Source of the DNA: Psammoneis japonica
Lineage: Eukaryota
NCBI GenBank assembly: GCA_008632985.1
Contig: QPGO01000369.1
Location: 1-37,631, forward strand
DNA length: 37,631 nt
Reading direction: 5' to 3'
Part shown: positions 1 through 37,631 of the stretch, in pieces
Numbering within the stretch: position 1 is the stretch's first letter
Layout of the letters: each line of letters starts with the position of its first letter
Notes under the pieces: generated by a model
Databases searched by the model: none
Told to the model about the DNA's origin: nothing
What the model saw: only the letters and a program-made list of their open reading frames with translations
Position numbers and translations under genes: made by a program

Positions 1-3000
1 GTCAAAAACACTTCGGTCAGGCACAAGGCACCCCTCCAACGGCACCTCCGTTGTCCATGGACCCAGGCCATGAAGGTGACACCATTGTGGCGGATCTCAT
101 TCTTGATGGCGAGCATGACACGTCGGCTTTGAACGAAGCAACTGCCCTTTTCATCAACCACTTGCGTCGCCGTTCCCCAGTCTCTGCACCGAATCTTCCA
201 TCTGCATCAGATCTTGAAGGAAAAATAAAACGTTGGAAAGAATCCACCTCCACGTCCATTTACTCCGGCCTCCACCTGGGTCATTGGAAAGCAATGTGTG
301 CTCCTCATCGGTTCTCAGATGCAACTGATTCCGAAGGCAATCCCACCCCTGAACGTGAGGCCCTCGATGAAGTTCAACAATCCCTCACTCAAATCAGGTT
401 GAATCTGCTTAACTGTGCCCTTCGTTGGGGATGCTCCTTTCACCGCTGGCAAGATGTTGTCAACGTGATGATCTTTGAAGAGCCAGGCAACAACAAGATG
501 CATCGTCTCTGTGTCATCCATGTCTGCGAAGCTGACTTTCAATTAATCTCGAGCGTCAAGTGGCGCGCTCTGGCCCAAAACATGGAACACCGCCAATTGT
601 GCAACTCGGGGATCTGCGGCACTCGCGCCTTCTTAAATGCCAACACTCCTGTGTGCCTTGAAGAACTCATGCTCGAGATTGGCTGTGCCTCCCGAAAATC
701 CGCTGTTCATGGCGATGATGATTGCACATCGTGTTGCGATCGGAATGTTCCCGCTCTGGTTGCAATTGAGAGCCGCAGCAATGGCATGCCCAAAGAAGTC
801 ACTCAAGTTGCTGACGCTGCTGTTCACAAGGCTCGCTGCTGGTTGCGAACAGTGCCAGGCCTGTCACTAACTTCTTGTTCTCACTCTGATGACTTCCCCA
901 TTTACGGAACAGGACAGGGCAGCGGAAACTCTCCATTTTGCTGGAACCAAATTTGCAACAGTCTGTTCCAGATCTTCGATCAACGGGCACATGGTGCATT
1001 TTTCGAGTCCCCAGATCACTCCCTCTTGCTGCAGATGTTCAACGGAGGACATGTCGACGACACGTCCAAGCAGGTGAACGATTTTTGTTCGAGTCCTCAA
1101 CCTTGCATCCTCGATTTGGATTTCAAGATGCAGGAAGATAATCAACTGTGGTGCGACCTTTTGAACGCGGCTGGCCACGAGTTAGAATTGCCCAAATGCT
1201 CCTTCCACGCTGTCGAATGGATGTTTGCAGTGGACGGCGAACCTCACCTTCGACCCTGCAATGAGGACATTGACATTGAAATCTCTTCTGCAGACCATGC
1301 CACGACTGGGTCAAGCAAACAATTGTCCTCATGCTCTTCTCACAAGACACTTGGACACCACAAAGCTCCAGCGGGGACTCAAAAGACCCAGCACTCGGCT
1401 CTGAAACAAAAGAGTGACGGCATTGCCCTGTTCCTTTGGTCTTGTCCTTTAGATCGACACGAGTCATGGACTCACTGTTTTGCTTGTTGTCTGTCTGCAA
1501 CCACGCATGTTCTCCCGAACACTCACTTCAAGGAGAAAGAGTTGCTCGAAGTGCAGAGGAAGGCCATGCGTGCCATTTTTGCCAAATGTGGATGCAATCG
1601 GAGCTCGAAACGTGACGTCCTCTTCGGACCTCATTCCCTGGGAGGCGGTGGTTTCAGATCTTTAGACGTGGAACAGGGTGCAGCGCAGGTTCTGCAGTTT
1701 CTCACCCACTGGCGGGGCTCTGGGCAACCTCAGGTGTTGTCACGAATCGCTGCATCGTGGATTCAGTTGCAGCTTGGCACAGGTGTGAGTTTTCTTCAGG
1801 ACGTCCATGCCAAGCTCCCTCATTCCGAATCGAAATGGTTCATGTCCTTGCGTTCATTCTTGGCCCGGATCGATGCCACCATCGATTGTGATTGCACTGG
1901 AGTGCTTCCACTCCAGCGAGACAACGACCAACACATCATGGACGTTGTGCTTCAATCCCAGGCGTTCAGTGATCGTGAGATGCGGTGGGTCAACTGCTGT
2001 CGTCTTTGTCCAAATGTTTTGACTCTGTCGGACATTGCCTCTCCGGATGGTTTTTCGCTCGATCCCTTTAAAGTGAACGGCCGATCGTTCCTTCTCAGCA
2101 GTCGCAGTGCTCTGAATCCTGTCGAACAACAACGTCCATCTGCTTGGGCATGGAAACAGTGGCGTCGAGCCTGTTCCTTGTTTTGCAAACCAGACTCGCT
2201 CGATCTACGACACCCTTCAGGTCAATGGGTTGCACCAGCTACGGAAATGCGCATGACACATGTCGCACATTACAAATCCTCCGAGGATCACTTGCACATT
2301 CGTGGAGATTCGGGTTTTGAGATTTTCCCAGTGCACCAAGGTTGTGCGGAGACTCTTGCCGCTCTGGAAAACGTTCCAGATCTTTCCCCAGCCGCTTCCC
2401 CTGTGCCAGCAGATACGACTGCAACTGGTTTGTGGCGGGTCAAGTCATTTGGTTCTCCAGCATCCTTGCTGACAGTCCTTCCCGTCCCGAATGATTTCTT
2501 GGCTGTGCTGCAGTCTCTTCCTCGGTGGGAATCTGCTCTGTTCGAAGAGTTGCATTTACATTGGTCTACATTTGAAATCGCTGAGCTCCTCGTCACCCAC
2601 AAGGTTTCAGCAGCTAGCGACGGTTCGGTCCTCCATTTCAAAGGCACATTCGGGTGGACGATTGCGATCGACGGGGTTCCTCTTGTGGATTGTGCCGGTC
2701 CAGTTTTCGGTTTTCGCCCATCGTCTTATCGTGCGGAGGCATGCGGTCTGCTGTCTTTTCTCTGTTTTCTGATCCGATTGTCAGACTGTTGTTCCACACA
2801 GGTCAGCGGCGCCGATTTGCATTGCGACAATTCCGCTCTCATTCGCACTGTCTCGAATTTCCAGGTGATTCCTCATCCTGCCAACAAGGAGGAGATCCAA
2901 GGAGACTTCCACTGGCATTTTCATGTTGCCAACACTCTCTCTCCGGATTGGGACATTGTCAATGAGGTCTTCCATTCCCTGAGACAGCTGTCAGAAGCAC

Positions 3001-4245
3001 GCACTGATGAACTGTCATGTCCTGCAGTCGAGATTCACTGGGTGAAGGGACACCAAGACGACATCCTTCCCATTGACTCTCTCTCTCAAGCGGCGAAGTT
3101 GAACATGCGTGCCGACAGACTCGCTGGACAACTCCAAGGTCGATTTGTGGGCGATGCTCTTGCTGCTCCCCGCATGCCTCATTGCCAAGCAAACCTGCTT
3201 CTTCAAGGAGCCACTGTTTCTTCCAAATGCAAGCCAGTTGTCAGATGTCAGGCATCGAGTCCCGCACTGGTTCAGCACATGAAAGAGAAATGTGGTTGGT
3301 CCGACGAAGTGTGCGCATCGATTGACTGGGATGTTCATTCGAAATTGATGTCACGAAACATTCGTCGAAAAGTCAGTGCCATCAAGCTGGTTCAAGATCT
3401 TCTGCCCACCAACAAGATTGCACACAGATGCAATCCGACACGTCCGGACTGTTGCATTCACTGTCAGGACCCCATGGAAGATAGAGACCACATTCTCCAT
3501 TGCCCTCACAATGAAGCCTGGCGCAGAAAATTTTTGCAAGGATCACGCAAGAAGTGCGATGACACTCACACGTCTCCTTCCTTACGAGACTTGATGGTTT
3601 TGGCTGTTGAAGCATGGTTTCGAGGCGAGCTTTTGCACTCGGAACAATTTCATCACAACGTCGTGCCCGCATTTCATTCCCAAGGGGAAACAGGTTGGTG
3701 TCAGTTGTTTGATGGCCGTTTTTCTGTCCAGTGGAATGCGACGCAAACCTCTTGCCTTTCGTCGAGCGGCATTTGTCGGACTCTCTCAGATCAACAGAAA
3801 CGGCTGGATTGGGCTGCAACCATTGGGAATTTCACATGGGAGCAGTGGTGGGACCTCTGGGATGCTCACAATGACGCTGCACACGGACACGATTCGGAAA
3901 CGAGGAAGTCGTCTCAAAGACGAGACGCAGAAGCAGAGGCCAAGGCCATTCATTCTCGTGCAGACGATTGTCTTGCGAGAGACAAGGCGCTCCTCCTTGA
4001 TTCGGCAGAAGAACACCTGTCACACTCCACTCACCGGATTCGAAACTGGTTGGCCATGTTCAAACCAGTCTTTAAATCAAGCATGCGCGAAGCCAAACGT
4101 TTGGCTGCACGAGGCACCAGAACCATCGCAAGTTGTTTTGGCGCGGCATCACCCTTGGGTGACGCCGATCTTGGCCAACCACTGTTTGCTCCTGCCGCAC
4201 TTTTAGTGTGCTGGGGGTGTGGGTTGGCTTGTTGCCGGAGTTGCA
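1..4245 (+). mobile_element. Non-LTR retrotransposon (LINE, RT + RNase H, diatom Ambal-like architecture), 5' part outside the window
   Basis: Long ORF2 with RT, RNase H and a C-terminal Cys/His knuckle. The 3' segment 4190-4245 (ctgccgca...gtgtgctgg..gtgtgggt...gttgc) matches the 3' end of the minus-strand copy at ~6856-6912, which defines the approximate element end. Confidence 0.85.
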
Positions 4246-4295
4246 GGGTGGAAGCGCAGCAGCACTGTAAATGTGGAATTTTGGTTTTGTTTTGA
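51..4295 (+). pseudogene. LINE ORF2 (reverse transcriptase, RNase H, zinc knuckle); open but hypermutated
   Basis: RT motifs IYGTGQGSGNSP and GGHVDDT (normally [YF]VDD). RNase H motifs ASDGS, SSYRAEACG, HCDNSAL, WVKGHQD, NMRADRLA. C-terminal CIHC...DHILHC. Only 4 Tyr in 1414 aa. The true start is upstream of the window, and the native stop was probably near 4140-4200 and lost. Confidence 0.85.
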
Positions 4296-5122
4296 GTTGG
4301 TGCTGGACATCGTTCTTGTTGAAAACAGCGTTTGCAAAAAGGCGCGAGATGATGGTGTGCAGATGACCATTGCTGTTCTTCAAGGTTGGCTCGAAAAAGC
4401 CCAACCCATGGTTGTGGCCGACCAAACATCTGCAGTTGAAGCGATGCCAGCACATGAACCCCTTTTTGGTGGACGATCAACTGGCGAGTGGAACAAGAAT
4501 TCAAGCATGTGCCAGTTGGCCAACAGGTGCCTGTCAAAGACCATCAACACAACGGACAGCAATGAAGAGGCAACGCACAAGTTGAAGGCAGAATTCACTG
4601 AATTGAACAAACAGCGTGGCGCCGTTGCTTGTGCCATCGCTTGCATGCAGCTGGGCAAAAATGTGACTCCAAAGCGGCTGAAGGATGAAATCCACTGCAG
4701 GGGATGCAATGCCGATGACGAATTTGATTGCTCAGATGCTGACCCTTCCAAAAAAAAGTTTCGAACTGTCGTCCAATTGGAAAAAGAGAAACTGTGGGGC
4801 GAGGCTGCGGGGAAATTTGTGTTTGACGAGGATCAAAGTTGCAGCGACCACAACAACTTTGACGAGTCCCACAAGGACCCAAAATCAGCGGAAGAGCATG
4901 CAATGATCGATGCAACACTCATCCACCAGAATCATTTCAACACCTCCCGACATGAACACTTGGAGCTCAACAAAGGTGGGTTCGACAGAGGCCAGGACAT
5001 CGATCATTCTCAAAAAACTGGAGATTCCGAGCACACTGCTAAATCTCAGCCGTCAGCTGCGAGGCAGCAGGAAAATCCTGAGGTCGACGGTGTCGAGACG
5101 AATGAAACGACAGGAACTTCTG

Positions 5123-5213
5123 GTCGGTCAGCCAAGTGGGGCGAAATGGAGCCAGTGATGGTCCCAAAATGACACAGTCTGCACCTCACACGTCGACTCT
5201 GAACATGATGCAG
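5123..5213 (+). other. Putative spliceosomal intron (91 nt)
   Basis: GTCGGT donor, CTCAC branch-like motif at 5185, CAG acceptor. Removal restores the frame (G|AA = Glu). Confidence 0.55.
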
Positions 5214-6702
5214 AAAATGCCGAGTTGGTTGAACATGAGCAAGGCATCATTTCTGAATGGTTTCAAGACAATGAATGCACAGTCCCAGAAGGAACCGTGA
5301 TTCAGGAAGATGCAACGAATGGTGATGCAGCACAAGATGCAGCCAAGCTGGAAAAAGACGACCTTGCATCTGTGCAACAAAAGGGCCATGGTGATGGCCA
5401 GAAGGCAGAAGAAGGCAAGTCTGAAGAGGGGCAGAAGACATCGTCAGGTGAAGCATTTCAGCCAGGTGAGCAAAGGCGAAATGGAGCCAGCCATGGCCCC
5501 AAATGGCGCTGTCTTCGTTTCTCACGTAAAACCTTTCGAACGCTGTGCAGACAAACAAGACTTGGACAAAATGGACCCAGCACTGGACCCAAATGGCTCA
5601 CCCCGTGCTGGGCAGGACATTTCTGGAAATGTGCAAGACCATGGCTCCTTTCCAGTCCAAGACGATGATGGCGAGATGCAGGGATCACAAGACAGCATTG
5701 AGGATCCCGTTGCATCTCTGAATTCACACAAAGCCTCAGAGGGTGATCAGTCTGAAGCGGCTTCTCAAGAATTTGACAGTGCATCTGAAGAACTGAGTGC
5801 AGCTGGAGAGGAAATCCAGGCGGAAGAGGAAAGCAAAGCTGAAGAGAAATGCCAGAAGGAAGTTGAGCAGGAGGATGCGGAGTCGTCAGGCAACAACGAT
5901 GATGGGAAATGTGGTGACGGCAACAACAGAGCAAGCAGGCAAAAACGGGAGGGAGATCGTCAGAAAAAAAATTCTGACAAGAACGATCGTGACCACGAAG
6001 ACAAAGCCAACAAGCAAAGTGGAACAGAAAAGGTGCGGAAAGAATTGTTCCAGAACAAAGAGCACAACAATGATGGAGACGCGGAAGGACTTCCAAAGGC
6101 AATCGAACAGGACCAAGAGTCTGAAACAGCAAGCATTGTCAGCGACGGATCTGACGCACCAGAGCTCCCTGTCGTCAGCGATCAAAAGGCAGCTGTCGCT
6201 GCCTTGAAGGAAAGGGATCCAGCAATGGCAACCATCGAAACATTTGCCACAGCACAAGAGCGGGCAGAGGGTCGTCTGTTTTTGGAAAAGACGAGACAGG
6301 AAGCCAAAGCCAAGAAGAAAAAAGCAGATTCCGGAAAGAAAAGAAAGACAGAGGGCCTCGCTGCTCCACCAAAGTCAAAAAAAAAGAGGAGGGTCATCGC
6401 CACCACGCCCCGTTCCTCTGCGAGAAATCAGAGCAAGAGAAAGACGGGCTGAAACATCAATTGTGCAAAACCACAATCATTGCATGTGTTGAAATTCGTC
6501 TGTGTTTGTGCACCCGGTGTTTTGGCTGACTTGCCAAAATGACATTGCAGTTGTGGACAGCAAACCAGCGTCCAATCCCAGGGGTCATTGGCAATTCCAG
6601 TTGCAGGTCGAAATGGGTCCAGCGTTGGTCCCAAAATGGCACAGTCTGTCCATCACCCGGCAACCGAAATGGGTCCAGCAAAGGTCCCAAATGGGCAGTC
6701 TG
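5143..6702 (+). repeat. Dispersed ~37-nt motif, 5 copies (approx. GAAATGGRNCCAGCNNTGGNCCCAAA(A)TGGNNCAGTCTG)
   Basis: Copies at 5143-5181, 5478-5514, 5568-5600, 6610-6648 and 6666-6702. Confidence 0.75.
5466..5550 (+). other. Putative spliceosomal intron (85 nt)
   Basis: GTGAG donor, CTCAC at 5521, TGCAG acceptor. Removal joins the 5225 frame to the 5310 frame (G|AC = Asp). Confidence 0.7.
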
Positions 6703-6796
6703 TGCGTCGTGCGTCGCCATTTTATGATTAAAAACATTGACGGATGACGTGCAGACTCTTGCCCCAACCCAAAACCGAACCAAAAAGATGCACATG

Positions 6797-6855
6797 CTAA
6801 CCCTGACCCCAAACCCTGACCCCAACCCCAACCCCAACCCTGACCCTGGCCCCAA
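6797..6855 (-). repeat. Degenerate interstitial telomeric repeat (TTAGGG)n
   Basis: On the + strand: partial CTAA, then 9 hexamers (3 CCCTGA, 5 CCCCAA, 1 CCCTGG). All are transition derivatives of CCCTAA. Confidence 0.8.
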
Positions 6856-7132
6856 GCAACGCCAGCGCCGGCTGACCCACACTTCCAGCACACCCTGCAG
6901 AGGATGCGGCAGAAATTGTGTGTGATTGGCTGGATTTGGCGCCTCCGGAAGGGGGGCGCCTGACGGAGATGGCTGAAGATGGTGCAGGTGCCTCTTTTGG
7001 CCAGGCGTTTGGCTTCTTTCAAGCTTTTTTTGAGTCTTGGGAGGGCCACCGAGATCCAGTTTTGAGCCCTTGTTGCAGAAAATGAACGGCGTTTCTCGAC
7101 TGAATCTAGCAACACTCCCCTGTCTTTTGGGG

Positions 7133-7522
7133 GATGCGCTCCAGGTCCAGGTGGGACCTTGCACCGCTGAGCTGTGACATCGACAGTTTTTTGAGTCTCG
7201 TCGCATGTCGCGCACATGGATTTCTGCTTGATTTTTTTGACATTTTGCGTCATTTTACGGCGCACTTGTTGAGCGATCCGTCCAACAACTTTTGACATTT
7301 TTTGTCACAGCGCGTTTCTACAATGTCTTGAGAACCGCGCAGGGCAGGTGAAGTTGCAAAAACGTCGAGTGGTGAGAGGCACAATTGCACCACAAACTTG
7401 GCCATTTGTTTGACGTTGAAGACAAATGTGTCCATCAATTAAATTCTCGCACTGCAGAGCTCGCATGCAGAATTCCACGGGCCCAATGTCACACGGAGTC
7501 CCACCCAGGGCTGGAACGCGTC
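7133..7522 (-). mobile_element. MITE family A copy (~390 bp, TIR GACGCGTTCCAG.CC.GGGTGGGA)
   Basis: Terminal inverted repeats. The interior is a reverse-complement homologue of 17781-18172. Inserted in the LINE C-terminal coding region. Confidence 0.8.
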
Positions 7523-7830
7523 TGGGATGACTTTCAAAGACTCAACATCGTGTCCGTGAACTGGCTTGCCATGCTCTTCCCACAGCTCCCACCAGCTTCT
7601 CCATGTGCAGGATCCCAGCTGGACCGTCCAATCTGGTGGTTGTTTGTTCTCCTCTTGACATTGATGCAAAATGCCTGAATCATGAAGATGACCGGATTGC
7701 AGGAGGTTCCACACAAGCGAGCATCTGCCGTTGAAGATCTGTTGCCATCCAATGTCTGACTGAGCTCTCCACAACTCCTTGCATTGGCAATCCCCGTTGT
7801 TGAGGTGAGTGATTTCCTCACCAAACCAAG

Positions 7831-8106
7831 TGACAGAAATTGAAGGCAAATGGCAAGAATTCAAACAATGGCTCCTTGCTGCTGTCTAAATGGCAGATGA
7901 GTCTCCGCTCAGAGACCATTGCAGGAGCCGAAAGACGTGCAAGTTGGTGCAATCGGGCCACTGTCATTGTTCTTGTGAGCCTTGTGGCTCGAAAGCAAAC
8001 TGCATTGCGCACGAACGCGCGGAACTAAAGCACACAAAACTGTGCGCGGCAAACTAAACAGCGCGTGACATTTCGCGTGCACCTGAATCCTGTTCAAATC
8101 CTGTCA
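7831..8106 (-). repeat. 3' LTR of copia element
   Basis: 276 bp, TG...CA ends, ungapped alignment to 14655-14930 with 27 transition differences. Confidence 0.95.
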
Positions 8107-11100
8107 CTCCCCAGCTTGCTTGAGGAGTCACAGAAACAGATTCTACTTCGGATGGAATGAAGTTCCAGAACATGAGGGGGCGGAGAAGGTCCCAGATTTG
8201 GGAGCAACCCCAATGCTTGCTGAGAATGTCAGCAGGATTGCGGGAGCCTTCGATGAAGTGGAGCTCAAGGCAGCCAGAGGCAATTGCCTCACGCACACGG
8301 TGGAACGACAGTGCGGTGTGTCGCTTGTGTAACTTGGAGTGCGGGATGGTGGCACTGTCTACAACCGACTTGTTGTCACCGAACATGCAACTGACATTGC
8401 GGATCGGGACGCCGAGGTGGTGCAGGGTGATGCGCAGGTCGACAATCTGCTCAACACAAGTCCTTGCGGCAACAAATTCAGACCCATGGGTCGCAGTCTC
8501 CACGGTGGCTTGCTTCTTAGAGAACCAATCAGCTGGAAATTTGTTGAGGAAGTGGAGCATTCCCATGACAGAGCGTCCGGTGAGCATGCAATGGCACAAG
8601 TTTGCATCGACGCAGTGGGTGGCAGTGACGAACTTGCCAAGGGGTGGTGGAGCGTCCTTCGGGATCATCTCTTCTGCTTCGCCGCACATGGAATGCATCC
8701 ATTCATGGGCCGGAGCAGGGAGATCCGAATGGTCGGGCTCTTCCGTTCGAACGCGGAGAGCGCCGTGTCGCATCTTGGAGAGGCACCCACAGACGCATTT
8801 GGCACGATCCAAGTGACCTTGACGGGGCGCAGCTCGGAAGCTAGAGAGTGACATGACGGCTGTGGCAATGTCAATTCAACCAAGAGACACTGCCCATTGG
8901 AGTGAACCAACAAGGGACTGGAACTTGTGAATGCCATCGGGCGCCAGCAGTTCGGAAGTGTCCAGCTCGGGGTGGTCACCCTTCTCCAGAGGTGACAGGG
9001 CGTTGGTGGCAGGTTTCTCCCCAAACAGTCGGGTGCAGCTGTCAACCATGCGCTCGATGTACTTGTGCGGAGACAGGCACAAAGTGCCGTCGGGATCTCG
9101 GGAAAAGTCGCAACCCAGATGGAACTCAATGGGTCCCGCACCCTTGAGCTTGAAGTTGTGCTTTTCCGTGAGAGTGTCGACGAAAGATTGAGGGCCCTTC
9201 ATGGCAATGGCGAGGTCATCCACATAAACGGCAATGTGTTCATGGTGGTCGCCGTTCCTGCGCATCCAAATGTCGGGTTCTGCGCGGCAGGGGAAGAAGC
9301 CTTCAGCTCGTGGGCAGTCGGCGAAGCGCTCGTGCCAGCGGAGACCGGAGCTGCGCAGTCCACACAGGGCCTTGTGGATGACAAGGATGTGTCCTTCGAG
9401 TTTGCCAAATTCAGGTCCGGCTGCAATGTAAAGCTGCTCCTTGGTGGCGGCTTCAAGGTGGGCATTGCCAATGTCGGTGGCCCATGTCTCCAACTCATTG
9501 AGCTCGGCCAGGAAAATCATCAGCCGAAGGCCACGGAGGGAGACCACTCCGGAGTGGACACTGTCGACAGGTGCGTCCGTGAGGTGCCCATCGGCTGCGA
9601 GTCGTGCCTTGTGGTGACCGTCGTGTTTCACGTCATGCACCAGGTGCACTCGGATCTTCTTGTGTCCCGCAGGAGGAGTGGAAGACTCGAAGGGCCCGCA
9701 GTCATGGAAGACTTCGCATTCGTCGAGTTGGCCCATCTCGAGATTAGTTGCGTCTCCCCATTTGTGGTTGCCGTTGCGTTCGTCCAGTGACATGGCGTGT
9801 TTGCAGTTCCGGGGAACTTCGCATCCGTGCTTGCAGCGAGGTGCAGTGCGGAAGGAGCGAAGCTTGGCTTGGTTGGCCATGCGAAATGGCTTCTTTTGGC
9901 GCCTCGCGATGGTGCGGAACCGCTTCCAGCCATCCGTGTCGAGAAGTCCATTCTCTCGTGCATAGATGGCGCAGGTGACGGGGTCGTCCTTGGCGATGAT
10001 GGCAAGAGGCTCGGACGTGATCTCCCCACTTTCCCATTCAAGCATGATGTTGTAGCTTGAGCCTTTCCAGGTTGGGTCGTGAGGCTTCAGAGGTCCTTCG
10101 TGTGACACGATGCGTCGAAATTTCCAAACAGCAGTGTCTTCATCTTCTTGCTCAATGTGATTCATGATGTCGTTGCAGGCAAGGACTTCCTCGCATTCGT
10201 TGTTGTTGACAGAGCAGACGAACCAAGTGAGCTTGGGATTGCCGTTCACTTTCCATTCGTGGTCTTCAACGGCCTTGACGATGCGAGCTCTGTGGCATTG
10301 TCCGTCCTCTTGTGGCTGCATGAGGAAGGTGCGTCCGATGATGTCTTGCGGATCGAAAACTGGCATCTTGGGTGTCCTGATCTCCCCATCAGGAGAATCG
10401 ACGGGGTTGTCGTCATGGCGAGATTTGATGATGGGTTCAGGTGGCTCCCCATCAGGAGGATCAAGACGCAGGTTTCGAACGGCAGGATCGGTGGTGGCGG
10501 AGCGTACGTTGGACCAGTGGAGGACCTTCTGAGTCTCGTCAGAGAGAATCTTGAAGGTCATCTGGTGGCCGACATGCTCAGCAATGCCAACAAAGCTTCC
10601 ACGCAACTCATGGGATTTGGACGGCCAATCGGAGTCATCGAGGTGGAAGCACACGGGTTCCCACCAGTGAAAGCGAAGCAATGGGCTGATGTCCGGGGTG
10701 GAGCCAGTGAGAGTCTCGAGGGGCATGCGCCAGTGGAGATGTGGGGATGCTGTGTGGTTGAGCATGAAGCACACATGCATCAGCACCAGCAGCCATGTGT
10801 GGGCGGGCGAACCAAAACGATCCATGACAGTGTTTGCCATGCGCTTCACGGTCTGGTGTCGACGCTCGGCAAAGTTTTGGTGTTGCTGGTGAGGCTCACT
10901 TTGCCAGCTGGAGATGAAGAGGGCTCGTAGGATCCCGAGCACCTTGTTGCTGATCTCAACTTGAGCACGGTCGCTGATGAGTTTGGAGGGGGCACCACAC
11001 TCACGGATCTGATCCTCGAGTGTGTTGACAAACTCCTTGTCCGTCTTGGTGCCGCAGACGTCAGTGACGGTAGACTTGGTGCCAACAAACAGTTGGGCAC

Positions 11101-13717
11101 TGGTGCAACCAGAGTCGACAGCCGGGGTGTTGGCACAAACGGTGTCAGTGGCAACAGGCTTGTTGCGGCGGTGCACATTAAGGGCGGGGTTGGGTGATTT
11201 GCAGGCCTTCCTAAGGTGTGCACCGGCGGGCATGCGGGCGCACTGCGTGGTGCAGTCAAAAGTACGATGGACCGCATCGGCAGGCAGGAAGCCAAAGCAA
11301 GGTCGAAGAGACTCAAAGGGGGGGTCCTTGGGCTGCACAGTGCGCTCCGGGGGCGGAACGTCGGCGTCCTTGGGGTCAATCGCGTGTGGATGACACTCGT
11401 AGAACACGTCGTTGTTCGGAATGAGATGATCATCGAGGGCGGACGCATGATCGGCAGACAAGGAGGCGGACATGATGGTCTCGTTGACAACGACACGATG
11501 ACGGCAGTTGCCGCATTCGTCAAATGGGTTGGCAGTGGGATCGTCCTGCAGGTCAGAGATCGCGTCGCACCACTGGTCGTCGTCAGTGACAGAGTGATCG
11601 AGGGCGGAAGGATCCCATGTGTCATCACCGGTGAGGATGACATGGGGCAGGGTGTCCCATTCGGCATCAGTGTGAGGTCGCATGGCAACATGAGGCAGGC
11701 CGCCCTTGATGTCAATGGGGATGACATGGCCATCAGGAGTGGCAATGCATTGCAAGCCGTTGGGCACCTTGACAGAGCGATTGTTGACATCCTGTTTGTG
11801 CCATTCGAGCTGGCCGCAGGAGTGGATGGTCTTGCCCGTGCATGCGTGCTGATGGAGGATGGCGATGACGGGACCACGCTGGGTCTCAATGACAGCACCG
11901 GCGGTGACAACAGGGATGTCCACCAATTGATGGTCGTCAATGCCCTGAACGTCGACTTGGCGAGAGGTGCGTGCAATGACGCGAATGTCGTCGCCAGCAA
12001 TGCCGCCGTTGGCCCCACGATCAACTAGAGCGCCAGTGCGTGTGGAGCGATGAGCAGAGGCAGAGCAAATGACATTGTGGTCATTGACGCGGCGGCAAGT
12101 GCGGCCGTTAAGTTCTGTGTCATCGGTGGGAGCTGGCGGAGTGGAGGGATCGGTGGATGGCCCCGGTCGACCAGCATTGGGGGCTTGGTTAGGAGACTGC
12201 AGGTGTTGCAGATCACCGGGTGGCAGCGGCTTGCGCTTGGTGAGGTGCGCCAGGATGGGATTGTCCGAAGTGGCACCCACATTTGGAGCGGGTTCACCAG
12301 AGTCAGCAGGAGTCGTGTGGGACAAGTTGACATCACCATCACTCCCAAGGCGTTGGTCGTGAAGGTTGGCCGTAACGGACTCATGGTGGTTGCTCGCTCG
12401 CGGGTTGCGGGGAGGTGGGCAAGAATGCTCAAGGATGATCACCTTGGAGGAATGGGGCAACGAATCCCAAATCCGTTGGTGGTCGGGAGGGAGACGTTTC
12501 CATTGGTCACCGGTGAGGCTGGGACCACGGGTGCAGGCAGCATCAGCCTGAAGGACGTCAATGTCGCTGTCGATGTCGCAGAACACATCATCGGACGGTT
12601 CGTCGGAGTGGACATCGTGTGCGTGTGTGGCACGTCGGGGAGCTCGAGGTGTCGTCTTGGGTTGAAACGCACTGTCGCATTGAGCTGCCGTGGAGAGGAG
12701 CAAGCCACAGCATTGATCGCATGTGAGGCTCTTGCCACTCTGCGCACGATGCTGATCAGCTTGGTTCTTGACAGCACGGAGTTCCTCGACAGGGTGTGCG
12801 GCATTCTCGAGCATGACATGCTTCTGTCCTTCAGAGAAGTGGTCACTGGCCGGGATGAGTGCCTCGCACTTGCGCAACTGATCTTGCCAATGAAGGATGA
12901 ACCCGTGGGTCGGACCTTTCCAAGTGCCATCACCAAGACGTGAGGTGGTGAGGTGCGTGAGCAAGGTGGAGGACTCGACAGATGCGTGGGTGGAGGCAAG
13001 CGCATGCTCAGACAAGGCGCGGCAGACGGTCTGGGCGTCGGAAGACCCCACATTTTCGTGGATGAGAGCCTTGCCCTTGTCGGTGAGAAGGATGCGTTCG
13101 AAGACGGCGAACATGTGCTTTTGCTGTTCAGCAAAGAGCAGTTTGTCTTCGGGGCTGGTCGGTTTGTACGACGAGTCTAGAGTGCACTCGACATCTTGGG
13201 CACGGGCTTGTGCCACAAGTGAGGTGTGCCAAGTGTGCCACTGCTTGTTGGATTTGAGAGCCGTGAAAGCGGTGGGATCACGCTTGATGCCTCGCTTGAA
13301 GTCCCGCACCGGGTCGCGTGCCTTGGTCGGGTTGGTGACATGCGGAGGTGCAAGGGGTGAGCTGCCGATGGACACAGAGGACATGCAGTCGGGGCTGAGA
13401 CAGCAGGCAAGGAACTCGTCATGTGTGAACAACGAGGAGTCATTGGCAACATCAAGACCTTTGTGTGCTTTGACAATGTGCAGACCAACTAGAGCTGCTA
13501 ACATGTTCTTACAACCGTGGGGCAAAGGGATCACATTGGTGCCGTTGTTGTGCTCAAGCGAGTCGATTTGGGACGGCATGAACGTGAACAGTTCTTGATG
13601 CGAGTCCGCGCCGTCTTGGGCCAAAGCCAAATGAAGAGGGCTCCCAGCACCTTGGGCAAGCACGGTTCCAACAATGTGCTCGAAACCATTGGTTTGTTGC
13701 TGACGAGTGAGAACCAT
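8054..13717 (-). pseudogene. Copia gag-pol polyprotein with one in-frame nonsense codon
   Basis: Protease LVDRGANGG; integrase ISDRAQVE and SEPHQQHQNFAERR; RT HKARLAADG and YVDD; RNase H CVDANL, ATHGSEF, GDNKSVV, NPADILSK. ORFs 8876-13747 and 8054-8854 share a frame and are separated by TGA at 8876-8878, where Arg (CGA) is expected (SLG-R-IDI). 7 Tyr in the 1623-aa ORF. Confidence 0.9.
8107..8119 (-). other. Polypurine tract of copia element
   Basis: GCAAGCTGGGGAG on the minus strand, immediately before the 3' LTR. Confidence 0.7.
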
Positions 13718-14654
13718 GGCAGACAAAAGTGGTGTCAGGACAAGCAATTCCTGCTGGGAAGCGAAGGTAGACTTGAAACTTGGGTGAGAATGGACTTGAC
13801 TTGAAATGGACTTGACTTGAAATCTTGAACTGTCTTGAAGTCAGAAGTCGCCGGGCTGTGCCATCCCGTTCGTTGTTGAGTGCTAAACTTCCCATCCGGT
13901 CCACAGAGTTGTGCCGGCACGTCCAAACCCGCAGCCAGCGGCGCTTTGGGTTGCTTACGAGTGGAGTGGCGGGTTGTAAACCCCTGCAGGCAAGCTGACC
14001 AGAGGTGGACAAGACCCCCGAACCGTTCTTGTTTTATGTCGGTTGGATTTCCCGATCAGGCTGGCCAGTTGACGAAGGCGTTGGGCGCCGTGGACGAACG
14101 AACAAACGCGGGAAAGCACCCTCGCCCCAACGTAGGCTGCAATCACGGCCACTTGCTCTCACAGTCGTCCTCGTGGACCTGGCAGAGCTGCAGAGCACCA
14201 GCAGTCCGGGGCAGATCAGGTGCAATGGACTCGGCATGCTTGCAGGGTGGCAGCAAAACCGCAGTCCGAAGAGTGGGTGCAAGTTCTTGGCCGTGAAGAT
14301 GTGCACATGTGCGTGTGTCTTCAGCAACGAAGATGCTTGAACATGTGGGGTTCTTGACCATTGGCCGATGAATGGGCACATCAAGGGATGAGGATCAAGG
14401 GTGGACTTGGACATGACCGTTGATGTGTGTCTTCAGCGATCAAAGGCAGTGTGATCAATCCAGACATCCAGCGGTGAGGAGATTTGACGGTGACGTTAAA
14501 TTCCTGCCGATGCCTGGCATTGAATGCGCGCAGACTTGCCGATGTGTGTAGAATGCATGCAGAGGTCCATGCAGAATTGAAGTGGCGTCGTCAGCAAATC
14601 AACGATGACGATGGCGGTTGCTCAATGGGTTGACAATGAGCAAGACTGTTGGTC

Positions 14655-14930
14655 TGACAGAAATTGAAGGCAAGTGGCAAGAATTCAAACAACAACTCCT
14701 TGCTGCTGTCTAAATGGCAGATGAGTCTCTGCTCAGAGACCGTCACAGGAGCCGAAAGATGTGCAAGTCGGTGTGATTGGGCTGCTGTCATCATTCTTGT
14801 GAGCCTTGTGGCTCGAAAGCAAACTACATCACGCGCGAACGTGCGGAACTAAAGCACACAAAACTGTGCGCGGCAAACTAAACAGCACGCGACATTTCGC
14901 GCGCACCCAAATCCTGTTCAAATCCTGTCA
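14655..14930 (-). repeat. 5' LTR of copia element
   Basis: 276 bp, pairs with 7831-8106, followed by TSD CCAAG. Confidence 0.95.
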
Positions 14931-17780
14931 CCAAGCCTGCAGCACATCCAATGAAAAGTCACAAAGAACAGGCATTGTGTCTGCCTTGTTGCAGCATCTG
15001 TGCAGACCTTGCAAGAATTTCCTCCTCCACTGTTTGTCATTGGGACATCGAAGAATGTGGCCCCTGTCTTCCATCAGATGATCGCACGCAATGCGCTGGT
15101 GAGGACGAACTGGATTGCATCTGTGAGCAATTTTGTTCATGTGGGTGGTGGCAAGTCATGCACCAGCTTTGCCGCATTGATGTGTTTCTTTGAATGGCAC
15201 TTCACCAGGATTGCACGGGCATTCCAATCGACTTGCTCCATCACTGAAGGGGTCCATTGGCTGCATTCAATGATGCAGTCGATCAATTGGGGGGCGGTGG
15301 CTGCATGTCTGATCTGTTTCTTGTGGCTCGATGTTGCAGTGCCTCCCTCTGTTTCGAGGTGAGAGTTGCAATGAGGCAGATGCTTGACTTGTCACACAGG
15401 CAGTGACCCTGACATGCTCCTGCCAATCTGTCAGCGCGGATGTTGACTCTGGCGTTTGTGGGCAAGGCATGGACTGGAGAATGCCTGCCTTGATGTCCTT
15501 TCACCCATGAGACTGGAGGGAGAACAAGATCCTCTGAATCCAAAAGCTGCTTCAGAGTTTGCTGGGTGTGAAGAATTTTGTTCAGAACGTCCCAATCTGG
15601 AGCAATGGCATTGGCGCCATTGCAGCGAACATGAAAATTGTGTGGAGCGTGAGCTTCTTCGTCTGGGTCAATCGCTGGTGGGGCAGATGTCAACCGGGAA
15701 AGACCGTCGACCAAAGCCTTGTTGTCACAATGAATTGCCGCGTCCAAAGGAACCGAAATCCAACAACATTCACACAATCAAAAAATGAACCGTGCAATTG
15801 AAAGGATGCCACAGGCCTCTGCGCGATGCGAAGATGGCATCTTTCCAAAAATGGGTCCTGCGCAATTCACTGATGGTGCGCCGTCTGAGGCAATCGTCCA
15901 TCCGAAGGTGGCTCCCTCCCCAGCTGACCCGTCACTGCCTGTGGTGAGAGTTGCAGGTGGGCAACTCCTCTTGAGTGCTTCAACAGTTGTTGAAGTTGGG
16001 CCACTCCTTGTTCAACATCAAGCGATCGAAAACCTCCGCCTCCCAATGACTGTGGTCTGTAGAGAATGAGCCTTTTGGTGTTTCTGTTGTGACCACATTT
16101 GGCAAAAATCGTCCGCATGGCCTTTTGTTGTGCCTGTTGGAGCTCTTTTGGAAGAAAATTTGAGCCAGCCAGAACACATGTCATCAAGGAGAGGTGACAA
16201 GCGTGGCAATGTTTCCATGTTTCTGTCCTGTCCAGTGGGCACAACCTGAGAAACAAGGAGACAGCATTGCTCTTGTGTTGGAGTTTCTTCAACTGAGTTT
16301 TCTGTGCACCGATTGGAGTCATGCAGTGTCCCAGGGTTTTGTGAGGTGTGTGTGCTGACAATTGCTGGCTGCACCTGGAAGTGGTTTGGTCAGTGGAAAA
16401 GATCTCCACCTCAATGTTGTCATGACAGGGTCACATGTGCGGTTCTCCACACTCTGTAAAGTCCCATTCTGTGGCATGGAAGGAACACTTCAGCAACTCA
16501 AGTTCATGTCCTGCTGTGTCCAACAAGTCACACCACAGCCGGTTGTCCGATTGGAGAGACTGGGACAACTTGAGCGCGGAGGGCTGAGGACTGGCTCTGA
16601 AATCGTTCACCTGCTTGGAAGTGTCATCAACATGACCCCTGTTGCATGCTTGGATGTAGAACTGTCCGTCCAGAGTTTTGAACAACAAACCAACAGCTTC
16701 AGCATCAAAGATGTCAAACAGTCCACTGCGCAGAGTGTTCCAGCACCAAGGAGAATTTCCGCTGCCTTGTCCTGTTCCGCACAACGGGAACTCAGAGGAA
16801 TGGGAACAACTTTTTTGGGCGATTCCTGACAGAGTGCACAGCCAATGACATGCATGATGTGACATCGCCACATTGACTTTGATCACTCTCTCGTGCATGC
16901 CATCACTCTTTGCACACAAACCCACTGTTGCTGGGATGTTCCTGTCACAGCAAGAAGTGCAGTCATCATCACTGGTGAGCAAAGTTTTCCGGGTAGCACG
17001 TGACATTTCCAGCATCAAGTTTTTGAGAAACACAGGCGTTTGGGCGGAAAGGAAGGAGCAACATCTGTAAATCCCTGGGTTGTGCATTCAGTGGTGATCC
17101 ACATGCTGGGCTAATTTGCGCCACTTGACGCTTGCAATCAGTTGGAAATCTGCCTCGTAGATGTGAATCACGCACAATCGGTGCATTTTGTTGTTGCCTG
17201 GTTCTTTGAAGATCGTTGCATTCACAGTGTCTTTCCATTGTTTGCGTGAGCAACCCCACCTTAAAGCGCAGTTGATCAGGTTAAGTTGCATTGCCACAAG
17301 GGATTGCTGGACCAAGTCCAACAATTCTTTCTGCTCGGATGGATTCCTGTCATTGTCACAATCATTTGCATGGGAATGTGGAGCGCACAGGGCCTTCCAG
17401 TGTCCCAGACAAATCCCTGACTTCAATGAAGCAGATGTTGACTCTGACCACAATTTTGTCTTCAAGTGGAGAGCCTCAGGAGTGAGAGAATTTGGAGCTG
17501 TTGGTGGTGTCCTTCTTCGAAGATGCTGTGTCAGCAGCAAAGTGGCGCGGTTCAGGTGTCCAGTTTCATGTTCTCTGTCTAGGATTAAATTGGCCATGAC
17601 AGTGTCTCCTTCACATCCAAGGTCAACAAACAAGGGTGGGACAGTGAGAGGAGTGCCACGTGCCTGTCCGAAGTGTCGTTGGTTTTTTTGCAGTGCTGGA
17701 GCGCAGATTCAATGTTGTCTGGGGCATCTGTCATCACCCAATTCTCGCACGTTTTGGGGTTGTCTCGGGGGTCTTCAGGT

Positions 17781-18172
17781 GACGGGTTCCAGTCCTGGGC
17801 GGGACTCCATGTGACATTGGGCCCGCAGAATTCTGTGTGCGAGCTCCGCAGTGCAAGAATTTAATCCACGGATGTGCTCACATCTTCAACATCAAACAAA
17901 CGGCCAAGTTTGTGGTGCAATTGTGCCTCTTGCCACTCGACATTTTTGCAAATGTGCCTGCCCTGCGCGATTCTTAAGACATTGTAGAATCGCGCTGCAA
18001 CAAAAAATGTCAAAAGTTGTTGGACGGATCGCTCAACAAGTGCACCACAAAATGACACAAAATTTCACAAAAGTCTCGTACAATTCTGCGTGCGCGACAT
18101 GCGGTGCGATCCAAAAAACTGTCGATGTCACAGTTCAGTGGTGCAAGGTCCCACCCAGAGCTGGGACGCGTC
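17781..18172 (+). mobile_element. MITE family A copy (~392 bp)
   Basis: GACGGGTTCCAGTCCTGGGCGGGA ... TCCCACCCAGAGCTGGGACGCGTC. Flanks AGGT/AGGG. Inserted in LINE ORF2. Confidence 0.8.
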
Positions 18173-21100
18173 AGGGATTTGAGTGGTTCGTGCGCTGGCT
18201 CCTTCCGTCTTTTTGCAAGCGTTGATTTTCTCAAATGCCCACTCGGTTTCTTCCGCACAGCGTTGATTGCGCAGGACTGTTTGGTGCAGTCTAATTCAAG
18301 TTTGGCAATGCGGGCATCTCATTCTTCATCTTGGTGTTTCTGACTCTCTCTTGCCACCTGACGGCACTCTGACTGAGCCTTTCGTAGAGCTGTGGCACAT
18401 TCTTGCAAGGCGATTGGAAGAACAAAGGACTCTTTGAGATCAAACTTAGCGCGTGGAGTCATTGGTGCCATGTCAACCTTGGCGCAAAACATGGACATCA
18501 TCCTGGACAACACCAAAATCTGTCTGCAGAGACTGGCCAATTTTGCTGACCATTCTGGTTTGTTGTGACGTCAACAATGCTTCGCGGAAGACAATGAGAA
18601 CTGCAGACTGTTGCGGTTGAGTCTCTCTGCGAGTCTGTGATTTGGCACCTCAGACTGTGCCAGTGCTTTGGTTTGCTCCTTGATGTTGCAACTTTGTAGG
18701 AGGGGAGCCATTGTCTCCAAATGTGCAGTTGCATGTTTCGGAGAATTTGCTTGCAAGCCTTGATGTTCGGCACGAGGCAAGTTGACGGCAGGGTTGCCAA
18801 ACAATGCCACAGTGTCAAAGCTGACAAAATGAGCTCAATGATCCAAGGATGTGTGACAACCAAATGATTTGCGCCCACACTTCTTGCTGCAGCCAAAGCT
18901 CCTGGAGTTGCTGGAATGCAGTCCAACTGACAAGATCCTCTCACATGCATGGAAAATTCAAGATCTTCCTGATGGCAACACATCACGTCCGACATGTTGA
19001 ACCGCTGCGCCATGGAAGCAAGGGCGTCATTGTCAGTGCAGAAATCTGTGCTAAAATCTCCAAACAGCACAACCTCTTGGTCTGGATCATCGAGAAACTG
19101 CTCCAGGATGCGGGTCAGATCCGTGCAAAATGATCATCTTGTGTCGGGATTTGTGCACCCTTGTTGTCAAAGCAATGCTTCCTGTTGTGCGCAAGCTCTT
19201 GTTTTGCCTGCAACAGAAGAGTCAAAGTGCACTCGATGACACGACACAAACACAACTTGCCGTCCATGGCGTCCATCAAAAATTTGGATCGACCATCTCC
19301 CGAGAAGATCTTCACATTGTGCACGGCATTGTGAAGACAAAGAATTGCATGAAAGCCAGGCGGTGCCACCAGGTTTGCAAGGGATGGAAAAGGCAGTCTT
19401 GGAGGATGACAATGTCAGACGGCCGCATTGGAAAGATTGGCAAACTGTGTTTGTGCAACTCTGTCGAACTTTGCATTGCATTGTGTCCAAACAAGTTTCG
19501 GAAATTCCAGCTGTGTCTGCCTGTGTTTCCGCAGTGACTTGAGAACAGGTGTTGAAGTCTCTGCCTTGCAGGTCACAAGCACATCCATTTGCATCAAACG
19601 CATGCAAACGTGTGTGGTCTGGTGATTTGGGTCCTAGCGGATCACCAATCGGGTCATTCTGTGCCAGAGCAGTGTGATCAACAGTGCTGGAGGGAGGTGC
19701 AAAACTTCTGCCTGACAACATCTGGGTCCACTGCTGGGCAGCGGGACCAACTGCCACCGAAGGGGCATCACCCCTGGGTGTGATGCCGCGCTTTCTCAAA
19801 GAAAGACTGAACAGCACGACAGGTGCATGCATCTTGGGAAATGGGCAGGTTGGATGACTGGTCCTGCCTCAGGAAAAACTGAGTCTTCTTGATCCACGTC
19901 GTCCGTGGCAGTGTCGTTGGGAGGATGGTGAGATGAAGAGCCTGCTGGGGCTGAGAGTGCAGGTTTCTTCCTCTGAGGAGATGAAACTCCCGGAGTCATC
20001 ATGGGTGAAATGGTTTCCTGAATCAAATCTTGAAACTTGGAAGCCAACTGCTCAAGAGATGCTTGATGTTGTCATCCCAGCAGCTCTGACCAGTGATCCT
20101 GCTCCTGATGATGTTGAAGCACCATCTGTTCAAGTTCAGCGATTTTGTTGGCACAAGATGTCAATTCCAAAGTGGGGGTTGCTGTGGGGACTGCCACACT
20201 GGTGGAACTTTCCAGGACTTGTGCAAACATCTGAAAGCTGCCAACAATCCCAACATTTCACGGAACCAGCGGAGGTGCTGGCTGTGTTGCGGGTTCAGCA
20301 GGAGCTTGTGAGTCAGAAGGAGAAATGTCAGAAATGTCTAGAGACTTCCAGCTTTGGATGCCAGCCAAGGCAATTGACTGAACAGTGTCCGAGACATCAT
20401 TGTTGACACCAGGATTTGTTGGGCAAGGTTGGTGAATGAACGGCAACTCGTTTTCTGGAAGATGGTTTGTCCAGCCTGAGAGGTTTTCTGCAATGTGCTC
20501 TTTGACTTTTTGAAAGCACTGTTTGTCCACGAGAATGTTGCAACGTGGGACTGAGATTTTCTTCTTTGAGGGGACAAAGTCCACTGCCCCTGGAATCGTG
20601 GAAATTGCACTGGACACACAAAAATGCATCCTGTCCTTGCAGCGAAGCAATGGGATCACGTGAATTTTTGCGGAGGTTTTTCGTTGCTTGCGCGCTGCTT
20701 TGTCGAATTGTTCTGGTTGAGTGTGCTGCCAGCAGGTGAAAATTGCCATTGATGGACGATCCTTCAATGCTTCCATCAGGGCTGCAATCATGTCCTTGGC
20801 GCAGTCTCGTGGGGTCTCAATGGCACAATGAGTCGATTTGATGTCCTTGTCAATTGGGGAAGATGCCGATTGAACAATCAACTGGAAAGGAACCTTGGAG
20901 CAACTGCAGGGGGGTGGAATTGACACAAGTCATTTCTGAACAATGTCTGCAGGGCAGTGCTCAGGCACAAAATCCAGGAAAAGAGCAGCACAAGACAAGT
21001 CGACGGTGGTCTTGTCACATTCATGACATCGCATGTAAAAGCCGTTGTCTTTGAGGACTTTGTGTGCAAAGGGTGTGTTCCTGATTTTGGCAAGAGCCAA

Positions 21101-21890
21101 GGCAGTGCAGATGCAGTGAGCGACGATGCACGCAGGAGGGCGGTGGCGGGTGCCTCCGACTTGGTGTAAAACAAAATGTTGCAAGTGCGTTGGTCCAGAA
21201 TTCCATTCAATGATGTCGACATTGGGGACATCAACACCACGATTCGACATGATGGAGATTTTGTGCGTCAACAGATCTTGGGACACCTTTTGCTGAAGGG
21301 CATGGAGGATGTTGGTGTGACCCTCAGCTGGGACTGTGGGGGCATTGTCCTCTGCCAATGTCAACTCAAATCGGATGGCAGTTTCTTTTGGGCCAATCAC
21401 GCTGAGCTTTTTTGAGCCAGCTCTTGTTGGGGTTGATGGAGTGTGATCCACAATGGGAGGAAGATCCGGAAGAGGAGCACTGGTGGGGCCAGCCTGCGGT
21501 GGAGGAGGGGTCGTCATGGTGACTGCTGCTTGGTGCAAAAAACCCGTGGAATTCCTCACAAAAACTGCCAATGTGTGCTTGCGCAGAAAAGCACTGATGA
21601 TTCTGTGAGACATGACAACAGCCATTGCAGCGGGCTTTGCTGACAGCAACCTGGTTGCCTTGGTCTTTTGCTCACAATTTTTGCCAACTCTAAAGTCTTT
21701 GTCTTGTTTGACCTTGCAGAATGATCGTTCACAGGAAATGTCCATTCATTGACGACCATGACTGCCAAGAAATGTCCATTCATCATTGACCTTGATCGTG
21801 TTCTGCACCAGTGCTGCTGACAGAATCCACGTCTCTCAGCACAACACCCGCGTCAAGCCCATAAAAACAACAGGACCCTGCTGGCACAAC

Positions 21891-22286
21891 GATGCGTTCC
21901 AGACCCAGGTGGGAATCCGTGTGACATTGGGCCCACAGAATTCCACGTGCGAGCTCCGCAGCAAAAGCACATGGCAATGAAAGTGTCAATGATCGCCAAC
22001 AGAAAATGAGGCAATTTTGCAAACGCACAAACTTGCCCATGATTGAAGCACATCGTTTTTTACTTGGCCAGTTGCATTCTTCAGACATTGAAGAATGCAA
22101 CTGGCGCGTCATTGTTTCTGTGAATTTGTTGTGTGAAATGTCTGGGGCTTTGCAAAACAGCAAGTCTGGACAATTTTTTTTAAACATCACACGCAGAAAT
22201 GCACGTGCAAAACATGCGATGGATGACAAAAATTGTTTGTGTCACACATCAGTGCTGCGAGCTCCCACCTGGGGCTGGAACGCGTC
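21891..22286 (+). mobile_element. MITE family A-related copy (396 bp) with perfect 4-bp TSD
   Basis: GATGCGTTCCAGACCCAGGTGGGA ... TCCCACCTGGGGCTGGAACGCGTC, flanked by CAAC/CAAC. Confidence 0.85.
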
Positions 22287-22348
22287 CAACATCATGAGCA
22301 CAATGATGGATGCCTGCACCGTCAGCGAATTTTTATTTCTTCGTGCAT

Positions 22349-22445
22349 TCATGTGAACCCAACGGACCAATGCACAAAAATGTTGTGAAGGTCAACATTT
22401 TTCATGTGAACCCAATGGACTGATGCACAAAAATGTTGTGAAGGT
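22349..22445 (+). repeat. Short direct duplication (~44 bp x2)
   Basis: tcatgtgaacccaaYggacYRatgcacaaaaatgttgtgaaggt occurs twice. Confidence 0.8.
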
Positions 22446-22635
22446 TGGCACTGCTTCAGCGACAAGACACATTCTGTGCTCGCCAAATCGCCAATGGTTT
22501 TGAGGCTGGGAACCCCCTTGTTTTTTGGTGAATTTTGGAAATTTCAAACAAAAAATGTCTGAAACAAGACAGTGTTTTTCACAAATGCGTGCAATTTGTG
22601 GAAAAATGTTCAAAAGGCTGGAGAGCGAATGCTGA

Positions 22636-22834
22636 GCTCACCGTGCAAACAACACGACAATGGCCGAAATGCCATCCATTGAACGCAATGCAGGCTTGGA
22701 GGCCTCCAACTTTCTTCATGAGTTTGTTGACCATGTCAAATGCGACACACTGTGAAAAAAGTTGGAGGCTGCCCCTGTCAGTTTTCGAGAACGGATGGCA
22801 TTTCGGCCATTGTCGTGTTGTTTGCACAGTGAGC
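22636..22834. mobile_element. ~200-bp MITE-like element with 45-bp inverted arms
   Basis: 22636-22680 and 22790-22834 are reverse complements with 2 transition mismatches. Confidence 0.7.
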
Positions 22835-22882
22835 ACAGAACACGTCAGTGTGTTTTTTCCACATTTGCATCACAAATGATTG

Positions 22883-23670
22883 AGGCGGGTCAGTCGCCAC
22901 TTTTTTTAGCTCGAGTTCGGTCGAACAGCTCGCATTTTGCATGGTTTTTCCTGAATTTCACCGTGCTTCACTGCAGTGAAAACAACAAGCCACAAGTCTG
23001 TGACGGAGGTGGCCCATCTGCCAACTCTCATTTGTTTTGTGTTTGTTGTGCATCAAAGATTGTGCATGCATGAAAAGTTGACAGACGGCATGCTGCATTT
23101 TTGAGAAATGTCGATGATTGTCATCATCGTCGTGCTTCGATTGCGGTGTTGATGGTTCTCGTTTTCGTGCACGACCGGGTGTGACCATGAACAATTGTTG
23201 CATTCAAAAACAAGCACTGCAAAAAATCTCACGCAAACACAACAATGGCAATTCTGGGACAAACGCGGGGGTGACCCGCCTCAACCCCCGCGTTTGTCCC
23301 AGAAATTGTCATGGCATTTGAATGAGGACATTTGCAGTGTTTGTTTTTGAATCCAAAAATTGCCCACATTCACCCCCGATCGTGCACGAAAATGAGAACA
23401 TCAGGCGCCGTGATCGAAGCACGACGATGACGGCAATGTTGACACAAGTCCAAAACACAGTGGTCCGTGTGCAAACATTTGATGTGTGTGTGACCTCAGA
23501 CACACAACAAGCACAAAACAAATGAAAGTTGATGCACGGCCCACCTCCGTCACAGACTTGTGGCTTGATGTTTTCACCACAGTGAAGCACGGTGAAATTC
23601 AAGAAAAATCATGCAAATCACGAGCTGTTCGGCCAAATTGGAGCCAAAAAAAGTGGGGGATGACCCGCCT
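22883..23670. mobile_element. Inverted dimer of a ~400-bp non-autonomous element forming a ~790-bp quasi-palindrome
   Basis: The arms 22883-23272 and 23284-23670 are reverse-complement homologues. Termini AGGCGGGTCA/TGACCCGCCT. Perfect 21-bp central stem 23252-23272/23284-23304. Confidence 0.8.
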
Positions 23671-23792
23671 TAGAACACCAGTTGTTTTTCATGCGTTTTG
23701 CAAACACATGTCAAAAACACAAGGGATTTCCCACCCTCAATCGTTAAATGTCAATCAAGAGTTGGTCGCAGAAAGATGCCAACTTGTCATTT

Positions 23793-24087
23793 GCAATCAA
23801 AAGCAATCAAAAGCAACAATGAGTGATGAAAAGTGATCACAAGCAATCAAAAGTCATCACAAGCAATCACAAGCAATCATGAGCAATCACAAATGATCAC
23901 AAGCAACCGCAAGCAATGAAGACAAATGTCCACAGACAAGCTGACACAACAGCCCTTTAAATCTGACCGTTGACATGACATTTTTGCACAAGAGACACAC
24001 ACTCGACTTTTTAAAGTAATCACAAGCAATCAAAAGGAATCAAAAGCAACCACAAGTGATCACAAGTGATCATCAGTCATCACAAGC
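23793..24087 (+). repeat. 10-bp tandem satellite, inferred ancestral unit AAGTAATCAT (mutated copies, two blocks)
   Basis: Units aagcaatcac, aagtgatcac, gagcaatcac and aagtcatcac at ~23793-23920 and ~24013-24087. The array continues at 26810-26860 beyond the Sola element. Confidence 0.8.
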
Positions 24088-26809
24088 AAGACTGGCCACA
24101 CAGAAAGGTGCTGACAGAGCTCGAAATGGCTCGCATGGTCGATTTTGAGGTGTGGATGCCAATCGAAAGCTCTTGATCTCAGCTCTTCAGCGATGTGTGT
24201 GTCAATGGCTGGCAATGCTTCCTTGACATTTTGTCAGCCACAAACCAAATTAACGGCTTGAATTGTTTGCTGTGAGTGTTTTGACCGTTGAGGAATTGCG
24301 CGAAATGACATGCCAAGAAAGTCACGCACACAAGTTGTGCAAAAGCACATGATTTTTAAGATTGTGCAAGTCTGCACAAATTGTCAAGCACTTGACATGA
24401 GGCTCAAATTTGAAATTCTCTTGGTGGAGGCAACAAGAGCAAAAGCAAAAGCGTCACAAAAAAAATGGCGCGGCCGAAACTGACCAAAGGCGTCAAGGAC
24501 GATGAGGCAGCAGAAAAGTTCTGCGATTGGCTTTCTGACCCCAACGAGTCTCCCATTTTCCATGAACATTGTGCCCAGGTGACTGCAAAGAAACCTGCGA
24601 AATGTCAGTGTCTGCAGAAGCCAAGAGTGATGTTGGAGAACAATGACACCTCCGTCGTGAAAATGTTGAGCAACTGCCTCGTGTGCTTTGAAAGACTGGG
24701 GTGCACAGAAACACATGCTGCTTTTACATCCTGGATCAAATGTTCTGCTTTCATTCAGAAGCATGCATGCAAGGGTGATTGTCGCTGCTTTGTTTTGCCG
24801 CTGTTGAAAACTGACGACAATGACGAGGAGGAGGCGGAGGAGGGGATGCCGCCGGACGATCATCTGGTCTGCCATGGTGCCCTCCTTGCATTGCTGGGCA
24901 AAGGGAGAAAGTTCTGGAGAACCGCCAAGTTGAGTGCAAAGAGCAACATCTTTCCGAAACATGGTCTCAAAGGGAAGACTGGGCAGAACGCGAACAAGAC
25001 GCTTGTGCCCGAAATGTTTGCAGCCCTTCACGCACATTTTGATGACATGAAGGAACTTTCTGAGCCACGTGCAACGAGACTGGTTAGAGAAGAGACAGGT
25101 GTCGGCTTGAGAGATGAAGACACACACGACTTGCCTCCCACCGTGAAAAAGCGTGGATTGTGCAAACGGCGCAGACAAGAAAATGGTTGGACCCTCAAAT
25201 CGAACCACAAAGGCAAGTTTCTTAAGGCGGAACCAATCGAAGGAGAAGACCAGCAACCAATGTGCTCCTGGGCACAATTTTGCAAGTTCTGGAAAAAGAG
25301 CTGTCCTGAAATTGTCGTGAGAAGGCCCACTCGTGACATCTGCGATGAATGCTGCAAGTTCGCAAATGGCTTCAGGATGAAAGCGATGAAAGAAAAGACG
25401 GGGGGTGAGAGCAACGACGACGAGGATGAGGAGGAGGAGAGCGATGATGATGAAGAAGATGGAGCAGATGCAGAGGTGAGAATGAAAGAGATTGAAGAAC
25501 AGGAAAATGAAATGTTGCATGCCACAAAGCACGTCGAGTGGGCTCGAAAGCAACGGACACTCGTGCAACAGCACATTTCGGAAGCGACAGAACACGCAAA
25601 AGCCGACAAGGCACATGGCGAGCGAACTTGCGCAAGGATTGGTGGCTGTTGTCAAAATGGCGGGCTTCCACATTTTGGGGCGGATCAGCCAGGGGAGACG
25701 CACTGCTTCTCTCCTTTGACAATCAATGTGTTTGGGGTTGCCGATCCTGCGGGGAAAAAAGTTGTGACGGTGACGGAAGATGAGTTCAAGGATTTTTTGC
25801 ATGCACGCGTCTGCCATGAGGGTGCTGGCCAAAAGGGAGGTGACAATGTTGCTTCCCTTGTGATGAAGCACTTGCATGATGGTGGATTGTTGGACATCAG
25901 TGAGGGTCCAGGCGGAAAGCTCACATTGATTTTTGACAACTGCATCGGGCAAAACAAAAACAACACGGCATTGAGACTTGCTTCTTGCCTGGTGGAACAA
26001 GGATGTTTCAAAGAAGTGAGCATCATTTTTTTGATGAAAGGGCACACCAAGAATGCCTGTGACAGGCTCTTCAACAGCCTCAAGCAAACTTGCCGTGACA
26101 AGAACATCGGCACGTTCTGCAAACTCTTGACAGCCTTGGACACCTCCGAATGCGTTCAGGTCGTTGAAGCGAAGGAGGAGGATTTTGTGGGGTGTGGAGC
26201 GCATTTTGACCAACATTGCAAGAAGTGCAGCGCAGCTGTGAAGCACCACTGCTTTGAAGTGACAGACTCTTCGGAACCCACGGCAGCAACAATGAAAGCA
26301 GCGGACGGTGAGCCAGAAGTTGCCGAGGATCTCAAGAAGAGGAAGACAGAATCGAGCGAGCAACGAAAACAGAACTTGCAAACGTCACAACCACTTGCCT
26401 TGACAGCTCCAGGCATCAAGGACATCAAGAAGGTCGAGCTTTGTGCCAAGCATCAGCCGCTTCTTGACAAGGCAGACCAAGACGAGATGTGCCCTCATCC
26501 TGGAGACGACGTCCTCAATCGCGTTGCGAAAAGCAAGAGAGAGAAGCGGAAGAACAAGCAGGCGGAGAGCGCTGAGCAGATGGCGCGAAATGAGAAAAAG
26601 AAAACCGCCAAAGCCAGTGCAGTTCTTTCGGAGAGGGACACAAATAAAAATTAATGGCAGTCCTTGTGTACACACAAATTTTATGTGATGTTTTATGTTG
26701 ACACTTTAATTGTTTGACATCGCTCAAAAATCTTGTAAGTGCCATTTTCTCGAAACAAATTTTGAGAGCTCGAGAGCGCGCGTTAGCACCTTTTTATGTG
26801 GCCAGTCTT
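24088..26809 (+). mobile_element. Sola1-like DNA transposon, 2722 bp, 28-bp TIRs, 4-bp TSD
   Basis: Left TIR AAGACTGGCCACACAGAAAGGTGCTGAC (24088-24115). Right TIR reverse complement AAGACTGGCCACATAAAAAGGTGCTAAC (26782-26809). TSD AAGC (24084-24087) / AAGT (26810-26813). Single transposase ORF. Confidence 0.85.
24465..26654 (+). pseudogene. DDD-type transposase (Sola1-like), open 729-aa frame, hypermutated
   Basis: PTRDICDEC; IGGCCQN...LPHFGADQPGETHCFSPL (expected D-Y-x-QN...ETYYFSPL); FDNCIGQNKNN; FLMKGHTKNACDRLF. No Tyr in 729 aa, and the first catalytic Asp appears to be Gly. Superfamily assigned from motif recall. Confidence 0.8.
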
Positions 26810-26860
26810 AAGTAATCATAAGTTATCATAGAGTCATCACAAGTCATCATAAGTCATCAC
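26810..26860 (+). repeat. 10-bp satellite, TpA-retaining copies
   Basis: aagtaatcat aagttatcat agagtcatcac aagtcatcat aagtcatcac. Confidence 0.8.
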
Positions 26861-27280
26861 CAGCCCCAACGACTTAAAACATAAAAGGTGTTCTTTGCCA
26901 AACAAGACTAAATTCAACGGATAACCGTTACGAACTACAAATCACGCAGGCCAAAATTTCCGTTGTAGTTGTATGAATACGCATGACTTATAAAAATTCG
27001 CGGACGGTGCGGTGCAGCATAAATCTAATGCTGTAAACGGAATGACCGTTCATATGAAATATTCATTCATTTATGACCATGACCAAGTTCTATGTTCCAT
27101 GTTGCACGTACAGTACAATCTACGTCTCTCAGAACATACAAAATGCCAGCCATCAATGACCTCATTTTTTACATCCGATTTCTCCTGGTAGAAACGGCGT
27201 GAAGCCCATAAAAACAACATCACCTTTCTCCTCTCATCGTGTCTTCTTGATCCAACTTTTGATCTTATTCAAGCAAAACG

Positions 27281-30116
27281 ATGCTCCCCCGTGTCTTTGC
27301 CTTTGCCTTGTTGCTAGGGTCGGCAGCGGCAAACAATAAGGACGCCGTTCCGCTCTTCAGCTCCCGAATGCCGGCACCCTCGAAGGCCTCTCCGTATCAC
27401 GTCCCAGGACACGTCGACCAGATTCGCTTGAATCGAGGAAGTCTCAACGCCGCTACTATCCTCGTTGATCTCTTTGAAGATGGCAGTGCCCCCTTGACTC
27501 TTCGCCAGGACCGCACCGTAATTGGCAAGCGCGGCGAACACACCTGGATGGGTCAGGTCGTCGGCTTTCCTAATAGTGTGGCCTCCTTTAGCTTCCACAA
27601 AGGAGCAATTTCCGGTTCCATCGTTTACGGCGTCTCTGAGATATTCGAGATTTCGTCGGAACAGGGTGGAACGGCAATCTTTGCGCAGATTGACGAAGAC
27701 AAGCTTCCTCCAACGAAGGAACTGTTCCCGCCCGCTTCTCGCAGGCTCCTCCGTGGAGCAACCGACGGAGACACCATCAGCGAGCAGACCAGTCTTGACA
27801 CTTCGGATTCACACCGGAGGGAGCAAGTCACCTCTGGAAACACAGTACAAGACATTATGGTGGTATACACGCCAGCCAGCCGAACCAGGTATGGTGGCAT
27901 CGCGGGAATTGAAGCTAAGATCGTGGAAGCCATCCAACTTGCAAACCAAGGCTATATCAACAGTCAAATCAACCTCGAGCTGAATCTTGTGTACATGTAT
28001 GAGGTAGGCTATACAGAAACAGGTGACATGGGTCTCACTCTCAGTCGCTTGAGAACTCCCGGCGATGGCTTTATGGATGAAGTGCACTCCGTTAGGGATC
28101 AATATGGTGCAGATCTTGTCGCCATGATATCGGAAGACAATAACTATTGTGGAATTGCTTATGTCATGACGAGTGATAGCTCAGACTTTGCTCCTTATGC
28201 CTTCAGCGTGACATTTTCAAGTTGCATTTCCGGATTGACCTTCACCCACGAAATCGGCCACAATCAAGGTACGTTCATTATTTTTCCATTGTCTCATTCT
28301 CTCCCATTTTCTCATCCCGTTTTCATTGCTTCATTTATAAATAAGGTTCTACCCATAACATCGAAAACGGGGGAAGTGCCGCATATCCTTATTCCTACGG
28401 TTACCGTGTATGTAACGATGGCAGTCTCCCTCCCCCCTACTTTCGCACTATCATGGCCTACGGCTGCACCGGGGCAACTCGCCAGAATTTGTTTTCCAGT
28501 CCTAACCTTACCTACGAAGGCGCGGTAGCTGGTACCGAAACTGCCAACAATGCTGAAAGCATCCGCAACACCATGGCCATCACGNCGCGTTTCGAGCTTC
28601 GGTGACTGTTCCCGCCCCGAATGCACCTTCGAACTTGGAGGCCACCACCGTCGGCGCAAACGAAATTTTAATTTCCTGGCAAGATAACTCCTCCAATGAA
28701 GAGACCTTCAGGCTGGAGCGATACATTGGTCAGGGTCCATGGGAGGAAATTGAGTCTCTTGCAAGTGATGTCACCTCTTTCAGCGACATTACAGCGCCAT
28801 GGACGACCAACTCTTACCGTGTTCGTGCCGTCAATGGCGGTGGTTCCTCTGAATATTCAAACGTTGGCCAAGCAACACTTACAGCGCCGACAATGGGCTC
28901 TGTGACGGCAGCGGCCCTTTCTGGAAGTGAAATTCGGCTAAATTGGGGGGAAATTGATGGAGCGGACTCCTATGTTGTTGAGAGGTTGAGTGGAGGAAGC
29001 TGGCAGGTCTCTGAAACGACGTTCACGGACACTGATCTCCAGTTGGCAACGGAGTACTCCTACAACGTTACAGCTCAAAAAGGACTAAGCTCTACAAGCC
29101 CATCGCCCACCGTGTCTGCCACAACGAGTGATAATGTTGAAGTGTTCCCTTCGACCGAGACCAACAGTTTTGGAACGGTGACTGGTTCTCTCGCGCGCCT
29201 TGATGCCGCAGATGGCAATGCTGAATCCATCCGTGAAGAAGAATCTAGTGGCAATCCTAGTCGCCGTATTTCCCGATTGTCTCATGAATGGTATTTCACC
29301 CTTCCAAACGGATGGGATCATGCCACCGTAACTGCCACAGCGTGGCACCAAGGCGAAGAAGCTTTCAATTTTGACGTCTCCCTGGATGGAGGAAACAGCT
29401 TTTCAAGATTGTTTGTCGTAAACACAATTCCGCAAGCACCTACACGAAACTTATTTCGGGGTCTGGTGTCAGCGATGTAAGAGTGCGAGTACTTGATGCT
29501 AATCGTGTCCAGGGAGAGCGGACTCTTGACACTGTCTACGTTGACCAGCTTTTCATCAAGGCTTTCGTGAGTACTGGCGGTGGCAGTCCACCATCAGCTC
29601 CGTCCAACTTGGTGGCAGTGGCACCAGAGAGCACCGAAGTGCAGCTCACCTGGAACGACAACTCTATAGATGAGTTGGGTTTTGAAGTTGAACGTAGCGA
29701 GGATGGTGGAACGACCTGGGTCCCCAGCGCCACGACCGTGACCGCTTCTTCGGTGGACTTTGACGTTTTGCCTTCCGCTACGTATGACTATCGCGTGAGA
29801 GCCTACAATACAGCTGGAAATTCTGCATGGTCCAACGTTGCCCCAGGTAGTTGTCCCCGCCCCACCTACAGGAGGCCCAATTACCCTGAATATCACGACC
29901 CGCAAGGAAAAAGGATTCAACGTCTGTGACTTAACTTTCTCTGGTGCTACCACAAGCAATGTTGAAATCTATCGAAATAGTGCATTGGTCACAACCACCC
30001 AAAATGATGGATTTTACATGGACAACACTGGCCAAAAAGGAGGCGCGAGCTACGTTTACACAGTGTGTGATGCGGGTGGTTCGACCTGTTCACCTGACGT
30101 GACCGTGGTCTTTTGA
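27281..30116 (+). CDS. Secreted metzincin zinc metalloprotease (reprolysin-like M12B / peptidyl-Asp M72-like) with fibronectin type III repeats and bacterial-type C-terminal domains
   Basis: Signal peptide MLPRVFAFALLLGSAAA. Splicing of intron 28269-28345 gives HEIGHNQGSTH (HExxHxxGxxH), then YSYGY and Met-turn FRTIMAYGC. FN3 repeats (APSNL...WQDNSSNE...YRVRAVN). Apparent frameshifts at ~28585 (next to an N), ~29425 and ~29843 (C-run) are probably assembly errors. Normal Tyr and TpA content. Confidence 0.85.
28269..28345 (+). other. Spliceosomal intron (77 nt) splitting the zinc-binding motif
   Basis: GTACGT donor, pyrimidine-rich body, AAG acceptor. Phase 1 (G|GT = Gly) and it completes HExxHxxGxxH. 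Confidence 0.9.
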
Positions 30117-30528
30117 AGAAACTACATCCCACGCGTTCCATTTAAAGTTCTATAGGCATAGAAAACTGGCAGTTCATTGCCTCTCCTGGAGCCTACTAAT
30201 GACGAAAAAGTACCTTGTCAATGTGTCCGCCTCTTCTCTCACGTCGTTTGGCATAGGGTTGGTGCTAAGTAGGACCTGTGTGCTCTCTAGCCAGCTAAAA
30301 GAGAGCAGTCTGTCCGTCCGCATTCTTGATTGATCGGCCATGGACAAGTGATGGCCTGCTCGTCGGCTCGAGCTCGGCTTCTCACTAAATCGTTGGCTTT
30401 CCCGTTGAGCATGTTGAAGGTGTTTACGTAAAATTGTTCATAGCCCCTGGTGTGTTGGGAGCACTGTGACTGAATGTGCTGTGTGGCACATGGAAGGAGG
30501 AGTCCCCACTCACAAAACAGAGCAACAA

Positions 30529-30933
30529 GACGGTTCCAGTCCTGCCGGCAGCTGGGTGGGGCTGTTTGCAACATTGGGCCCTCGGAGTTCTGCACGCAAG
30601 CTCCACAGCAAGATTGCAAAGCAATGAATGCATAAATGATTGCCAACAAAAACAGAGCAATTTTGCAAGCGCATCTCCTCCTCCACACTTGAGGTGCATC
30701 ATCTGTGGTTTGCCCAGGCATGTTCTTCAGACATGAAGGAATGCACCCAGCATGTTTTCATTCCCACAAATGTGGAACATGGAGGGCCTTTGGCTTTGCA
30801 AAACAGGGAGCATGAAACAATTTTGCATGAGATCACAGGCAGAAATGTGAGTGTGTGACATGGGGCACAATCCAAAAAACTCTTGGTGTTGCAGCTCAGC
30901 AGTGCAAGGTCCCACCTGGAACTTGAGCACACC
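30529..30933 (+). mobile_element. MITE family A-related copy
   Basis: GACGGTTCCAGTCC start and GCAAGGTCCCACCTGGAACTTGA end. Interior homologous to 35224-36132. Confidence 0.65.
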
Positions 30934-31252
30934 ACAAAATTGGCAAGCCTGACAAAGAAGGCAAGGTGCCAGGGAAGGTTTGGCACCCAGGCCCATTCCA
31001 CTCATGATGATGATGGGCAAAGGTGCTTGTTTGTCAGCTGTCAGCATCAACTCTCCATGGTTTCTGATGGGGATGATGTGTTGAGATGCCCAGATGACAG
31101 CAAACAGAAGATTGGGCAAGTGGGGCTCTGTTGCACATCATTGTGGACAAGAAATTGGATTTTTGAGCCAGGGCTCAAGCCCAGAGCTTGAAGCATGTGA
31201 GCCAACAAACACTCTGTTTTTAAGAAAAGATGGTGCATTCAGGCCAGGACGT

Positions 31253-31756
31253 GATGTGCTTCAGCCGCACATGACTCACAGCGTGCACAAAAACAACAAC
31301 ATTTGCATCTGTCTCTGACTTGCAAACAACCTTTCACCACCAAAAGTGCAGACTCATCCAAATTTTGATGTTTGGCAACACTGGCAAGACTCGTGTTGGT
31401 GTTTCAGTGTCGCTGTCATTGTGGAGCAATTGTTTGTCAGAGCGTGCATTCCAGTGATCAAGGGTGCCTTTCTCACAGTTTTTTTTTTCACTGTGACAGG
31501 ACACCAGATGTTGCACGTGGTGATTTTTTGCAAACTCCAGATCTCTGCAAAACTCGTCAATCACAATTGTTTGTGTGCTTGTGTCTCATTTTGGTGTCCA
31601 ATTTTTACAGGGGTGCAAAGCTGTGTGCTGCAAATCAATTGAATCAGCGGTTGCTGTTTCAATGTTTGCACTGCTGTGACCCAGAAATGACTGCCACCAT
31701 GGATGCTGTCTCCTTGCCAGACTGGCTGTCTCACTCTGTTTTCAGTTGAACAAATC
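31253..31756 (+). mobile_element. Decayed MITE related to 33893-34422
   Basis: Shared start GATGTGYTYCAGCYGCACRTGAC and interior caccaccaaaag...gcaacactggcaagact. Right end uncertain. Confidence 0.5.
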
Positions 31757-32261
31757 TCAATGCAACAAAAGAGCAAAAGCAATGCCTCACACCCAAAGCA
31801 AGTGGCGACAGCGTCAGTGCAAACCTTAGCTGATTGGATTGTTTGCACATGAGCGCACCTCTGAATTGTGACTTTGCAACTGTCCCATCCAGGGACAGAC
31901 CACTCCATCCAAATTCATTTGGCTCCCGCAAATCGGCAATGACAACACTGATTTGTCTGCATGCAACATCCTCTCACAGAGAGGCAAACCACAGAAACCC
32001 AAATTAAACCACCAGCAATGCTGGCTTGGGAGGTCAAAGCATGTGGGCGCAAGCCACAGGTGTCTGACCTTGGTGTTGGGACATTTGCCCAAAGACACAA
32101 GAGCAAAGTTTCCAACGCCACTCTCCTGTGACCTTCTTTGCAGCAGATCTGCCAGGTTTGTTTCTGCGCCCTCTTTCCAAACATGAATGATGCCCTCTGC
32201 AACCGCTTCTCACACCACATGACAGATGATGACATTGTGCTTCTTGTGCAAGACCGATTTG

Positions 32262-32351
32262 GGGACACTTCCATTCCACATGCACGACACCATGATTGTC
32301 GCAAAAGGGACACTTCCATTCCACATGCACGACACCATGATTGTCGCAAAA
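32262..32351 (+). repeat. Perfect 45-bp tandem duplication inside the old copia RNase H
   Basis: gggacacttccattccacatgcacgacaccatgattgtcgcaaaa x2, followed by gacactt microhomology. Confidence 0.9.
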
Positions 32352-33892
32352 GACACTTGCTGGACCCTCAAGAGGTGCTCCAAACGTGCAAATCTTGTGA
32401 TGCAAAGCAACAAACAACTCCTTGCAAATCCGCGCTGCAGCCAACTTGCTGCCAAAAGTTGCCAACTCTGCTGTGTTCTGCCATTTTCTGTGCCATGTGA
32501 TTGGTGCATTGTTGACAAATGTCAGGATTCTGCCATGAGACCTGCAAGTGACAACATTGCCTGCATGGCTGGAATCAACAAAGGCGCAGATGTTGACCAG
32601 GTTGCCATGGAGCTTGGGTGCCCACAGCGGCAACTCTTTCTCAATGTCCCACAAAACTTGGTCCAATCTGCACTCAAGTTGAATGTGGGCTCATCAGCTG
32701 CCAGCTCCTTTGGATCAAACCCCATCCTTCCAAAGTTCTGGTGTTTCTTCACATGCGCAAACACACAATGCAAAGCCTTGAGGTGTCCCTTCCTTGGGCC
32801 AGCTTGACACTGGGAAAGGATTGAGACCTCATGCAGAACATCAGCAGGGCCCAACTTGATTGCATGATGACAAATTCTTGTCAGCTGCAGATGCCTGTCA
32901 ACTGGATCATGGCCCAATTTGTCAATTGCACCCAGCTCTGGCTTGCACTTTGGGGGCAGAGGATCCTTTGCGGCGCTCTTCAGTGCTTCTCCATTGCCAT
33001 CCTCATCCGAGAGACCTTCCACCACTGCTTGAACACATGCCCTTGGCGAGCTTGCCCAGATTGCATGTCCATCCTCAGTCTGAACCTTCTCAACATTGGC
33101 CCCAAGGTGGATCTCTGGTTCTCCATCACTGCCAGGCTTCACAGCACAGTGTTCACCTGTGGCAGCAACAATGGACTTCCCTTGAGATTGGAGTCTCATT
33201 GACACAAACCAAAAGCATTTCGCAATGCTCGTGCCCACCCTCCCAAGTTGCCACTTGCAGGCAGACATTGGGGTCCACTCTCATTTGTTCAAACCCTGAT
33301 TCGTGCAAGACCAGTGCCAGCCTGGATCTCCAAGAGCATTTCTGAGCTCTTCAGACCATGCAATGCACAAACAACAATGAGCGCCTTTCCTTCATGCTTG
33401 ACACATTCCTTGCTGCCTTCAAACCATGGCTTTTCTGCACATGGTGCATTCAAGTGCACGTTCTCTGGGTCAATTGCTGTGATGTCAACTCCATTCAAAG
33501 CTGCTGACAGGAATCCAAGTTGCACGCTGTCTCTGGAAACAATGCTTGAATGCATTGTGGATGATGGAGCCTCTGTTGTGTGACCTCCTGCCACAAATCT
33601 TGCCTTTCTCGTGAAGTCTGTCTTTGCACTGAAAACCATTTGACACACAATCTCCTGACAGCCAAGCAAAGTTGTGCTCTTGCCTTCCCAGATGCCTTGT
33701 GGGGTTTGAGCTTCATGCTCGTGCCACACCACTGCTTGACCTTGGTCATCTCCTTGTCAATCGCACAAGCCCAATGATCTGTCCCCATTTCCTGACCAAT
33801 CTTCAAAGCATCTTCCGCAGACTTGGGCAAAAGAATCCCAAACTTGTGGGTGGCAAGCCAGTGCTTCATCTCAATCTTCAAAATGAAGTGAT

Positions 33893-34422
33893 GATGTGTT
33901 CCAGCTGCACGTGACCCAAATCGTGCACAAAAATGACATTTGCGCAATTTTTGCGCAGTCTCTCACTTGCAAACAAGATTTCACCACCAAAAGCATGGAC
34001 TTGTCCAAAATTGAATGTTTTGCAACACTGGCAAGACTTGCATCAGTGTTGCCATGTCATTGGTTTTGTGACATCTGTGTTTTTCATTGTGACAAATGAC
34101 TCACAACACAATGGATGATTTTTGGCAAAATTGTTGCCATCACTTGAATGTCAAATCAAACAATTTTTCTGCAAGACCTTCTGACAGGTGTTCCACCTGT
34201 GACCAAAAAACTGCATCCAATGAGCTGTCGCACAATCAGCACTGAGTCTGCAGAGGGAGTTTGTGGTGCATGTCCCATGAGGAATTGAATGCCAAGGCTT
34301 GAAGACCCACAAAATCCCATCCACCCAAGTGTTTTGCATTCACATGCTTCATGCACAAGAGACACATGATTTGTGGTAAAAATTCATTGTCTTTTGTGTG
34401 TTGCCTGAGACTGGAACACATC
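33893..34422. mobile_element. 530-bp MITE with 12-bp TIR GATGTGTTCCAG and 4-bp TSD
   Basis: GATGTGTTCCAG...CTGGAACACATC, flanks TGAT/TGAC. Interrupts copia pol. Confidence 0.75.
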
Positions 34423-35223
34423 TGACTCTGCTTGCACGGGACACGCACAACCCACAAGCAAGTGCAGGTTGCTCAGCCAACCTGTTTGTTGCAACAGGAT
34501 GCTCAGCAACTTCAACAGGGTTGGACTCTTTCAGATCCTTCAATTTCACCCATGACAAGCTTCCATCCTTGGCTCCAGCTGACCAACAGCTTCCAACCTT
34601 TTGCAGTGGTCCTTTTTGACTCCTGTTTGTCAGCAATTTGTGCTGTTCCATCATTGGTTGGCATTGCGTTGCCTGTCTTCTCATGATCCTGCATCTCTTT
34701 CAGTGCAAAACATTGGTTGTCTTCACTGTTGACTTGAACAAACCTGTTCTCAGCAGCTGCACTGGCTGTGTGCTTGTCTGTTGCACCATTGGCACATTTG
34801 ACTTCATGCTCTCAAGTGTCAAATGTTGGGCTCTGATGTCTGGTCCCAGCCAGATGCCCATCTTGTCCTTTTGCCTGTTTTGTGAGGACACCTCATTGCT
34901 CACCATTGGCTCCAATGTCAAACACAAGTTCCATGCCCAGATGCTGGTTGATTGCCTGCTCATTGTCATTGTCTGGCCGCTTGTCTGGCAATGGCATGTC
35001 TCCACATTCCTTGTCCGTTGGCATGACACCATCCTCACATTGGACACTGGGATTGTCATCTGTGGCAAGATCATCCAATGCAAATGCTGGCACAGCTTTG
35101 TCACCCTCTGAAACAAAGCCAGTGTTGCCCAGGTGTGTCTCAAGTTGCCCATTGAACTTGTGAACCTCAACATGGATGTCAGGCTGCACCACATTGGCCT
35201 GCGTCACATGCTCCACCAATGTT

Positions 35224-36132
35224 GACGTGTTCCAGCCCCAGGTGAGACTTTTTGTGACATGGTGCCCGCCAAATTCTGTGTGCAAGCTCCACAGCAAAAT
35301 TGCCAAGCAACAAAAGTGTGAATGATTGCCAACAGCAAAAGAGGCAATTTTGCAAATGCATCTCCTCCTCCACACTTGAAGTGCAGTCTGCTCGCGTCAA
35401 CACATGCTGGGGGTGCATGCCGAATTTCAGCACATGTCACAGAGAGGATGTGTGTCATTGCTTTCTGGTGCAAAAGCGTGCATCTTTGCCACACACACAG
35501 AACAAGTGCCAGCACATGCGCAGATTGAAATCTTGCGCTTCTCCCTCACGACTCATTTGTGCTACGTTCGTGCAGCCACCACTGCAATTTTTGAAAAAAA
35601 CCATGACATGCCTTCATCTGTTCTTTGGTCCTGCCAGGCGCAAAGAAGCCCAGGACCACTTCTCAGAGGCAAACAATGGTCAATGAGGGCATTTTCAGTT
35701 GTTTCAAGCGCAGTCTTAATGACTTCATTGCCTCAAACTGGTTGCATCACGGATTCACGACATGGCCTGTCGGTCTGTCAGTCTGTCTGTTAACAGGGAA
35801 TTCTGACCCTTGTCCGAGGGGTCAGGCCAGACATTTGGCACATGTTGTAGAGTGGGCACATGTTAAAAAGCATGTGTTGATGCAAGCAGACTGTGCATTG
35901 TTGACAGCATGGCCGGGTGTGTTCTTCAGACAATGAAGAATGTGCCCAGCGCATTTTTGTTGTCACAAATGCAGAAAACAGAAAGCCTTCGGCTTTGCAA
36001 AACAGGCAGTGTGGAACAACTTTTTTGCAACAGAACATGGAGAAATGCATGTGCAAAACATGTGACGGATGACAAAAAACAATCATGTCACTGTCCAGCA
36101 GTGCAAGGTCCAACCTGGAGCTTGAACGTGTC
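35224..36132 (+). mobile_element. MITE family A-related copy carrying a nested insertion
   Basis: GACGTGTTCCAGCCCCAGGTGAGA ... TCCAACCTGGAGCTTGAACGTGTC, flanks TGTT/TGTC. Collinear with 30529-30933 once 35384-35893 is removed. Confidence 0.75.
35384..35893. mobile_element. 510-bp Tc1/mariner-type MITE (25-bp TIR starting CAGT, 2-bp TSD)
   Basis: CAGTCTGCTCGCGTCAACACATGCT / AGCATGTGTTGATGCAAGCAGACTG, flanked by TG on both sides. The empty site is visible in the 30529-30933 copy. Confidence 0.8.
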
Positions 36133-36725
36133 TGTCTTTGGGAGACTGTCTTCCTGCTCTCCACAATGATCCAACAGCACATGTCCAGTCTGACTTTGTG
36201 TGAGACACCAAGCCACCAACCAAGCTGTCATTGGGCCACCCACTGCACTCAGCTTGTTGGGCCTGTCCCGCCACCATGCCATGTCACAAAAGCAAAAATC
36301 CAAGTGCTCGCCAATTTCCAGTGTTTGCCCAGTGACCTCTTTGCACCCAGCCCTCTCATCACTGCCCCACACCATGTGCAATGACAGCTCCAACTCATGA
36401 ACAAGACCAAAGTCCCACAATCTTTTTGGCACCTTCTTCTTTGCCATTTGCAGTCGCCAATGCTTGGCCAAGAAACAGATCTTGCACTCCGCTGCTTGAC
36501 TCTGGTTCTTTTGACCCTGTTCTGATGTCCCAAGTTCAATCCTCACATGACGCGCATGCCTCACAAACTCAGCAGTGCTCCTGCATTGTCTGTAAAGACA
36601 ACAAGAGACCAACCTGCCTCCAGCCTTGTGGCCATCAGCATGACCTTGACAAATTTGCCTTGAGTGCAGACATTGGCACACGTGTCACCGAGCAAAGACT
36701 TGACCTTGGATGTCCATGAACCACA

Positions 36726-36915
36726 TCCCTTCTTTCAAGTGCTTCCAATGTGGGTCCAAATGGTCCACCCTTGCTCTTCTTGACACATGTCCCTTCTTTC
36801 AAGCACTTCCAATGTGGGTCCCAATGGCCCGCCCTTGCTCTTCTTGACACATGTCCCTTCTTTCAAGCACTTCCAATGTGGGTCCAAATGGTCCACCCTT
36901 GCTCTTCTTGACACA
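36726..36915 (+). repeat. 64-bp tandem triplication inside the old copia
   Basis: Units start at 36726, 36790 and 36854 (tcccttctttcaagYRcttccaatgtgggtcc...cttgacaca). Confidence 0.9.
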
Positions 36916-37631
36916 GGTTGAGTTGCCATCTGCGTGCCATGTTGGGCAGCCACATTGAGCATGTCTTTTGCCGTTTCCAAGCTGATGCTCCATTTCCTGG
37001 CCAGCTCTTTGGCATCAATCTTGGAGTGTCTGTCCTCACTGTGTGGCTCCTTGATGGACTTTTGCTTGGCATCAATGTCATCTTGACACGTGCAAGCCAC
37101 ATTGACCAAGCCAATGAGCCTGTCTTAAAATGACTGGAGGTGACAAACTGGGGACAAATGGGTCAGCTCGACTTCAACCTTGCCCCAGCCAACTGCTTGG
37201 GACTTTGCCCTGTCACGCCTTGATTCTGAAACATCTTCCTGTCACATGTGCCGGAAGTTGATGATCTGATGGTGCGCATCTCTGCCTGTTCTCCAGTGCT
37301 TTCTGGCAATCCCATGTCAACTTCAGTTGGATCCCATGCGTTGCCTGTCAAAAGCACAACCCCAAGGGCACACTGAATTAATCTCACGCATTGGGCAGTG
37401 CCCCTGACCCCACTTTCACCCCAGATTGTCAAAATGTGTAAAACACCCCTGTTTTGTAAAATGCCCCAGTGACAAGCAGCAGCTTGGGTCATCATGGTGC
37501 TTTCGACAGTCGAGTCAAGTAGTTTTTGCTGTTTGCGCATTCAAATTGCGTGCACTGACAGTGAGTTCTAACTTCCAGGTTCCTTCTGGTTTTGATCTGA
37601 CATCAAACATGACCAAACAACAGCACCAACG

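Follow-up and report, generated by a model that had tools for sequence, protein, structure and literature searches.

Organization of the locus

The window, i.e. the whole stretch of DNA analyzed here (37,631 nt), consists of an island with a host gene placed between two tracts of repeat-derived DNA, with the following features, where TE stands for transposable element and o/e for observed over expected.

1..26644, no strand: left hypermutated tract of continuous TE-derived DNA; TpA o/e 0.07, TG/CA o/e ~1.5, CpG o/e 0.71
3..4295, + strand: LINE (non-LTR retrotransposon) ORF, 5' end truncated by the window edge; Tyr 0.3%; YxDD box of the reverse transcriptase (RT) reads HVDD
7831..8140, - strand: copia 3' LTR (TG..CA, ends approximate), following a purine-rich tract
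8054..13840, - strand: hypermutated copia (Ty1/copia, RVT_2) polyprotein; main frame 8876-13840, continuing in 8054-8875; RVT_2 E 4e-23
14655..14972, - strand: copia 5' LTR, forming a repeat pair with the 3' LTR
15808..17237, - strand: fragment of a second LINE, diverged from its paralogue at 447-1358
22632..23670, no strand: imperfect palindrome with ~77% similarity of its arms, which differ by 12 TG/CA doubles
24465..26654, + strand: DNA-transposon ORF (DUF7869 family), 729 aa with 0 Tyr; DUF7869 E 3e-20
26645..30445, + strand: untouched island with the host gene, an M12B reprolysin-like metallopeptidase with fn3 repeats; TpA o/e 0.64, CpG o/e 0.94
30446..37631, no strand: right hypermutated tract of unclassified multi-copy repeats; TpA o/e 0.04, CpG o/e 0.25, TG/CA o/e 1.8-1.9

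The LINE copy of the window gave no Pfam match. It has 6804 relatives at E ≤ 1e-3, and the intact relatives that were scanned carried an N-terminal Exo_endo_phos domain in five of five cases and a weak RVT_1 match in one of five. None of the nine ORFs scanned in the right tract matched Pfam. The CDS of the host gene starts at 27281 and is interrupted by a 77-nt GT..AG intron at 28266-28342, with a transcript contig (X2) extending to 30170; none of the database proteins of 575-2000 aa matched its product at more than 48% identity.

Loss of TpA and its borders

It had been stated in the initial annotation that TpA is nearly absent from the repeats but normal in 26650-30445, and this was borne out. 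We found 116 TpA against 1558 expected from base composition in 1-26644 (o/e 0.07) and 18 against 473 in 30446-37631 (o/e 0.04), compared to 158 counted in 26650-30445 (island o/e 0.64), the contrast for the flanks being that with a single host gene within one 37,631-nt window. The depletion is real and far beyond chance. Its left edge is sharp to the base, with 25224-26644 lacking any TpA and with one TpA per ~12 bp from 26645 on, the TpA-free tract stopping 8 bp short of the TAA stop of the DUF7869 ORF; at the right edge, dense TpA ends at 30441 and the next ones follow at 30633 and 31221. A segment at 26645-26890 is TA-rich although it is multi-copy in a public read set (run X1, used as Logan contigs; one sample from one study). 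The view that repeats are TpA-poor and the rest normal therefore stands as an overall contrast, but it does not strictly apply to all repeats, and normal TpA is not strictly equal to unique DNA.

The o/e of TG and CA was 1.5-1.9 in both flanks versus 1.15 in the island. Calculated against island-like o/e values, a TA deficit of 881 and a CG deficit of 414 in the left flank (together 1296) faced a TG+CA excess of 1247, and in the right flank deficits of 285 and 293 (together 578) faced an excess of 630. As the TG+CA excess equals the sum of the two deficits, the lost TpA, comprising ~87-94% of that expected at island-like density, became TpG or CpA. Decay of CpG (o/e 0.71 in the left flank, 0.25 in the right and 0.94 in the island) is a second and separate layer supplying part of the TG/CA excess, and it varies between elements, whereas the loss of TpA is uniformly near-complete across them. 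The earlier derivation of TG and CA from TpA is hence upheld by the mass balance and by the Tyr columns described below, with the correction that some of these dinucleotides came from CpG.

Polarity of the change at conserved Tyr columns

Tyr made up 0.3% of the 1431 aa of the LINE ORF, 0.4% of the 1655 aa of copia and none of the 747 aa of the transposase frame, versus 3.3% of the 422 aa of host exon 1, and Cys and His were raised in the Tyr-poor TE frames. Our recount agreed with the previously given Tyr numbers (4, 7, 0 and about 13, respectively), and all of the peptides quoted with them were found: RAEACG at 2730 and 15808(-), ATHGSEF at 8474(-), RCKHGCEVPRNC at 9803(-) and ETHCFSP at 25695, as well as the LINE pair IYGTGQG at 900 and LCGTGQG at 16764(-). 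The second LINE copy thus has LCGTGQG and SSHRAEACG where the first has IYGTGQG and SSYRAEACG.

Comparison with intact relatives showed the direction of the change. Pooling 42 conserved Tyr columns of the LINE, copia and the DNA transposon, the window had Tyr in 4, Cys in 22, His in 14 and Phe in 2, so that 36 of 42, catalytic Tyr included, had turned into Cys or His. For copia, with columns defined as at least 80% Tyr among 45 relatives, the 31 columns read Y 4, C 13, H 12 and F 2, while other conserved residues were retained at 479 of 515 positions and five leave-one-out relatives kept 34-35 of 36 Tyr; changes of R to C, H or W were also present. All seven columns of the DNA transposon were changed (C 6, H 1), with six controls retaining 6-7 of 7, and at a threshold of at least 50% the ratio was ten Cys to one His, a Cys excess that is a local strand bias not predicted by a symmetric model. 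The four LINE columns read C 3 and H 1; five of six controls retained 5-6 of 6 Tyr and one retained 3 of 4. The LINE also had changes of I to M or T and of L to P or S.

Could the TE families themselves have evolved avoidance of TpA or UpA, e.g. to escape an RNase that cuts at UA or a nuclease specific for TA, with master copies already devoid of TpA? UpA avoidance is common among RNA viruses, and in conserved copia columns with A-initial codons few of the substitutions that TpA across codon boundaries should produce were present (I to V, 1; T to A, 1), while Tyr was lost. We consider such selection very unlikely, as it would not account for the replacement of conserved and even catalytic Tyr, for non-coding LTRs and unclassified repeats being depleted equally, for sister LTRs and palindrome arms having resolved the same sites differently, or for paralogues retaining TA where the window has TG. 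Moreover, none of 311 fetched TE relatives had less than 1.5% Tyr, and no close, Tyr-poor paralogue was among them.

Dependence on the 3' neighbor

Loss of TpA followed a context rule, with an efficiency that depends on the nucleotide following the target A, in the order T >> C ≥ G > A. When compared to flanks drawn by base composition, the 134 surviving TpA were different (chi2 111.6, p 7e-20), as they also were when compared to those of the island (p 5e-11). A multiplicative model applied to each strand fits them (X2 3.9 and 8.7 on 6 df), with survival of 0.60-0.62 for TAA, 0.34-0.41 for TAG, 0.22-0.29 for TAC and 0.04-0.06 for TAT. Among 46 ancestral Tyr codons, His was found in 12 of 22 after a purine and in 6 of 24 after a pyrimidine, which is the predicted direction but not significant (Fisher p 0.069), and a parameter-free context model (logL -31.3) was no better than a constant ratio that had been fitted (-30.8). 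At a looser 60% threshold copia kept six Tyr codons. Two of them are TAT, for which the rule predicts the highest mutability, and the Tyr of the YVDD box is among these two.

Timing, strands and independent reads

Changes arose after duplication of the sequences concerned. Between the copia LTRs, 31 of 33 substitutions were transitions, and there were 7 TG/CA double differences versus 1.1 predicted by CpG decay (11 CG/CG sites, 10 one-sided); the palindrome arms had 12 versus 0.3 predicted, and another repeat pair 7 versus 1.9. The LTR differences could in principle have originated on cDNA before integration. That CpG methylation decay alone, GC-biased gene conversion among repeats or error-prone patch repair by Pol eta at WA motifs should explain the pattern is hardly conceivable. 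CpG decay is clearly present (o/e 0.25-0.71, and the Arg replacements in copia) and has the same TG/CA products, but it cannot remove TpA and falls short of the LTR double differences; biased gene conversion has no single-dinucleotide specificity; and Pol eta would also affect ApA (AA o/e 1.25 versus 1.16 in the island) and give transversions.

Both strands were converted, with TG:CA at 2637:2441 and 811:850 and no strand runs (z=+1.5 and +1.6). This near balance, together with the affected DNA transposon, shows that the change was not RNA-mediated, in line with the earlier proposal of a strand-symmetric, DNA-level process. Symmetric between the strands overall, it turned TpA into TpG/CpA in TE DNA and spared the adjacent gene and its unique flanks. 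An alternative would be that double-stranded TE RNA was edited from A to I by an ADAR-type enzyme and the changes became fixed through reverse transcription and reinsertion. In its favor, ADAR prefers a 5' U (Discussion of 10.64898/2026.01.13.699255), and of the three classified elements two are retroelements. We nevertheless find this route highly improbable, since the DUF7869 transposon, having no RNA or cDNA intermediate, retains 0 of 7 conserved Tyr, the two strands are converted about equally and TG/CA doubles set the two LTRs apart. The preferred 3' base is T here, but G for ADAR. Furthermore, in Bigelowiella natans the change is described as arising de novo in resident DNA (10.64898/2026.01.13.699255).

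X1 contigs of single-copy depth (~50) matched the TpA-poor flanks over 312 nt with no differences, 283 nt with 1, 633 nt with 1 and 862 nt with 2. Over the host gene X1 had 11 substitutions in 3501 nt, and it is therefore not simply the same sequence as the window; at 24197, 24482 and 24523, the TG of the window is TA in paralogous X1 contigs. Neither island edge was bridged by any X1 contig listed. Compared to X1 as well as to X2, the window's host gene contains 1-bp indels and one N, suggesting an error-prone assembly, and one could thus imagine a sequencing, basecalling or assembly artefact, such as systematic misreading of a TpA modification in repeats. This is extremely unlikely, as a public run that was assembled independently from k-mers gives the TpA-poor sequence almost exactly, as misreading would yield neither a stable choice of TG or CA per site nor copy-specific TG/CA differences, and as the host gene is normal within the same assembly.

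Proposed process

Very probably, all TE DNA of the window (LINE, copia, DUF7869 transposon and unclassified repeats) was mutated within the chromosome from TpA to TpG or CpA, by a process of the same kind as that of B. natans. Such a process would convert A:T to G:C at TpA within chromosomal TE DNA, with either strand as a target and the strands behaving independently, and it would have been run to near saturation. It would erase Tyr codons (to Cys or His) as well as TAA and TAG stops, and would never create a stop, so that copies would become inactivated yet keep long open frames. Its action would end at the borders of the host gene's unique DNA, and an independent, slower decay of CpG to TpG/CpA, presumably by 5-methylcytosine deamination, would be overlaid. 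Targeting may be by repeat, foreign-origin or chromatin status, each being compatible with this window, and the process probably serves as genome defence.

With regards to chemistry, we give about an even chance to adenine deamination to inosine by a TadA/ADAT-like polynucleotide deaminase. TpA being palindromic, a thymine-centered T-to-C lesion gives the same products as A-to-G, and a TET/JBP-type enzyme might oxidize the T of TpA sites within silenced DNA, yielding 5hmU or 5fU that would pair with G. It is known that 5fU mispairs with G. Products (CpA, TpG) and symmetry would be identical by construction, and the context rule would equally read as a 5'-neighbor preference A >> G ≥ C > T of the mutated T. 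In dinoflagellates, 5hmU is described as enriched over repeats in Breviolum minutum (PMC11071213) and as linked to TE silencing (PMC11572971), with a preference for TA and TC in Crypthecodinium cohnii from work of the 1980s, as recounted in PMC11071213. The same article reports that no 5hmU sequence preference was recovered in B. minutum, and a TC preference would predict a loss of TpC that is not seen here (TC o/e 1.14 left, 0.96 right). We regard this thymine variant of the process as possible but rather unlikely.

Comparison with known systems

RIP of ascomycetes likewise hypermutates repeated or mobile sequences by transitions at the level of DNA, acting on both strands at one dinucleotide, inactivating TEs and sparing genes. 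It changes C to T at CpA and creates TpA, however, whereas here exactly the reverse is seen, with TpA destroyed and CpA/TpG created; RIP also makes stop codons, while the present process removes them, and it needs duplication and a sexual cycle, whereas the main target in B. natans is reported as single-copy (10.64898/2026.01.13.699255). Deamination of 5-methylcytosine in methylated repeats has the same TG/CA products but acts on CpG, not TpA, and as the second layer here it is far less complete in the left flank (0.71 versus 0.07). APOBEC3 (on cDNA) and ADAR (on dsRNA) also disable mobile elements through clusters of transitions and prefer certain dinucleotide contexts, but APOBEC makes C-to-T/G-to-A changes, and ADAR, although changing A to G, is strand-specific, RNA-mediated and confined to retroelements, unlike here. 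Also comparable are laboratory adenine base editors and the tRNA adenosine deaminases TadA and ADAT2-ADAT3. The natural substrate of the latter is A34 preceded by U33, a 5'-U/T-A context, and to our knowledge no natural enzyme of the TadA/ADAT family has been shown to edit chromosomal DNA at TpA.

A precedent had been thought lacking in the initial annotation, but a 2026 preprint describes the same spectrum arising de novo in integrated viral DNA of B. natans (Mettrop et al., bioRxiv 10.64898/2026.01.13.699255). According to that source, two viral insertions in mutation-accumulation lines acquired 231 de novo mutations, of which 230 were A to G or T to C, all at TpA; a defence against foreign DNA was proposed and an ADAT2-like candidate, Bn78255, was named. 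As here, its NCLDV and virophage insertions are reported to show only TpA to TpG and TpA to CpA changes on both strands, restricted to DNA that is foreign or mobile and leaving host genes unaffected, and a long-term signature of TpA loss with CpA+TpG gain; TpA-poor CDS were enriched for RT, endonuclease-RT and DDE domains. Differently from here, the viral insertions were partly depleted (Rho TpA 0.45), TE involvement was deduced from Pfam enrichment, with depleted clusters defined as three or more 1-kb windows, and the main text does not contain the words 'trinucleotide', 'flanking' or 'retrotransposon'. The maximum of 48% identity for the host protein and the lack of a close, Tyr-poor paralogue among the 311 TE relatives argue weakly against the window being part of what the published B. 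natans proteome covers. The window presented here adds residue-level polarity and LTR timing, and what is new is the saturation of three TE classes, with TpA o/e of 0.04-0.07 across LINE, copia and DNA-transposon sequence totaling 33.8 kb, together with the 3'-neighbor rule and a left edge sharp to the base.

TpA depletion in the flanks and its boundaries

Dinucleotide counts across the window showed that TpA was nearly absent from the DNA on both sides of an island holding the host gene with its unique flanks. The left tract (1–26644) had 116 TpA against 1558 expected from base composition (observed/expected ratio, o/e, 0.07) and the right tract (30446–37631) had 18 against 473 (o/e 0.04), while the island (26645–30445) had an o/e of 0.64, which is ordinary for coding DNA. 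This agreed with the initial annotation, which had described TpA as scarce in the flanks and normal in the island, and the Tyr counts and every peptide quoted there were also found again in the sequence. The o/e of TG and CA was 1.5–1.9 in the flanks versus 1.15 in the island, and AA and AT were not depleted in the flanks. The left edge was base-sharp at 26644/26645, with zero TpA in 25224–26644 followed by one per approximately 12 bp from 26645; the right edge lay at about 30445, the last densely placed TpA being at 30441 and the following ones at 30633 and 31221. It was DNA of transposable elements (TEs) that was depleted (o/e 0.04–0.07), with the host gene and its unique flanks being spared, a contrast that comes from one gene only.

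Features identified in the window
3–4295, forward strand: LINE (non-LTR) ORF, cut by the window edge, with 6804 relatives at E ≤ 1e-3
7831–8140 and 14655–14972: copia LTRs of about 320 bp each, flanking the polyprotein, both TG..CA
8054–13840, reverse strand: copia polyprotein (RVT_2, E 4e-23)
about 15808–17237, reverse strand: second, diverged LINE copy
24465–26654, forward strand: transposase-like ORF of the DUF7869 family (Pfam)
27281–30170: M12B reprolysin-like metallopeptidase with fn3 repeats (domain matches), the only host gene of the window

A Pfam scan of the ORF at 3–4295 itself gave no match, and it was assigned to a non-LTR (LINE) element because its full-length relatives (about 1900–2000 aa), of which five were scanned, carried an N-terminal Exo_endo_phos domain in all five cases and a weak RVT_1 match in one. 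A purine-rich tract precedes the copia 3′ LTR, and neither a target-site duplication nor a tRNA primer-binding site was recognisable by eye. Diatom (Psemu1) proteins with 25–31% identity were the only named eukaryotic relatives of the DUF7869 ORF, none of them close. None of nine scanned ORFs in the unclassified right flank had a Pfam match, and Pfam scans of 24 further flank ORFs gave nothing in 19, with four weak sub-threshold chance matches and one host fn3 match. Two inverted copies of an unclassified repeat, 84% alike (7133–7522, reverse strand; 17781–18172, forward strand), bracket the copia element together with the second LINE fragment; they possibly mark the two termini of a bigger composite or nested element. 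The hypermutated tract also holds an imperfect palindrome of about 1 kb at 22632–23670, with arms 77% alike.

Direction of the change

Three independent lines of evidence, namely mass balance, intact relatives and paralogous contigs, showed that TpA had been lost to TpG and CpA. Relative to island-like o/e values, the left tract had deficits of 881 TA and 414 CG, together 1296, against a TG plus CA excess of 1247, and the right tract had deficits of 285 and 293, together 578, against an excess of 630. For the intact relatives, we aligned the copia polyprotein with 45 full-length relatives of 120 listed and scored columns with at least 80% Tyr. At these 31 columns the window had Tyr in 4, Cys in 13, His in 12 and Phe in 2, while 479 of 515 other conserved residues were kept and five leave-one-out controls kept 34–35 of 36 Tyr. 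The DNA transposon, aligned with those 28 of 41 relatives that reach 600 aa, had Cys in six of seven Tyr columns, His in one and Tyr in none, with six controls keeping 6–7 of the seven; the LINE, aligned with those 40 of 150 relatives that reach 1500 aa, had Cys in three and His in one of four columns, as well as Ile-to-Met/Thr and Leu-to-Pro/Ser changes as ATA, CTA and TTA codons would give. Taken over all three elements, 22 of the 42 conserved Tyr columns thus read Cys (TGY) and 14 His (CAY). No close Tyr-poor paralogue was seen among 311 fetched TE relatives and none of these had less than 1.5% Tyr, so the TE families are not normally devoid of Tyr. Finally, paralogous contigs from a public run retained TA at 24197, 24482 and 24523, all of which read TG in the window, had TG opposite CA or the reverse (hereafter doubles) at 24628–9, 24947–8 and 25353–4, and had CG at sites that read TG or CA in the window.

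Timing, strands and the level of the event

The two LTRs of a copia element are identical when the element forms. Between those in the window we counted 33 substitutions, seven TG/CA doubles included; 31 of the 33 are transitions. Decay of CpG as the sole cause predicts, from the LTR CpG sites (11 CG/CG and 10 one-sided), 1.1 such doubles instead of seven, and it cannot account for the loss of TpA. The palindrome arms had 12 doubles against 0.3 predicted by CpG decay, and another repeat pair had seven against 1.9. This excess indicates that ancestral TpA was resolved separately in each copy, after the copies had separated, by a near-saturating process, and that they do not owe their TpA-poor state to a master copy.

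Both strands were affected, with TG:CA at 2637:2441 and 811:850 in the two flanks and Cys:His at 22:14 over the 42 columns, and no strand-coordinated (kataegis-like) tracts or strand runs were found in the flanks. Since the DNA transposon was struck no less heavily than the retroelements, and since TG and CA were balanced, the event took place on DNA, on both strands, and not on an RNA intermediate; the strand-symmetric, DNA-level process proposed in the initial annotation thereby held overall. At columns with at least 50% Tyr, the transposase (24465–26651) had 10 Cys and one His, a strand bias that was absent in copia (13:12) and only partly accounted for by local TG:CA counts.

Neighbour context and the candidate mechanism

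The TpA that survived in the flanks were not a random sample. Only 4% of the 134 survivors were preceded by A, or equivalently followed by T, compared to 26% in the island, and their contexts deviated from those expected if flanking bases were drawn from base composition (χ² 111.6, p 7e-20) as well as from the island (p 5e-11). Compared with the density in the island, the fraction retained was 0 for ATAT, 0.007–0.03 for other ATAN, 0.05 for GTAC, 0.10–0.22 for CTAC, GTAA, CTAA and CTAG, and 0.42 for TTAA. A model in which the strands are independent and the rate depends on the 3′ neighbour of the target A fitted under both ancestor assumptions (X² 3.9 and 8.7, 6 df), giving per-strand survival of about 0.6 for TAA, 0.34–0.41 for TAG, 0.22–0.29 for TAC and 0.04–0.06 for TAT, so that conversion of TAT was over 10-fold more complete than that of TAA. 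Among 46 ancestral Tyr codons, His was found in 12 of 22 after a purine and in 6 of 24 after a pyrimidine, which is in the predicted direction and not significant (p 0.069). In the YVDD box of copia the Tyr (9226–9228, reverse strand; residue 1538) is still encoded by TAT, for which the highest mutability is predicted, and so is a second conserved copia Tyr, residue 1292. Chance could account for this, as could local protection or selection that acted while the copy was still functional.

With regards to mechanism, ADAR-type RNA editing fixed by retrotransposition would affect retroelements only, and the transcript strand, whereas here a DNA transposon and both strands were converted, and the 3′ preference was for T, unlike the G preferred by ADAR. 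Pol eta, whose WA mutagenesis affects TA as well as AA contexts and also gives transversions, was contradicted by an AA o/e of 1.25 and by 31 of 33 LTR changes being transitions. Selection for TpA avoidance, artefact and biased gene conversion were each contradicted by specific results. TadA/ADAT-like enzymes naturally act on A34 after U33. In our analysis, the most likely mechanism, to which we give an even chance, would be that such an enzyme deaminates adenine to inosine at 5′-TA on either strand of chromosomal DNA. The main rival, rather improbable in our judgement, is a thymine-centred oxidation to 5hmU/5fU in silenced DNA. As TpA is palindromic this would give the same products as an adenine-centred event, and passages of PMC11071213 tell of 5hmU over repeats in a dinoflagellate and of an old report of TA/TC preference; TpC was, however, not depleted in the window. 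The biochemical fingerprint (TAT more than 10-fold over TAA, strands independent) can be used to check any candidate enzyme, and should that enzyme be a natural DNA adenine deaminase, it would be of interest both to genome-defence biology and to base-editing technology.

A second, CpG-directed layer and the coding consequences

CpG was also depleted, with an o/e of 0.71 in the left and 0.25 in the right flank and zero over 30700–31100, and copia carried Arg-to-Cys/His/Trp changes. Because CpG decay differed among elements whereas the loss of TpA was uniformly near-complete, the two processes are separate, with that acting on TpA being the more complete. The segment of about 400 bp at 30700–31100 has neither CpG nor TpA, TG plus CA making up about one quarter of its dinucleotides, and shows where the two decay processes together lead.

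An A:T-to-G:C change at TpA destroys TAA and TAG and cannot make a stop. Over six frames the left flank had 100 TAA, 68 TAG and 1169 TGA, compared to 81, 69 and 151 in the island, and the mean stop-to-stop length rose from 24 aa to 37–39 aa in hypermutated DNA. Long spurious ORFs of up to 666 aa lie antisense to TE genes (24384–26384, reverse strand, opposite the transposase; 8996–12943, forward strand), owing to this erasure of TAA and TAG. Judged from their sequences the TE copies are dead, the LINE YxDD box reading HVDD and 36 of the 42 conserved Tyr now being Cys or His. Dead elements thus keep long open frames, and too many genes will be called by gene finders in DNA of this kind. In annotation, regions like these can be detected simply by TpA o/e combined with Tyr-to-Cys/His changes at conserved sites.

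Independent contigs, the host gene and the segment beside it

The window was compared with contigs, and contigs only, of public sequencing runs (X1 and X2) from one sample of one study; contigs of a third run, X3, gave no match. Independently assembled X1 contigs reproduced the TpA-poor flanks at 312 nt with no differences, 283 with one, 633 with one and 862 with two, at a single-copy depth of about 50. The host gene differed between X1 and the window by 11 substitutions and six indels in 3501 nt, so that X1 does not simply duplicate the window. On this evidence the TpA-poor sequence is not an artefact. None of the listed contigs bridged either island edge, which is not evidence against adjacency.

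X2 behaves like cDNA, with a 77-nt GT..AG intron of the host gene (28266–28342) removed. Among database proteins of 575–2000 aa, a range that leaves out shorter gene models, the host protein had no match above 48% identity; its relatives were of bacterial type, the Atlas clusters for the protease were only bacterial, and the named relatives were bacterial MAG proteins of the same architecture. Together with the lack of a close Tyr-poor paralogue among the TE relatives, the low identity speaks weakly against the published proteome of Bigelowiella natans as the source. We consider the host gene a candidate for horizontal acquisition, now expressed. Both X1 and X2 differed from the window by 1-bp indels at 28583–28585, 29424 and 29841, one of them adjoining the single N of the window. 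These indels break up the host ORF into three frames and probably reflect faulty assembly of the window, not genuine frameshifts.

Directly after the transposase stop lies a TA-rich segment (26645–26890) with a loose motif of about 10-bp periodicity at 26810–26860. This segment is multi-copy in X1, other copies having TA where the window has TG at 26687 and 26700. Being repeated and yet barely hypermutated, it is at odds with a rule that all repeats are struck, and it argues against plain targeting of any repeat, while the single-base edge without spill-over argues against simple spreading of chromatin.

Comparison with known systems

A literature search on TpA-erasing hypermutation gave one description only, a 2026 preprint on integrated viral DNA in Bigelowiella natans (bioRxiv 10.64898/2026.01.13.699255). 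According to its main text, 231 of 302 nuclear mutations in 15 mutation-accumulation lines fell in integrated NCLDV and virophage DNA, 230 of these 231 were A-to-G or T-to-C, and all 230 were on TpA; the changes arise de novo in DNA resident in the chromosome, at roughly 1000 times the background rate. In the window, indirect evidence for such an origin comes from the doubles by which the LTRs and the palindrome arms diverged after duplication. The same text gives 124 clusters of depleted 1-kb windows and 324 TpA-poor CDS in which RT, endonuclease-RT and DDE domains are over-represented, its authors proposing defence by an ADAT2-like deaminase with Bn78255 as candidate (10.64898/2026.01.13.699255). 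From its figures of 211 mutations, 6169 TpA and 3132 generations we calculated a rate of about 1e-5 per TpA and generation. This corresponds to a half-life of some 6e4 generations, at which any old insertion would be expected to be saturated, as in the window.

The window and B. natans are alike in that TpA becomes TpG or CpA on both strands, with mobile or foreign DNA affected and ordinary genes spared; here, too, the A:T-to-G:C transitions were restricted to TpA. The initial annotation was therefore right about the process and wrong in holding it to be without precedent. The window is a new instance, the most complete found, of the kind of process described in that preprint. It adds saturation of three TE classes, residue-level polarity, LTR timing, a 3′-neighbour rule and a sharp edge, as judged against the main text, where the words "trinucleotide", "flanking" and "retrotransposon" are absent, and the supplements (Tables S2, S6–S11) may overlap with this, for example in trinucleotide contexts and TE lists. 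It gives a view of the end state, with every TE class stripped of TpA, Tyr codons and TAA/TAG rewritten, and a base-sharp edge.

A tentative and less probable combined reading is that the window comes from a lineage other than Bigelowiella, with a natural enzyme which would edit chromosomal DNA at 5′-TAY on either strand, as part of a wider protist defence, with base-pair-precise targeting in which mobile DNA would be found by its sequence (homology or small RNA) and not by spreading chromatin. If so, TpA erasure would be a wider protist genome defence instead of an oddity of one species. It would then be both a naturally occurring equivalent of RIP for A:T-to-G:C changes and a natural editor of adenine in DNA.

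Among the better known systems, deamination of 5mC gives loss of CpG and gain of TpG/CpA with TpA unaffected, and is one component only of what the window shows. RIP gives C-to-T changes at CpA, with gain of TpA and loss of CpA/TpG in repeats, and the window is the opposite (TpA o/e 0.04–0.07, CpA/TpG o/e 1.5–1.9), as the initial annotation had stated. A:T-to-G:C hypermutation of mobile DNA is a mirror image of both RIP and defence of the APOBEC type.

Follow-up and report, generated by a model that had tools for sequence, protein, structure and literature searches.

RIP, the homology-triggered mutation of ascomycete transposons, converts C to T, mainly CpA to TpA, and requires a RID/DNMT4 enzyme together with the sexual cycle. 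TadA base editors are engineered proteins guided to the single-stranded DNA of an R-loop, and anticodon-like TACG sites or hairpin loops are the contexts expected to be favored by enzymes of the TadA/ADAT type. To our knowledge, no natural enzyme has been established as a genome-wide A>G mutator of DNA. A TpA-directed process is already known from one experimental report on an unrelated alga, Bigelowiella natans, whose main text does not describe flanking context. According to that preprint, integrated NCLDV and virophage DNA undergoes TpA-restricted hypermutation, TpA>TpG/CpA on both strands, with 230 of 231 mutations being transitions (bioRxiv 10.64898/2026.01.13.699255). As reported there, the hypermutation is ongoing, proceeds at an approximately 1000-fold raised rate per generation and is active only in some lines; a repeat is not required, the NCLDV region being single-copy, reverse-transcriptase and DDE genes poor in TpA also occur, and an A-deaminase is proposed as a candidate (bioRxiv 10.64898/2026.01.13.699255).

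The DNA analyzed here, referred to as the window, comprises positions 1-37631 (37,631 nucleotides, forward strand) of contig QPGO01000369.1 from the diatom Psammoneis japonica. Its features are as follows:

1..26640, no strand assigned: TpA-depleted domain of nested transposons, TA O/E 0.00-0.18 per kb from 1 to 26000
3..4295, forward strand: LINE-like (non-LTR) retroelement, presumably, with a frame of 1430 aa that lacks stops and is open at the window start
7831..14930, reverse strand: Copia-type LTR retrotransposon, LTRs at 7831-8106 and 14655-14930
7887..8056, no strand assigned: three CTAAA survivors in the left LTR of the Copia element, at 7887, 8026 and 8055
24088..26811, forward strand: DNA transposon with terminal inverted repeats, DUF7869 frame at 24414-26654 (746 aa)
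26641..30500, forward strand: TA-normal stretch comprising the transposon end and a host gene, used as internal control
30501..37631, no strand assigned: second TpA-depleted domain, also strongly CpG-poor, with 18 TA left (9 YTAR, 0 RTAY)

The frame at 3..4295 lacks a Pfam match, and we take the element to be non-LTR/LINE-like from its RT and RNase H motifs. The Copia element is flanked by a 5-bp target duplication, and its frame at 8876-13840 carries RVT_2. The DUF7869 frame of the DNA transposon has no tyrosine remaining, and TA is retained in the final 170 bp of this element. The adjoining host gene encodes an M12B-like peptidase with fibronectin III repeats (Pfam), and TA O/E is 0.59-0.66 across 27001-30000.

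Only 116 TpA remain in 1-26640, divided into 58 YTAR, 52 mixed and 6 RTAY, compared with 27.7, 60.3 and 28.0 expected from the flanks of the TG and CA steps in the same interval (chi-square p 6e-12); the control stretch holds 159 TA, with 26 YTAR and 35 RTAY. An initial annotation of this DNA had remarked that surviving TpA is mostly preceded by a pyrimidine, often followed by a purine and very rarely of the RTAY type. The skew is present (79 of 116 and 89 of 116, respectively), although the two flank remarks, both real, mostly describe one effect viewed from either strand of a palindrome. The individual sites that it listed carry the assigned motifs to within one base (410, 544, 634, 868, 1183, 1450 and 1663), and the CTAAA survivors of the left LTR are matched in the right LTR at 14711, 14850 and 14879. 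A TAA>TGG change that it had placed at LTR position 20 was right as an inference: position 20 reads AAA in 27 of 28 copies and AAG in 1, and positions 39-41 read CAA in 17, TGA in 10 and TGG in 1.

Ancestral TA sites were followed in three transposon families of the window, represented by 45 genomic copies. Outcomes were 175 TA, 403 TG and 365 CA in the LINE-like family (7 copies used, 93-100% identity, 161 ancestral sites), 1083 TA, 2046 TG and 1566 CA in the Copia family (30 copies used over 7831-12500, 160 sites), and 236 TA, 391 TG and 335 CA in the DNA transposon family (8 copies used, 121 sites). Ancestral TA was lost in 75-81% of cases, the change to TG or CA having arisen separately from copy to copy. 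The direction is assigned as TA>TG/CA because CG is scarce at these sites, sharing a column pair with TA at only 3 places versus 442 TA-class sites, and because TA-normal Copia relatives from metagenomes carry Tyr at positions that are His or Cys in the window copy (12-13/24). The 442 sites yielded 5106 TG/CA outcomes versus 19 others, the latter at about the level given by the background transversion rate at other A (59/65086). Each transposon copy, after insertion, loses TpA to TpG or CpA on either strand and site by site, almost only by transitions and at a rate that the flanks determine. Depletion is restricted to mobile-DNA domains and spares host genes, except that histone-like and methyltransferase copies located within depleted domains are also TA-depleted.

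The Bigelowiella process is similar in its TpA>TpG/CpA change, its near restriction to transitions, its action on both strands and its confinement to foreign or mobile, largely silent domains. It differs in that the present host is a diatom, all transposon classes are affected to near saturation, and the changes are inferred from copies rather than from mutation accumulation. The main text of the preprint also covers neither polymerases nor diatoms, and relative to it the +1 order, the non-TA leak, the coupled hits and the strand independence given below are measured only here. RIP is likewise a dinucleotide-specific, transition-only mutation of transposons on both strands; however, its direction is opposite to the TA>TG/CA change, and strand-coordinated tracts are missing from the diatom copies. 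Nor is there a tie to homology here, as multi-copy transposon ends beside normal DNA keep TA; histone duplicates of 95-97% identity keep 31 of 34 TA, and a broken methyltransferase duplicate (85-91%) also keeps TA, with changes numbering 15 in one direction and 13 in the other. Diatoms possess DNMT4/RID-like genes (PMC9998398).

Survival independent of flanking bases was the outcome that the initial annotation had named as speaking against it. Across 395 sites, survival varied with the flanks (Kruskal-Wallis p 2e-11), significantly so in each of the three families, falling from 43% at YTAR sites through 19% at mixed sites to 9% at RTAY sites. A per-strand context model, fitted with site bootstrap, confirmed the proposed TAY preference: the target is the A of T-A-Y, with relative rates of 3.5, 2.9, 1.7 and 1 for T, C, G and A at +1. 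On each strand, T at -1 is nearly absolute (>100-fold favored), A immediately 5′ of this T gives a 1.5-fold better target, and T two and three bases further 5′ gives a worse one. T-rich 5′ and A-rich 3′ flanks protect, alternating RTAY is hottest, and CTAA/TTAG, with a survival of 0.46, is among the two best-surviving 4-mers. By raw count in the window, the rarest survivors are TAT/ATA (11/232 strand-sites), and TAC/GTA is not rare (53/232). The context model predicts across families (r 0.44 and 0.53), with the ±3 context accounting for only about 20-28% of site-level variance.

Outside TA, A>G changes leak at 59/16758 copy-sites for AA (0.35%), 75/23636 for CA (0.32%, a CpG-confounded value) and 57/24692 for GA (0.23%). 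The AA>AG changes noted earlier do occur but are not special to AA, since CA and GA leak alike. With AA>AG at 0.35-0.85% versus a per-A hazard of 0.70-0.84 at TA, TA is changed about 100-200 times more than AA. At AA, CA and GA, pyrimidine exceeds purine at +1, as at TA (AAT 26/2968, AAA 2/3654). Hits can also be coupled: ATA>GTG was found in 16/874 cases with the TA hit on the same strand versus 1/954 on the other (p 8e-5), and TAA>TGG in 15/587 versus 9/1166 (p 0.004). A second same-strand A>G at -2 or +1 accompanies about 2% of eligible TA hits, suggestive of an enzyme whose footprint is very short; no coupled changes were found at -3 or +2, and other changes near TA hits showed no excess. 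The enzyme-like origin proposed earlier is supported by the pure transitions together with these coupled same-strand hits.

From 10 to 5000 bp, strand coordination was not detected, the same-strand fraction equaling the permuted value and 25 of 27 family-by-distance bins lying within 2.3 z. The largest bin reached z 2.7 (DNA transposon, 2-10 bp), and three more of the 27 lay at |z| 2.1-2.3 or near; the LINE-like bins gave z 2.3 at 100-200 bp and z -2.1 at 400-800 bp. Site survival showed no nucleosome-like periodicity or spatial autocorrelation (|r| at most 0.11) and no effect of local GC, CpG distance or local CpG decay. Coding and template strands showed no bias, with intercepts of 0.12, -0.04 and -0.10 whose intervals all span 0.

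The reading that we favor, with moderate confidence, is that a host adenine deaminase acting in silenced chromatin domains drives TA>TG/CA. Such an enzyme would turn the A of TpA into inosine in DNA, to be copied as G at replication. The first hit would abolish the palindromic TA and leave the partner strand safe, so that hits would be single and would build up over many generations. A neighboring same-strand A at -2 or +1 may be converted as a bystander in locally opened duplex in about 2% of eligible cases, and the survivors would represent slow contexts (TTAA, CTAA/TTAG). The role of the process is likely the mutational inactivation of mobile DNA. One ADAT2-like and two ADAR/ADAT1-family genes are present in the genome as putative actors, and the search of the genome for an MPG/AAG-type glycosylase gave no match (control matched in 4/14), which counts in favor of a deaminase. 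Counting against it, the candidates resemble ordinary housekeeping genes, the ADAR-like one having relatives in many diatoms; an endonuclease V gene is present that could repair inosine; and coupled hits are also expected from short error-prone gap filling.

Comparison with known adenine deaminases gives a mixed picture. The likeness to TadA drawn by the initial annotation fits in the order at +1 and fails in the T requirement, which is far stricter in the diatom. In base editors, a preceding T is preferred by 25-52%, a following C is good, a following A is worst, and A preceded by A is edited least (PMC8989541). TadA base editors and ADAT2-ADAT3 share with the diatom pattern an A>G-only outcome, T as the best preceding base, a high rate with C after and a low rate with A after, and bystander A; in the diatom, however, A is not the worst 5′ base. 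TACG and hairpin contexts are also not favored in the diatom repeats: TACG showed no excess over other TAC (61 versus 206 strand-sites, p 0.39), and no hairpin or unpaired-A preference was seen, with two weak negative trends (p 0.04 and 0.03). ADARs are described in the cited work as deaminating dA in DNA/RNA hybrids (PMC5389660), with 5′ U/T best and G worst (PMC3113232; PMC5389660), and with 5′ A also good and ADAR2 favoring 3′ G (PMC3113232). The A>I chemistry and the optimal 5′ T match; the good 5′ A and the ADAR2 3′ G do not, and RNA-level editing would be one-stranded, whereas the diatom changes are equal on both strands. A more specific proposal, which we regard as tentative and somewhat doubtful, is a natural adenine base editor: ADAT2/3 or a dsRBD-less, diatom-conserved ADAR-like protein would edit chromosomal dsDNA at the A of T-A-Y without long single-stranded tracts, aimed by silent chromatin, as one ancient anti-transposon and antiviral system common to diatoms and Rhizaria.

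The coupled hits, lying within 4 nt of one strand, are also compatible with a polymerase-iota-like enzyme that, while filling very short gaps in silenced DNA at TpA, places G opposite a template T, an explanation we consider unlikely. A polymerase iota-like gene is present in the genome, and its best PDB match is human iota (E 2e-26). Opposite T, the human enzyme inserts G at 3-10 times the frequency of A; it also has dRP lyase activity (PMC2194173), and iota contributes to tandem mutations (PMC6423074). Yet it misinserts opposite most template bases (PMC2194173), and no enrichment of other changes is seen at or beside hits; conversion of about 2% of adjacent A is low for an enzyme preferring G opposite every T, and a further TA-specific nicking or base-removing step, itself hypothetical, would be required.

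A>G on one strand is T>C on the other, and sequence would read the same for a modified A as for a modified T. The target may accordingly be named as a thymine, with a modified T at TpA (the first T of R-T-A-T) mispairing with G; this is formally equivalent to the modified-A reading, and we judge it quite improbable. Several methyltransferase genes that we take to be DNMT4/RID-like from their motifs are present in the genome, but we know of no C5-methyltransferase chemistry that converts T to C, and the coupled changes would require a neighboring opposite-strand T to be modified too. Genome searches for TET/JBP and for the MT-A70 family gave no match, each a weak absence given that the control was also silent.

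It is less probable again that the lesion at TpA is flank-blind and that the bias arises from DNA shape or from repair rescuing TAA/A-tracts better, in which case the bias would say little about the mutator. Hottest RTAY and protective T-rich 5′ and A-rich 3′ flanks are what DNA flexibility predicts, and endonuclease V is at hand; on the other side, the non-TA adenine leak shows the same +1 order, and local GC content has no effect. A flank-blind lesion and a deaminase are not mutually exclusive.

Polymerase eta as known from somatic hypermutation is largely refuted, and resynthesis by eta of repair patches begun at deaminated methyl-CpG is very improbable. The genome has two genes that we assume from their motifs to be eta-like, and the usual TA:AA ratio of eta is near 2. 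Per-copy TA loss does track CpG loss (Copia rho 0.68, n=30; LINE-like 0.82, n=7; DNA transposon 0.40, n=8, not significant), and the diatom process resembles WA mutagenesis in giving A>G at TA near C deamination. In vitro, eta produces T>C at TA motifs, and repair tracts contain both transitions and transversions (PMC9723645); AA is an eta hotspot (PMC7884765). The AA hotspot, the transversions and the patches are all absent here: transversions stay at background, the same-strand fraction shows no patches, and site survival is unrelated to CpG distance or local CpG decay. Together with the TA:AA ratio of about 100-200, these observations overturn the earlier view that a deaminase and Pol eta cannot be told apart from sequence. 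An assembly or base-calling artefact, RNA editing via reverse transcription or selection is barely credible, for although all copies come from one assembly and the sole DNA run used may come from the same sample as the assembly, miscalling of a symmetric modification would be expected to yield CG as well, which is absent at TA-class sites, a 543-nt run X1 contig identical to 15287-15829 has 0 TA where about 20 are expected, coding and template strands are hit equally and the DNA transposon alike, and Copia TA survival lies within 0.20-0.26 whichever of the three codon phases is considered.

With polymerase eta and homology-triggered RIP removed as leading ideas, the analysis supplies a measured fingerprint: +1 T>C>G>A, >100-fold T, 2% coupled hits at -2/+1 and no strand tracts. 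It makes the enzyme search a direct test, since every candidate has to show this pattern, and comparison with the 231 published Bigelowiella mutations can address whether one mechanism is common to two distant lineages. If a deaminase were confirmed, it would represent a new arm of eukaryotic genome defense and might supply enzymes for DNA editing. In metagenomes, a scan with the DNA transposon transposase returned 212 pattern matches, none confirmed, and a scan with the Copia protein returned 3 relatives, all TA-normal, so that neither scan revealed a second organism showing the process. Outside subscription journals, no published description in diatoms was found, only papers on fungal RIP and methyltransferases and the Bigelowiella preprint. 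In sequencing run X2, the host gene of the window is covered and the transposons are almost absent, a pattern that is not evidence of silence. One contig of this run skips a GT..AG stretch of the host gene at 28265-28343.

Counted per kilobase, the TpA observed/expected ratio (O/E) is 0.00–0.18 across 1–26000 and 31001–37631 of the window and normal, at 0.59–0.66, in the host gene at 27001–30000. Wherever homologues of one of the host's genes bear an organism name, it is that of a diatom, and the host is therefore a diatom. Three features lie inside the TA-depleted part:

3–4295, retroelement frame
7831–14930, Copia element
24088–26811, DUF7869 DNA transposon

The retroelement frame, which we take to be LINE-like, has no match in Pfam. 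Very long stop-free frames cover both strands of 3–26654 because TAA and TAG have been lost, and they are no proof of intact elements. The initial annotation had described residual TA as mostly preceded by a pyrimidine and often followed by a purine; the motifs it cited occur in the sequence, and the 116 TA in 1–26640 are indeed skewed, comprising 58 YTAR, 52 mixed, and 6 RTAY sites, against 27.7, 60.3, and 28.0 expected from the bases that flank TG and CA steps (p = 6e-12). Since TA is palindromic, the "5′-Y" and "3′-R" biases are largely a single effect on two strands: with both strands counted, the base 3′ of the surviving A is A in 100, G in 68, C in 53, and T in 11 of 232 cases.

Ancestral sites were reconstructed from genomic copies, using the best 30 of 40 scored Copia loci (441 candidates) and, at a cutoff of 88% identity over 800 nt, 7 of 30 LINE-like and 8 of 19 DNA transposon loci. 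Each column pair belongs to one of two classes, TA/TG/CA or CG/TG/CA; TA and CG share a pair at 3 places versus 442 TA-class sites. TA survival in the three families is 0.23, 0.19, and 0.25 (hazard per adenine, 0.70–0.84), as estimated from copies ranked by similarity to the window's own copy and with the hottest one-strand sites under-counted, since sites with an identical product in every copy are invisible. State sharing between Copia copies (0.739) does not exceed chance (0.748); each copy was therefore mutated separately, after insertion. Three metagenome relatives (50–53% protein identity) have normal TA (O/E 0.70–0.79), and at 12–13 of their 24 Tyr positions the window copy has His or Cys instead.

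Survival depends on the flanking bases, as the initial annotation had supposed. With sites as units and transposon ends excluded (395 of 442 sites), mean survival is 0.43 for YTAR (62 sites), 0.19 for mixed (213), and 0.09 for RTAY (120; p = 2e-11), and the dependence is found in each family (p = 0.03, 5e-8, and 0.01). Pooled 4-mer survival, calculated with sites with unstable flanks left out, descends from TTAA and CTAA (both 0.46) through CTAG (0.29), CTAC (0.25), GTAA (0.22), GTAC (0.21), ATAA (0.17), ATAC (0.115), and ATAG (0.113) to ATAT (0.02). In a competing-hazard model of 440 sites, the effect of the base 3′ of the mutated A (+1), relative to A, is 2.9 for C (2.3–3.9), 1.7 for G (1.3–2.7), and 3.5 for T (2.7–5.0); 5′ of the T (−2) it is 0.66 for C, 0.63 for G, and 0.68 for T, and one base further 5′ it is 0.52 for T. 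Strand choice alone, a test insensitive to local mutation intensity, agrees in direction in all three families (427 sites). Training on two families predicted the third with r = 0.44, and the reverse gave r = 0.53; the context effect is real and transferable, yet explains only about a quarter of the variance.

The mutation spectrum is narrow. Non-transition outcomes at TA sites number 19 versus 5106, near background. Outside TA, rare A>G changes affect 191 of 65,086 copy-sites (0.29%), at 0.35% for AA, 0.32% for CA (confounded by CpG decay), and 0.23% for GA; AA>AG lies at 0.4–0.85% without the rare-allele filter. The AA leak is so small relative to TA loss that TA is 100–200 times hotter than AA. 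The leak displays the same +1 bias as TA sites (AAT 26/2968, AAC 22/4474, AAG 9/5662, AAA 2/3654). A second A>G accompanies hits on the same strand at −2 (16/874, versus 1/954 for other-strand hits and 0/217 for intact sites), in 14 distinct columns spread over all three families, and at +1 (15/587, versus 9/1166 and 2/756). Neither coupled A>G at −3 or +2 nor other changes close to TA hits are enriched. Within copies, neighboring hits 2–5000 bp apart show no same-strand excess over permutation except in 1 of 27 bins (z = 2.7). TA hits have no coding-strand bias, TA-site survival has no periodicity and is unaffected by CpG distance or CpG decay, and TACG and hairpin contexts are not favored among TA sites here.

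A context-dependent, both-strand, transition-only TA mutator acts in mobile-DNA domains. The initial observation is thus confirmed and its enzyme-like interpretation partly supported; the polymerase eta signature that accompanied it does not fit. We infer that the mechanism has a slightly better than even chance of being adenine deamination, A to inosine at T-A*-Y in silenced DNA. In base editors (PMC8989541), a preceding T is preferred only by 25–52% and activity is lowest after A; the +1 order is common to both systems, and the T preference is much weaker there. Ranked behind adenine deamination, gap filling by an iota-like polymerase is a distinctly less probable explanation, modification of thymine is a little less probable again, and a flank-blind lesion whose repair is biased has perhaps the slimmest claim of these three. 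Polymerase eta is very improbable: AA is one of its hotspots (PMC7884765) and its patches carry transversions (PMC9723645), neither of which is seen here, and eta also misfits the TA:AA ratio of 100–200, the near-background non-transitions, and the absence of strand coordination, coding-strand bias, periodicity, and any CpG effect. An artefact is the least credible reading. A contig from sequencing run X1 matches 543 TA-free bases exactly, a test of base calling only because X1 may be the assembly's own sample.

The same dinucleotide change has been reported experimentally in Bigelowiella, where ADAT2 was proposed, in a preprint (10.64898/2026.01.13.699255) whose main text holds no flanking-context analysis, although its supplements may. 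Literature searches found no description of the process in diatoms; the TA process is therefore known and the lineage new, and the context fingerprint is new as far as these searches reach.

Candidate deaminase genes in the genome comprise one TadA-like and one ADAT2-like gene (names we presume from motifs) and two of the ADAR/ADAT1 family, one of which is conserved across diatoms with relatives annotated only with a deaminase domain. The predicted second ADAR/ADAT1-family deaminase (L111, C79:343669–346890) has intact catalytic motifs and relatives across diatoms. There are five Y-family polymerase genes, including one iota-like (L105, C22:251128–254793), with L106 and L108 eta-like; an endonuclease V gene; and several genes that we take to be DNMT4-like. 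MPG had no match in the genome, nor did MT-A70 and TET/JBP in a search run without a positive control. The presence of candidate genes says nothing about their action.

Per-copy TA loss correlates with CpG loss (rho = 0.68, n = 30; 0.82, n = 7; 0.40, n = 8), which is compatible with age or shared silencing. Depletion edges track neighborhood more than homology. In the window's DNA transposon, TA persists over the final 170 bp, next to the host gene. Three copies whose left flank is TA-normal have 30–32 TA within the first 400 bp and two whose flank is depleted have 4, although the rule is not strict because one copy with a normal flank retains only 9. Histone duplicates 95–97% identical keep 31 of 34 TA, which selection could explain. 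In a broken methyltransferase duplicate the changes are balanced, 15 in one direction versus 13 in the other, so that TA loss is not directional there. The edges and the duplicates that keep TA point to chromatin domains as the target, a targeting that we liken to the Bigelowiella case, with its single-copy target (10.64898/2026.01.13.699255).

Five histone-like copies (L124–L128) are TA-depleted, with 0–2 TA in the match; TA is normal in the remaining histone genes examined. C5-methyltransferase gene copies (L094, L095, L096, L100, and L103), some of them arranged in tandem, are also located in DNA depleted of TA (O/E 0.03–0.11) and are possibly carried by a mobile element. CpG O/E is 0.10–0.45 in 30501–37631 versus 0.62–0.93 in 1–14000 at similar TA loss, which suggests that the insertions there are older and that the TA clock reaches saturation first. 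In the host peptidase gene (27209–30222), contigs from both runs differ by single-base indels at 28583, 29424, and 29841, so its apparent frameshifts are probably assembly errors. Nested long inverted repeats at 22632–23670 (arms of 49, 121, and 222 nt) are possibly a non-autonomous element. A 10-bp tandem array is interrupted by the DNA transposon into pieces at 23770–24087 and 26810–26874; its left-hand units are TA-free variants and its right-hand units retain TA, a small in-window view of a depleted-domain edge.

Follow-up and report, generated by a model that had tools for sequence, protein, structure and literature searches.

The copia-type element in the 37.6-kb window (the whole stretch of DNA analysed here) is best read as a young insertion whose long terminal repeats (LTRs) were altered in place by a dominant conversion of TpA, with CpG decay superimposed, a reading to which we give a probability of about 80%. 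On this account, a recent Ty1/copia insertion would have begun with identical LTRs, and TpA would then have been converted to TpG or CpA by A:T to G:C transitions that strike either strand with equal probability and each copy independently, such that hits on opposite strands of the two LTRs would leave TG in one and CA in the other. The process appears to cause transitions only, to depend on the 5' neighbour (T is much preferred to A, and C and G are close to zero), to have removed ~83% of the testable TpA in the element, and to have affected all repeats of the window, namely the copia element, a DUF7869 element, a pair of inverted repeats and a telomere-like array.

The element itself is an intact minus-strand Ty1/copia LTR retrotransposon with a 5-bp target duplication, and comprises the following parts.

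7831..8106, minus strand: left LTR, 276 bp, the 3' LTR of the element, with TG...CA termini (TGACAG...CTGTCA)
14655..14930, minus strand: right LTR, 276 bp, the 5' LTR of the element
7826..7830, unstranded: left copy of the target-site duplication CCAAG, equal to the five bases after the right LTR
14931..14935, unstranded: right copy of the target-site duplication CCAAG
8107..8120, minus strand: purine-rich, polypurine-tract-like run adjoining the 3' LTR on the element strand, read from the flank sequence only
8054..13840, minus strand: 1928-codon polyprotein frame that is colinear with its homologs and free of frameshifts

In a repeat search, the single direct pair spans 7831-8107 and 14655-14931 (90% identity); the 277th common base is due to chance, and the true LTR measures 276 bp. 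The polyprotein frame contains a single in-frame TGA (8876-8878), at which 5/5 homologs carry Arg, and RVT_2 (Pfam, the copia-type reverse transcriptase) matches residues 1390-1601 with an E value of 4.4e-23. This domain sits in the last third of the frame, with ~330 codons downstream of it, which is compatible with, but no proof of, the copia order of integrase upstream of reverse transcriptase; Pfam sees no other domain, and the same holds for P0002 and P0007, two homologs free of the mutations. Homologs of the polyprotein number 1345 at E <= 0.001, with PF07727 in all 120 of those listed, and relatives in the protein collection reach at best 68% identity at near lengths and 71% among shorter sequences, with no copy from the same organism among them. 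An exact 34-base word of the LTR had 0 matches in the metagenome contigs, and an Rfam search of the window gave no match.

The first-pass annotation had described two 276-bp LTRs with 27 differences, transitions only and no indels, and ungapped comparison reproduced this description (27/276 positions, 27/27 transitions, 0 gaps). Seven dinucleotides that are TG in one LTR and CA in the other were recovered exactly where it had placed them (LTR positions 39-40, 90-91, 120-121, 129-130, 138-139, 176-177 and 254-255), as was the TG versus TA difference at position 172; the other differences comprise CG versus TG or CA at ten positions (76, 88, 106, 115, 124, 181, 188, 233, 236 and 248) and two further A/G differences (20 and 41). 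When 27 transitions were placed at random, seven or more reciprocal TG/CA sites arose in 0/200,000 trials per LTR (0/400,000 in total, with a maximum of 5). CG, TG, CA or TA dinucleotides of either LTR cover 144 positions and hold 25 of the differences, while 2 fall at the remaining 132 non-hotspot positions (1.5%, versus 9.8% overall), which bears out the claim that LTR dating would overestimate the age of the insertion. That the mutagenesis followed insertion, as had also been proposed, is borne out by the intact target-site duplication and by the reciprocal states of the two LTRs. TpA survives in both LTRs at three places, each within CTAAA, a poor fit to independent hits unless context matters.

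The direction of change can be followed in the polyprotein (P0001), in which Tyr makes up 0.4% of residues versus 3.9% (range 3.0-5.0) in 120 homologs, with His at 6.0 versus 3.5%, Cys at 3.0 versus 1.0% and Arg at 5.4 versus 6.0%. In 40 columns Tyr is conserved (present in at least 70% of 70 homologs), and of these the element carries Cys at 15, His at 14, Tyr at 6, Phe at 4, Trp at 1 and Ser at 0; the Cys and His residues replacing Tyr are encoded by TGY and CAY codons, Tyr became Arg at 0/40 columns, and Arg was retained at 41/50 conserved Arg columns. The closely matched counts of Tyr to Cys (15) and Tyr to His (14) uphold the earlier claim that both strands were mutated. Single steps inferred from 103 changed conserved columns include 18 of A>G in T-A-N and 17 of T>C in N-T-A, as well as 11 of G>A and 3 of C>T at CpG. 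APOBEC-type editing of reverse transcripts, which is strand-biased (G to A on the plus strand, in GG/GA context), was rejected on the near-equal numbers of A>G (18) and T>C (17) at TpA. At the Tyr positions of the single relative P0002 the element has Cys at 26, His at 22 and Tyr at 7; in eleven related metagenome loci Tyr is retained, His numbering 0-3 and Cys 0-1 per locus. The TpA odds ratio averages 0.74 over 78 related loci, with a minimum of 0.35, versus 0.12 in this element; the locus with the minimum (L047) was considered as a second case and rejected, Tyr being kept at 23 aligned positions, with His at 3 and Cys at 0.

Sequence context has an influence, as A>G at the second codon position occurred after T in 15/40 cases, after A in 5/63, after C in 0/43 and after G in 1/84. 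A preference for A that follows A is weakly suggested, Lys to Arg (4/42 in the element) being also a common natural replacement. ATA/TAT are the most vulnerable contexts, TTAA and CTAA are relatively refractory, and CTAG is among those relatively spared. Cys and His outcomes are intermingled along the polyprotein, and no long strand runs are apparent in this small sample; a processive single-strand enzyme would leave such runs.

The loss of TpA can also be followed outside the element, in relation to five further features of the window.

26645..30441, plus strand: TA-normal gene island (TpA 0.62, CpG 0.93) with a Reprolysin-like and fn3 gene
24414..26654, plus strand: DUF7869 open frame of 746 aa, an unrelated repeat
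6797..6856, plus strand: interstitial telomere-like array of 10 CCCTAA-type units, with TA in 1, TG in 4 and CA in 5
7133..7522, plus strand: left arm of an inverted repeat, the pair enclosing the copia element
17781..18172, minus strand: right arm of the inverted repeat

The window-wide TpA odds ratio is 0.13, with 0.07 and 0.04 outside the island versus 0.62 inside it, and these 3.8 kb are the sole part of the window without TpA loss. There is no TA from 25223 to 26645 and then one per ~10-15 bp, the loss ends within at most 250 bp at the island edges, and these edges match repeat edges (the DUF7869 frame ends at 26652-26654, and a repeat starts at 30555). The DUF7869 element has 0 Tyr versus 3.64% in 47 homologs, and at its 8 conserved Tyr columns Cys stands at 6, His at 1 and Gly at 1. 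An intact CCCTAA unit is present in another genomic copy of the telomere-like array, the arms of the inverted repeat differ by 49 transitions and 13 transversions with 10 reciprocal CA/TG dinucleotides, and reciprocal CA/TG sites occur in 9/9 of the in-window repeat pairs tested. TAA and TAG are found here at 3.8 and 2.6 per kb, versus 43.9 for TGA, and because TGA is the only stop remaining, the length of an open reading frame is no evidence for a gene (34 open frames of at least 100 codons lie in 7.8 kb).

Although the repeats of the window are all affected, the inference that repeats are targeted is based on one TA-normal island in 37.6 kb, and the same pattern could be produced by a genome-wide TpA mutation bias under which genes keep TA by selection and the island is a horizontal arrival or a chimera. 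Every named relative of the island gene is a bacterial MAG protein, the island holds the only N of the window, and its CpG ratio is 0.93 versus 0.25-0.71 outside; because the relatives are bacterial and CpG is not depleted, the island could have arrived recently or stem from an assembly join instead of being a spared host gene. Against such a bias, the non-coding flanks of the island gene are the richest parts in TA (19 and 14 per 250 bp, 26751-27250), both island edges coincide with repeat edges, and ~83% TpA conversion, set against 1.5% divergence elsewhere, would impose a heavy load on all Tyr codons of the proteome. We therefore consider such a bias unlikely.

Further copies of the element were followed in read sets X1-X4, which are one sample, perhaps the assembly's own data, and are not independent with respect to sequencing artefact; copy states were taken from the 40 of 771 rows of read variants that were listed. 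The family has a very high copy number (15,637 X1 contigs aligned), run X1 contains 44% of the 31-mers sampled from the stretch, 2,764 aligned contigs are at least 99% alike, and the states TA, TG and CA vary discretely among copies. At site 129-130, T129 makes up 74% and A130 54% of X1 depth, such that at least 28% is TA, and in X4 TA accounts for 24.5 of 35.1 depth. Positions 118-119, TG in both LTRs here, are 62% TA in other copies; positions 135-136, CA in both LTRs here, are TG in other copies; and positions 171-172 are TA in another copy. Among the rows listed, TA was directly seen at one of the seven reciprocal sites, 129-130, while site 176-177 reads CG in one other contig; the expectation that reciprocal sites go back to TA holds in other copies at the former site and probably fails at the latter. 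The general claim of a TA origin is nevertheless sustained by the Tyr columns, the other copies at 129-130, the telomere-like array and the window-wide TpA ratio, and judged from these sequences TA is the ancestral state, which gives the direction of change.

A second process is evident at CpG. Decay of CpG to TpG or CpA accounts for the 10 single LTR differences between CG and TG or CA, and nearly all other copies carry CG at sites 115, 236 and 248 (C in 105,372/111,484, 98,306/99,148 and 101,956/103,488 of X1 depth, respectively). In the polyprotein, Arg CGN became TGY, CAY or TGG in 7/47 codons. Reciprocal site 176-177, at which another copy has CG, probably arose from two hits on a CpG, and the ten CpG-type differences together with this one CpG-derived reciprocal site argue for two superimposed processes, the CpG step presumably being deamination of 5-methylcytosine in silenced repeats. 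The earlier attribution of the ~10% divergence to a dedicated process thus stands for the TpA process and has to be given up for 10/27 of the differences.

The occurrence of CpG decay and TpA loss in the same repeats would suit an error-prone patch repair, in which T:G mismatches arising from 5-methylcytosine deamination in methylated repeats draw in mismatch repair, and a polymerase-eta-like enzyme taking part in it miscopies WA. The order of neighbours (T, then A, then C/G) resembles the WA motif, a hotspot of somatic hypermutation, and TAA to TGG double changes are found at LTR 39-41 and beside the right LTR. Polymerase-eta-like enzymes, however, cause a large share of transversions at A, while the LTR differences are exclusively transitions and the Tyr columns hold Cys 15 and His 14 versus Phe 4 and Ser 0; in addition, TpA loss (~83%) is far more extensive than CpG loss (15-31%), whereas a by-product should be the lesser of the two, which makes this route improbable. 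Decay of CpG alone, with methylated CpG deaminated on opposite strands in the two LTRs, would explain the ten CG versus TG/CA differences, the prevalence of CG in other copies at 115, 236 and 248, the CG contig at 176-177 and the replacement of Arg by Cys, His or Trp, and one related locus (L064) displays the pure CpG decay pattern, with Arg to Cys at 12, Arg to His at 12 and Tyr kept at 29. At a CpG loss rate q of 0.31, obtained by a fit to 11 shared CG sites and 10 sites hit once, it nonetheless predicts 1.14 reciprocal sites where 7 are seen (P = 1.8e-4), and it gives no account of TA at 129-130 in other copies, of Tyr to Cys or His at 29/40 columns with Arg largely kept, of TpA odds ratios of 0.04-0.13 or of the telomere-like array; it is very improbable. 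ADAR-like A-to-I editing before integration, fixed by reverse transcription and followed by gene conversion from other edited copies as the source of the LTR differences, would agree with the very high copy number and with the A>G neighbour order and strand symmetry that ADAR prefers, but we give it a very slight chance, as the LTRs of one insertion start identical and here differ reciprocally within an intact target-site duplication, the same changes are found in the DUF7869 element, the inverted repeats and the telomere-like array, and sharp island borders are a property of chromosomes and not of transcripts. Just as faint is the chance of a sequencing or assembly artefact in which a modified base at TpA is misread, TG and CA being errors for TA: some protists carry thymine modifications at TpA and the read runs may be the assembly's own data, but symmetric misreading predicts strand conflicts and CG, Tyr to Arg is absent, and both the matching 31-mers and contigs in X1 and the discrete states of the copies speak against it.

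As for the preferred reading, TpA conversion with CpG decay superimposed, the sequence comparisons place the change at the DNA level, after insertion, symmetrically on both strands, in a defined context and within a restricted region, and from these we infer a DNA-level A:T to G:C conversion at TpA as the mechanism. As its chemistry we favour the enzymatic conversion of bases in repeated or heterochromatic DNA, which would functionally mirror fungal RIP. A T-preferring deaminase that works on either strand and turns adenine into hypoxanthine, which is read as G, is a tentative candidate; oxidation or hypermodification of thymine at TpA (of the 5-hydroxymethyl- or 5-formyluracil type), with mispairing to G, is a more doubtful one, and the remainder falls to other causes. 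Because TpA is self-complementary, sequence cannot separate the adenine from the thymine chemistry. In its broadest form, the proposal is of a eukaryotic genome-defence mutator, the mirror image of RIP, which by means of a DNA adenine deaminase or thymine oxidase would convert A:T to G:C at TpA in repeated or silenced DNA on either strand, nearly to saturation while an insertion is still young, and here we consider the odds to be even. Such a mutator would erase Tyr codons, TATA-like motifs and TAA/TAG stops from repeats, leaving them GC-enriched and TA-free, with long open frames on all six frames.

To our knowledge, no repeat-directed point mutator of cellular genomes has been established other than RIP, which works by cytosine deamination. 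If the logic of RIP is served here by the opposite chemistry, repeat-directed hypermutation would have evolved more than once, and there might be a natural enzyme that converts A:T to G:C in chromosomal duplex DNA by a simple rule of context, the search for which could be put directly to the test. In such genomes, LTR-divergence dating would fail, overestimating age ~six-fold or more (9.8% versus a background of 1.5% or less), homology-based repeat annotation would lose motifs containing Tyr, and RIP indices would be inverted. A literature search with subscription journals outside its scope returned no account of TpA to TpG/CpA hypermutation of repeats, an absence that is unproven for the literature as a whole.

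Ascomycete RIP employs a cytosine methyltransferase of the RID/DIM-2 type at a premeiotic stage, and its index thresholds are ~0.89 (TpA/ApT) and ~1.03 ((CpA+TpG)/(ApC+GpT)). RIP has been described as C:G to T:A transitions, mostly at CpA (PMC2621366, PMC7296669). The process proposed here has in common with RIP the in-place change of DNA after insertion, the restriction to transitions, the dinucleotide specificity, the action on both strands and in all repeat classes, sharp borders with unique DNA, inactivated coding capacity and inflated LTR divergence, the restriction to repeats being drawn here from one island. RIP, however, turns CpA/TpG into TpA, with a fall in GC and new stops, whereas here TpA is lost, GC rises and TAA/TAG vanish; its indices are inverted, TpA/ApT being 0.125 in the element and 0.074 outside the island (overall 0.07-0.13) versus 0.68 in the island, and (CpA+TpG)/(ApC+GpT) being 1.46 and 1.68 versus 1.18, respectively. 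Ascomycete-type RIP was rejected on this reversed direction (TAY to TGY/CAY at 29/40 columns), and its cytosine methyltransferase-like enzyme is incapable of the chemistry of TpA conversion. CpG/TCG hypermutation has been reported in basidiomycetes (PMC5381629); CpG decay of methylated transposons likewise turns a YpR dinucleotide into TG or CA, whichever strand is hit, and forms the second layer here, but it cannot give Tyr to Cys/His, TpA loss or the changes of the telomere-like array, and covers ~1/7 of the reciprocal sites.

ADAR converts A to G via inosine with the 5' order U/T > A > C/G, on both strands of a duplex and also in DNA:RNA hybrids, and prefers a 3' G. The A to G change, the order of 5' neighbours and the use of both strands are shared, while the substrate here would be chromosomal DNA after insertion, non-retro elements included, and the 3' context is that of TAT/ATA and not G. 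Kinetoplastids hypermodify thymine to base J in their telomeres and in other repeats, and dinoflagellates carry 5-hydroxymethyluracil at TpA/TpC; the process proposed here would share with these systems a repeat-associated enzymatic action on T at TpA, on both strands and in TTAGGG-type repeats, although we know of no mutagenicity on such a scale for them. Finally, very-short-patch repair of E. coli, which depletes CTAG in favour of CCAG/CTGG, is a comparable biased conversion of a TA word to CA or TG words; it is bacterial, bound to one methylase motif, genome-wide and slow, whereas the conversion described here appears to be repeat-restricted and near-saturating, with CTAG relatively spared.

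Intact LTRs, a target-site duplication and a colinear polyprotein frame identify the copia element as a structurally intact, single-insertion Ty1/copia retrotransposon, the parts of which are as follows:

7831-8106 and 14655-14930, minus strand: LTRs, 276 bp each on close reading, starting with TGACAG and ending with CTGTCA
On the outer side of each LTR: target-site duplication CCAAG, 5 bases
Between the LTRs, minus strand: open frame, 1654 codons free of stops

The LTRs correspond to the one direct repeat pair that a repeat search found in the element region (7831-8107/14655-14931). The 1654-codon frame carries a copia-type reverse transcriptase (RVT_2, E 4.4e-23, Pfam), and past a single TGA at 8876-8878, where 5/5 homologs have Arg, the polyprotein continues in frame for 273 more codons, the full 1928-codon frame being colinear with homologs at 52-56% identity and without frameshift. 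The element is nested inside another repeat, with 390-bp inverted arms at 7133-7522 and 17781-18172.

Across 276 positions the two LTRs show 27 differences and no gap, and all 27 are transitions, as the first-pass annotation had read by eye. It had also listed seven reciprocal sites, reading TG in one LTR and CA in the other (LTR positions 39-40, 90-91, 120-121, 129-130, 138-139, 176-177 and 254-255), which account for 14 differences, and a TG versus TA difference at 172; both are present. Ten further differences set CG against TG or CA (76, 88, 106, 115, 124, 181, 188, 233, 236 and 248), and two are other A/G differences, at 20 and 41. CG, TG, CA and TA dinucleotides occupy 144 positions and hold 25 of the 27 differences, the other 132 holding two, and three TA are common to both LTRs, each within CTAAA. 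When 27 transitions were placed randomly on either LTR, seven reciprocal sites arose in 0 of 200,000 trials, the maximum being five. Since a reciprocal site needs one hit per LTR whether it began as CG or as TA, the pair alone cannot decide the ancestor, and the direction of change was therefore tested in four independent ways, namely by protein columns, outside controls, other genomic copies and expected counts.

Tyr makes up 0.4% of the element polyprotein versus 3.9% (range 3.0-5.0) in the 120 best homologs, while His (6.0 vs. 3.5%) and Cys (3.0 vs. 1.0%) are raised and Arg is unchanged (5.4 vs. 6.0%). In an alignment to 70 of these homologs (the first 70 by id among those of 1600 aa or longer), Tyr is present in 70% or more of the sequences at 40 columns; there the element reads Cys at 15, His at 14, Tyr at 6, Phe at 4 and Trp at 1, the former Tyr codons now being TGY and CAY. 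At 50 Arg columns it keeps Arg in 41 (the rest Cys 3, His 3, Trp 1, Thr 1, Ser 1), and 40 of the 41 retained codons are CGN. None of the 40 Tyr columns shows Arg, and double conversion of TA to CG is therefore rare. The single steps inferred at 103 changed conserved columns include A>G in T-A-N 18 times and T>C in N-T-A 17 times, along with 11 G>A and three C>T at CpG and five A>G outside TA.

Relatives from outside the genome serve as controls. The TpA odds ratio averages 0.74 across 78 related metagenome loci, with a minimum of 0.35, versus 0.12 in the element. At the Tyr positions of one homolog, P0002, the element has C 26, H 22 and Y 7; the contig encoding this protein (L001) matches at 72/72, and the ten remaining loci in this comparison retain Tyr at the majority of the positions (21 to 47), with His at 0-3 and Cys at 0-1. 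One locus (L064), with Arg changed to C 12 times and to H 12 times and Tyr intact at 29 positions, shows pure CpG decay; such decay with Tyr kept means that the column method can tell CpG decay from TpA loss. A 537-bp LTR-like pair in L001 differs by 19 transitions and one transversion and has no reciprocal TG/CA site.

Other copies were sought among contigs of X1-X4 (four sequencing runs of one sample) matched to the window at 80% likeness, and per-site states were taken from 40 of 771 variant rows, which include two of the seven reciprocal sites. The 15,637 matching X1 contigs indicate that the LTR element family is very abundant. At 129-130, T at the first position reaches 74% and A at the second 54% of X1 depth, so that at least 28% must be TA, and in X4 TA accounts for 24.5 of 35.1 depth. 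The TA origin proposed for the reciprocal sites is thus borne out at 129-130; at 176-177, CG in one other contig speaks against it. TA is also found in another copy at 171-172 and in 62% of other-copy reads at 118-119, where both LTRs here have TG, and at 135-136 other copies have TG versus CA in both LTRs, which is the predicted same-direction class. With 118-119 and the reciprocal site 120-121, the stretch 7947-7953 (LTR 117-123) may originally have been a TATA-like word, lost by both LTRs. C occupies 95-99% of depth at 115, 236 and 248, and the CG versus TG differences there are therefore CpG decay. A CpG-only model, whose loss rate q of 0.31 was estimated on CpG sites of which 11 are shared and 10 were hit once, expects 1.14 reciprocal sites (P of seven or more, 1.8e-4); a TpA model, with the polyprotein conversion rate of 29/35 (83%, Phe and Trp left out) and an ancestral TpA number of about 17-20 for a 276-bp LTR at 50% GC, expects about six to seven.

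We show here a chromosomal, post-insertion conversion of A:T to G:C at TpA, acting on either strand, near saturation and regionally bounded, and superimposed on ordinary CpG decay. It comprises transitions only and is strand-symmetric (Cys 15 vs. His 14; A>G 18 vs. T>C 17), with Cys and His outcomes intermixed along the element. By 5' neighbour, A has changed in 15/40 cases after T, 5/63 after A, 0/43 after C and 1/84 after G, and TAA occasionally becomes TGG (LTR 39-41, and adjoining the right LTR). Outside the TA-normal island, TA survives mostly in TTAA (29), CTAA/TTAG (29), GTAA/TTAC (26) and CTAC/GTAG (24), and most rarely in ATAT (0), ATAC/GTAT (1) and ATAG/CTAT (2). Stop words number 3.8 (TAA), 2.6 (TAG) and 43.9 (TGA) per kb; because TAA and TAG vanish, long open frames occur in all six frames, and with TGA the one stop remaining, the length of a frame is no evidence of a gene, that of a 1430-codon frame included.

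The loss extends over the whole window, where the observed-to-expected ratio is 0.13 for TpA, 1.55 for TpG and CpA and 0.65 for CpG, and reciprocal CA/TG sites occur in 9/9 in-window repeat pairs tested. Two further features bear on its reach:

24414-26654: DUF7869 frame, 746 codons, unrelated to the copia element
6797-6856: interstitial telomere-like array, ten CCCTAA-type units

The DUF7869 frame has no Tyr versus 3.64% in 47 homologs (those of 600 aa or longer among P0250-P0310), with Cys 6, His 1 and Gly 1 at eight Tyr columns and Arg kept at 10/10; at the TA place of the telomere-like array, one unit has TA, four have TG and five have CA. The frame has 2196 relatives in a representative library, its stop codon keeps TA at 26652, and the sequence around the array (6700-6963) is repetitive in the genome too, with a summed depth of about 2256. 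The 1430-codon frame, at 3-4295, lacks a Pfam match; its part 447-1358 recurs inverted at 16326-17237 with 64% identity, and this is probably another degraded element. The right end, 30501-37631 (CpG 0.25, TpA 0.04, TpG 1.92, CpA 1.80), looks like older repeats in which both processes are further advanced, and includes tandem repeats of 64 bp (36726-36915) and 45 bp (32262-32352).

The one exception in the window is the island, 26645-30441 (TpA 0.62, CpG 0.93), in which a Reprolysin-like plus fn3 gene has Tyr at 3.3% and 2.3%. The edges of the island are sharp, TA being absent from 25223 to 26645 and then occurring about every 10-15 bp, and the last dense TA lies at 30441; the DUF7869 frame ends at the left edge, and a repeat begins at the right one (30555). 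That repeat, forming the right border, is one of three diverged direct copies (21896-22286, 30555-30926 and 35229-36132; 68-80% identity). The main rival explanation is that the TpA bias is genome-wide and the island arrived recently, in favor of which the named relatives of the gene are all bacterial MAG proteins, the best of them at 46-48% identity. The gene is interrupted around the window's only N, at 28585, and consists of two frames (27263-28528/28557-29480); it may have been acquired horizontally, be a pseudogene or stem from an assembly join. The absence of transversions, and a TpA loss far greater than that of CpG, disfavor error-prone patch repair at WA motifs. A sequencing or assembly artefact is unlikely, since the CG class is absent and the exact words recur at depth, although the runs may share their data with the assembly. 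As an explanation of the LTR differences and of the changes in non-retro repeats, RNA editing is excluded.

For the LTR pair, the earlier attribution of the roughly 10% divergence to one dedicated process stands for about 15-17 of the 27 differences (six reciprocal sites, 172 and 41, perhaps 20), the remaining 10-12 being CpG decay; its core is thus upheld and refined by the CpG share. Background divergence is at most 1.5% (2/132 positions), and the element is therefore young; both background differences may themselves have come from this A>G process. LTR dating would indeed overestimate its age, with a K2P distance of 0.109 and an excess of about six-fold or more.

Mechanistically, an enzyme directed at repeated or silenced DNA may convert TpA. 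Adenine deamination, which would yield transitions only, fits best, and thymine oxidation at TpA would leave a sequence trace formally indistinguishable from it. The bolder reading, a new enzymatic genome defence, we put at about even odds. A full-text search, with subscription journals outside its scope, found no published description of TpA to TpG/CpA repeat hypermutation, and membership of the TpA process in RIP (repeat-induced point mutation of ascomycete fungi), CpG decay, ADAR editing or APOBEC editing was in each case rejected. The logic is like that of RIP, and the TpA loss is probably a form of repeat-directed hypermutation, but each RIP index is inverted here and the chemistry must differ.

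Follow-up and report, generated by a model that had tools for sequence, protein, structure and literature searches.

A DNA transposon with two fates: TpA-specific hypermutation of repeat-rich DNA probably ends inside a DUF7869-family element

RIP, as described for Neurospora and other fungi, changes C to T at CpA, which makes TpA and creates stop codons. In animals, APOBEC3 and ADAR edit retroelements at the cDNA or RNA stage, ahead of integration, and ADAR prefers a U before the edited A. The locus analyzed here resembles RIP in being defence-like, at the DNA level and post-insertion, with transitions of one dinucleotide that riddle transposons and kill their genes. However, TpA is destroyed and not made (rho on the mutated side 0.02-0.12), and no stop codons are created, as TAA and TAG are erased. 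With APOBEC3/ADAR it has a deaminase-type hypermutation with a neighbour-base preference in common, whereas here host satellite and a target duplication were altered in place and both strands were attacked. CpG decay by deamination of 5-methylcytosine also feeds CpA and TpG, and it also marks the repeats of this locus, but its substrate is different and it cannot account for the loss of TpA or for the CA/TG doublets described below.

TpA-directed DNA hypermutation itself is a very recent subject, known from one preprint and one alga, B. natans, and neither the enzyme nor the targeting rule is established. In the available passages of this preprint, mutation accumulation in two viral inserts yielded 231 mutations, 230 of them A>G/T>C and all stated to be on TpA, with a de novo rate in the targeted DNA that lay orders of magnitude higher; the main target is described as single-copy and transcriptionally silent (Mettrop et al., bioRxiv 10.64898/2026.01.13.699255). 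The same passages delimit clusters by a TpA rho of at most 0.43 and a CpA+TpG rho of at least 1.52 in 1-kb windows, at least three in a row, and give DDE and reverse-transcriptase domains as enriched in TpA-poor CDS, which have a mean TpA frequency of 0.0018 (bioRxiv 10.64898/2026.01.13.699255).

Compared with what these passages report, the present locus shows the same near-exclusive A>G/T>C change at TpA, the same regional clusters with lowered TpA and raised CpA+TpG, and likewise TE-type domains among its TpA-poor CDS (3/2180 TpA in the transposase ORF against the 0.0018 given there). In difference to B. natans, it is a fossil pattern and not a de novo measurement, and the affected DNA consists of transposons, satellite and LTRs instead of giant-virus/virophage inserts. 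The conversion approaches saturation across at least 26 kb (rho 0-0.24, compared with 0.45 in the NCLDV insert). Its edges could be located to within a few bases; they fall in repeats, on the sides towards an expressed gene, and a flank preference is seen as well. The kind of process is therefore already known from the 2026 preprint, and what is added here is a saturated example on transposons, probably from another organism. In the literature search no second paper on TpA hypermutation was found beyond this preprint, and nothing on TpA loss in transposons.

The window, by which we mean the whole analyzed stretch of 37,631 nt, has a TpA rho of 0.13. In bins of 500 nt the values are 0-0.24 in 1-26500 and 0-0.15 in 30501-37500, against about 0.5-0.8 in an island at 26645-30441 (0.51-0.79 for the bins 26501-30500). 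In total 133 TpA are left in the 33,632 nt of the converted zones, compared with 159 in the 3,801 nt of the island. CpA and TpG are raised in the converted zones (rho 1.0-2.25, mostly 1.3-2.2; CpA+TpG 1.45-1.84 across parts of the element), and the CpG rho in 30501-37500 is 0.07-0.5. The surviving TpA stand in an ATA/TAT context in 11 of 133 cases (8%) in the converted zones but in 74 of 159 (47%) in the island; the context that survives best in the converted zones is TTAA. Conversion has affected transposon, LTR and satellite DNA; the spared part holds a gene covered by a spliced contig.

We consider it highly probable that this pattern results from a TpA-specific A:T>G:C hypermutation, acting in place on repeat-rich DNA, with one edge of the mutated zone splitting a single element (Table 1). 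What the locus shows directly is the signature with its direction, that the process acted in place on the inserted element and came close to saturation, and that its edges are sharp. In the proposed course of events, the 2,722-bp TIR element would have landed in a 10-nt satellite, with about 470 nt between its right terminus and the start codon of an expressed single-copy gene (26809 to the ATG at 27281). Each TpA would then have become TpG or CpA, according to the strand attacked, in a zone which, once the element was in place, would have stretched from the left satellite over the adjoining duplication and TIR into the element, taking in its leader and the complete ORF. This zone would have halted at 26641-26645, so that TpA survived in the terminal 165 nt of the element, the right TIR, duplication and satellite, and the gene. 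One element would thus show two fates because the mutated zone stops inside it.

Table 1. Coordinates of the features discussed in the text (positions in the window)
Feature	Position	Strand	Remarks
Copia-type LTR	7831..8107	.	internal clock for the process
Copia polyprotein frame (RVT_2)	8876..13840	-	Tyr 0.4%, His 6.0%, Cys 3.0%
Second Copia-type LTR	14655..14931	.	
Left satellite part, 10-nt units, TpA erased	23770..24087	.	3 TpA in 318 nt, rho 0.12
Left target duplication AAGC	24084..24087	.	C derived from T at the TpA formed with the element's first A
DNA transposon, DUF7869 family	24088-26809		2,722 bp; TIRs and flanking 4-mers
Left TIR, mutated	24088..24115	+	24101 C and 24113 G in place of TpA bases
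ORF, 729 aa, Pfam DUF7869 (PF25273), transposase-like protein	24465..26654	+	
Left island edge, end of the hypermutated zone	26641..26645	.	within the element, 165 nt from its right end
Unmutated 3' end of the element, TpA retained	26645..26781	+	includes TAA stop 26652-26654
Right TIR	26782..26809	-	TpA retained at 26784/5 and 26795/6
Right target duplication AAGT	26810..26813	.	obeys the ANNT flank rule of DUF7869 relatives
Right satellite part, TpA retained	26810..26870	.	units AAGTAATCAT, AAGTTATCAT
Reprolysin-like M12 metallopeptidase gene, secreted-type, fn3 domains, single-copy	27235..30170	+	ATG 27281
Right island edge	30441..30448	.	about 50 nt inside the next repeat

An earlier note on this DNA had proposed that the left TIR and target duplication are mutated and the right ones intact, and the comparison of arms and flanks confirmed this. 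The two arms of 28 nt each are complementary at 25/28 positions, and a degenerate two-arm TIR pattern matched twice in the whole window, both times the arms themselves, with 0 matches expected (100 shuffles). With the right arm read as reverse complement, the left arm has C for T at 24101, G for A at 24103 and G for A at 24113, and the flanking 4-mers add the difference between AAGC and AAGT. As had been claimed, all four differences are transitions, and at three of them CpA or TpG on the left stands against TpA on the right. The fourth, at 24103, directly follows a TpA. The part of the claim which made positions beside TpA a class of the signature was rejected, since of the 43 other transitions counted in five repeat pairs no more than 2 lie next to a TpA-derived site. 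At 24103 the change may have gone either way: among 40 related arms, the corresponding TIR position 16 carries A in 20 and G in 18. At TIR position 14, T was found in 25 of these 40 arms, which speaks for T as the older base. The stretch ATAAAAAGGT of the right TIR matches letter for letter in the TIR of one relative (L060).

When the element is excised together with one 4-mer, the 10-nt register of the satellite is restored, by which the two 4-mers behave as a target-site duplication. The units of the left satellite part, such as CAAGCAATCA, CAAGTGATCA and TGAGCAATCA, carry CA or TG at the places where the right part has TA. As the target duplications differ and the satellite was converted on the left only, the process acted in place after the insertion.

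In the transposase ORF the depletion of TpA (rho 0.02) has removed a complete amino acid: none of the 729 residues is tyrosine, compared with 2.3-4.2% in 17 homologs. Conserved Tyr columns were defined as columns with Tyr in at least 60% of these homologs, which gave eight columns, four of them with Tyr in 17/17. The window ORF reads Cys in seven and His in one of the eight (TAY>TGY/CAY). Furthermore, 4/18 conserved Val columns read Ala, which could reflect changes of GTA to GCA. The homolog search with the transposase returned marine or diatom relatives with an identity of 39% or less. Judged from its sequence, the ORF is open but dead, and its openness is no sign of activity. Long open frames are present on both strands of the converted DNA, where TAA and TAG have been erased; apart from the transposase and the Copia polyprotein, the long frames in the converted zones gave no Pfam match.

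The two LTRs of the Copia-type element show 27 differences over 277 nt, all of which are transitions. These comprise seven CA/TG doublets (14 differences), 10 CpG-type differences, one TA/TG and two others, which makes 15 TpA-derived changes. A CA in one LTR facing a TG in the other needs a TA ancestor; over five repeat pairs, 31 such doublets were counted. The seven LTR doublets, together with the altered host satellite and the one altered copy of the target duplication, bear out the earlier inference that the substrate is chromosomal DNA and that no RNA step is involved. The choice of strand is uneven: Tyr went to Cys and His in a ratio of 7:1 in the transposase, whereas His is in excess over Cys in the Copia frame. 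A bias by transcription strand was dropped as explanation since the two frames disagree.

Relatives of the DUF7869 family were compared with the element. Twenty metagenomic relatives share with it TIRs starting with AAGAC, ANNT flanks, a length in the range 2.7-3.5 kb and a single ORF that codes for about 730 aa. The termini in these 20 loci read AAGAC in 38 and AAGCC in 2 of the 40 arms. Flanks of the form ANNT are present on both sides in all 17 distinct insertions, and the exception is the left AAGC of the window. The two flanking 4-mers are identical in 8/17; among the nine relatives with differing flanks they are mutual reverse complements in three (five counting repeat entries), a pattern not accounted for by a simple 4-bp duplication. 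The TIRs match at 30/30 positions in 8/17 relatives, and 19 of 23 mismatches are transversions, compared with the three transitions of the window element. Intact relatives measure 2,675-2,833 bp. TpA loss is not a trait of the family, as 80 related loci have a TpA rho of 0.26-0.88 with a median of 0.63.

The protein profile of DUF7869 found no homolog among solved structures (best E-value 0.042, an unrelated protein), and Pfam assigned DUF7869 alone to 30 family members. The domain DDE_Tnp_ISAZ013 on 11% of the members of one Atlas cluster is a lead only, and the literature search for the word DUF7869 returned no paper. Elements of the Sola superfamily are marked by a Sola-type transposase core and a 4-bp duplication, and this superfamily was considered as one possible affiliation of the DUF7869 elements; the literature passages searched gave none of its defining motifs.

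The earlier note had put the edge of the mutated zone inside the element at about 26640-26700. A change-point fit placed it at 26641-26645 (2-unit support 26581-26645, log-likelihood gain 64), in agreement with this. Between 25223 and 26645 there is no TpA, whereas the remaining 165 nt up to the right terminus contain nine. At the right edge, other copies of the next repeat align from 30401 on and have C at 30441, where the window retains the T of a TpA. The two edges examined both flank one gene, the metallopeptidase gene, which has an intron of 77 nt (GT..AG, about 28266-28342). The gene is covered by a spliced contig from run X2, a run that behaves like RNA and is presumed to be of that kind. 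Homologs of the gene product are bacterial-type relatives with 46-48% identity, and no near-identical protein was found among the searched proteins of 180-2000 aa, for which reason the organism is probably not B. natans.

Several other explanations of the asymmetry were weighed. Base-calling errors at a modified base, or a composition shaped by selection or codon usage, might be suspected, and the window assembly does have small indel errors compared with both runs (28583, 29424, 29841). However, a contig from an independent DNA run reproduces the converted left junction without any difference (23942-24191), the non-coding leader, the satellite and the LTRs are as strongly depleted as the ORF, and selection is unable to strip every Tyr from a transposase, so that we regard an artefact or a compositional origin as extremely improbable. 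The asymmetry could also be read in the opposite direction, with a RIP-like C>T change (CpA>TpA and TpG>TpA) having altered the right end and the island while the left side is original; the three differences between CpA/TpG and TpA are indeed the dinucleotide pair of RIP. Here the outgroups decide. Immediately before the left terminus, all 20 related elements having both termini carry T and the window carries C, and other copies from the DNA run X1 have, among the matches listed, TA at the window's TG at 24197, 24339, 24482 and 25049; at the window's TG at 24572/3 and 24628/9, again among the matches listed, they have CA. TpA on the right side is ordinary and not raised (rho 0.55, 0.71 and 0.61 for the right end of the element, the right flank and the gene, respectively, against 0.07 for the left TIR and leader), in line with the median of the related loci. 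Together with the complete loss of Tyr compared with 17 homologs and the TA ancestor required by the LTR doublets, these comparisons refute the reverse direction, to which we give practically no credence, and uphold the direction of change given in the earlier note: as far as the compared sequences show, the left side was derived by T>C and A>G at TpA. The right end might instead be younger or foreign, if gene conversion or recombination with an unmutated copy had replaced the last ~170 nt of the already mutated element or if the element had arrived already mutated on the left. Donors for such a patch exist in the less mutated copies with TA at four TG sites of the window. Against this, the unmutated state continues unbroken through the duplication, the satellite and 3.6 kb of unique DNA, which makes a patch needless, the left duplication and satellite are host DNA mutated in place, and the element, with 2,722 bp and matching termini, fits the intact relatives in size. 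This explanation is therefore very unlikely.

The remaining alternative concerns the targeting and not the mutation. According to a RIP-like repeat or homology rule, the zones would follow repeated DNA, and the spared 165 nt would be an edge effect or a stretch that was then without a partner. The mutated zones do match multi-copy DNA, the island does match the single-copy contig 26892-30392, and zone and copy number disagree by no more than about 250 nt at one border and about 50 nt at the second. However, the spared right end and right satellite are themselves multi-copy (summed depth 1029 and 667, against 290-900 for the rest of the element), and a pure repeat-sensing rule would have converted the right end, because it is no less repetitive than the remainder. 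Conversion is complete at the element's left end, which is also a homology edge, and likewise in the short spacer 23915-24010, a piece of DNA inside the near-single-copy contig 23942-24191 (depth 40.6); the sparing is confined to the sides facing the gene. In addition, the main target in B. natans is single-copy and silent in the available part of the preprint, which fits a rule that is not based on repeats (bioRxiv 10.64898/2026.01.13.699255). We rank silent chromatin bounded by an active gene first, a plausible rule in line with the chromatin domain suggested in the earlier note, with roughly an even chance of being the targeting principle, and a repeat or homology rule with sparing on the gene side next, as unlikely. 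The repeat depth of the right end lends no positive support to the chromatin rule.

As to the chemistry of the TpA-specific hypermutation, the likeliest reaction would be the enzymatic deamination of adenine in 5'-TpA-3' to hypoxanthine, which is read as G, by analogy with the proposal made for B. natans. A mispairing modification of thymine would be expected to give the same pattern. We also put forward, tentatively and with rather more doubt than confidence, that the locus represents a second eukaryote with a saturated TpA editing defence, whose enzyme would be drawn by silent chromatin and not by repeats or element ends, and that the border would be a fossil of a heterochromatin boundary at base resolution, held by the active gene. 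If this is true, the boundary moved some 2.9 kb closer to the gene through the transposon insertion and halted about 640 nt before the start codon.

The locus contributes three points that are beyond the reach of a mutation-accumulation experiment. The altered target duplication and host satellite prove that the process acts in place on chromosomal DNA, and the locus displays its end state, in which about 98-99% of TpA are gone and all Tyr codons lost, with no stop codons made. As the edges lie inside repeats, face the gene and are defined to a few bases, the question whether a chromatin domain or homology is recognized becomes testable at named coordinates. The erasure of TAA and TAG leads to long open frames on both strands, which gene finders will take for genes. 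The system is wider spread than reported, provided that the organism is another one than B. natans.

Over the window as a whole TpA is scarce, with an observed/expected-type ratio (rho) of 0.13. Positions 1-26500 and 30501-37500 hold 0-5 TpA in each 500-nt bin (rho 0-0.24) and are elevated in CpA and TpG, whereas the bins of 26501-30500 hold 14-28 TpA each (rho 0.51-0.79). A change-point fit placed the left edge of this TpA-normal island at 26641-26645 (support 26581-26645), with a TpA-free interval from 25223 to 26645, and the right edge at 30441-30448 (support 30441-30477). The left edge lies within the transposon, as an earlier note had proposed when it put it at ~26640-26700. The ratios left of this edge (see table) show that coding and non-coding DNA there were stripped of TpA alike, and the asymmetry of the element's terminal inverted repeats (TIRs) and flanks is part of a TpA pattern that fills the window. 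CpG rho is 0.07-0.5 in 30501-37500 compared to mostly 0.4-1.0 in 1-26500, while TpA loss is equal in both, so that CpG decay and TpA loss are not coupled one to one.

Features of the element, its surroundings and the island gene, with TpA rho where calculated
Feature	Position	Strand	Description	TpA rho
Left satellite				0.12
Left flanking 4-mer	24084-24087		AAGC
TIR element	24088-26809		2,722 bp; 28-nt TIRs, 25/28 match
Left TIR plus leader				0.07
Sole element ORF	24465-26654	+	729 aa; Pfam DUF7869, E 3e-20	0.02
Last 165 nt of element				0.55
Right flanking 4-mer	26810-26813		AAGT
Right flank				0.71
Island gene	27281-30170		reprolysin-like M12 peptidase with fn3 domains; sole ordinary gene of the window	0.61
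Window indels	28583, 29424, 29841		both runs have an added G after 28583 and 29424 and lack one base at 29841
N in window	28585
Copia LTR pair	7831-8107 and 14655-14931		identical at integration

The element is inserted into a 10-nt satellite, whose register is regained when the element and one flanking 4-mer are removed. This makes the two 4-mers a target duplication whose copies were the same when the element inserted. The mutated left and intact right ends described before were found again. All four differences (TIR positions 24101, 24103 and 24113, flank position 24087) are transitions, and three have CpA or TpG on the left where TpA stands on the right. The fourth concerns the base following a TpA. 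Of the earlier description "at or beside TpA", "at" fits three of them, and "beside TpA" was rejected as a mutation class, because only 2 of 43 other transitions between repeat pairs of the window adjoin a TpA-derived site. At TIR position 16, 20 related arms have A and 18 have G, so the fourth difference could have arisen by ordinary change in either of the two arms.

On the left, the mutations also reached the host satellite and one copy of the target duplication, and two positions of the satellite unit with TA on the right read CA or TG on the left. The Copia LTRs differ at 27 of 277 positions, all by transitions, including seven CA/TG doublets (CA in one copy, TG in the other), 10 CpG-type differences, one TA/TG and two others. 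Such a doublet requires an ancestral TA that changed independently in the two copies, and five repeat pairs contain 31 of them. These changes support the proposal that no RNA intermediate is needed more firmly than the transposon class by itself, and they establish that the conversion of TpA to TpG or CpA acts on DNA in place. An artefact was rejected as explanation, as a contig of the DNA sequencing run X1 with near single-copy depth matches the converted left junction (23942-24191) with 0 differences. The near-palindrome at 22883-23670 (788 nt, arms 77% alike, 12 CA/TG doublets between them, X1 depth in the thousands) looks like a high-copy foldback-type repeat.

The proposed direction of change, from TpA to CpA/TpG on the left, is shown by four independent lines of evidence. 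The 729-aa ORF has 43 homologs (top identity ~39%), some of them diatom (Psemu1) proteins and many others marine sequences without a name. It contains no Tyr, compared to 2.3-4.2% in 17 homologs, and at eight columns with Tyr in most homologs (four at 17/17) it reads Cys in seven and His in one, which matches TAY>TGY or CAY exactly. As outgroup served 80 related metagenome loci, 20 of them with both termini. These termini all begin AAGAC (or AAGCC), with T before the left end and A after the right end in 20/20, and ANNT flanks were found in 17/17 distinct insertions. The right AAGT keeps this rule and the left AAGC breaks it, which makes its C the derived base. Of 40 related arms, 25 have T at TIR position 14, and ATAAAAAGGT of the right TIR is also present in relative L060. 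In the best-supported rows, all X1 contigs of other copies have TA at 24197, 24339, 24482 and 25049 and CA at 24572/3 and 24628/9, where the window has TG; three more such rows are CpG-type differences. Finally, TpA on the right is ordinary rather than in excess, and a C>T process of the RIP kind is thereby excluded.

TpA loss is no family trait, since the related elements have a median TpA rho of 0.63 (0.26-0.88). Their TIRs match 30/30 in 8 of 17, and mismatches are mainly inner-end transversions (19/23). The lowest value belongs to metagenomic relative L053 (1570 nt; CpA/TpG 1.42), which could have undergone partial conversion in another organism. Left and right 4-mers of the related elements (L007-L080) are identical in just 8/17, and three of nine differing pairs (five with repeat entries) are exact reverse complements, e.g., ATTT/AAAT and ACAT/ATGT. 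Simple duplication of 4 bp would not produce this pattern, and judging from these flanks the family may insert at an 8-bp site resembling a palindrome.

In X1 a single-copy contig (26892-30392, depth 51) lies between multi-copy DNA, with summed depths of 290-1030 across the element and thousands farther out. The converted zones therefore track repeats, though inexactly. About 250 nt of multi-copy DNA on the left (the element's end plus satellite) and ~50 nt of the next repeat on the right were spared, including a TpA at 30441 where other copies have C, and both stretches face the gene. The element's left end and the spacer 23915-24010, which lies inside a near-single-copy contig, were converted. 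A contig of run X2 spans 27235-30170 and leaves out a 77-nt GT..AG intron of the island gene. A model in which an active gene protects its surroundings, or in which a silent domain ends at that gene, would fit the two edges better than a pure repeat sensor, and targeting by chromatin is plausible.

The nearest relatives of the M12 peptidase are bacterial-type proteins (46-48% identity), yet its intron is spliced; the gene may be an old transfer. No near-identical protein was found among the 180-2000 aa entries of a 5.8-billion-protein collection, so that the DNA probably does not come from the published Bigelowiella natans reference strain discussed below. X1 and X2 agree against the window at three single-base indels in this gene, which together with the N are small assembly errors that break its frame.

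Conversion also shows a flank preference. ATA/TAT account for 47% of TpA in the island (74/159) and for 8% of the survivors in the converted zones (11/133), where TTAA, CTAA, GTAA and CTAC survive best. Strand choice is uneven and element-dependent: conserved Tyr became Cys and His at 7:1 in the transposase, and in the Copia frame (8876-13840) His (6.0%) is in greater excess than Cys (3.0%), with a few Tyr left, including the one of the YVDD motif in reverse transcriptase (position 13xxx).

TpA conversion never creates stop codons and erases TAA and TAG, so the ORF stays open despite the loss of every conserved Tyr. It ends 7 nt past the left edge, as expected, because a first TAA/TAG is possible only once the frame exits the converted zone. 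Antisense to it runs a 666-aa frame (24384-26384, minus strand). Many very long frames occur on both strands of 1-26500, e.g., 1430 aa at 3-4295, for which no Pfam match was found. Gene finders would call such frames genes.

The same TpA signature is described in a preprint on Bigelowiella natans (bioRxiv 10.64898/2026.01.13.699255). Of 302 nuclear mutations in its mutation-accumulation lines, 231 lay in a giant-virus insert and a virophage insert, and 230 of these 231 were A>G or T>C, all placed on TpA by the authors, who propose an ADAT2-like deaminase. The giant-virus insert is single-copy and silent. There are 124 TpA-poor clusters, and the TpA-poor CDS (mean TpA frequency 0.0018) are enriched in DDE and reverse-transcriptase domains. 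A literature search found no report of a TpA>TpG/CpA signature outside this 2026 preprint. The kind of process is already known from B. natans, as very recently described there; the window adds proof of in-place action, a saturated end state on transposons, a flank preference and sharp edges within repeats beside a gene.

Follow-up and report, generated by a model that had tools for sequence, protein, structure and literature searches.

Open transposon reading frames with few or no tyrosines in TpA-depleted DNA of Psammoneis japonica: a probable outcome of TpA-confined transitions

The window analysed here, the whole 37 631-nucleotide stretch of contig QPGO01000369.1 from Psammoneis japonica, raises the question of how DNA that has lost nearly all its TpA dinucleotides can still carry open frames as long as complete transposon proteins. 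The preliminary description listed frames of 1414 aa (51..4295, plus strand), 1623 aa (8876..13747, minus strand) and 729 aa (24465..26654, plus strand), as well as a 665-aa frame (24384..26381, minus strand) running antisense to the 729-aa transposase frame; all four are present. Measured from stop to stop, the longest frames span 1654, 1430, 743 and 666 codons. The 729-aa and 665-aa frames contain no Tyr at all, the 1414-aa frame contains four and the 1623-aa frame seven.

All four long frames sit in DNA with a TpA observed/expected ratio (O/E) of 0.13; for the whole window the ratios are 0.128 for TA, 1.551 for TG and 1.549 for CA. This is a pattern of TpA depletion with CpA and TpG excess, produced by A>G and T>C changes at TpA. 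Mutated tract A (1..26644), where TpA is near-absent and TpG/CpA are in excess, has TA O/E of 0.00–0.18 per kilobase up to 26 kb, and not a single TA occurs from 25223 to 26645. It is followed by an unmutated island (26645..30441) that holds two host genes with Pfam matches, Reprolysin-like (27281-28528, plus strand, 3.1% Tyr) and fn3 (28602-29480, plus strand, 2.4% Tyr); the island has 157 TA in 3797 nt, a TpA O/E of ∼0.6. Mutated tract B (30442..37631) consists of old repeats that are CpG-poor as well, with TA O/E of 0.00–0.15 and CG O/E of 0.10–0.37 beyond 31 kb; the border kilobase 30001-31000 has values of 0.33 and 0.45. The tract borders, at 26644/26645 and near 30441, are sharp. The host island is spared while adjoining transposon DNA is nearly free of TA, although the border of tract A falls inside a transposon of the DUF7869 type.

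The two putative ends of this transposon differ in the same way. Its left end (23770..24115) carries 10-bp subterminal repeats, with units AAGCAATCA or AAGTGATCA, and an inverted-repeat arm (24088-24115), and is mutated; its right end (26782..26874), with the other arm (26782-26809) and 10-bp repeats alongside, is not, and its units AAGTAATCAT and AAGTTATCA retain TA where the left end has CA or TG. The arms, flanked by these repeat arrays, are 28 nt long and 89% complementary, and two of their three mismatches are at TA.

What such a change can do to a reading frame follows from the genetic code. Enumeration of all codons with their flanking bases gave no case in which TpA>TpG or TpA>CpA makes a stop from a sense codon. 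TAG is always lost (to TGG or CAG), TAA becomes CAA or TGA, the latter still a stop, and TGA itself is immune; both Tyr codons are destroyed, giving Cys or His. The triplet frequencies in mutated relative to host DNA were 0.02 for TAT, 0.08 for TAC, 0.12 for TAG and 0.17 for TAA, depletion among the TA triplets being weakest for the two that are stops. The density of stops falls from 39.5 per 1000 triplets in the host island, where TGA makes up 50% of them, to 25.1 in tract A, where TGA makes up 87%. This is only a 1.6-fold drop, since TGA is untouched and a TAA changed to TGA remains a stop. The proposal that the mutator erases stop codons therefore stands as far as TA-containing stops are removed and none can be created, and has to be narrowed for the stop codons as a whole, given the immunity of TGA, the modest fall in density and the weak depletion of TAA and TAG.

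Could the frames then be long by chance, simply because TA-poor DNA offers fewer stop triplets? The lower stop density works in that direction, and shuffled mutated DNA does yield longer frames than shuffled host DNA: 100 dinucleotide-preserving shuffles of positions 1-26644 had longest stop-to-stop frames of 203–423 codons (mean 280), while shuffles of the host island gave 94–246. Still, all four observed lengths exceed every one of the 100 shuffles, and three of the four frames have homologues with E-values from 2e-143 to 0; frames of at least 200 codons numbered 27, as compared with 4.5 in the shuffles (maximum 9). The shuffles refute composition alone as the source of the four long frames, and as an account of them it is scarcely credible. 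It fits just the many frames of 110–300 codons. None of the 62 further open frames of at least 110 codons in mutated DNA matched Pfam, which agrees with a chance origin but is no proof of noise, because the genuine LINE frame described below is also blank in Pfam. Among the 97 stop-to-stop frames of at least 110 codons lying wholly within mutated DNA, 72 were Tyr-free and 85 ended in TGA; the eight host-island frames of this length had a median of 2.29% Tyr. Among the sequencing runs listed as containing the stretch, none was of RNA.

The three long sense frames belong to three different mobile elements. The first is a predicted LINE (3..4295, plus strand), whose 5′ part is cut by the window edge; it has 1430 codons, no internal stop and a TGA end. 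At E ≤ 1e-5 it has 77 homologues, the top three reaching E = 0; in precomputed lists several of them carry PF03372, PF00078 or PF13966, and two are named from Fragilaria crotonensis. The 5′-cut frame in the window had no Pfam match at E ≤ 0.01.

The second is a copia polyprotein frame on the minus strand (8054..13717), running from a native Met at 13717 to a surviving TAG at 8056-8054. It has 1887 codons with one internal stop, was aligned with 24 homologues of 1777–1933 aa, and contains an RVT_2 domain (PF07727, E = 4.3e-23); 1072 homologues were found at E ≤ 1e-10. On either side lies a 277-nt direct repeat, the 3′ LTR at 7831..8107 and the 5′ LTR at 14655..14931 (both minus strand), the two being 90% identical. 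From this domain and the LTR pair the element is classified as a Ty1/copia LTR retrotransposon.

The third is the DUF7869 DDE-type transposase (24465..26654, plus strand; 729 aa), which matches PF25273 with E = 3.3e-20 and 72.9 bits (cut-off 26). It has 42 homologues, 22 of which were aligned. The exact 729-aa protein was absent from a collection of 15 billion proteins, and a literature search found no mention of DUF7869. A relative, P0001, is 39% identical to it (BLASTP) and has a structure model with pLDDT of 80.4. Foldseek with this model found no PDB match at E ≤ 0.001, and PDB sequences searched with a profile yielded just two weak irrelevant matches. Residues 392-599 of the model align with the cores of integrase, Mos1, Metnase and IstA with Z-scores of 8–10.5 (best match Z 10.5, rmsd 2.5 Å over 128 residues), and on the strength of this model the protein is predicted to have an RNase H-like catalytic core.

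In all three elements the conserved tyrosines are replaced as the preliminary description had anticipated. Homologue alignments gave 120 Tyr-majority columns (15 in the transposase, 64 in copia and 41 in the LINE), at which the window has Cys 56 times, His 32 times and Tyr only 9 times. In the transposase the residues are 12 Cys, one His, one Phe, one Gly and no Tyr; in copia 28 Cys, 22 His, seven Tyr, five Phe and two others, the tyrosine of the reverse transcriptase YVDD motif being retained; in the LINE 16 Cys, nine His, nine Phe, two Tyr and five others. Other conserved residues are retained at 79–91% across the three elements, with 151 of 177 non-Tyr conserved columns kept in the transposase, 649 of 712 in copia and 283 of 357 in the LINE. 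Changes of Ile to Met or Thr, suggested as a further source of damage, turned out to be minor: conserved Ile columns gave a single Met in copia, and two Met and one Thr in the LINE. Four of the lost transposase tyrosines, at positions 395, 413, 414 and 450 of the window protein, are invariant or near-invariant, and their counterparts in P0001 fall within residues 392-599. As conserved Tyr is lost even in the transposase catalytic core, these copies of the three elements are most probably dead, judging from sequence. Tyr-poor proteins were absent among the 239 listed public homologues (42 + 120 + 77), where the lowest content was 2.3%; with all of these at 2.3% Tyr or more, the public data, in this listing, show no Tyr-free predicted proteins.

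The damage was dense enough for stops to be expected had the changes been of another kind. With the TA density before mutation approximated by that of just 3.8 kb of host DNA, we estimate that the three ORFs received ∼86, 152 and 207 hits. Random substitution would predict 3.7, 6.1 and 6.0 stops, respectively. Over all 12.1 kb of coding DNA the inferred hits come to ∼445, from which ∼16 stops would be expected by random substitution and ∼51 by RIP-type change. There are no TpA-derived stops, and the only stop observed in the three ORFs, one in ∼4050 codons, lies at an invariant Arg column and comes from CpG decay. Simulations gave the same picture. When 35 unmutated transposase relatives were saturated with TpA changes in 20 runs each, at each of two strand biases, premature stops appeared in 0 of 700 runs at either bias; with RIP-type hits in equal number, a transposase ORF acquired a median of 10 stops.

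One may ask whether a mutator is relevant at all, or whether extreme youth of the elements, or continued selection for transposition, is enough to account for the open frames. The copia LTRs differ at 22 positions, 10 of which are CG versus TG/CA, seven TG versus CA, one TA versus TG and four of other kinds; 18 of the 22 are thus at TA- or CG-derived sites, so that the background divergence is small, and the high retention of non-Tyr conserved residues points the same way. Against this stand the ∼445 substitutions that have nevertheless accumulated, for which a random spectrum predicts ∼16 stops, and the conserved Tyr columns, of which only 9 out of 120 still hold Tyr, a loss that cannot be reconciled with ongoing selection on the proteins. 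As a sufficient explanation, youth or selection is quite unlikely; youth is required too, and the two readings, youth and a mutator, are largely complementary.

The direction of change can be read from comparison with other copies and with homologues. In 17 of the 40 difference rows listed (of 2079), a TG or CA of the window stands opposite TA in other copies from the same DNA sample; ancestral states were inferred from these 40 listed rows and from homologues of 29–57% identity. Beyond the TpA changes, a second process, CpG>TpG/CpA, acts in the mutated DNA: it accounts for 10 of the 22 LTR differences, and conserved Arg residues in the copia and LINE alignments have changed to Cys, His, Trp or a stop. 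This second process does create stops. The only premature stop in the copia frame, a TGA at 8876..8878 (minus strand), stands where 24 of 24 aligned homologues have Arg; read against these homologues, it is a CGA>TGA change, that is, a CpG transition.

It might be argued that the TA>TG/CA differences are errors of base calling or assembly at modified adenines, particularly as the source platform is not on record and the sole sequencing runs that contain the stretch may be those of the source sample itself. Such an artefact, hardly more tenable than the composition account, fits poorly with several observations: the two LTRs of one element differ as TG versus CA at seven sites, TA stands at the corresponding sites of other copies, the tract borders are sharp, one transposon end is unaffected, and a preprint on another alga measured the same signature among de novo mutations (10.64898/2026.01.13.699255).

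The reading that we favour, with a probability of about 0.8, is that three young elements were subject, after insertion, to tract-wise A:T>G:C transitions confined to TpA, whereby the frames stayed open and Tyr was lost. A LINE, a Ty1/copia-type LTR element and a DUF7869 DDE-type DNA transposon would have inserted, and TpA would then have been converted to TpG or CpA. Hundreds of hits would leave the sense frames open, because the way the genetic code is built allows the TpA process no sense-to-stop change, and would remove about nine-tenths of the conserved Tyr. The responsible enzyme would probably be an adenine deaminase acting on DNA.

Erasure of TA-containing stops suggests that native stops could also be lost and read through, as had been suggested for the LINE beyond ∼4150 and for copia running into its LTR. 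In the simulated saturation the native stop was lost in 28–51% of runs, with a median read-through of 27–33 codons. The LINE extends 51 aa past its last conserved residue, compared with a homologue median of 11 (3 of 24 are as long). No CAA, CAG or TGG that could be a former stop lies at ∼4150, where the stop had been placed; the first in-frame candidate after the conserved C-terminal motif is a CAA at 4176..4178 (plus strand), a putative former TAA that would shorten the tail to 12 aa. The copia frame runs to a TAG ∼50 nt within the 3′ LTR, with a tail of 36 aa compared with a homologue median of 15 (1 of 23 is as long); a candidate former TAA, now in-frame CAA, at 8120..8122 (minus strand), 13 nt before the LTR, would give 14 aa. 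Erasure of the native stops of the LINE and copia, with read-through, is thus compatible with the tail lengths and is plausible but unproven. Read-through of the transposase was rejected: its TAA (26652-26654) lies 8 nt past the tract border and is the native stop, outside the mutated tract, and its 729 aa agree with the 22 aligned homologues (615–846 aa, most of them 707–802).

The antisense frame (24384..26381, minus strand) has 665 codons, is codon-aligned with the transposase and starts with TTG. An antisense stop requires TTA, CTA or TCA in the sense frame, and the transposase has no TTA, no CTA and one TCA (at 26385). In relatives, the antisense frame contains per 730 codons a mean of 6.4 TAA, 5.8 TAG and 9.2 TGA; in the window the counts are 0, 0 and 1. 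Stops opposite sense TTA and CTA would have been erased, in an ORF that happens to have one TCA; with local changes strongly biased towards A>G on the plus strand, antisense TAA and TAG would have become CAA and CAG and not TGA. The mutator alone is insufficient, and near-absence of TCA codons is needed too. One TCA was found where ∼9 would be expected from relatives; given that TCA makes up ∼10% of Ser codons in the window, the chance of so few is ∼0.05, and this near-absence is either chance or unexplained.

Alternatively, the antisense frame could be a real gene of the transposon lineage. In none of 54 relatives does it exceed 280 codons, and in the 700 simulations run at each strand bias it peaked at 431, never reaching 640; the sense frame opposite it is nearly free of TCA. 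Yet it has no Pfam match, its first codon is TTG, and in L001, the closest relative, 17 stops interrupt the corresponding frame. An exhaustive search of 1.84 billion representative proteins returned one match, P0240 (E = 5e-10), which itself maps to the minus strand of transposase loci in 20 relatives and is therefore an antisense mis-prediction. On this ground the gene interpretation was rejected as very improbable, and we judge the 665-codon frame to be a by-product.

The preliminary description went further and saw overlapping frames crowding all six frames of the repeat block. Stop counts per frame contradict this, and only some frames are open. In the transposase region the sense and the codon-aligned antisense frames have one stop each and the other four have 10–40; in the copia region three frames have 44–94 stops; and the older repeats, at 15–23 kb and 30.5–37.6 kb, have 48–81 stops in every frame (48–70 within 30500-37600, where the longest open stretch is 253 codons). 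Frames would close with age as CpG decay turns CGA into TGA, the off-frames being rich in TGA; we attribute closure of the older repeats in all frames to these two factors. The statement that dead elements look intact thus applies to young copies and fails for older ones, because the CpG process in the same DNA makes stops.

A comparable system is reported from Bigelowiella natans, where hypermutation almost exclusively at TpA affects integrated giant-virus and virophage DNA, the de novo rate is raised in mutation-accumulation lines, and 324 TpA-poor predicted CDS are enriched in DDE endonuclease and reverse-transcriptase domains (Mettrop et al., bioRxiv 10.64898/2026.01.13.699255). The window shares with it A>G/T>C changes at TpA, TpA loss with CpA/TpG excess, and the targeting of foreign or mobile DNA with host genes spared. 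It differs in coming from a diatom-like stramenopile and in having transposons hit in multi-kilobase tracts with CpG decay too. The words 'stop', 'nonsense', 'missense' and 'tyrosine' are absent from the main text of that preprint, and in this respect the coding consequences described here are new relative to it. Our literature search found no description of the consequence of TpA hypermutation for stop codons.

Two better known systems provide the contrast. RIP, in Neurospora and other ascomycetes, converts CpA to TpA and makes TAA and TAG from CAA, CAG and TGG. The process seen here resembles it in producing transitions in a fixed dinucleotide context within repeated or mobile DNA, with a strong dinucleotide signature. 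The chemistry is opposite, however: TpA (O/E 0.13) is destroyed by changes running from TA to TG/CA, and these cannot create a stop; moreover, a tract border that cuts a transposon is unexpected for a purely homology-guided process. APOBEC3 enzymes cause G>A hypermutation of retroviruses and LTR retrotransposons, APOBEC3G typically making TGG>TAG stops in minus-strand cDNA during reverse transcription. Here too, a deaminase-type reaction would edit mobile DNA in a specific sequence context and knock out its coding capacity; unlike APOBEC3, the process hits a DNA transposon and non-coding repeats, affects both strands and allows no nonsense changes.

One could speculate that a strand-biased mutator systematically turns silenced transposons into long stop-free sense and antisense frames, Tyr-free and rich in Cys and His, a fraction of which is transcribed and translated. 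In diatoms and chlorarachniophytes such frames would stand apart as a class of predicted 'genes' of their own, on which domestication or de novo gene birth could draw; we regard this as a long shot. The nearer implication is that in genomes with such a mutator an uninterrupted ORF would be no sign of an active transposon, and counts of 'intact elements' as well as gene predictions would include dead Tyr-free copies, which could be flagged by simple filters on TpA O/E, on Tyr fraction and on stops that are all TGA. The process would be a natural contrast to RIP and APOBEC, with silencing achieved through missense change alone, chiefly loss of Tyr, and with frames eventually closed by CpG decay and not by the TpA process.

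The window holds 293 TpA dinucleotides against ~2,290 expected from base content over its 37,631 bases (O/E 0.128), with whole-window O/E values of 1.55 for TpG, 1.55 for CpA and 0.65 for CpG. The depletion is patchy: we counted 157 TA in 26645-30441 (O/E ~0.6), with both flanks of this island nearly devoid of TA and none at all from 25223 to 26645. The genes for a Reprolysin-like peptidase (27281-28528; 3.1% Tyr) and an fn3 protein (28602-29480; 2.4% Tyr), which lie in the TA-normal island, are ordinary host genes. Of every 1000 triplets, 39.5 are stops within the host island; the mutated tracts 1-26644 and 30442-37631 have 25.1 and 26.1, and TGA makes up 87-93% of the stops left there. The border 26644/26645 falls inside a DUF7869 transposon, and the ATG of the adjacent host gene follows ~640 bp downstream; this transposon preserves TA at its right end and is rewritten across the rest of its length. 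Because the border lies within the element and the right end keeps its TA, targeting seems to track a chromatin-like domain and not the element's own limits.

The four frames named in the preliminary description do exist. The LINE ORF (3..4295, + strand) is truncated by the window edge; among its 77 homologues are several that bear an endonuclease, RT or zf-RVT domain and two assigned to the diatom Fragilaria crotonensis. The Ty1/copia-type polyprotein (8876..13747, - strand; RVT_2, E=4e-23), whose element has 277-nt LTRs at 7831-8107 and 14655-14931, has 1072 homologues at E<=1e-10, 120 of them listed. The DUF7869 transposase ORF (24465..26654, + strand) has 42 homologues, some from Pseudo-nitzschia multiseries, and is opposed by a codon-aligned antisense frame (24384..26381, - strand). 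In the structure model of a transposase relative, P0001 (pLDDT 80.4), the core at residues 392-599 aligns to the catalytic domains of retroviral integrase, Mos1, Metnase and IstA with Z of 8-10.5 (e.g. rmsd 2.5 A over 128 residues); as this predicted core matches DDE catalytic domains, the DUF7869 protein is, judging by the model, a DDE-type transposase. Downstream of the LINE, both strands of 4207-7304 carry several open frames (239-383 codons) that lack Tyr and gave no match in a Pfam search. In a DNA run that contains this stretch, contigs accumulate on 7800-15000 (copia), 17415-18055 and 21902-22542, with a summed depth of ~58,000-174,000 versus ~45 for single-copy contigs, and contig joints connect 17851 with ~21974, suggesting that 17415-18055 and 21902-22542 are the LTRs of a further high-copy element.

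Four independent lines of evidence identify TA as the ancestral state. The two LTRs of a copia element are identical at insertion; here the pair has 22 differences: 7 of TG vs CA, 1 of TA vs TG, 10 of CG vs TG/CA and 4 others. Contigs of the same DNA run, which may be the source sample, were compared with the window at 80% likeness, and among the 40 rows listed of 2079 there were 17 with TA in other copies at window TG/CA, including 24482, 24573 and 25049, all within the transposase ORF; these contigs report copy-to-copy differences and are no independent proof of the assembly. In the transposon that straddles the border, the right arm of the inverted repeat (26782-26809) and the 10-bp subterminal repeats (26810-26874) retain TA, with CA or TG standing at the corresponding sites of the left arm (24088-24115) and left array (23770-24087).

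The loss of TA is also seen in alignments with homologues (22 of 42 for the transposase, 24 of the 120 listed for copia and 24 of 77 for the LINE, shorter or lower-coverage rows being left out). At 15 Tyr-majority columns the transposase has 12 Cys, 1 His, 1 Phe, 1 other residue and no Tyr, so that all the majority tyrosines are gone, including four (near-)invariant ones at 395, 413, 414 and 450. At 64 such columns copia has 28 Cys, 22 His, 7 Tyr, 5 Phe and 2 others, and the LINE at 41 columns has 16 Cys, 9 His, 2 Tyr, 9 Phe and 5 others. Other conserved columns were retained at 151/177, 649/712 and 283/357 positions in the transposase, copia and LINE, respectively. Homologues have a Tyr content of 2.3-5.4%, with no Tyr-poor protein among the 239 listed. 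One of the four (near-)invariant tyrosines lost from the transposase adjoins the conserved Asp in the DYCQN motif, which lies where the first core strand ends in the predicted structure of the relative. Copia retains the Tyr of YVDD, beside which it has HHEH in place of the homologue consensus VYEY. From these changes we infer that the element copies are most probably dead.

Enumeration of every codon, with one context base on each side and all TpA>TpG and TpA>CpA hits, yielded no stop from any sense codon. TAT and TAC turn into Cys or His codons, ATA into ATG or ACA, TTA into TTG or TCA, CTA into CTG or CCA, and GTA into GTG or GCA; A-initial codons preceded by T are altered at the first base, and ATG in this context becomes GTG, therefore start codons can be lost. 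As to stops, TAG becomes TGG or CAG and TAA becomes CAA or TGA, the latter still a stop. Judged by the host island's TA density, which serves as a proxy, ~86, 152 and 207 TpA hits fell on the three ORFs; equal numbers of random substitutions would produce 3.7, 6.1 and 6.0 stops and equal numbers of RIP-type changes 8, 22 and 21.

As a control we used 80 metagenomic loci encoding unmutated transposase relatives (median TA O/E 0.59, median Tyr 4.0%); the 54 of them with an ORF of at least 400 codons have as native stops TAA in 23 cases, TAG in 17 and TGA in 13. Among these relatives, TA O/E and Tyr content are lowest at locus L076 (0.31 and 1.8%), and TA O/E is 0.39 at L063 and 0.40 at L067; all three could be copies mutated in part in other organisms. 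Saturating mutation was simulated on the 35 loci with an ORF of at least 600 codons, 20 times per locus for each of two strand biases. Premature stops appeared in 0 of 700 runs at each bias, compared with a median of 10 stops when the same number of hits was of RIP type. Erasure of the native stop occurred in 28% of strand-biased and 51% of unbiased runs, with a median read-through of 27-33 codons.

The mutator does more than simply erase stops: TGA is immune, and TAA on a strand undergoing A>G persists as TGA. In 24465-26644 the local strand bias is strong, with 12 Tyr>Cys versus 1 Tyr>His, i.e. A>G on the + strand, and 67 TGA versus 28 TCA among + strand triplets (the sum of three frames per strand); in copia Tyr>Cys and Tyr>His split 28 to 22. 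The + strand off-frames of the transposon contain 30 and 37 TGA and its minus-strand frames 1, 9 and 18, close to the 27 and 51 versus 9, 13 and 16 predicted from the relatives under such a bias. Stop triplets were also the least depleted of the TA triplets, with mutated/host ratios of 0.02 for TAT, 0.08 for TAC, 0.12 for TAG and 0.17 for TAA. Surviving TAs rarely have a 5' A (8/134 in the mutated tracts vs 37/157 in the host island) or a 3' T (4/134 vs 44/157), and the favoured contexts appear to be ATA and TAT. The commonest surviving tetramer in the mutated tracts is TTAA (29).

We compared frame lengths with 100 dinucleotide-preserving shuffles of 1-26644, in which the TA poverty is retained. 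The longest stop-to-stop frame in shuffles averaged 280 codons (range 203-423), and the observed ones reach 1654, 1430, 743 and 666 codons; there are 27 frames of at least 200 codons versus 4.5 in shuffles (maximum 9). TA-poor composition does lengthen random frames; as the only source of the long ones it is ruled out by the shuffle maximum of 423 codons. Open frames were said to crowd all six reading frames, which is not what stop counts per frame tell: there are 10-40 stops in four of the frames of the transposase region, 44-94 in three frames of the copia region and 48-81 in every frame of the older repeats (15-23 kb and 30.5-37.6 kb), where the longest frame does not exceed 272 codons.

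The native stop of the transposase was not read through: its TAA lies 8 nt past the tract border, and the C-terminus aligns with those of relatives. The copia frame extends 17 codons into the 3' LTR, with a tail of 36 aa past the last conserved Trp (homologue median 15; 1 of 23 as long), and the LINE tail past the last conserved Phe has 51 aa (median 11; 3 of 24 as long). In each of the two elements the first in-frame CAA coincides with the end of the median homologue, in copia at 8122-8120, 13 nt short of the LTR, and in the LINE at 4176; these positions would fit TAA>CAA, and could also be coincidental. The native stops of the LINE and copia may well have been read through. No candidate codon lies at ~4150, beyond which the preliminary description has the LINE ORF run on.

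Nor is the copia frame uninterrupted. Counted from the native Met at 13717 to the TAG at 8056-8054, its length of 1887 codons is inside the span of the homologues (1777-1933); one of these codons is a TGA, at 8878-8876, in a column that is Arg in 24 of 24 homologues. CGA>TGA is a CpG transition. Altered conserved Arg columns, 8 of 9 of which became Cys, His, Trp or stop in copia and 6 of 12 Cys or His in the LINE, point to the same second process, CpG decay. Since conserved Arg was mostly changed in this way, CpG decay contributes to the Cys/His excess, and it begins the closure of the frames.

The stops of the codon-aligned antisense frame correspond to sense TTA, CTA and TCA, of which the transposase ORF has 0, 0 and 1, against means of 6.4, 5.8 and 9.2 per 730 codons in the relatives. 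In these the longest antisense stretch is 123 codons at the median and 280 at most. The mutator accounts for the missing TTA and CTA (the commonest Leu codon of the ORF is TTG, 22 times), and not for the near-absence of TCA. No simulated antisense frame reached 640 codons, the maximum being 431. With a TCA share of ~8-15% of Ser codons in the window and 32 Ser in the ORF, ~28 of them within the first 640 codons, such scarcity has a chance of ~0.05. The alternative of a genuine antisense gene was considered: Pfam gave no match to the frame, and when 1.84 billion representatives were searched exhaustively only one match emerged (E=5e-10). This match falls on the minus strand of 20 relatives' transposase loci (those listed by tblastn) and is therefore itself an antisense mis-prediction in a public set. 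We read the antisense frame as a by-product, a small part of it unexplained.

The mutational signature of the window matches that described for Bigelowiella natans by Mettrop et al. (bioRxiv 10.64898/2026.01.13.699255), the one preprint to describe it: in integrated viral DNA 230 of 231 de novo changes were A>G or T>C, all these on TpA. Its text also singles out 324 predicted CDS that are poor in TpA and among which DDE endonuclease and RT domains are enriched, which fits the earlier prediction that such frames are annotated as genes; the words 'stop', 'nonsense', 'missense' and 'tyrosine' do not occur in that text. RIP is the closest classical system, from which the window differs in both chemistry and nonsense production. 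The present analysis adds the accounting of stop codons, the strand asymmetry of stop retention, the role of CpG decay and the limits of the claim that dead elements look intact.

The window is, then, one more instance of a type of hypermutation that was described recently. What the preliminary description observed is confirmed in part, and its interpretation is supported in part: removal of TA-containing stops and the Tyr>Cys/His replacements stand, and simple erasure of stops does not. A consequence of practical use is that tyrosine-free open frames are relics rather than genes.
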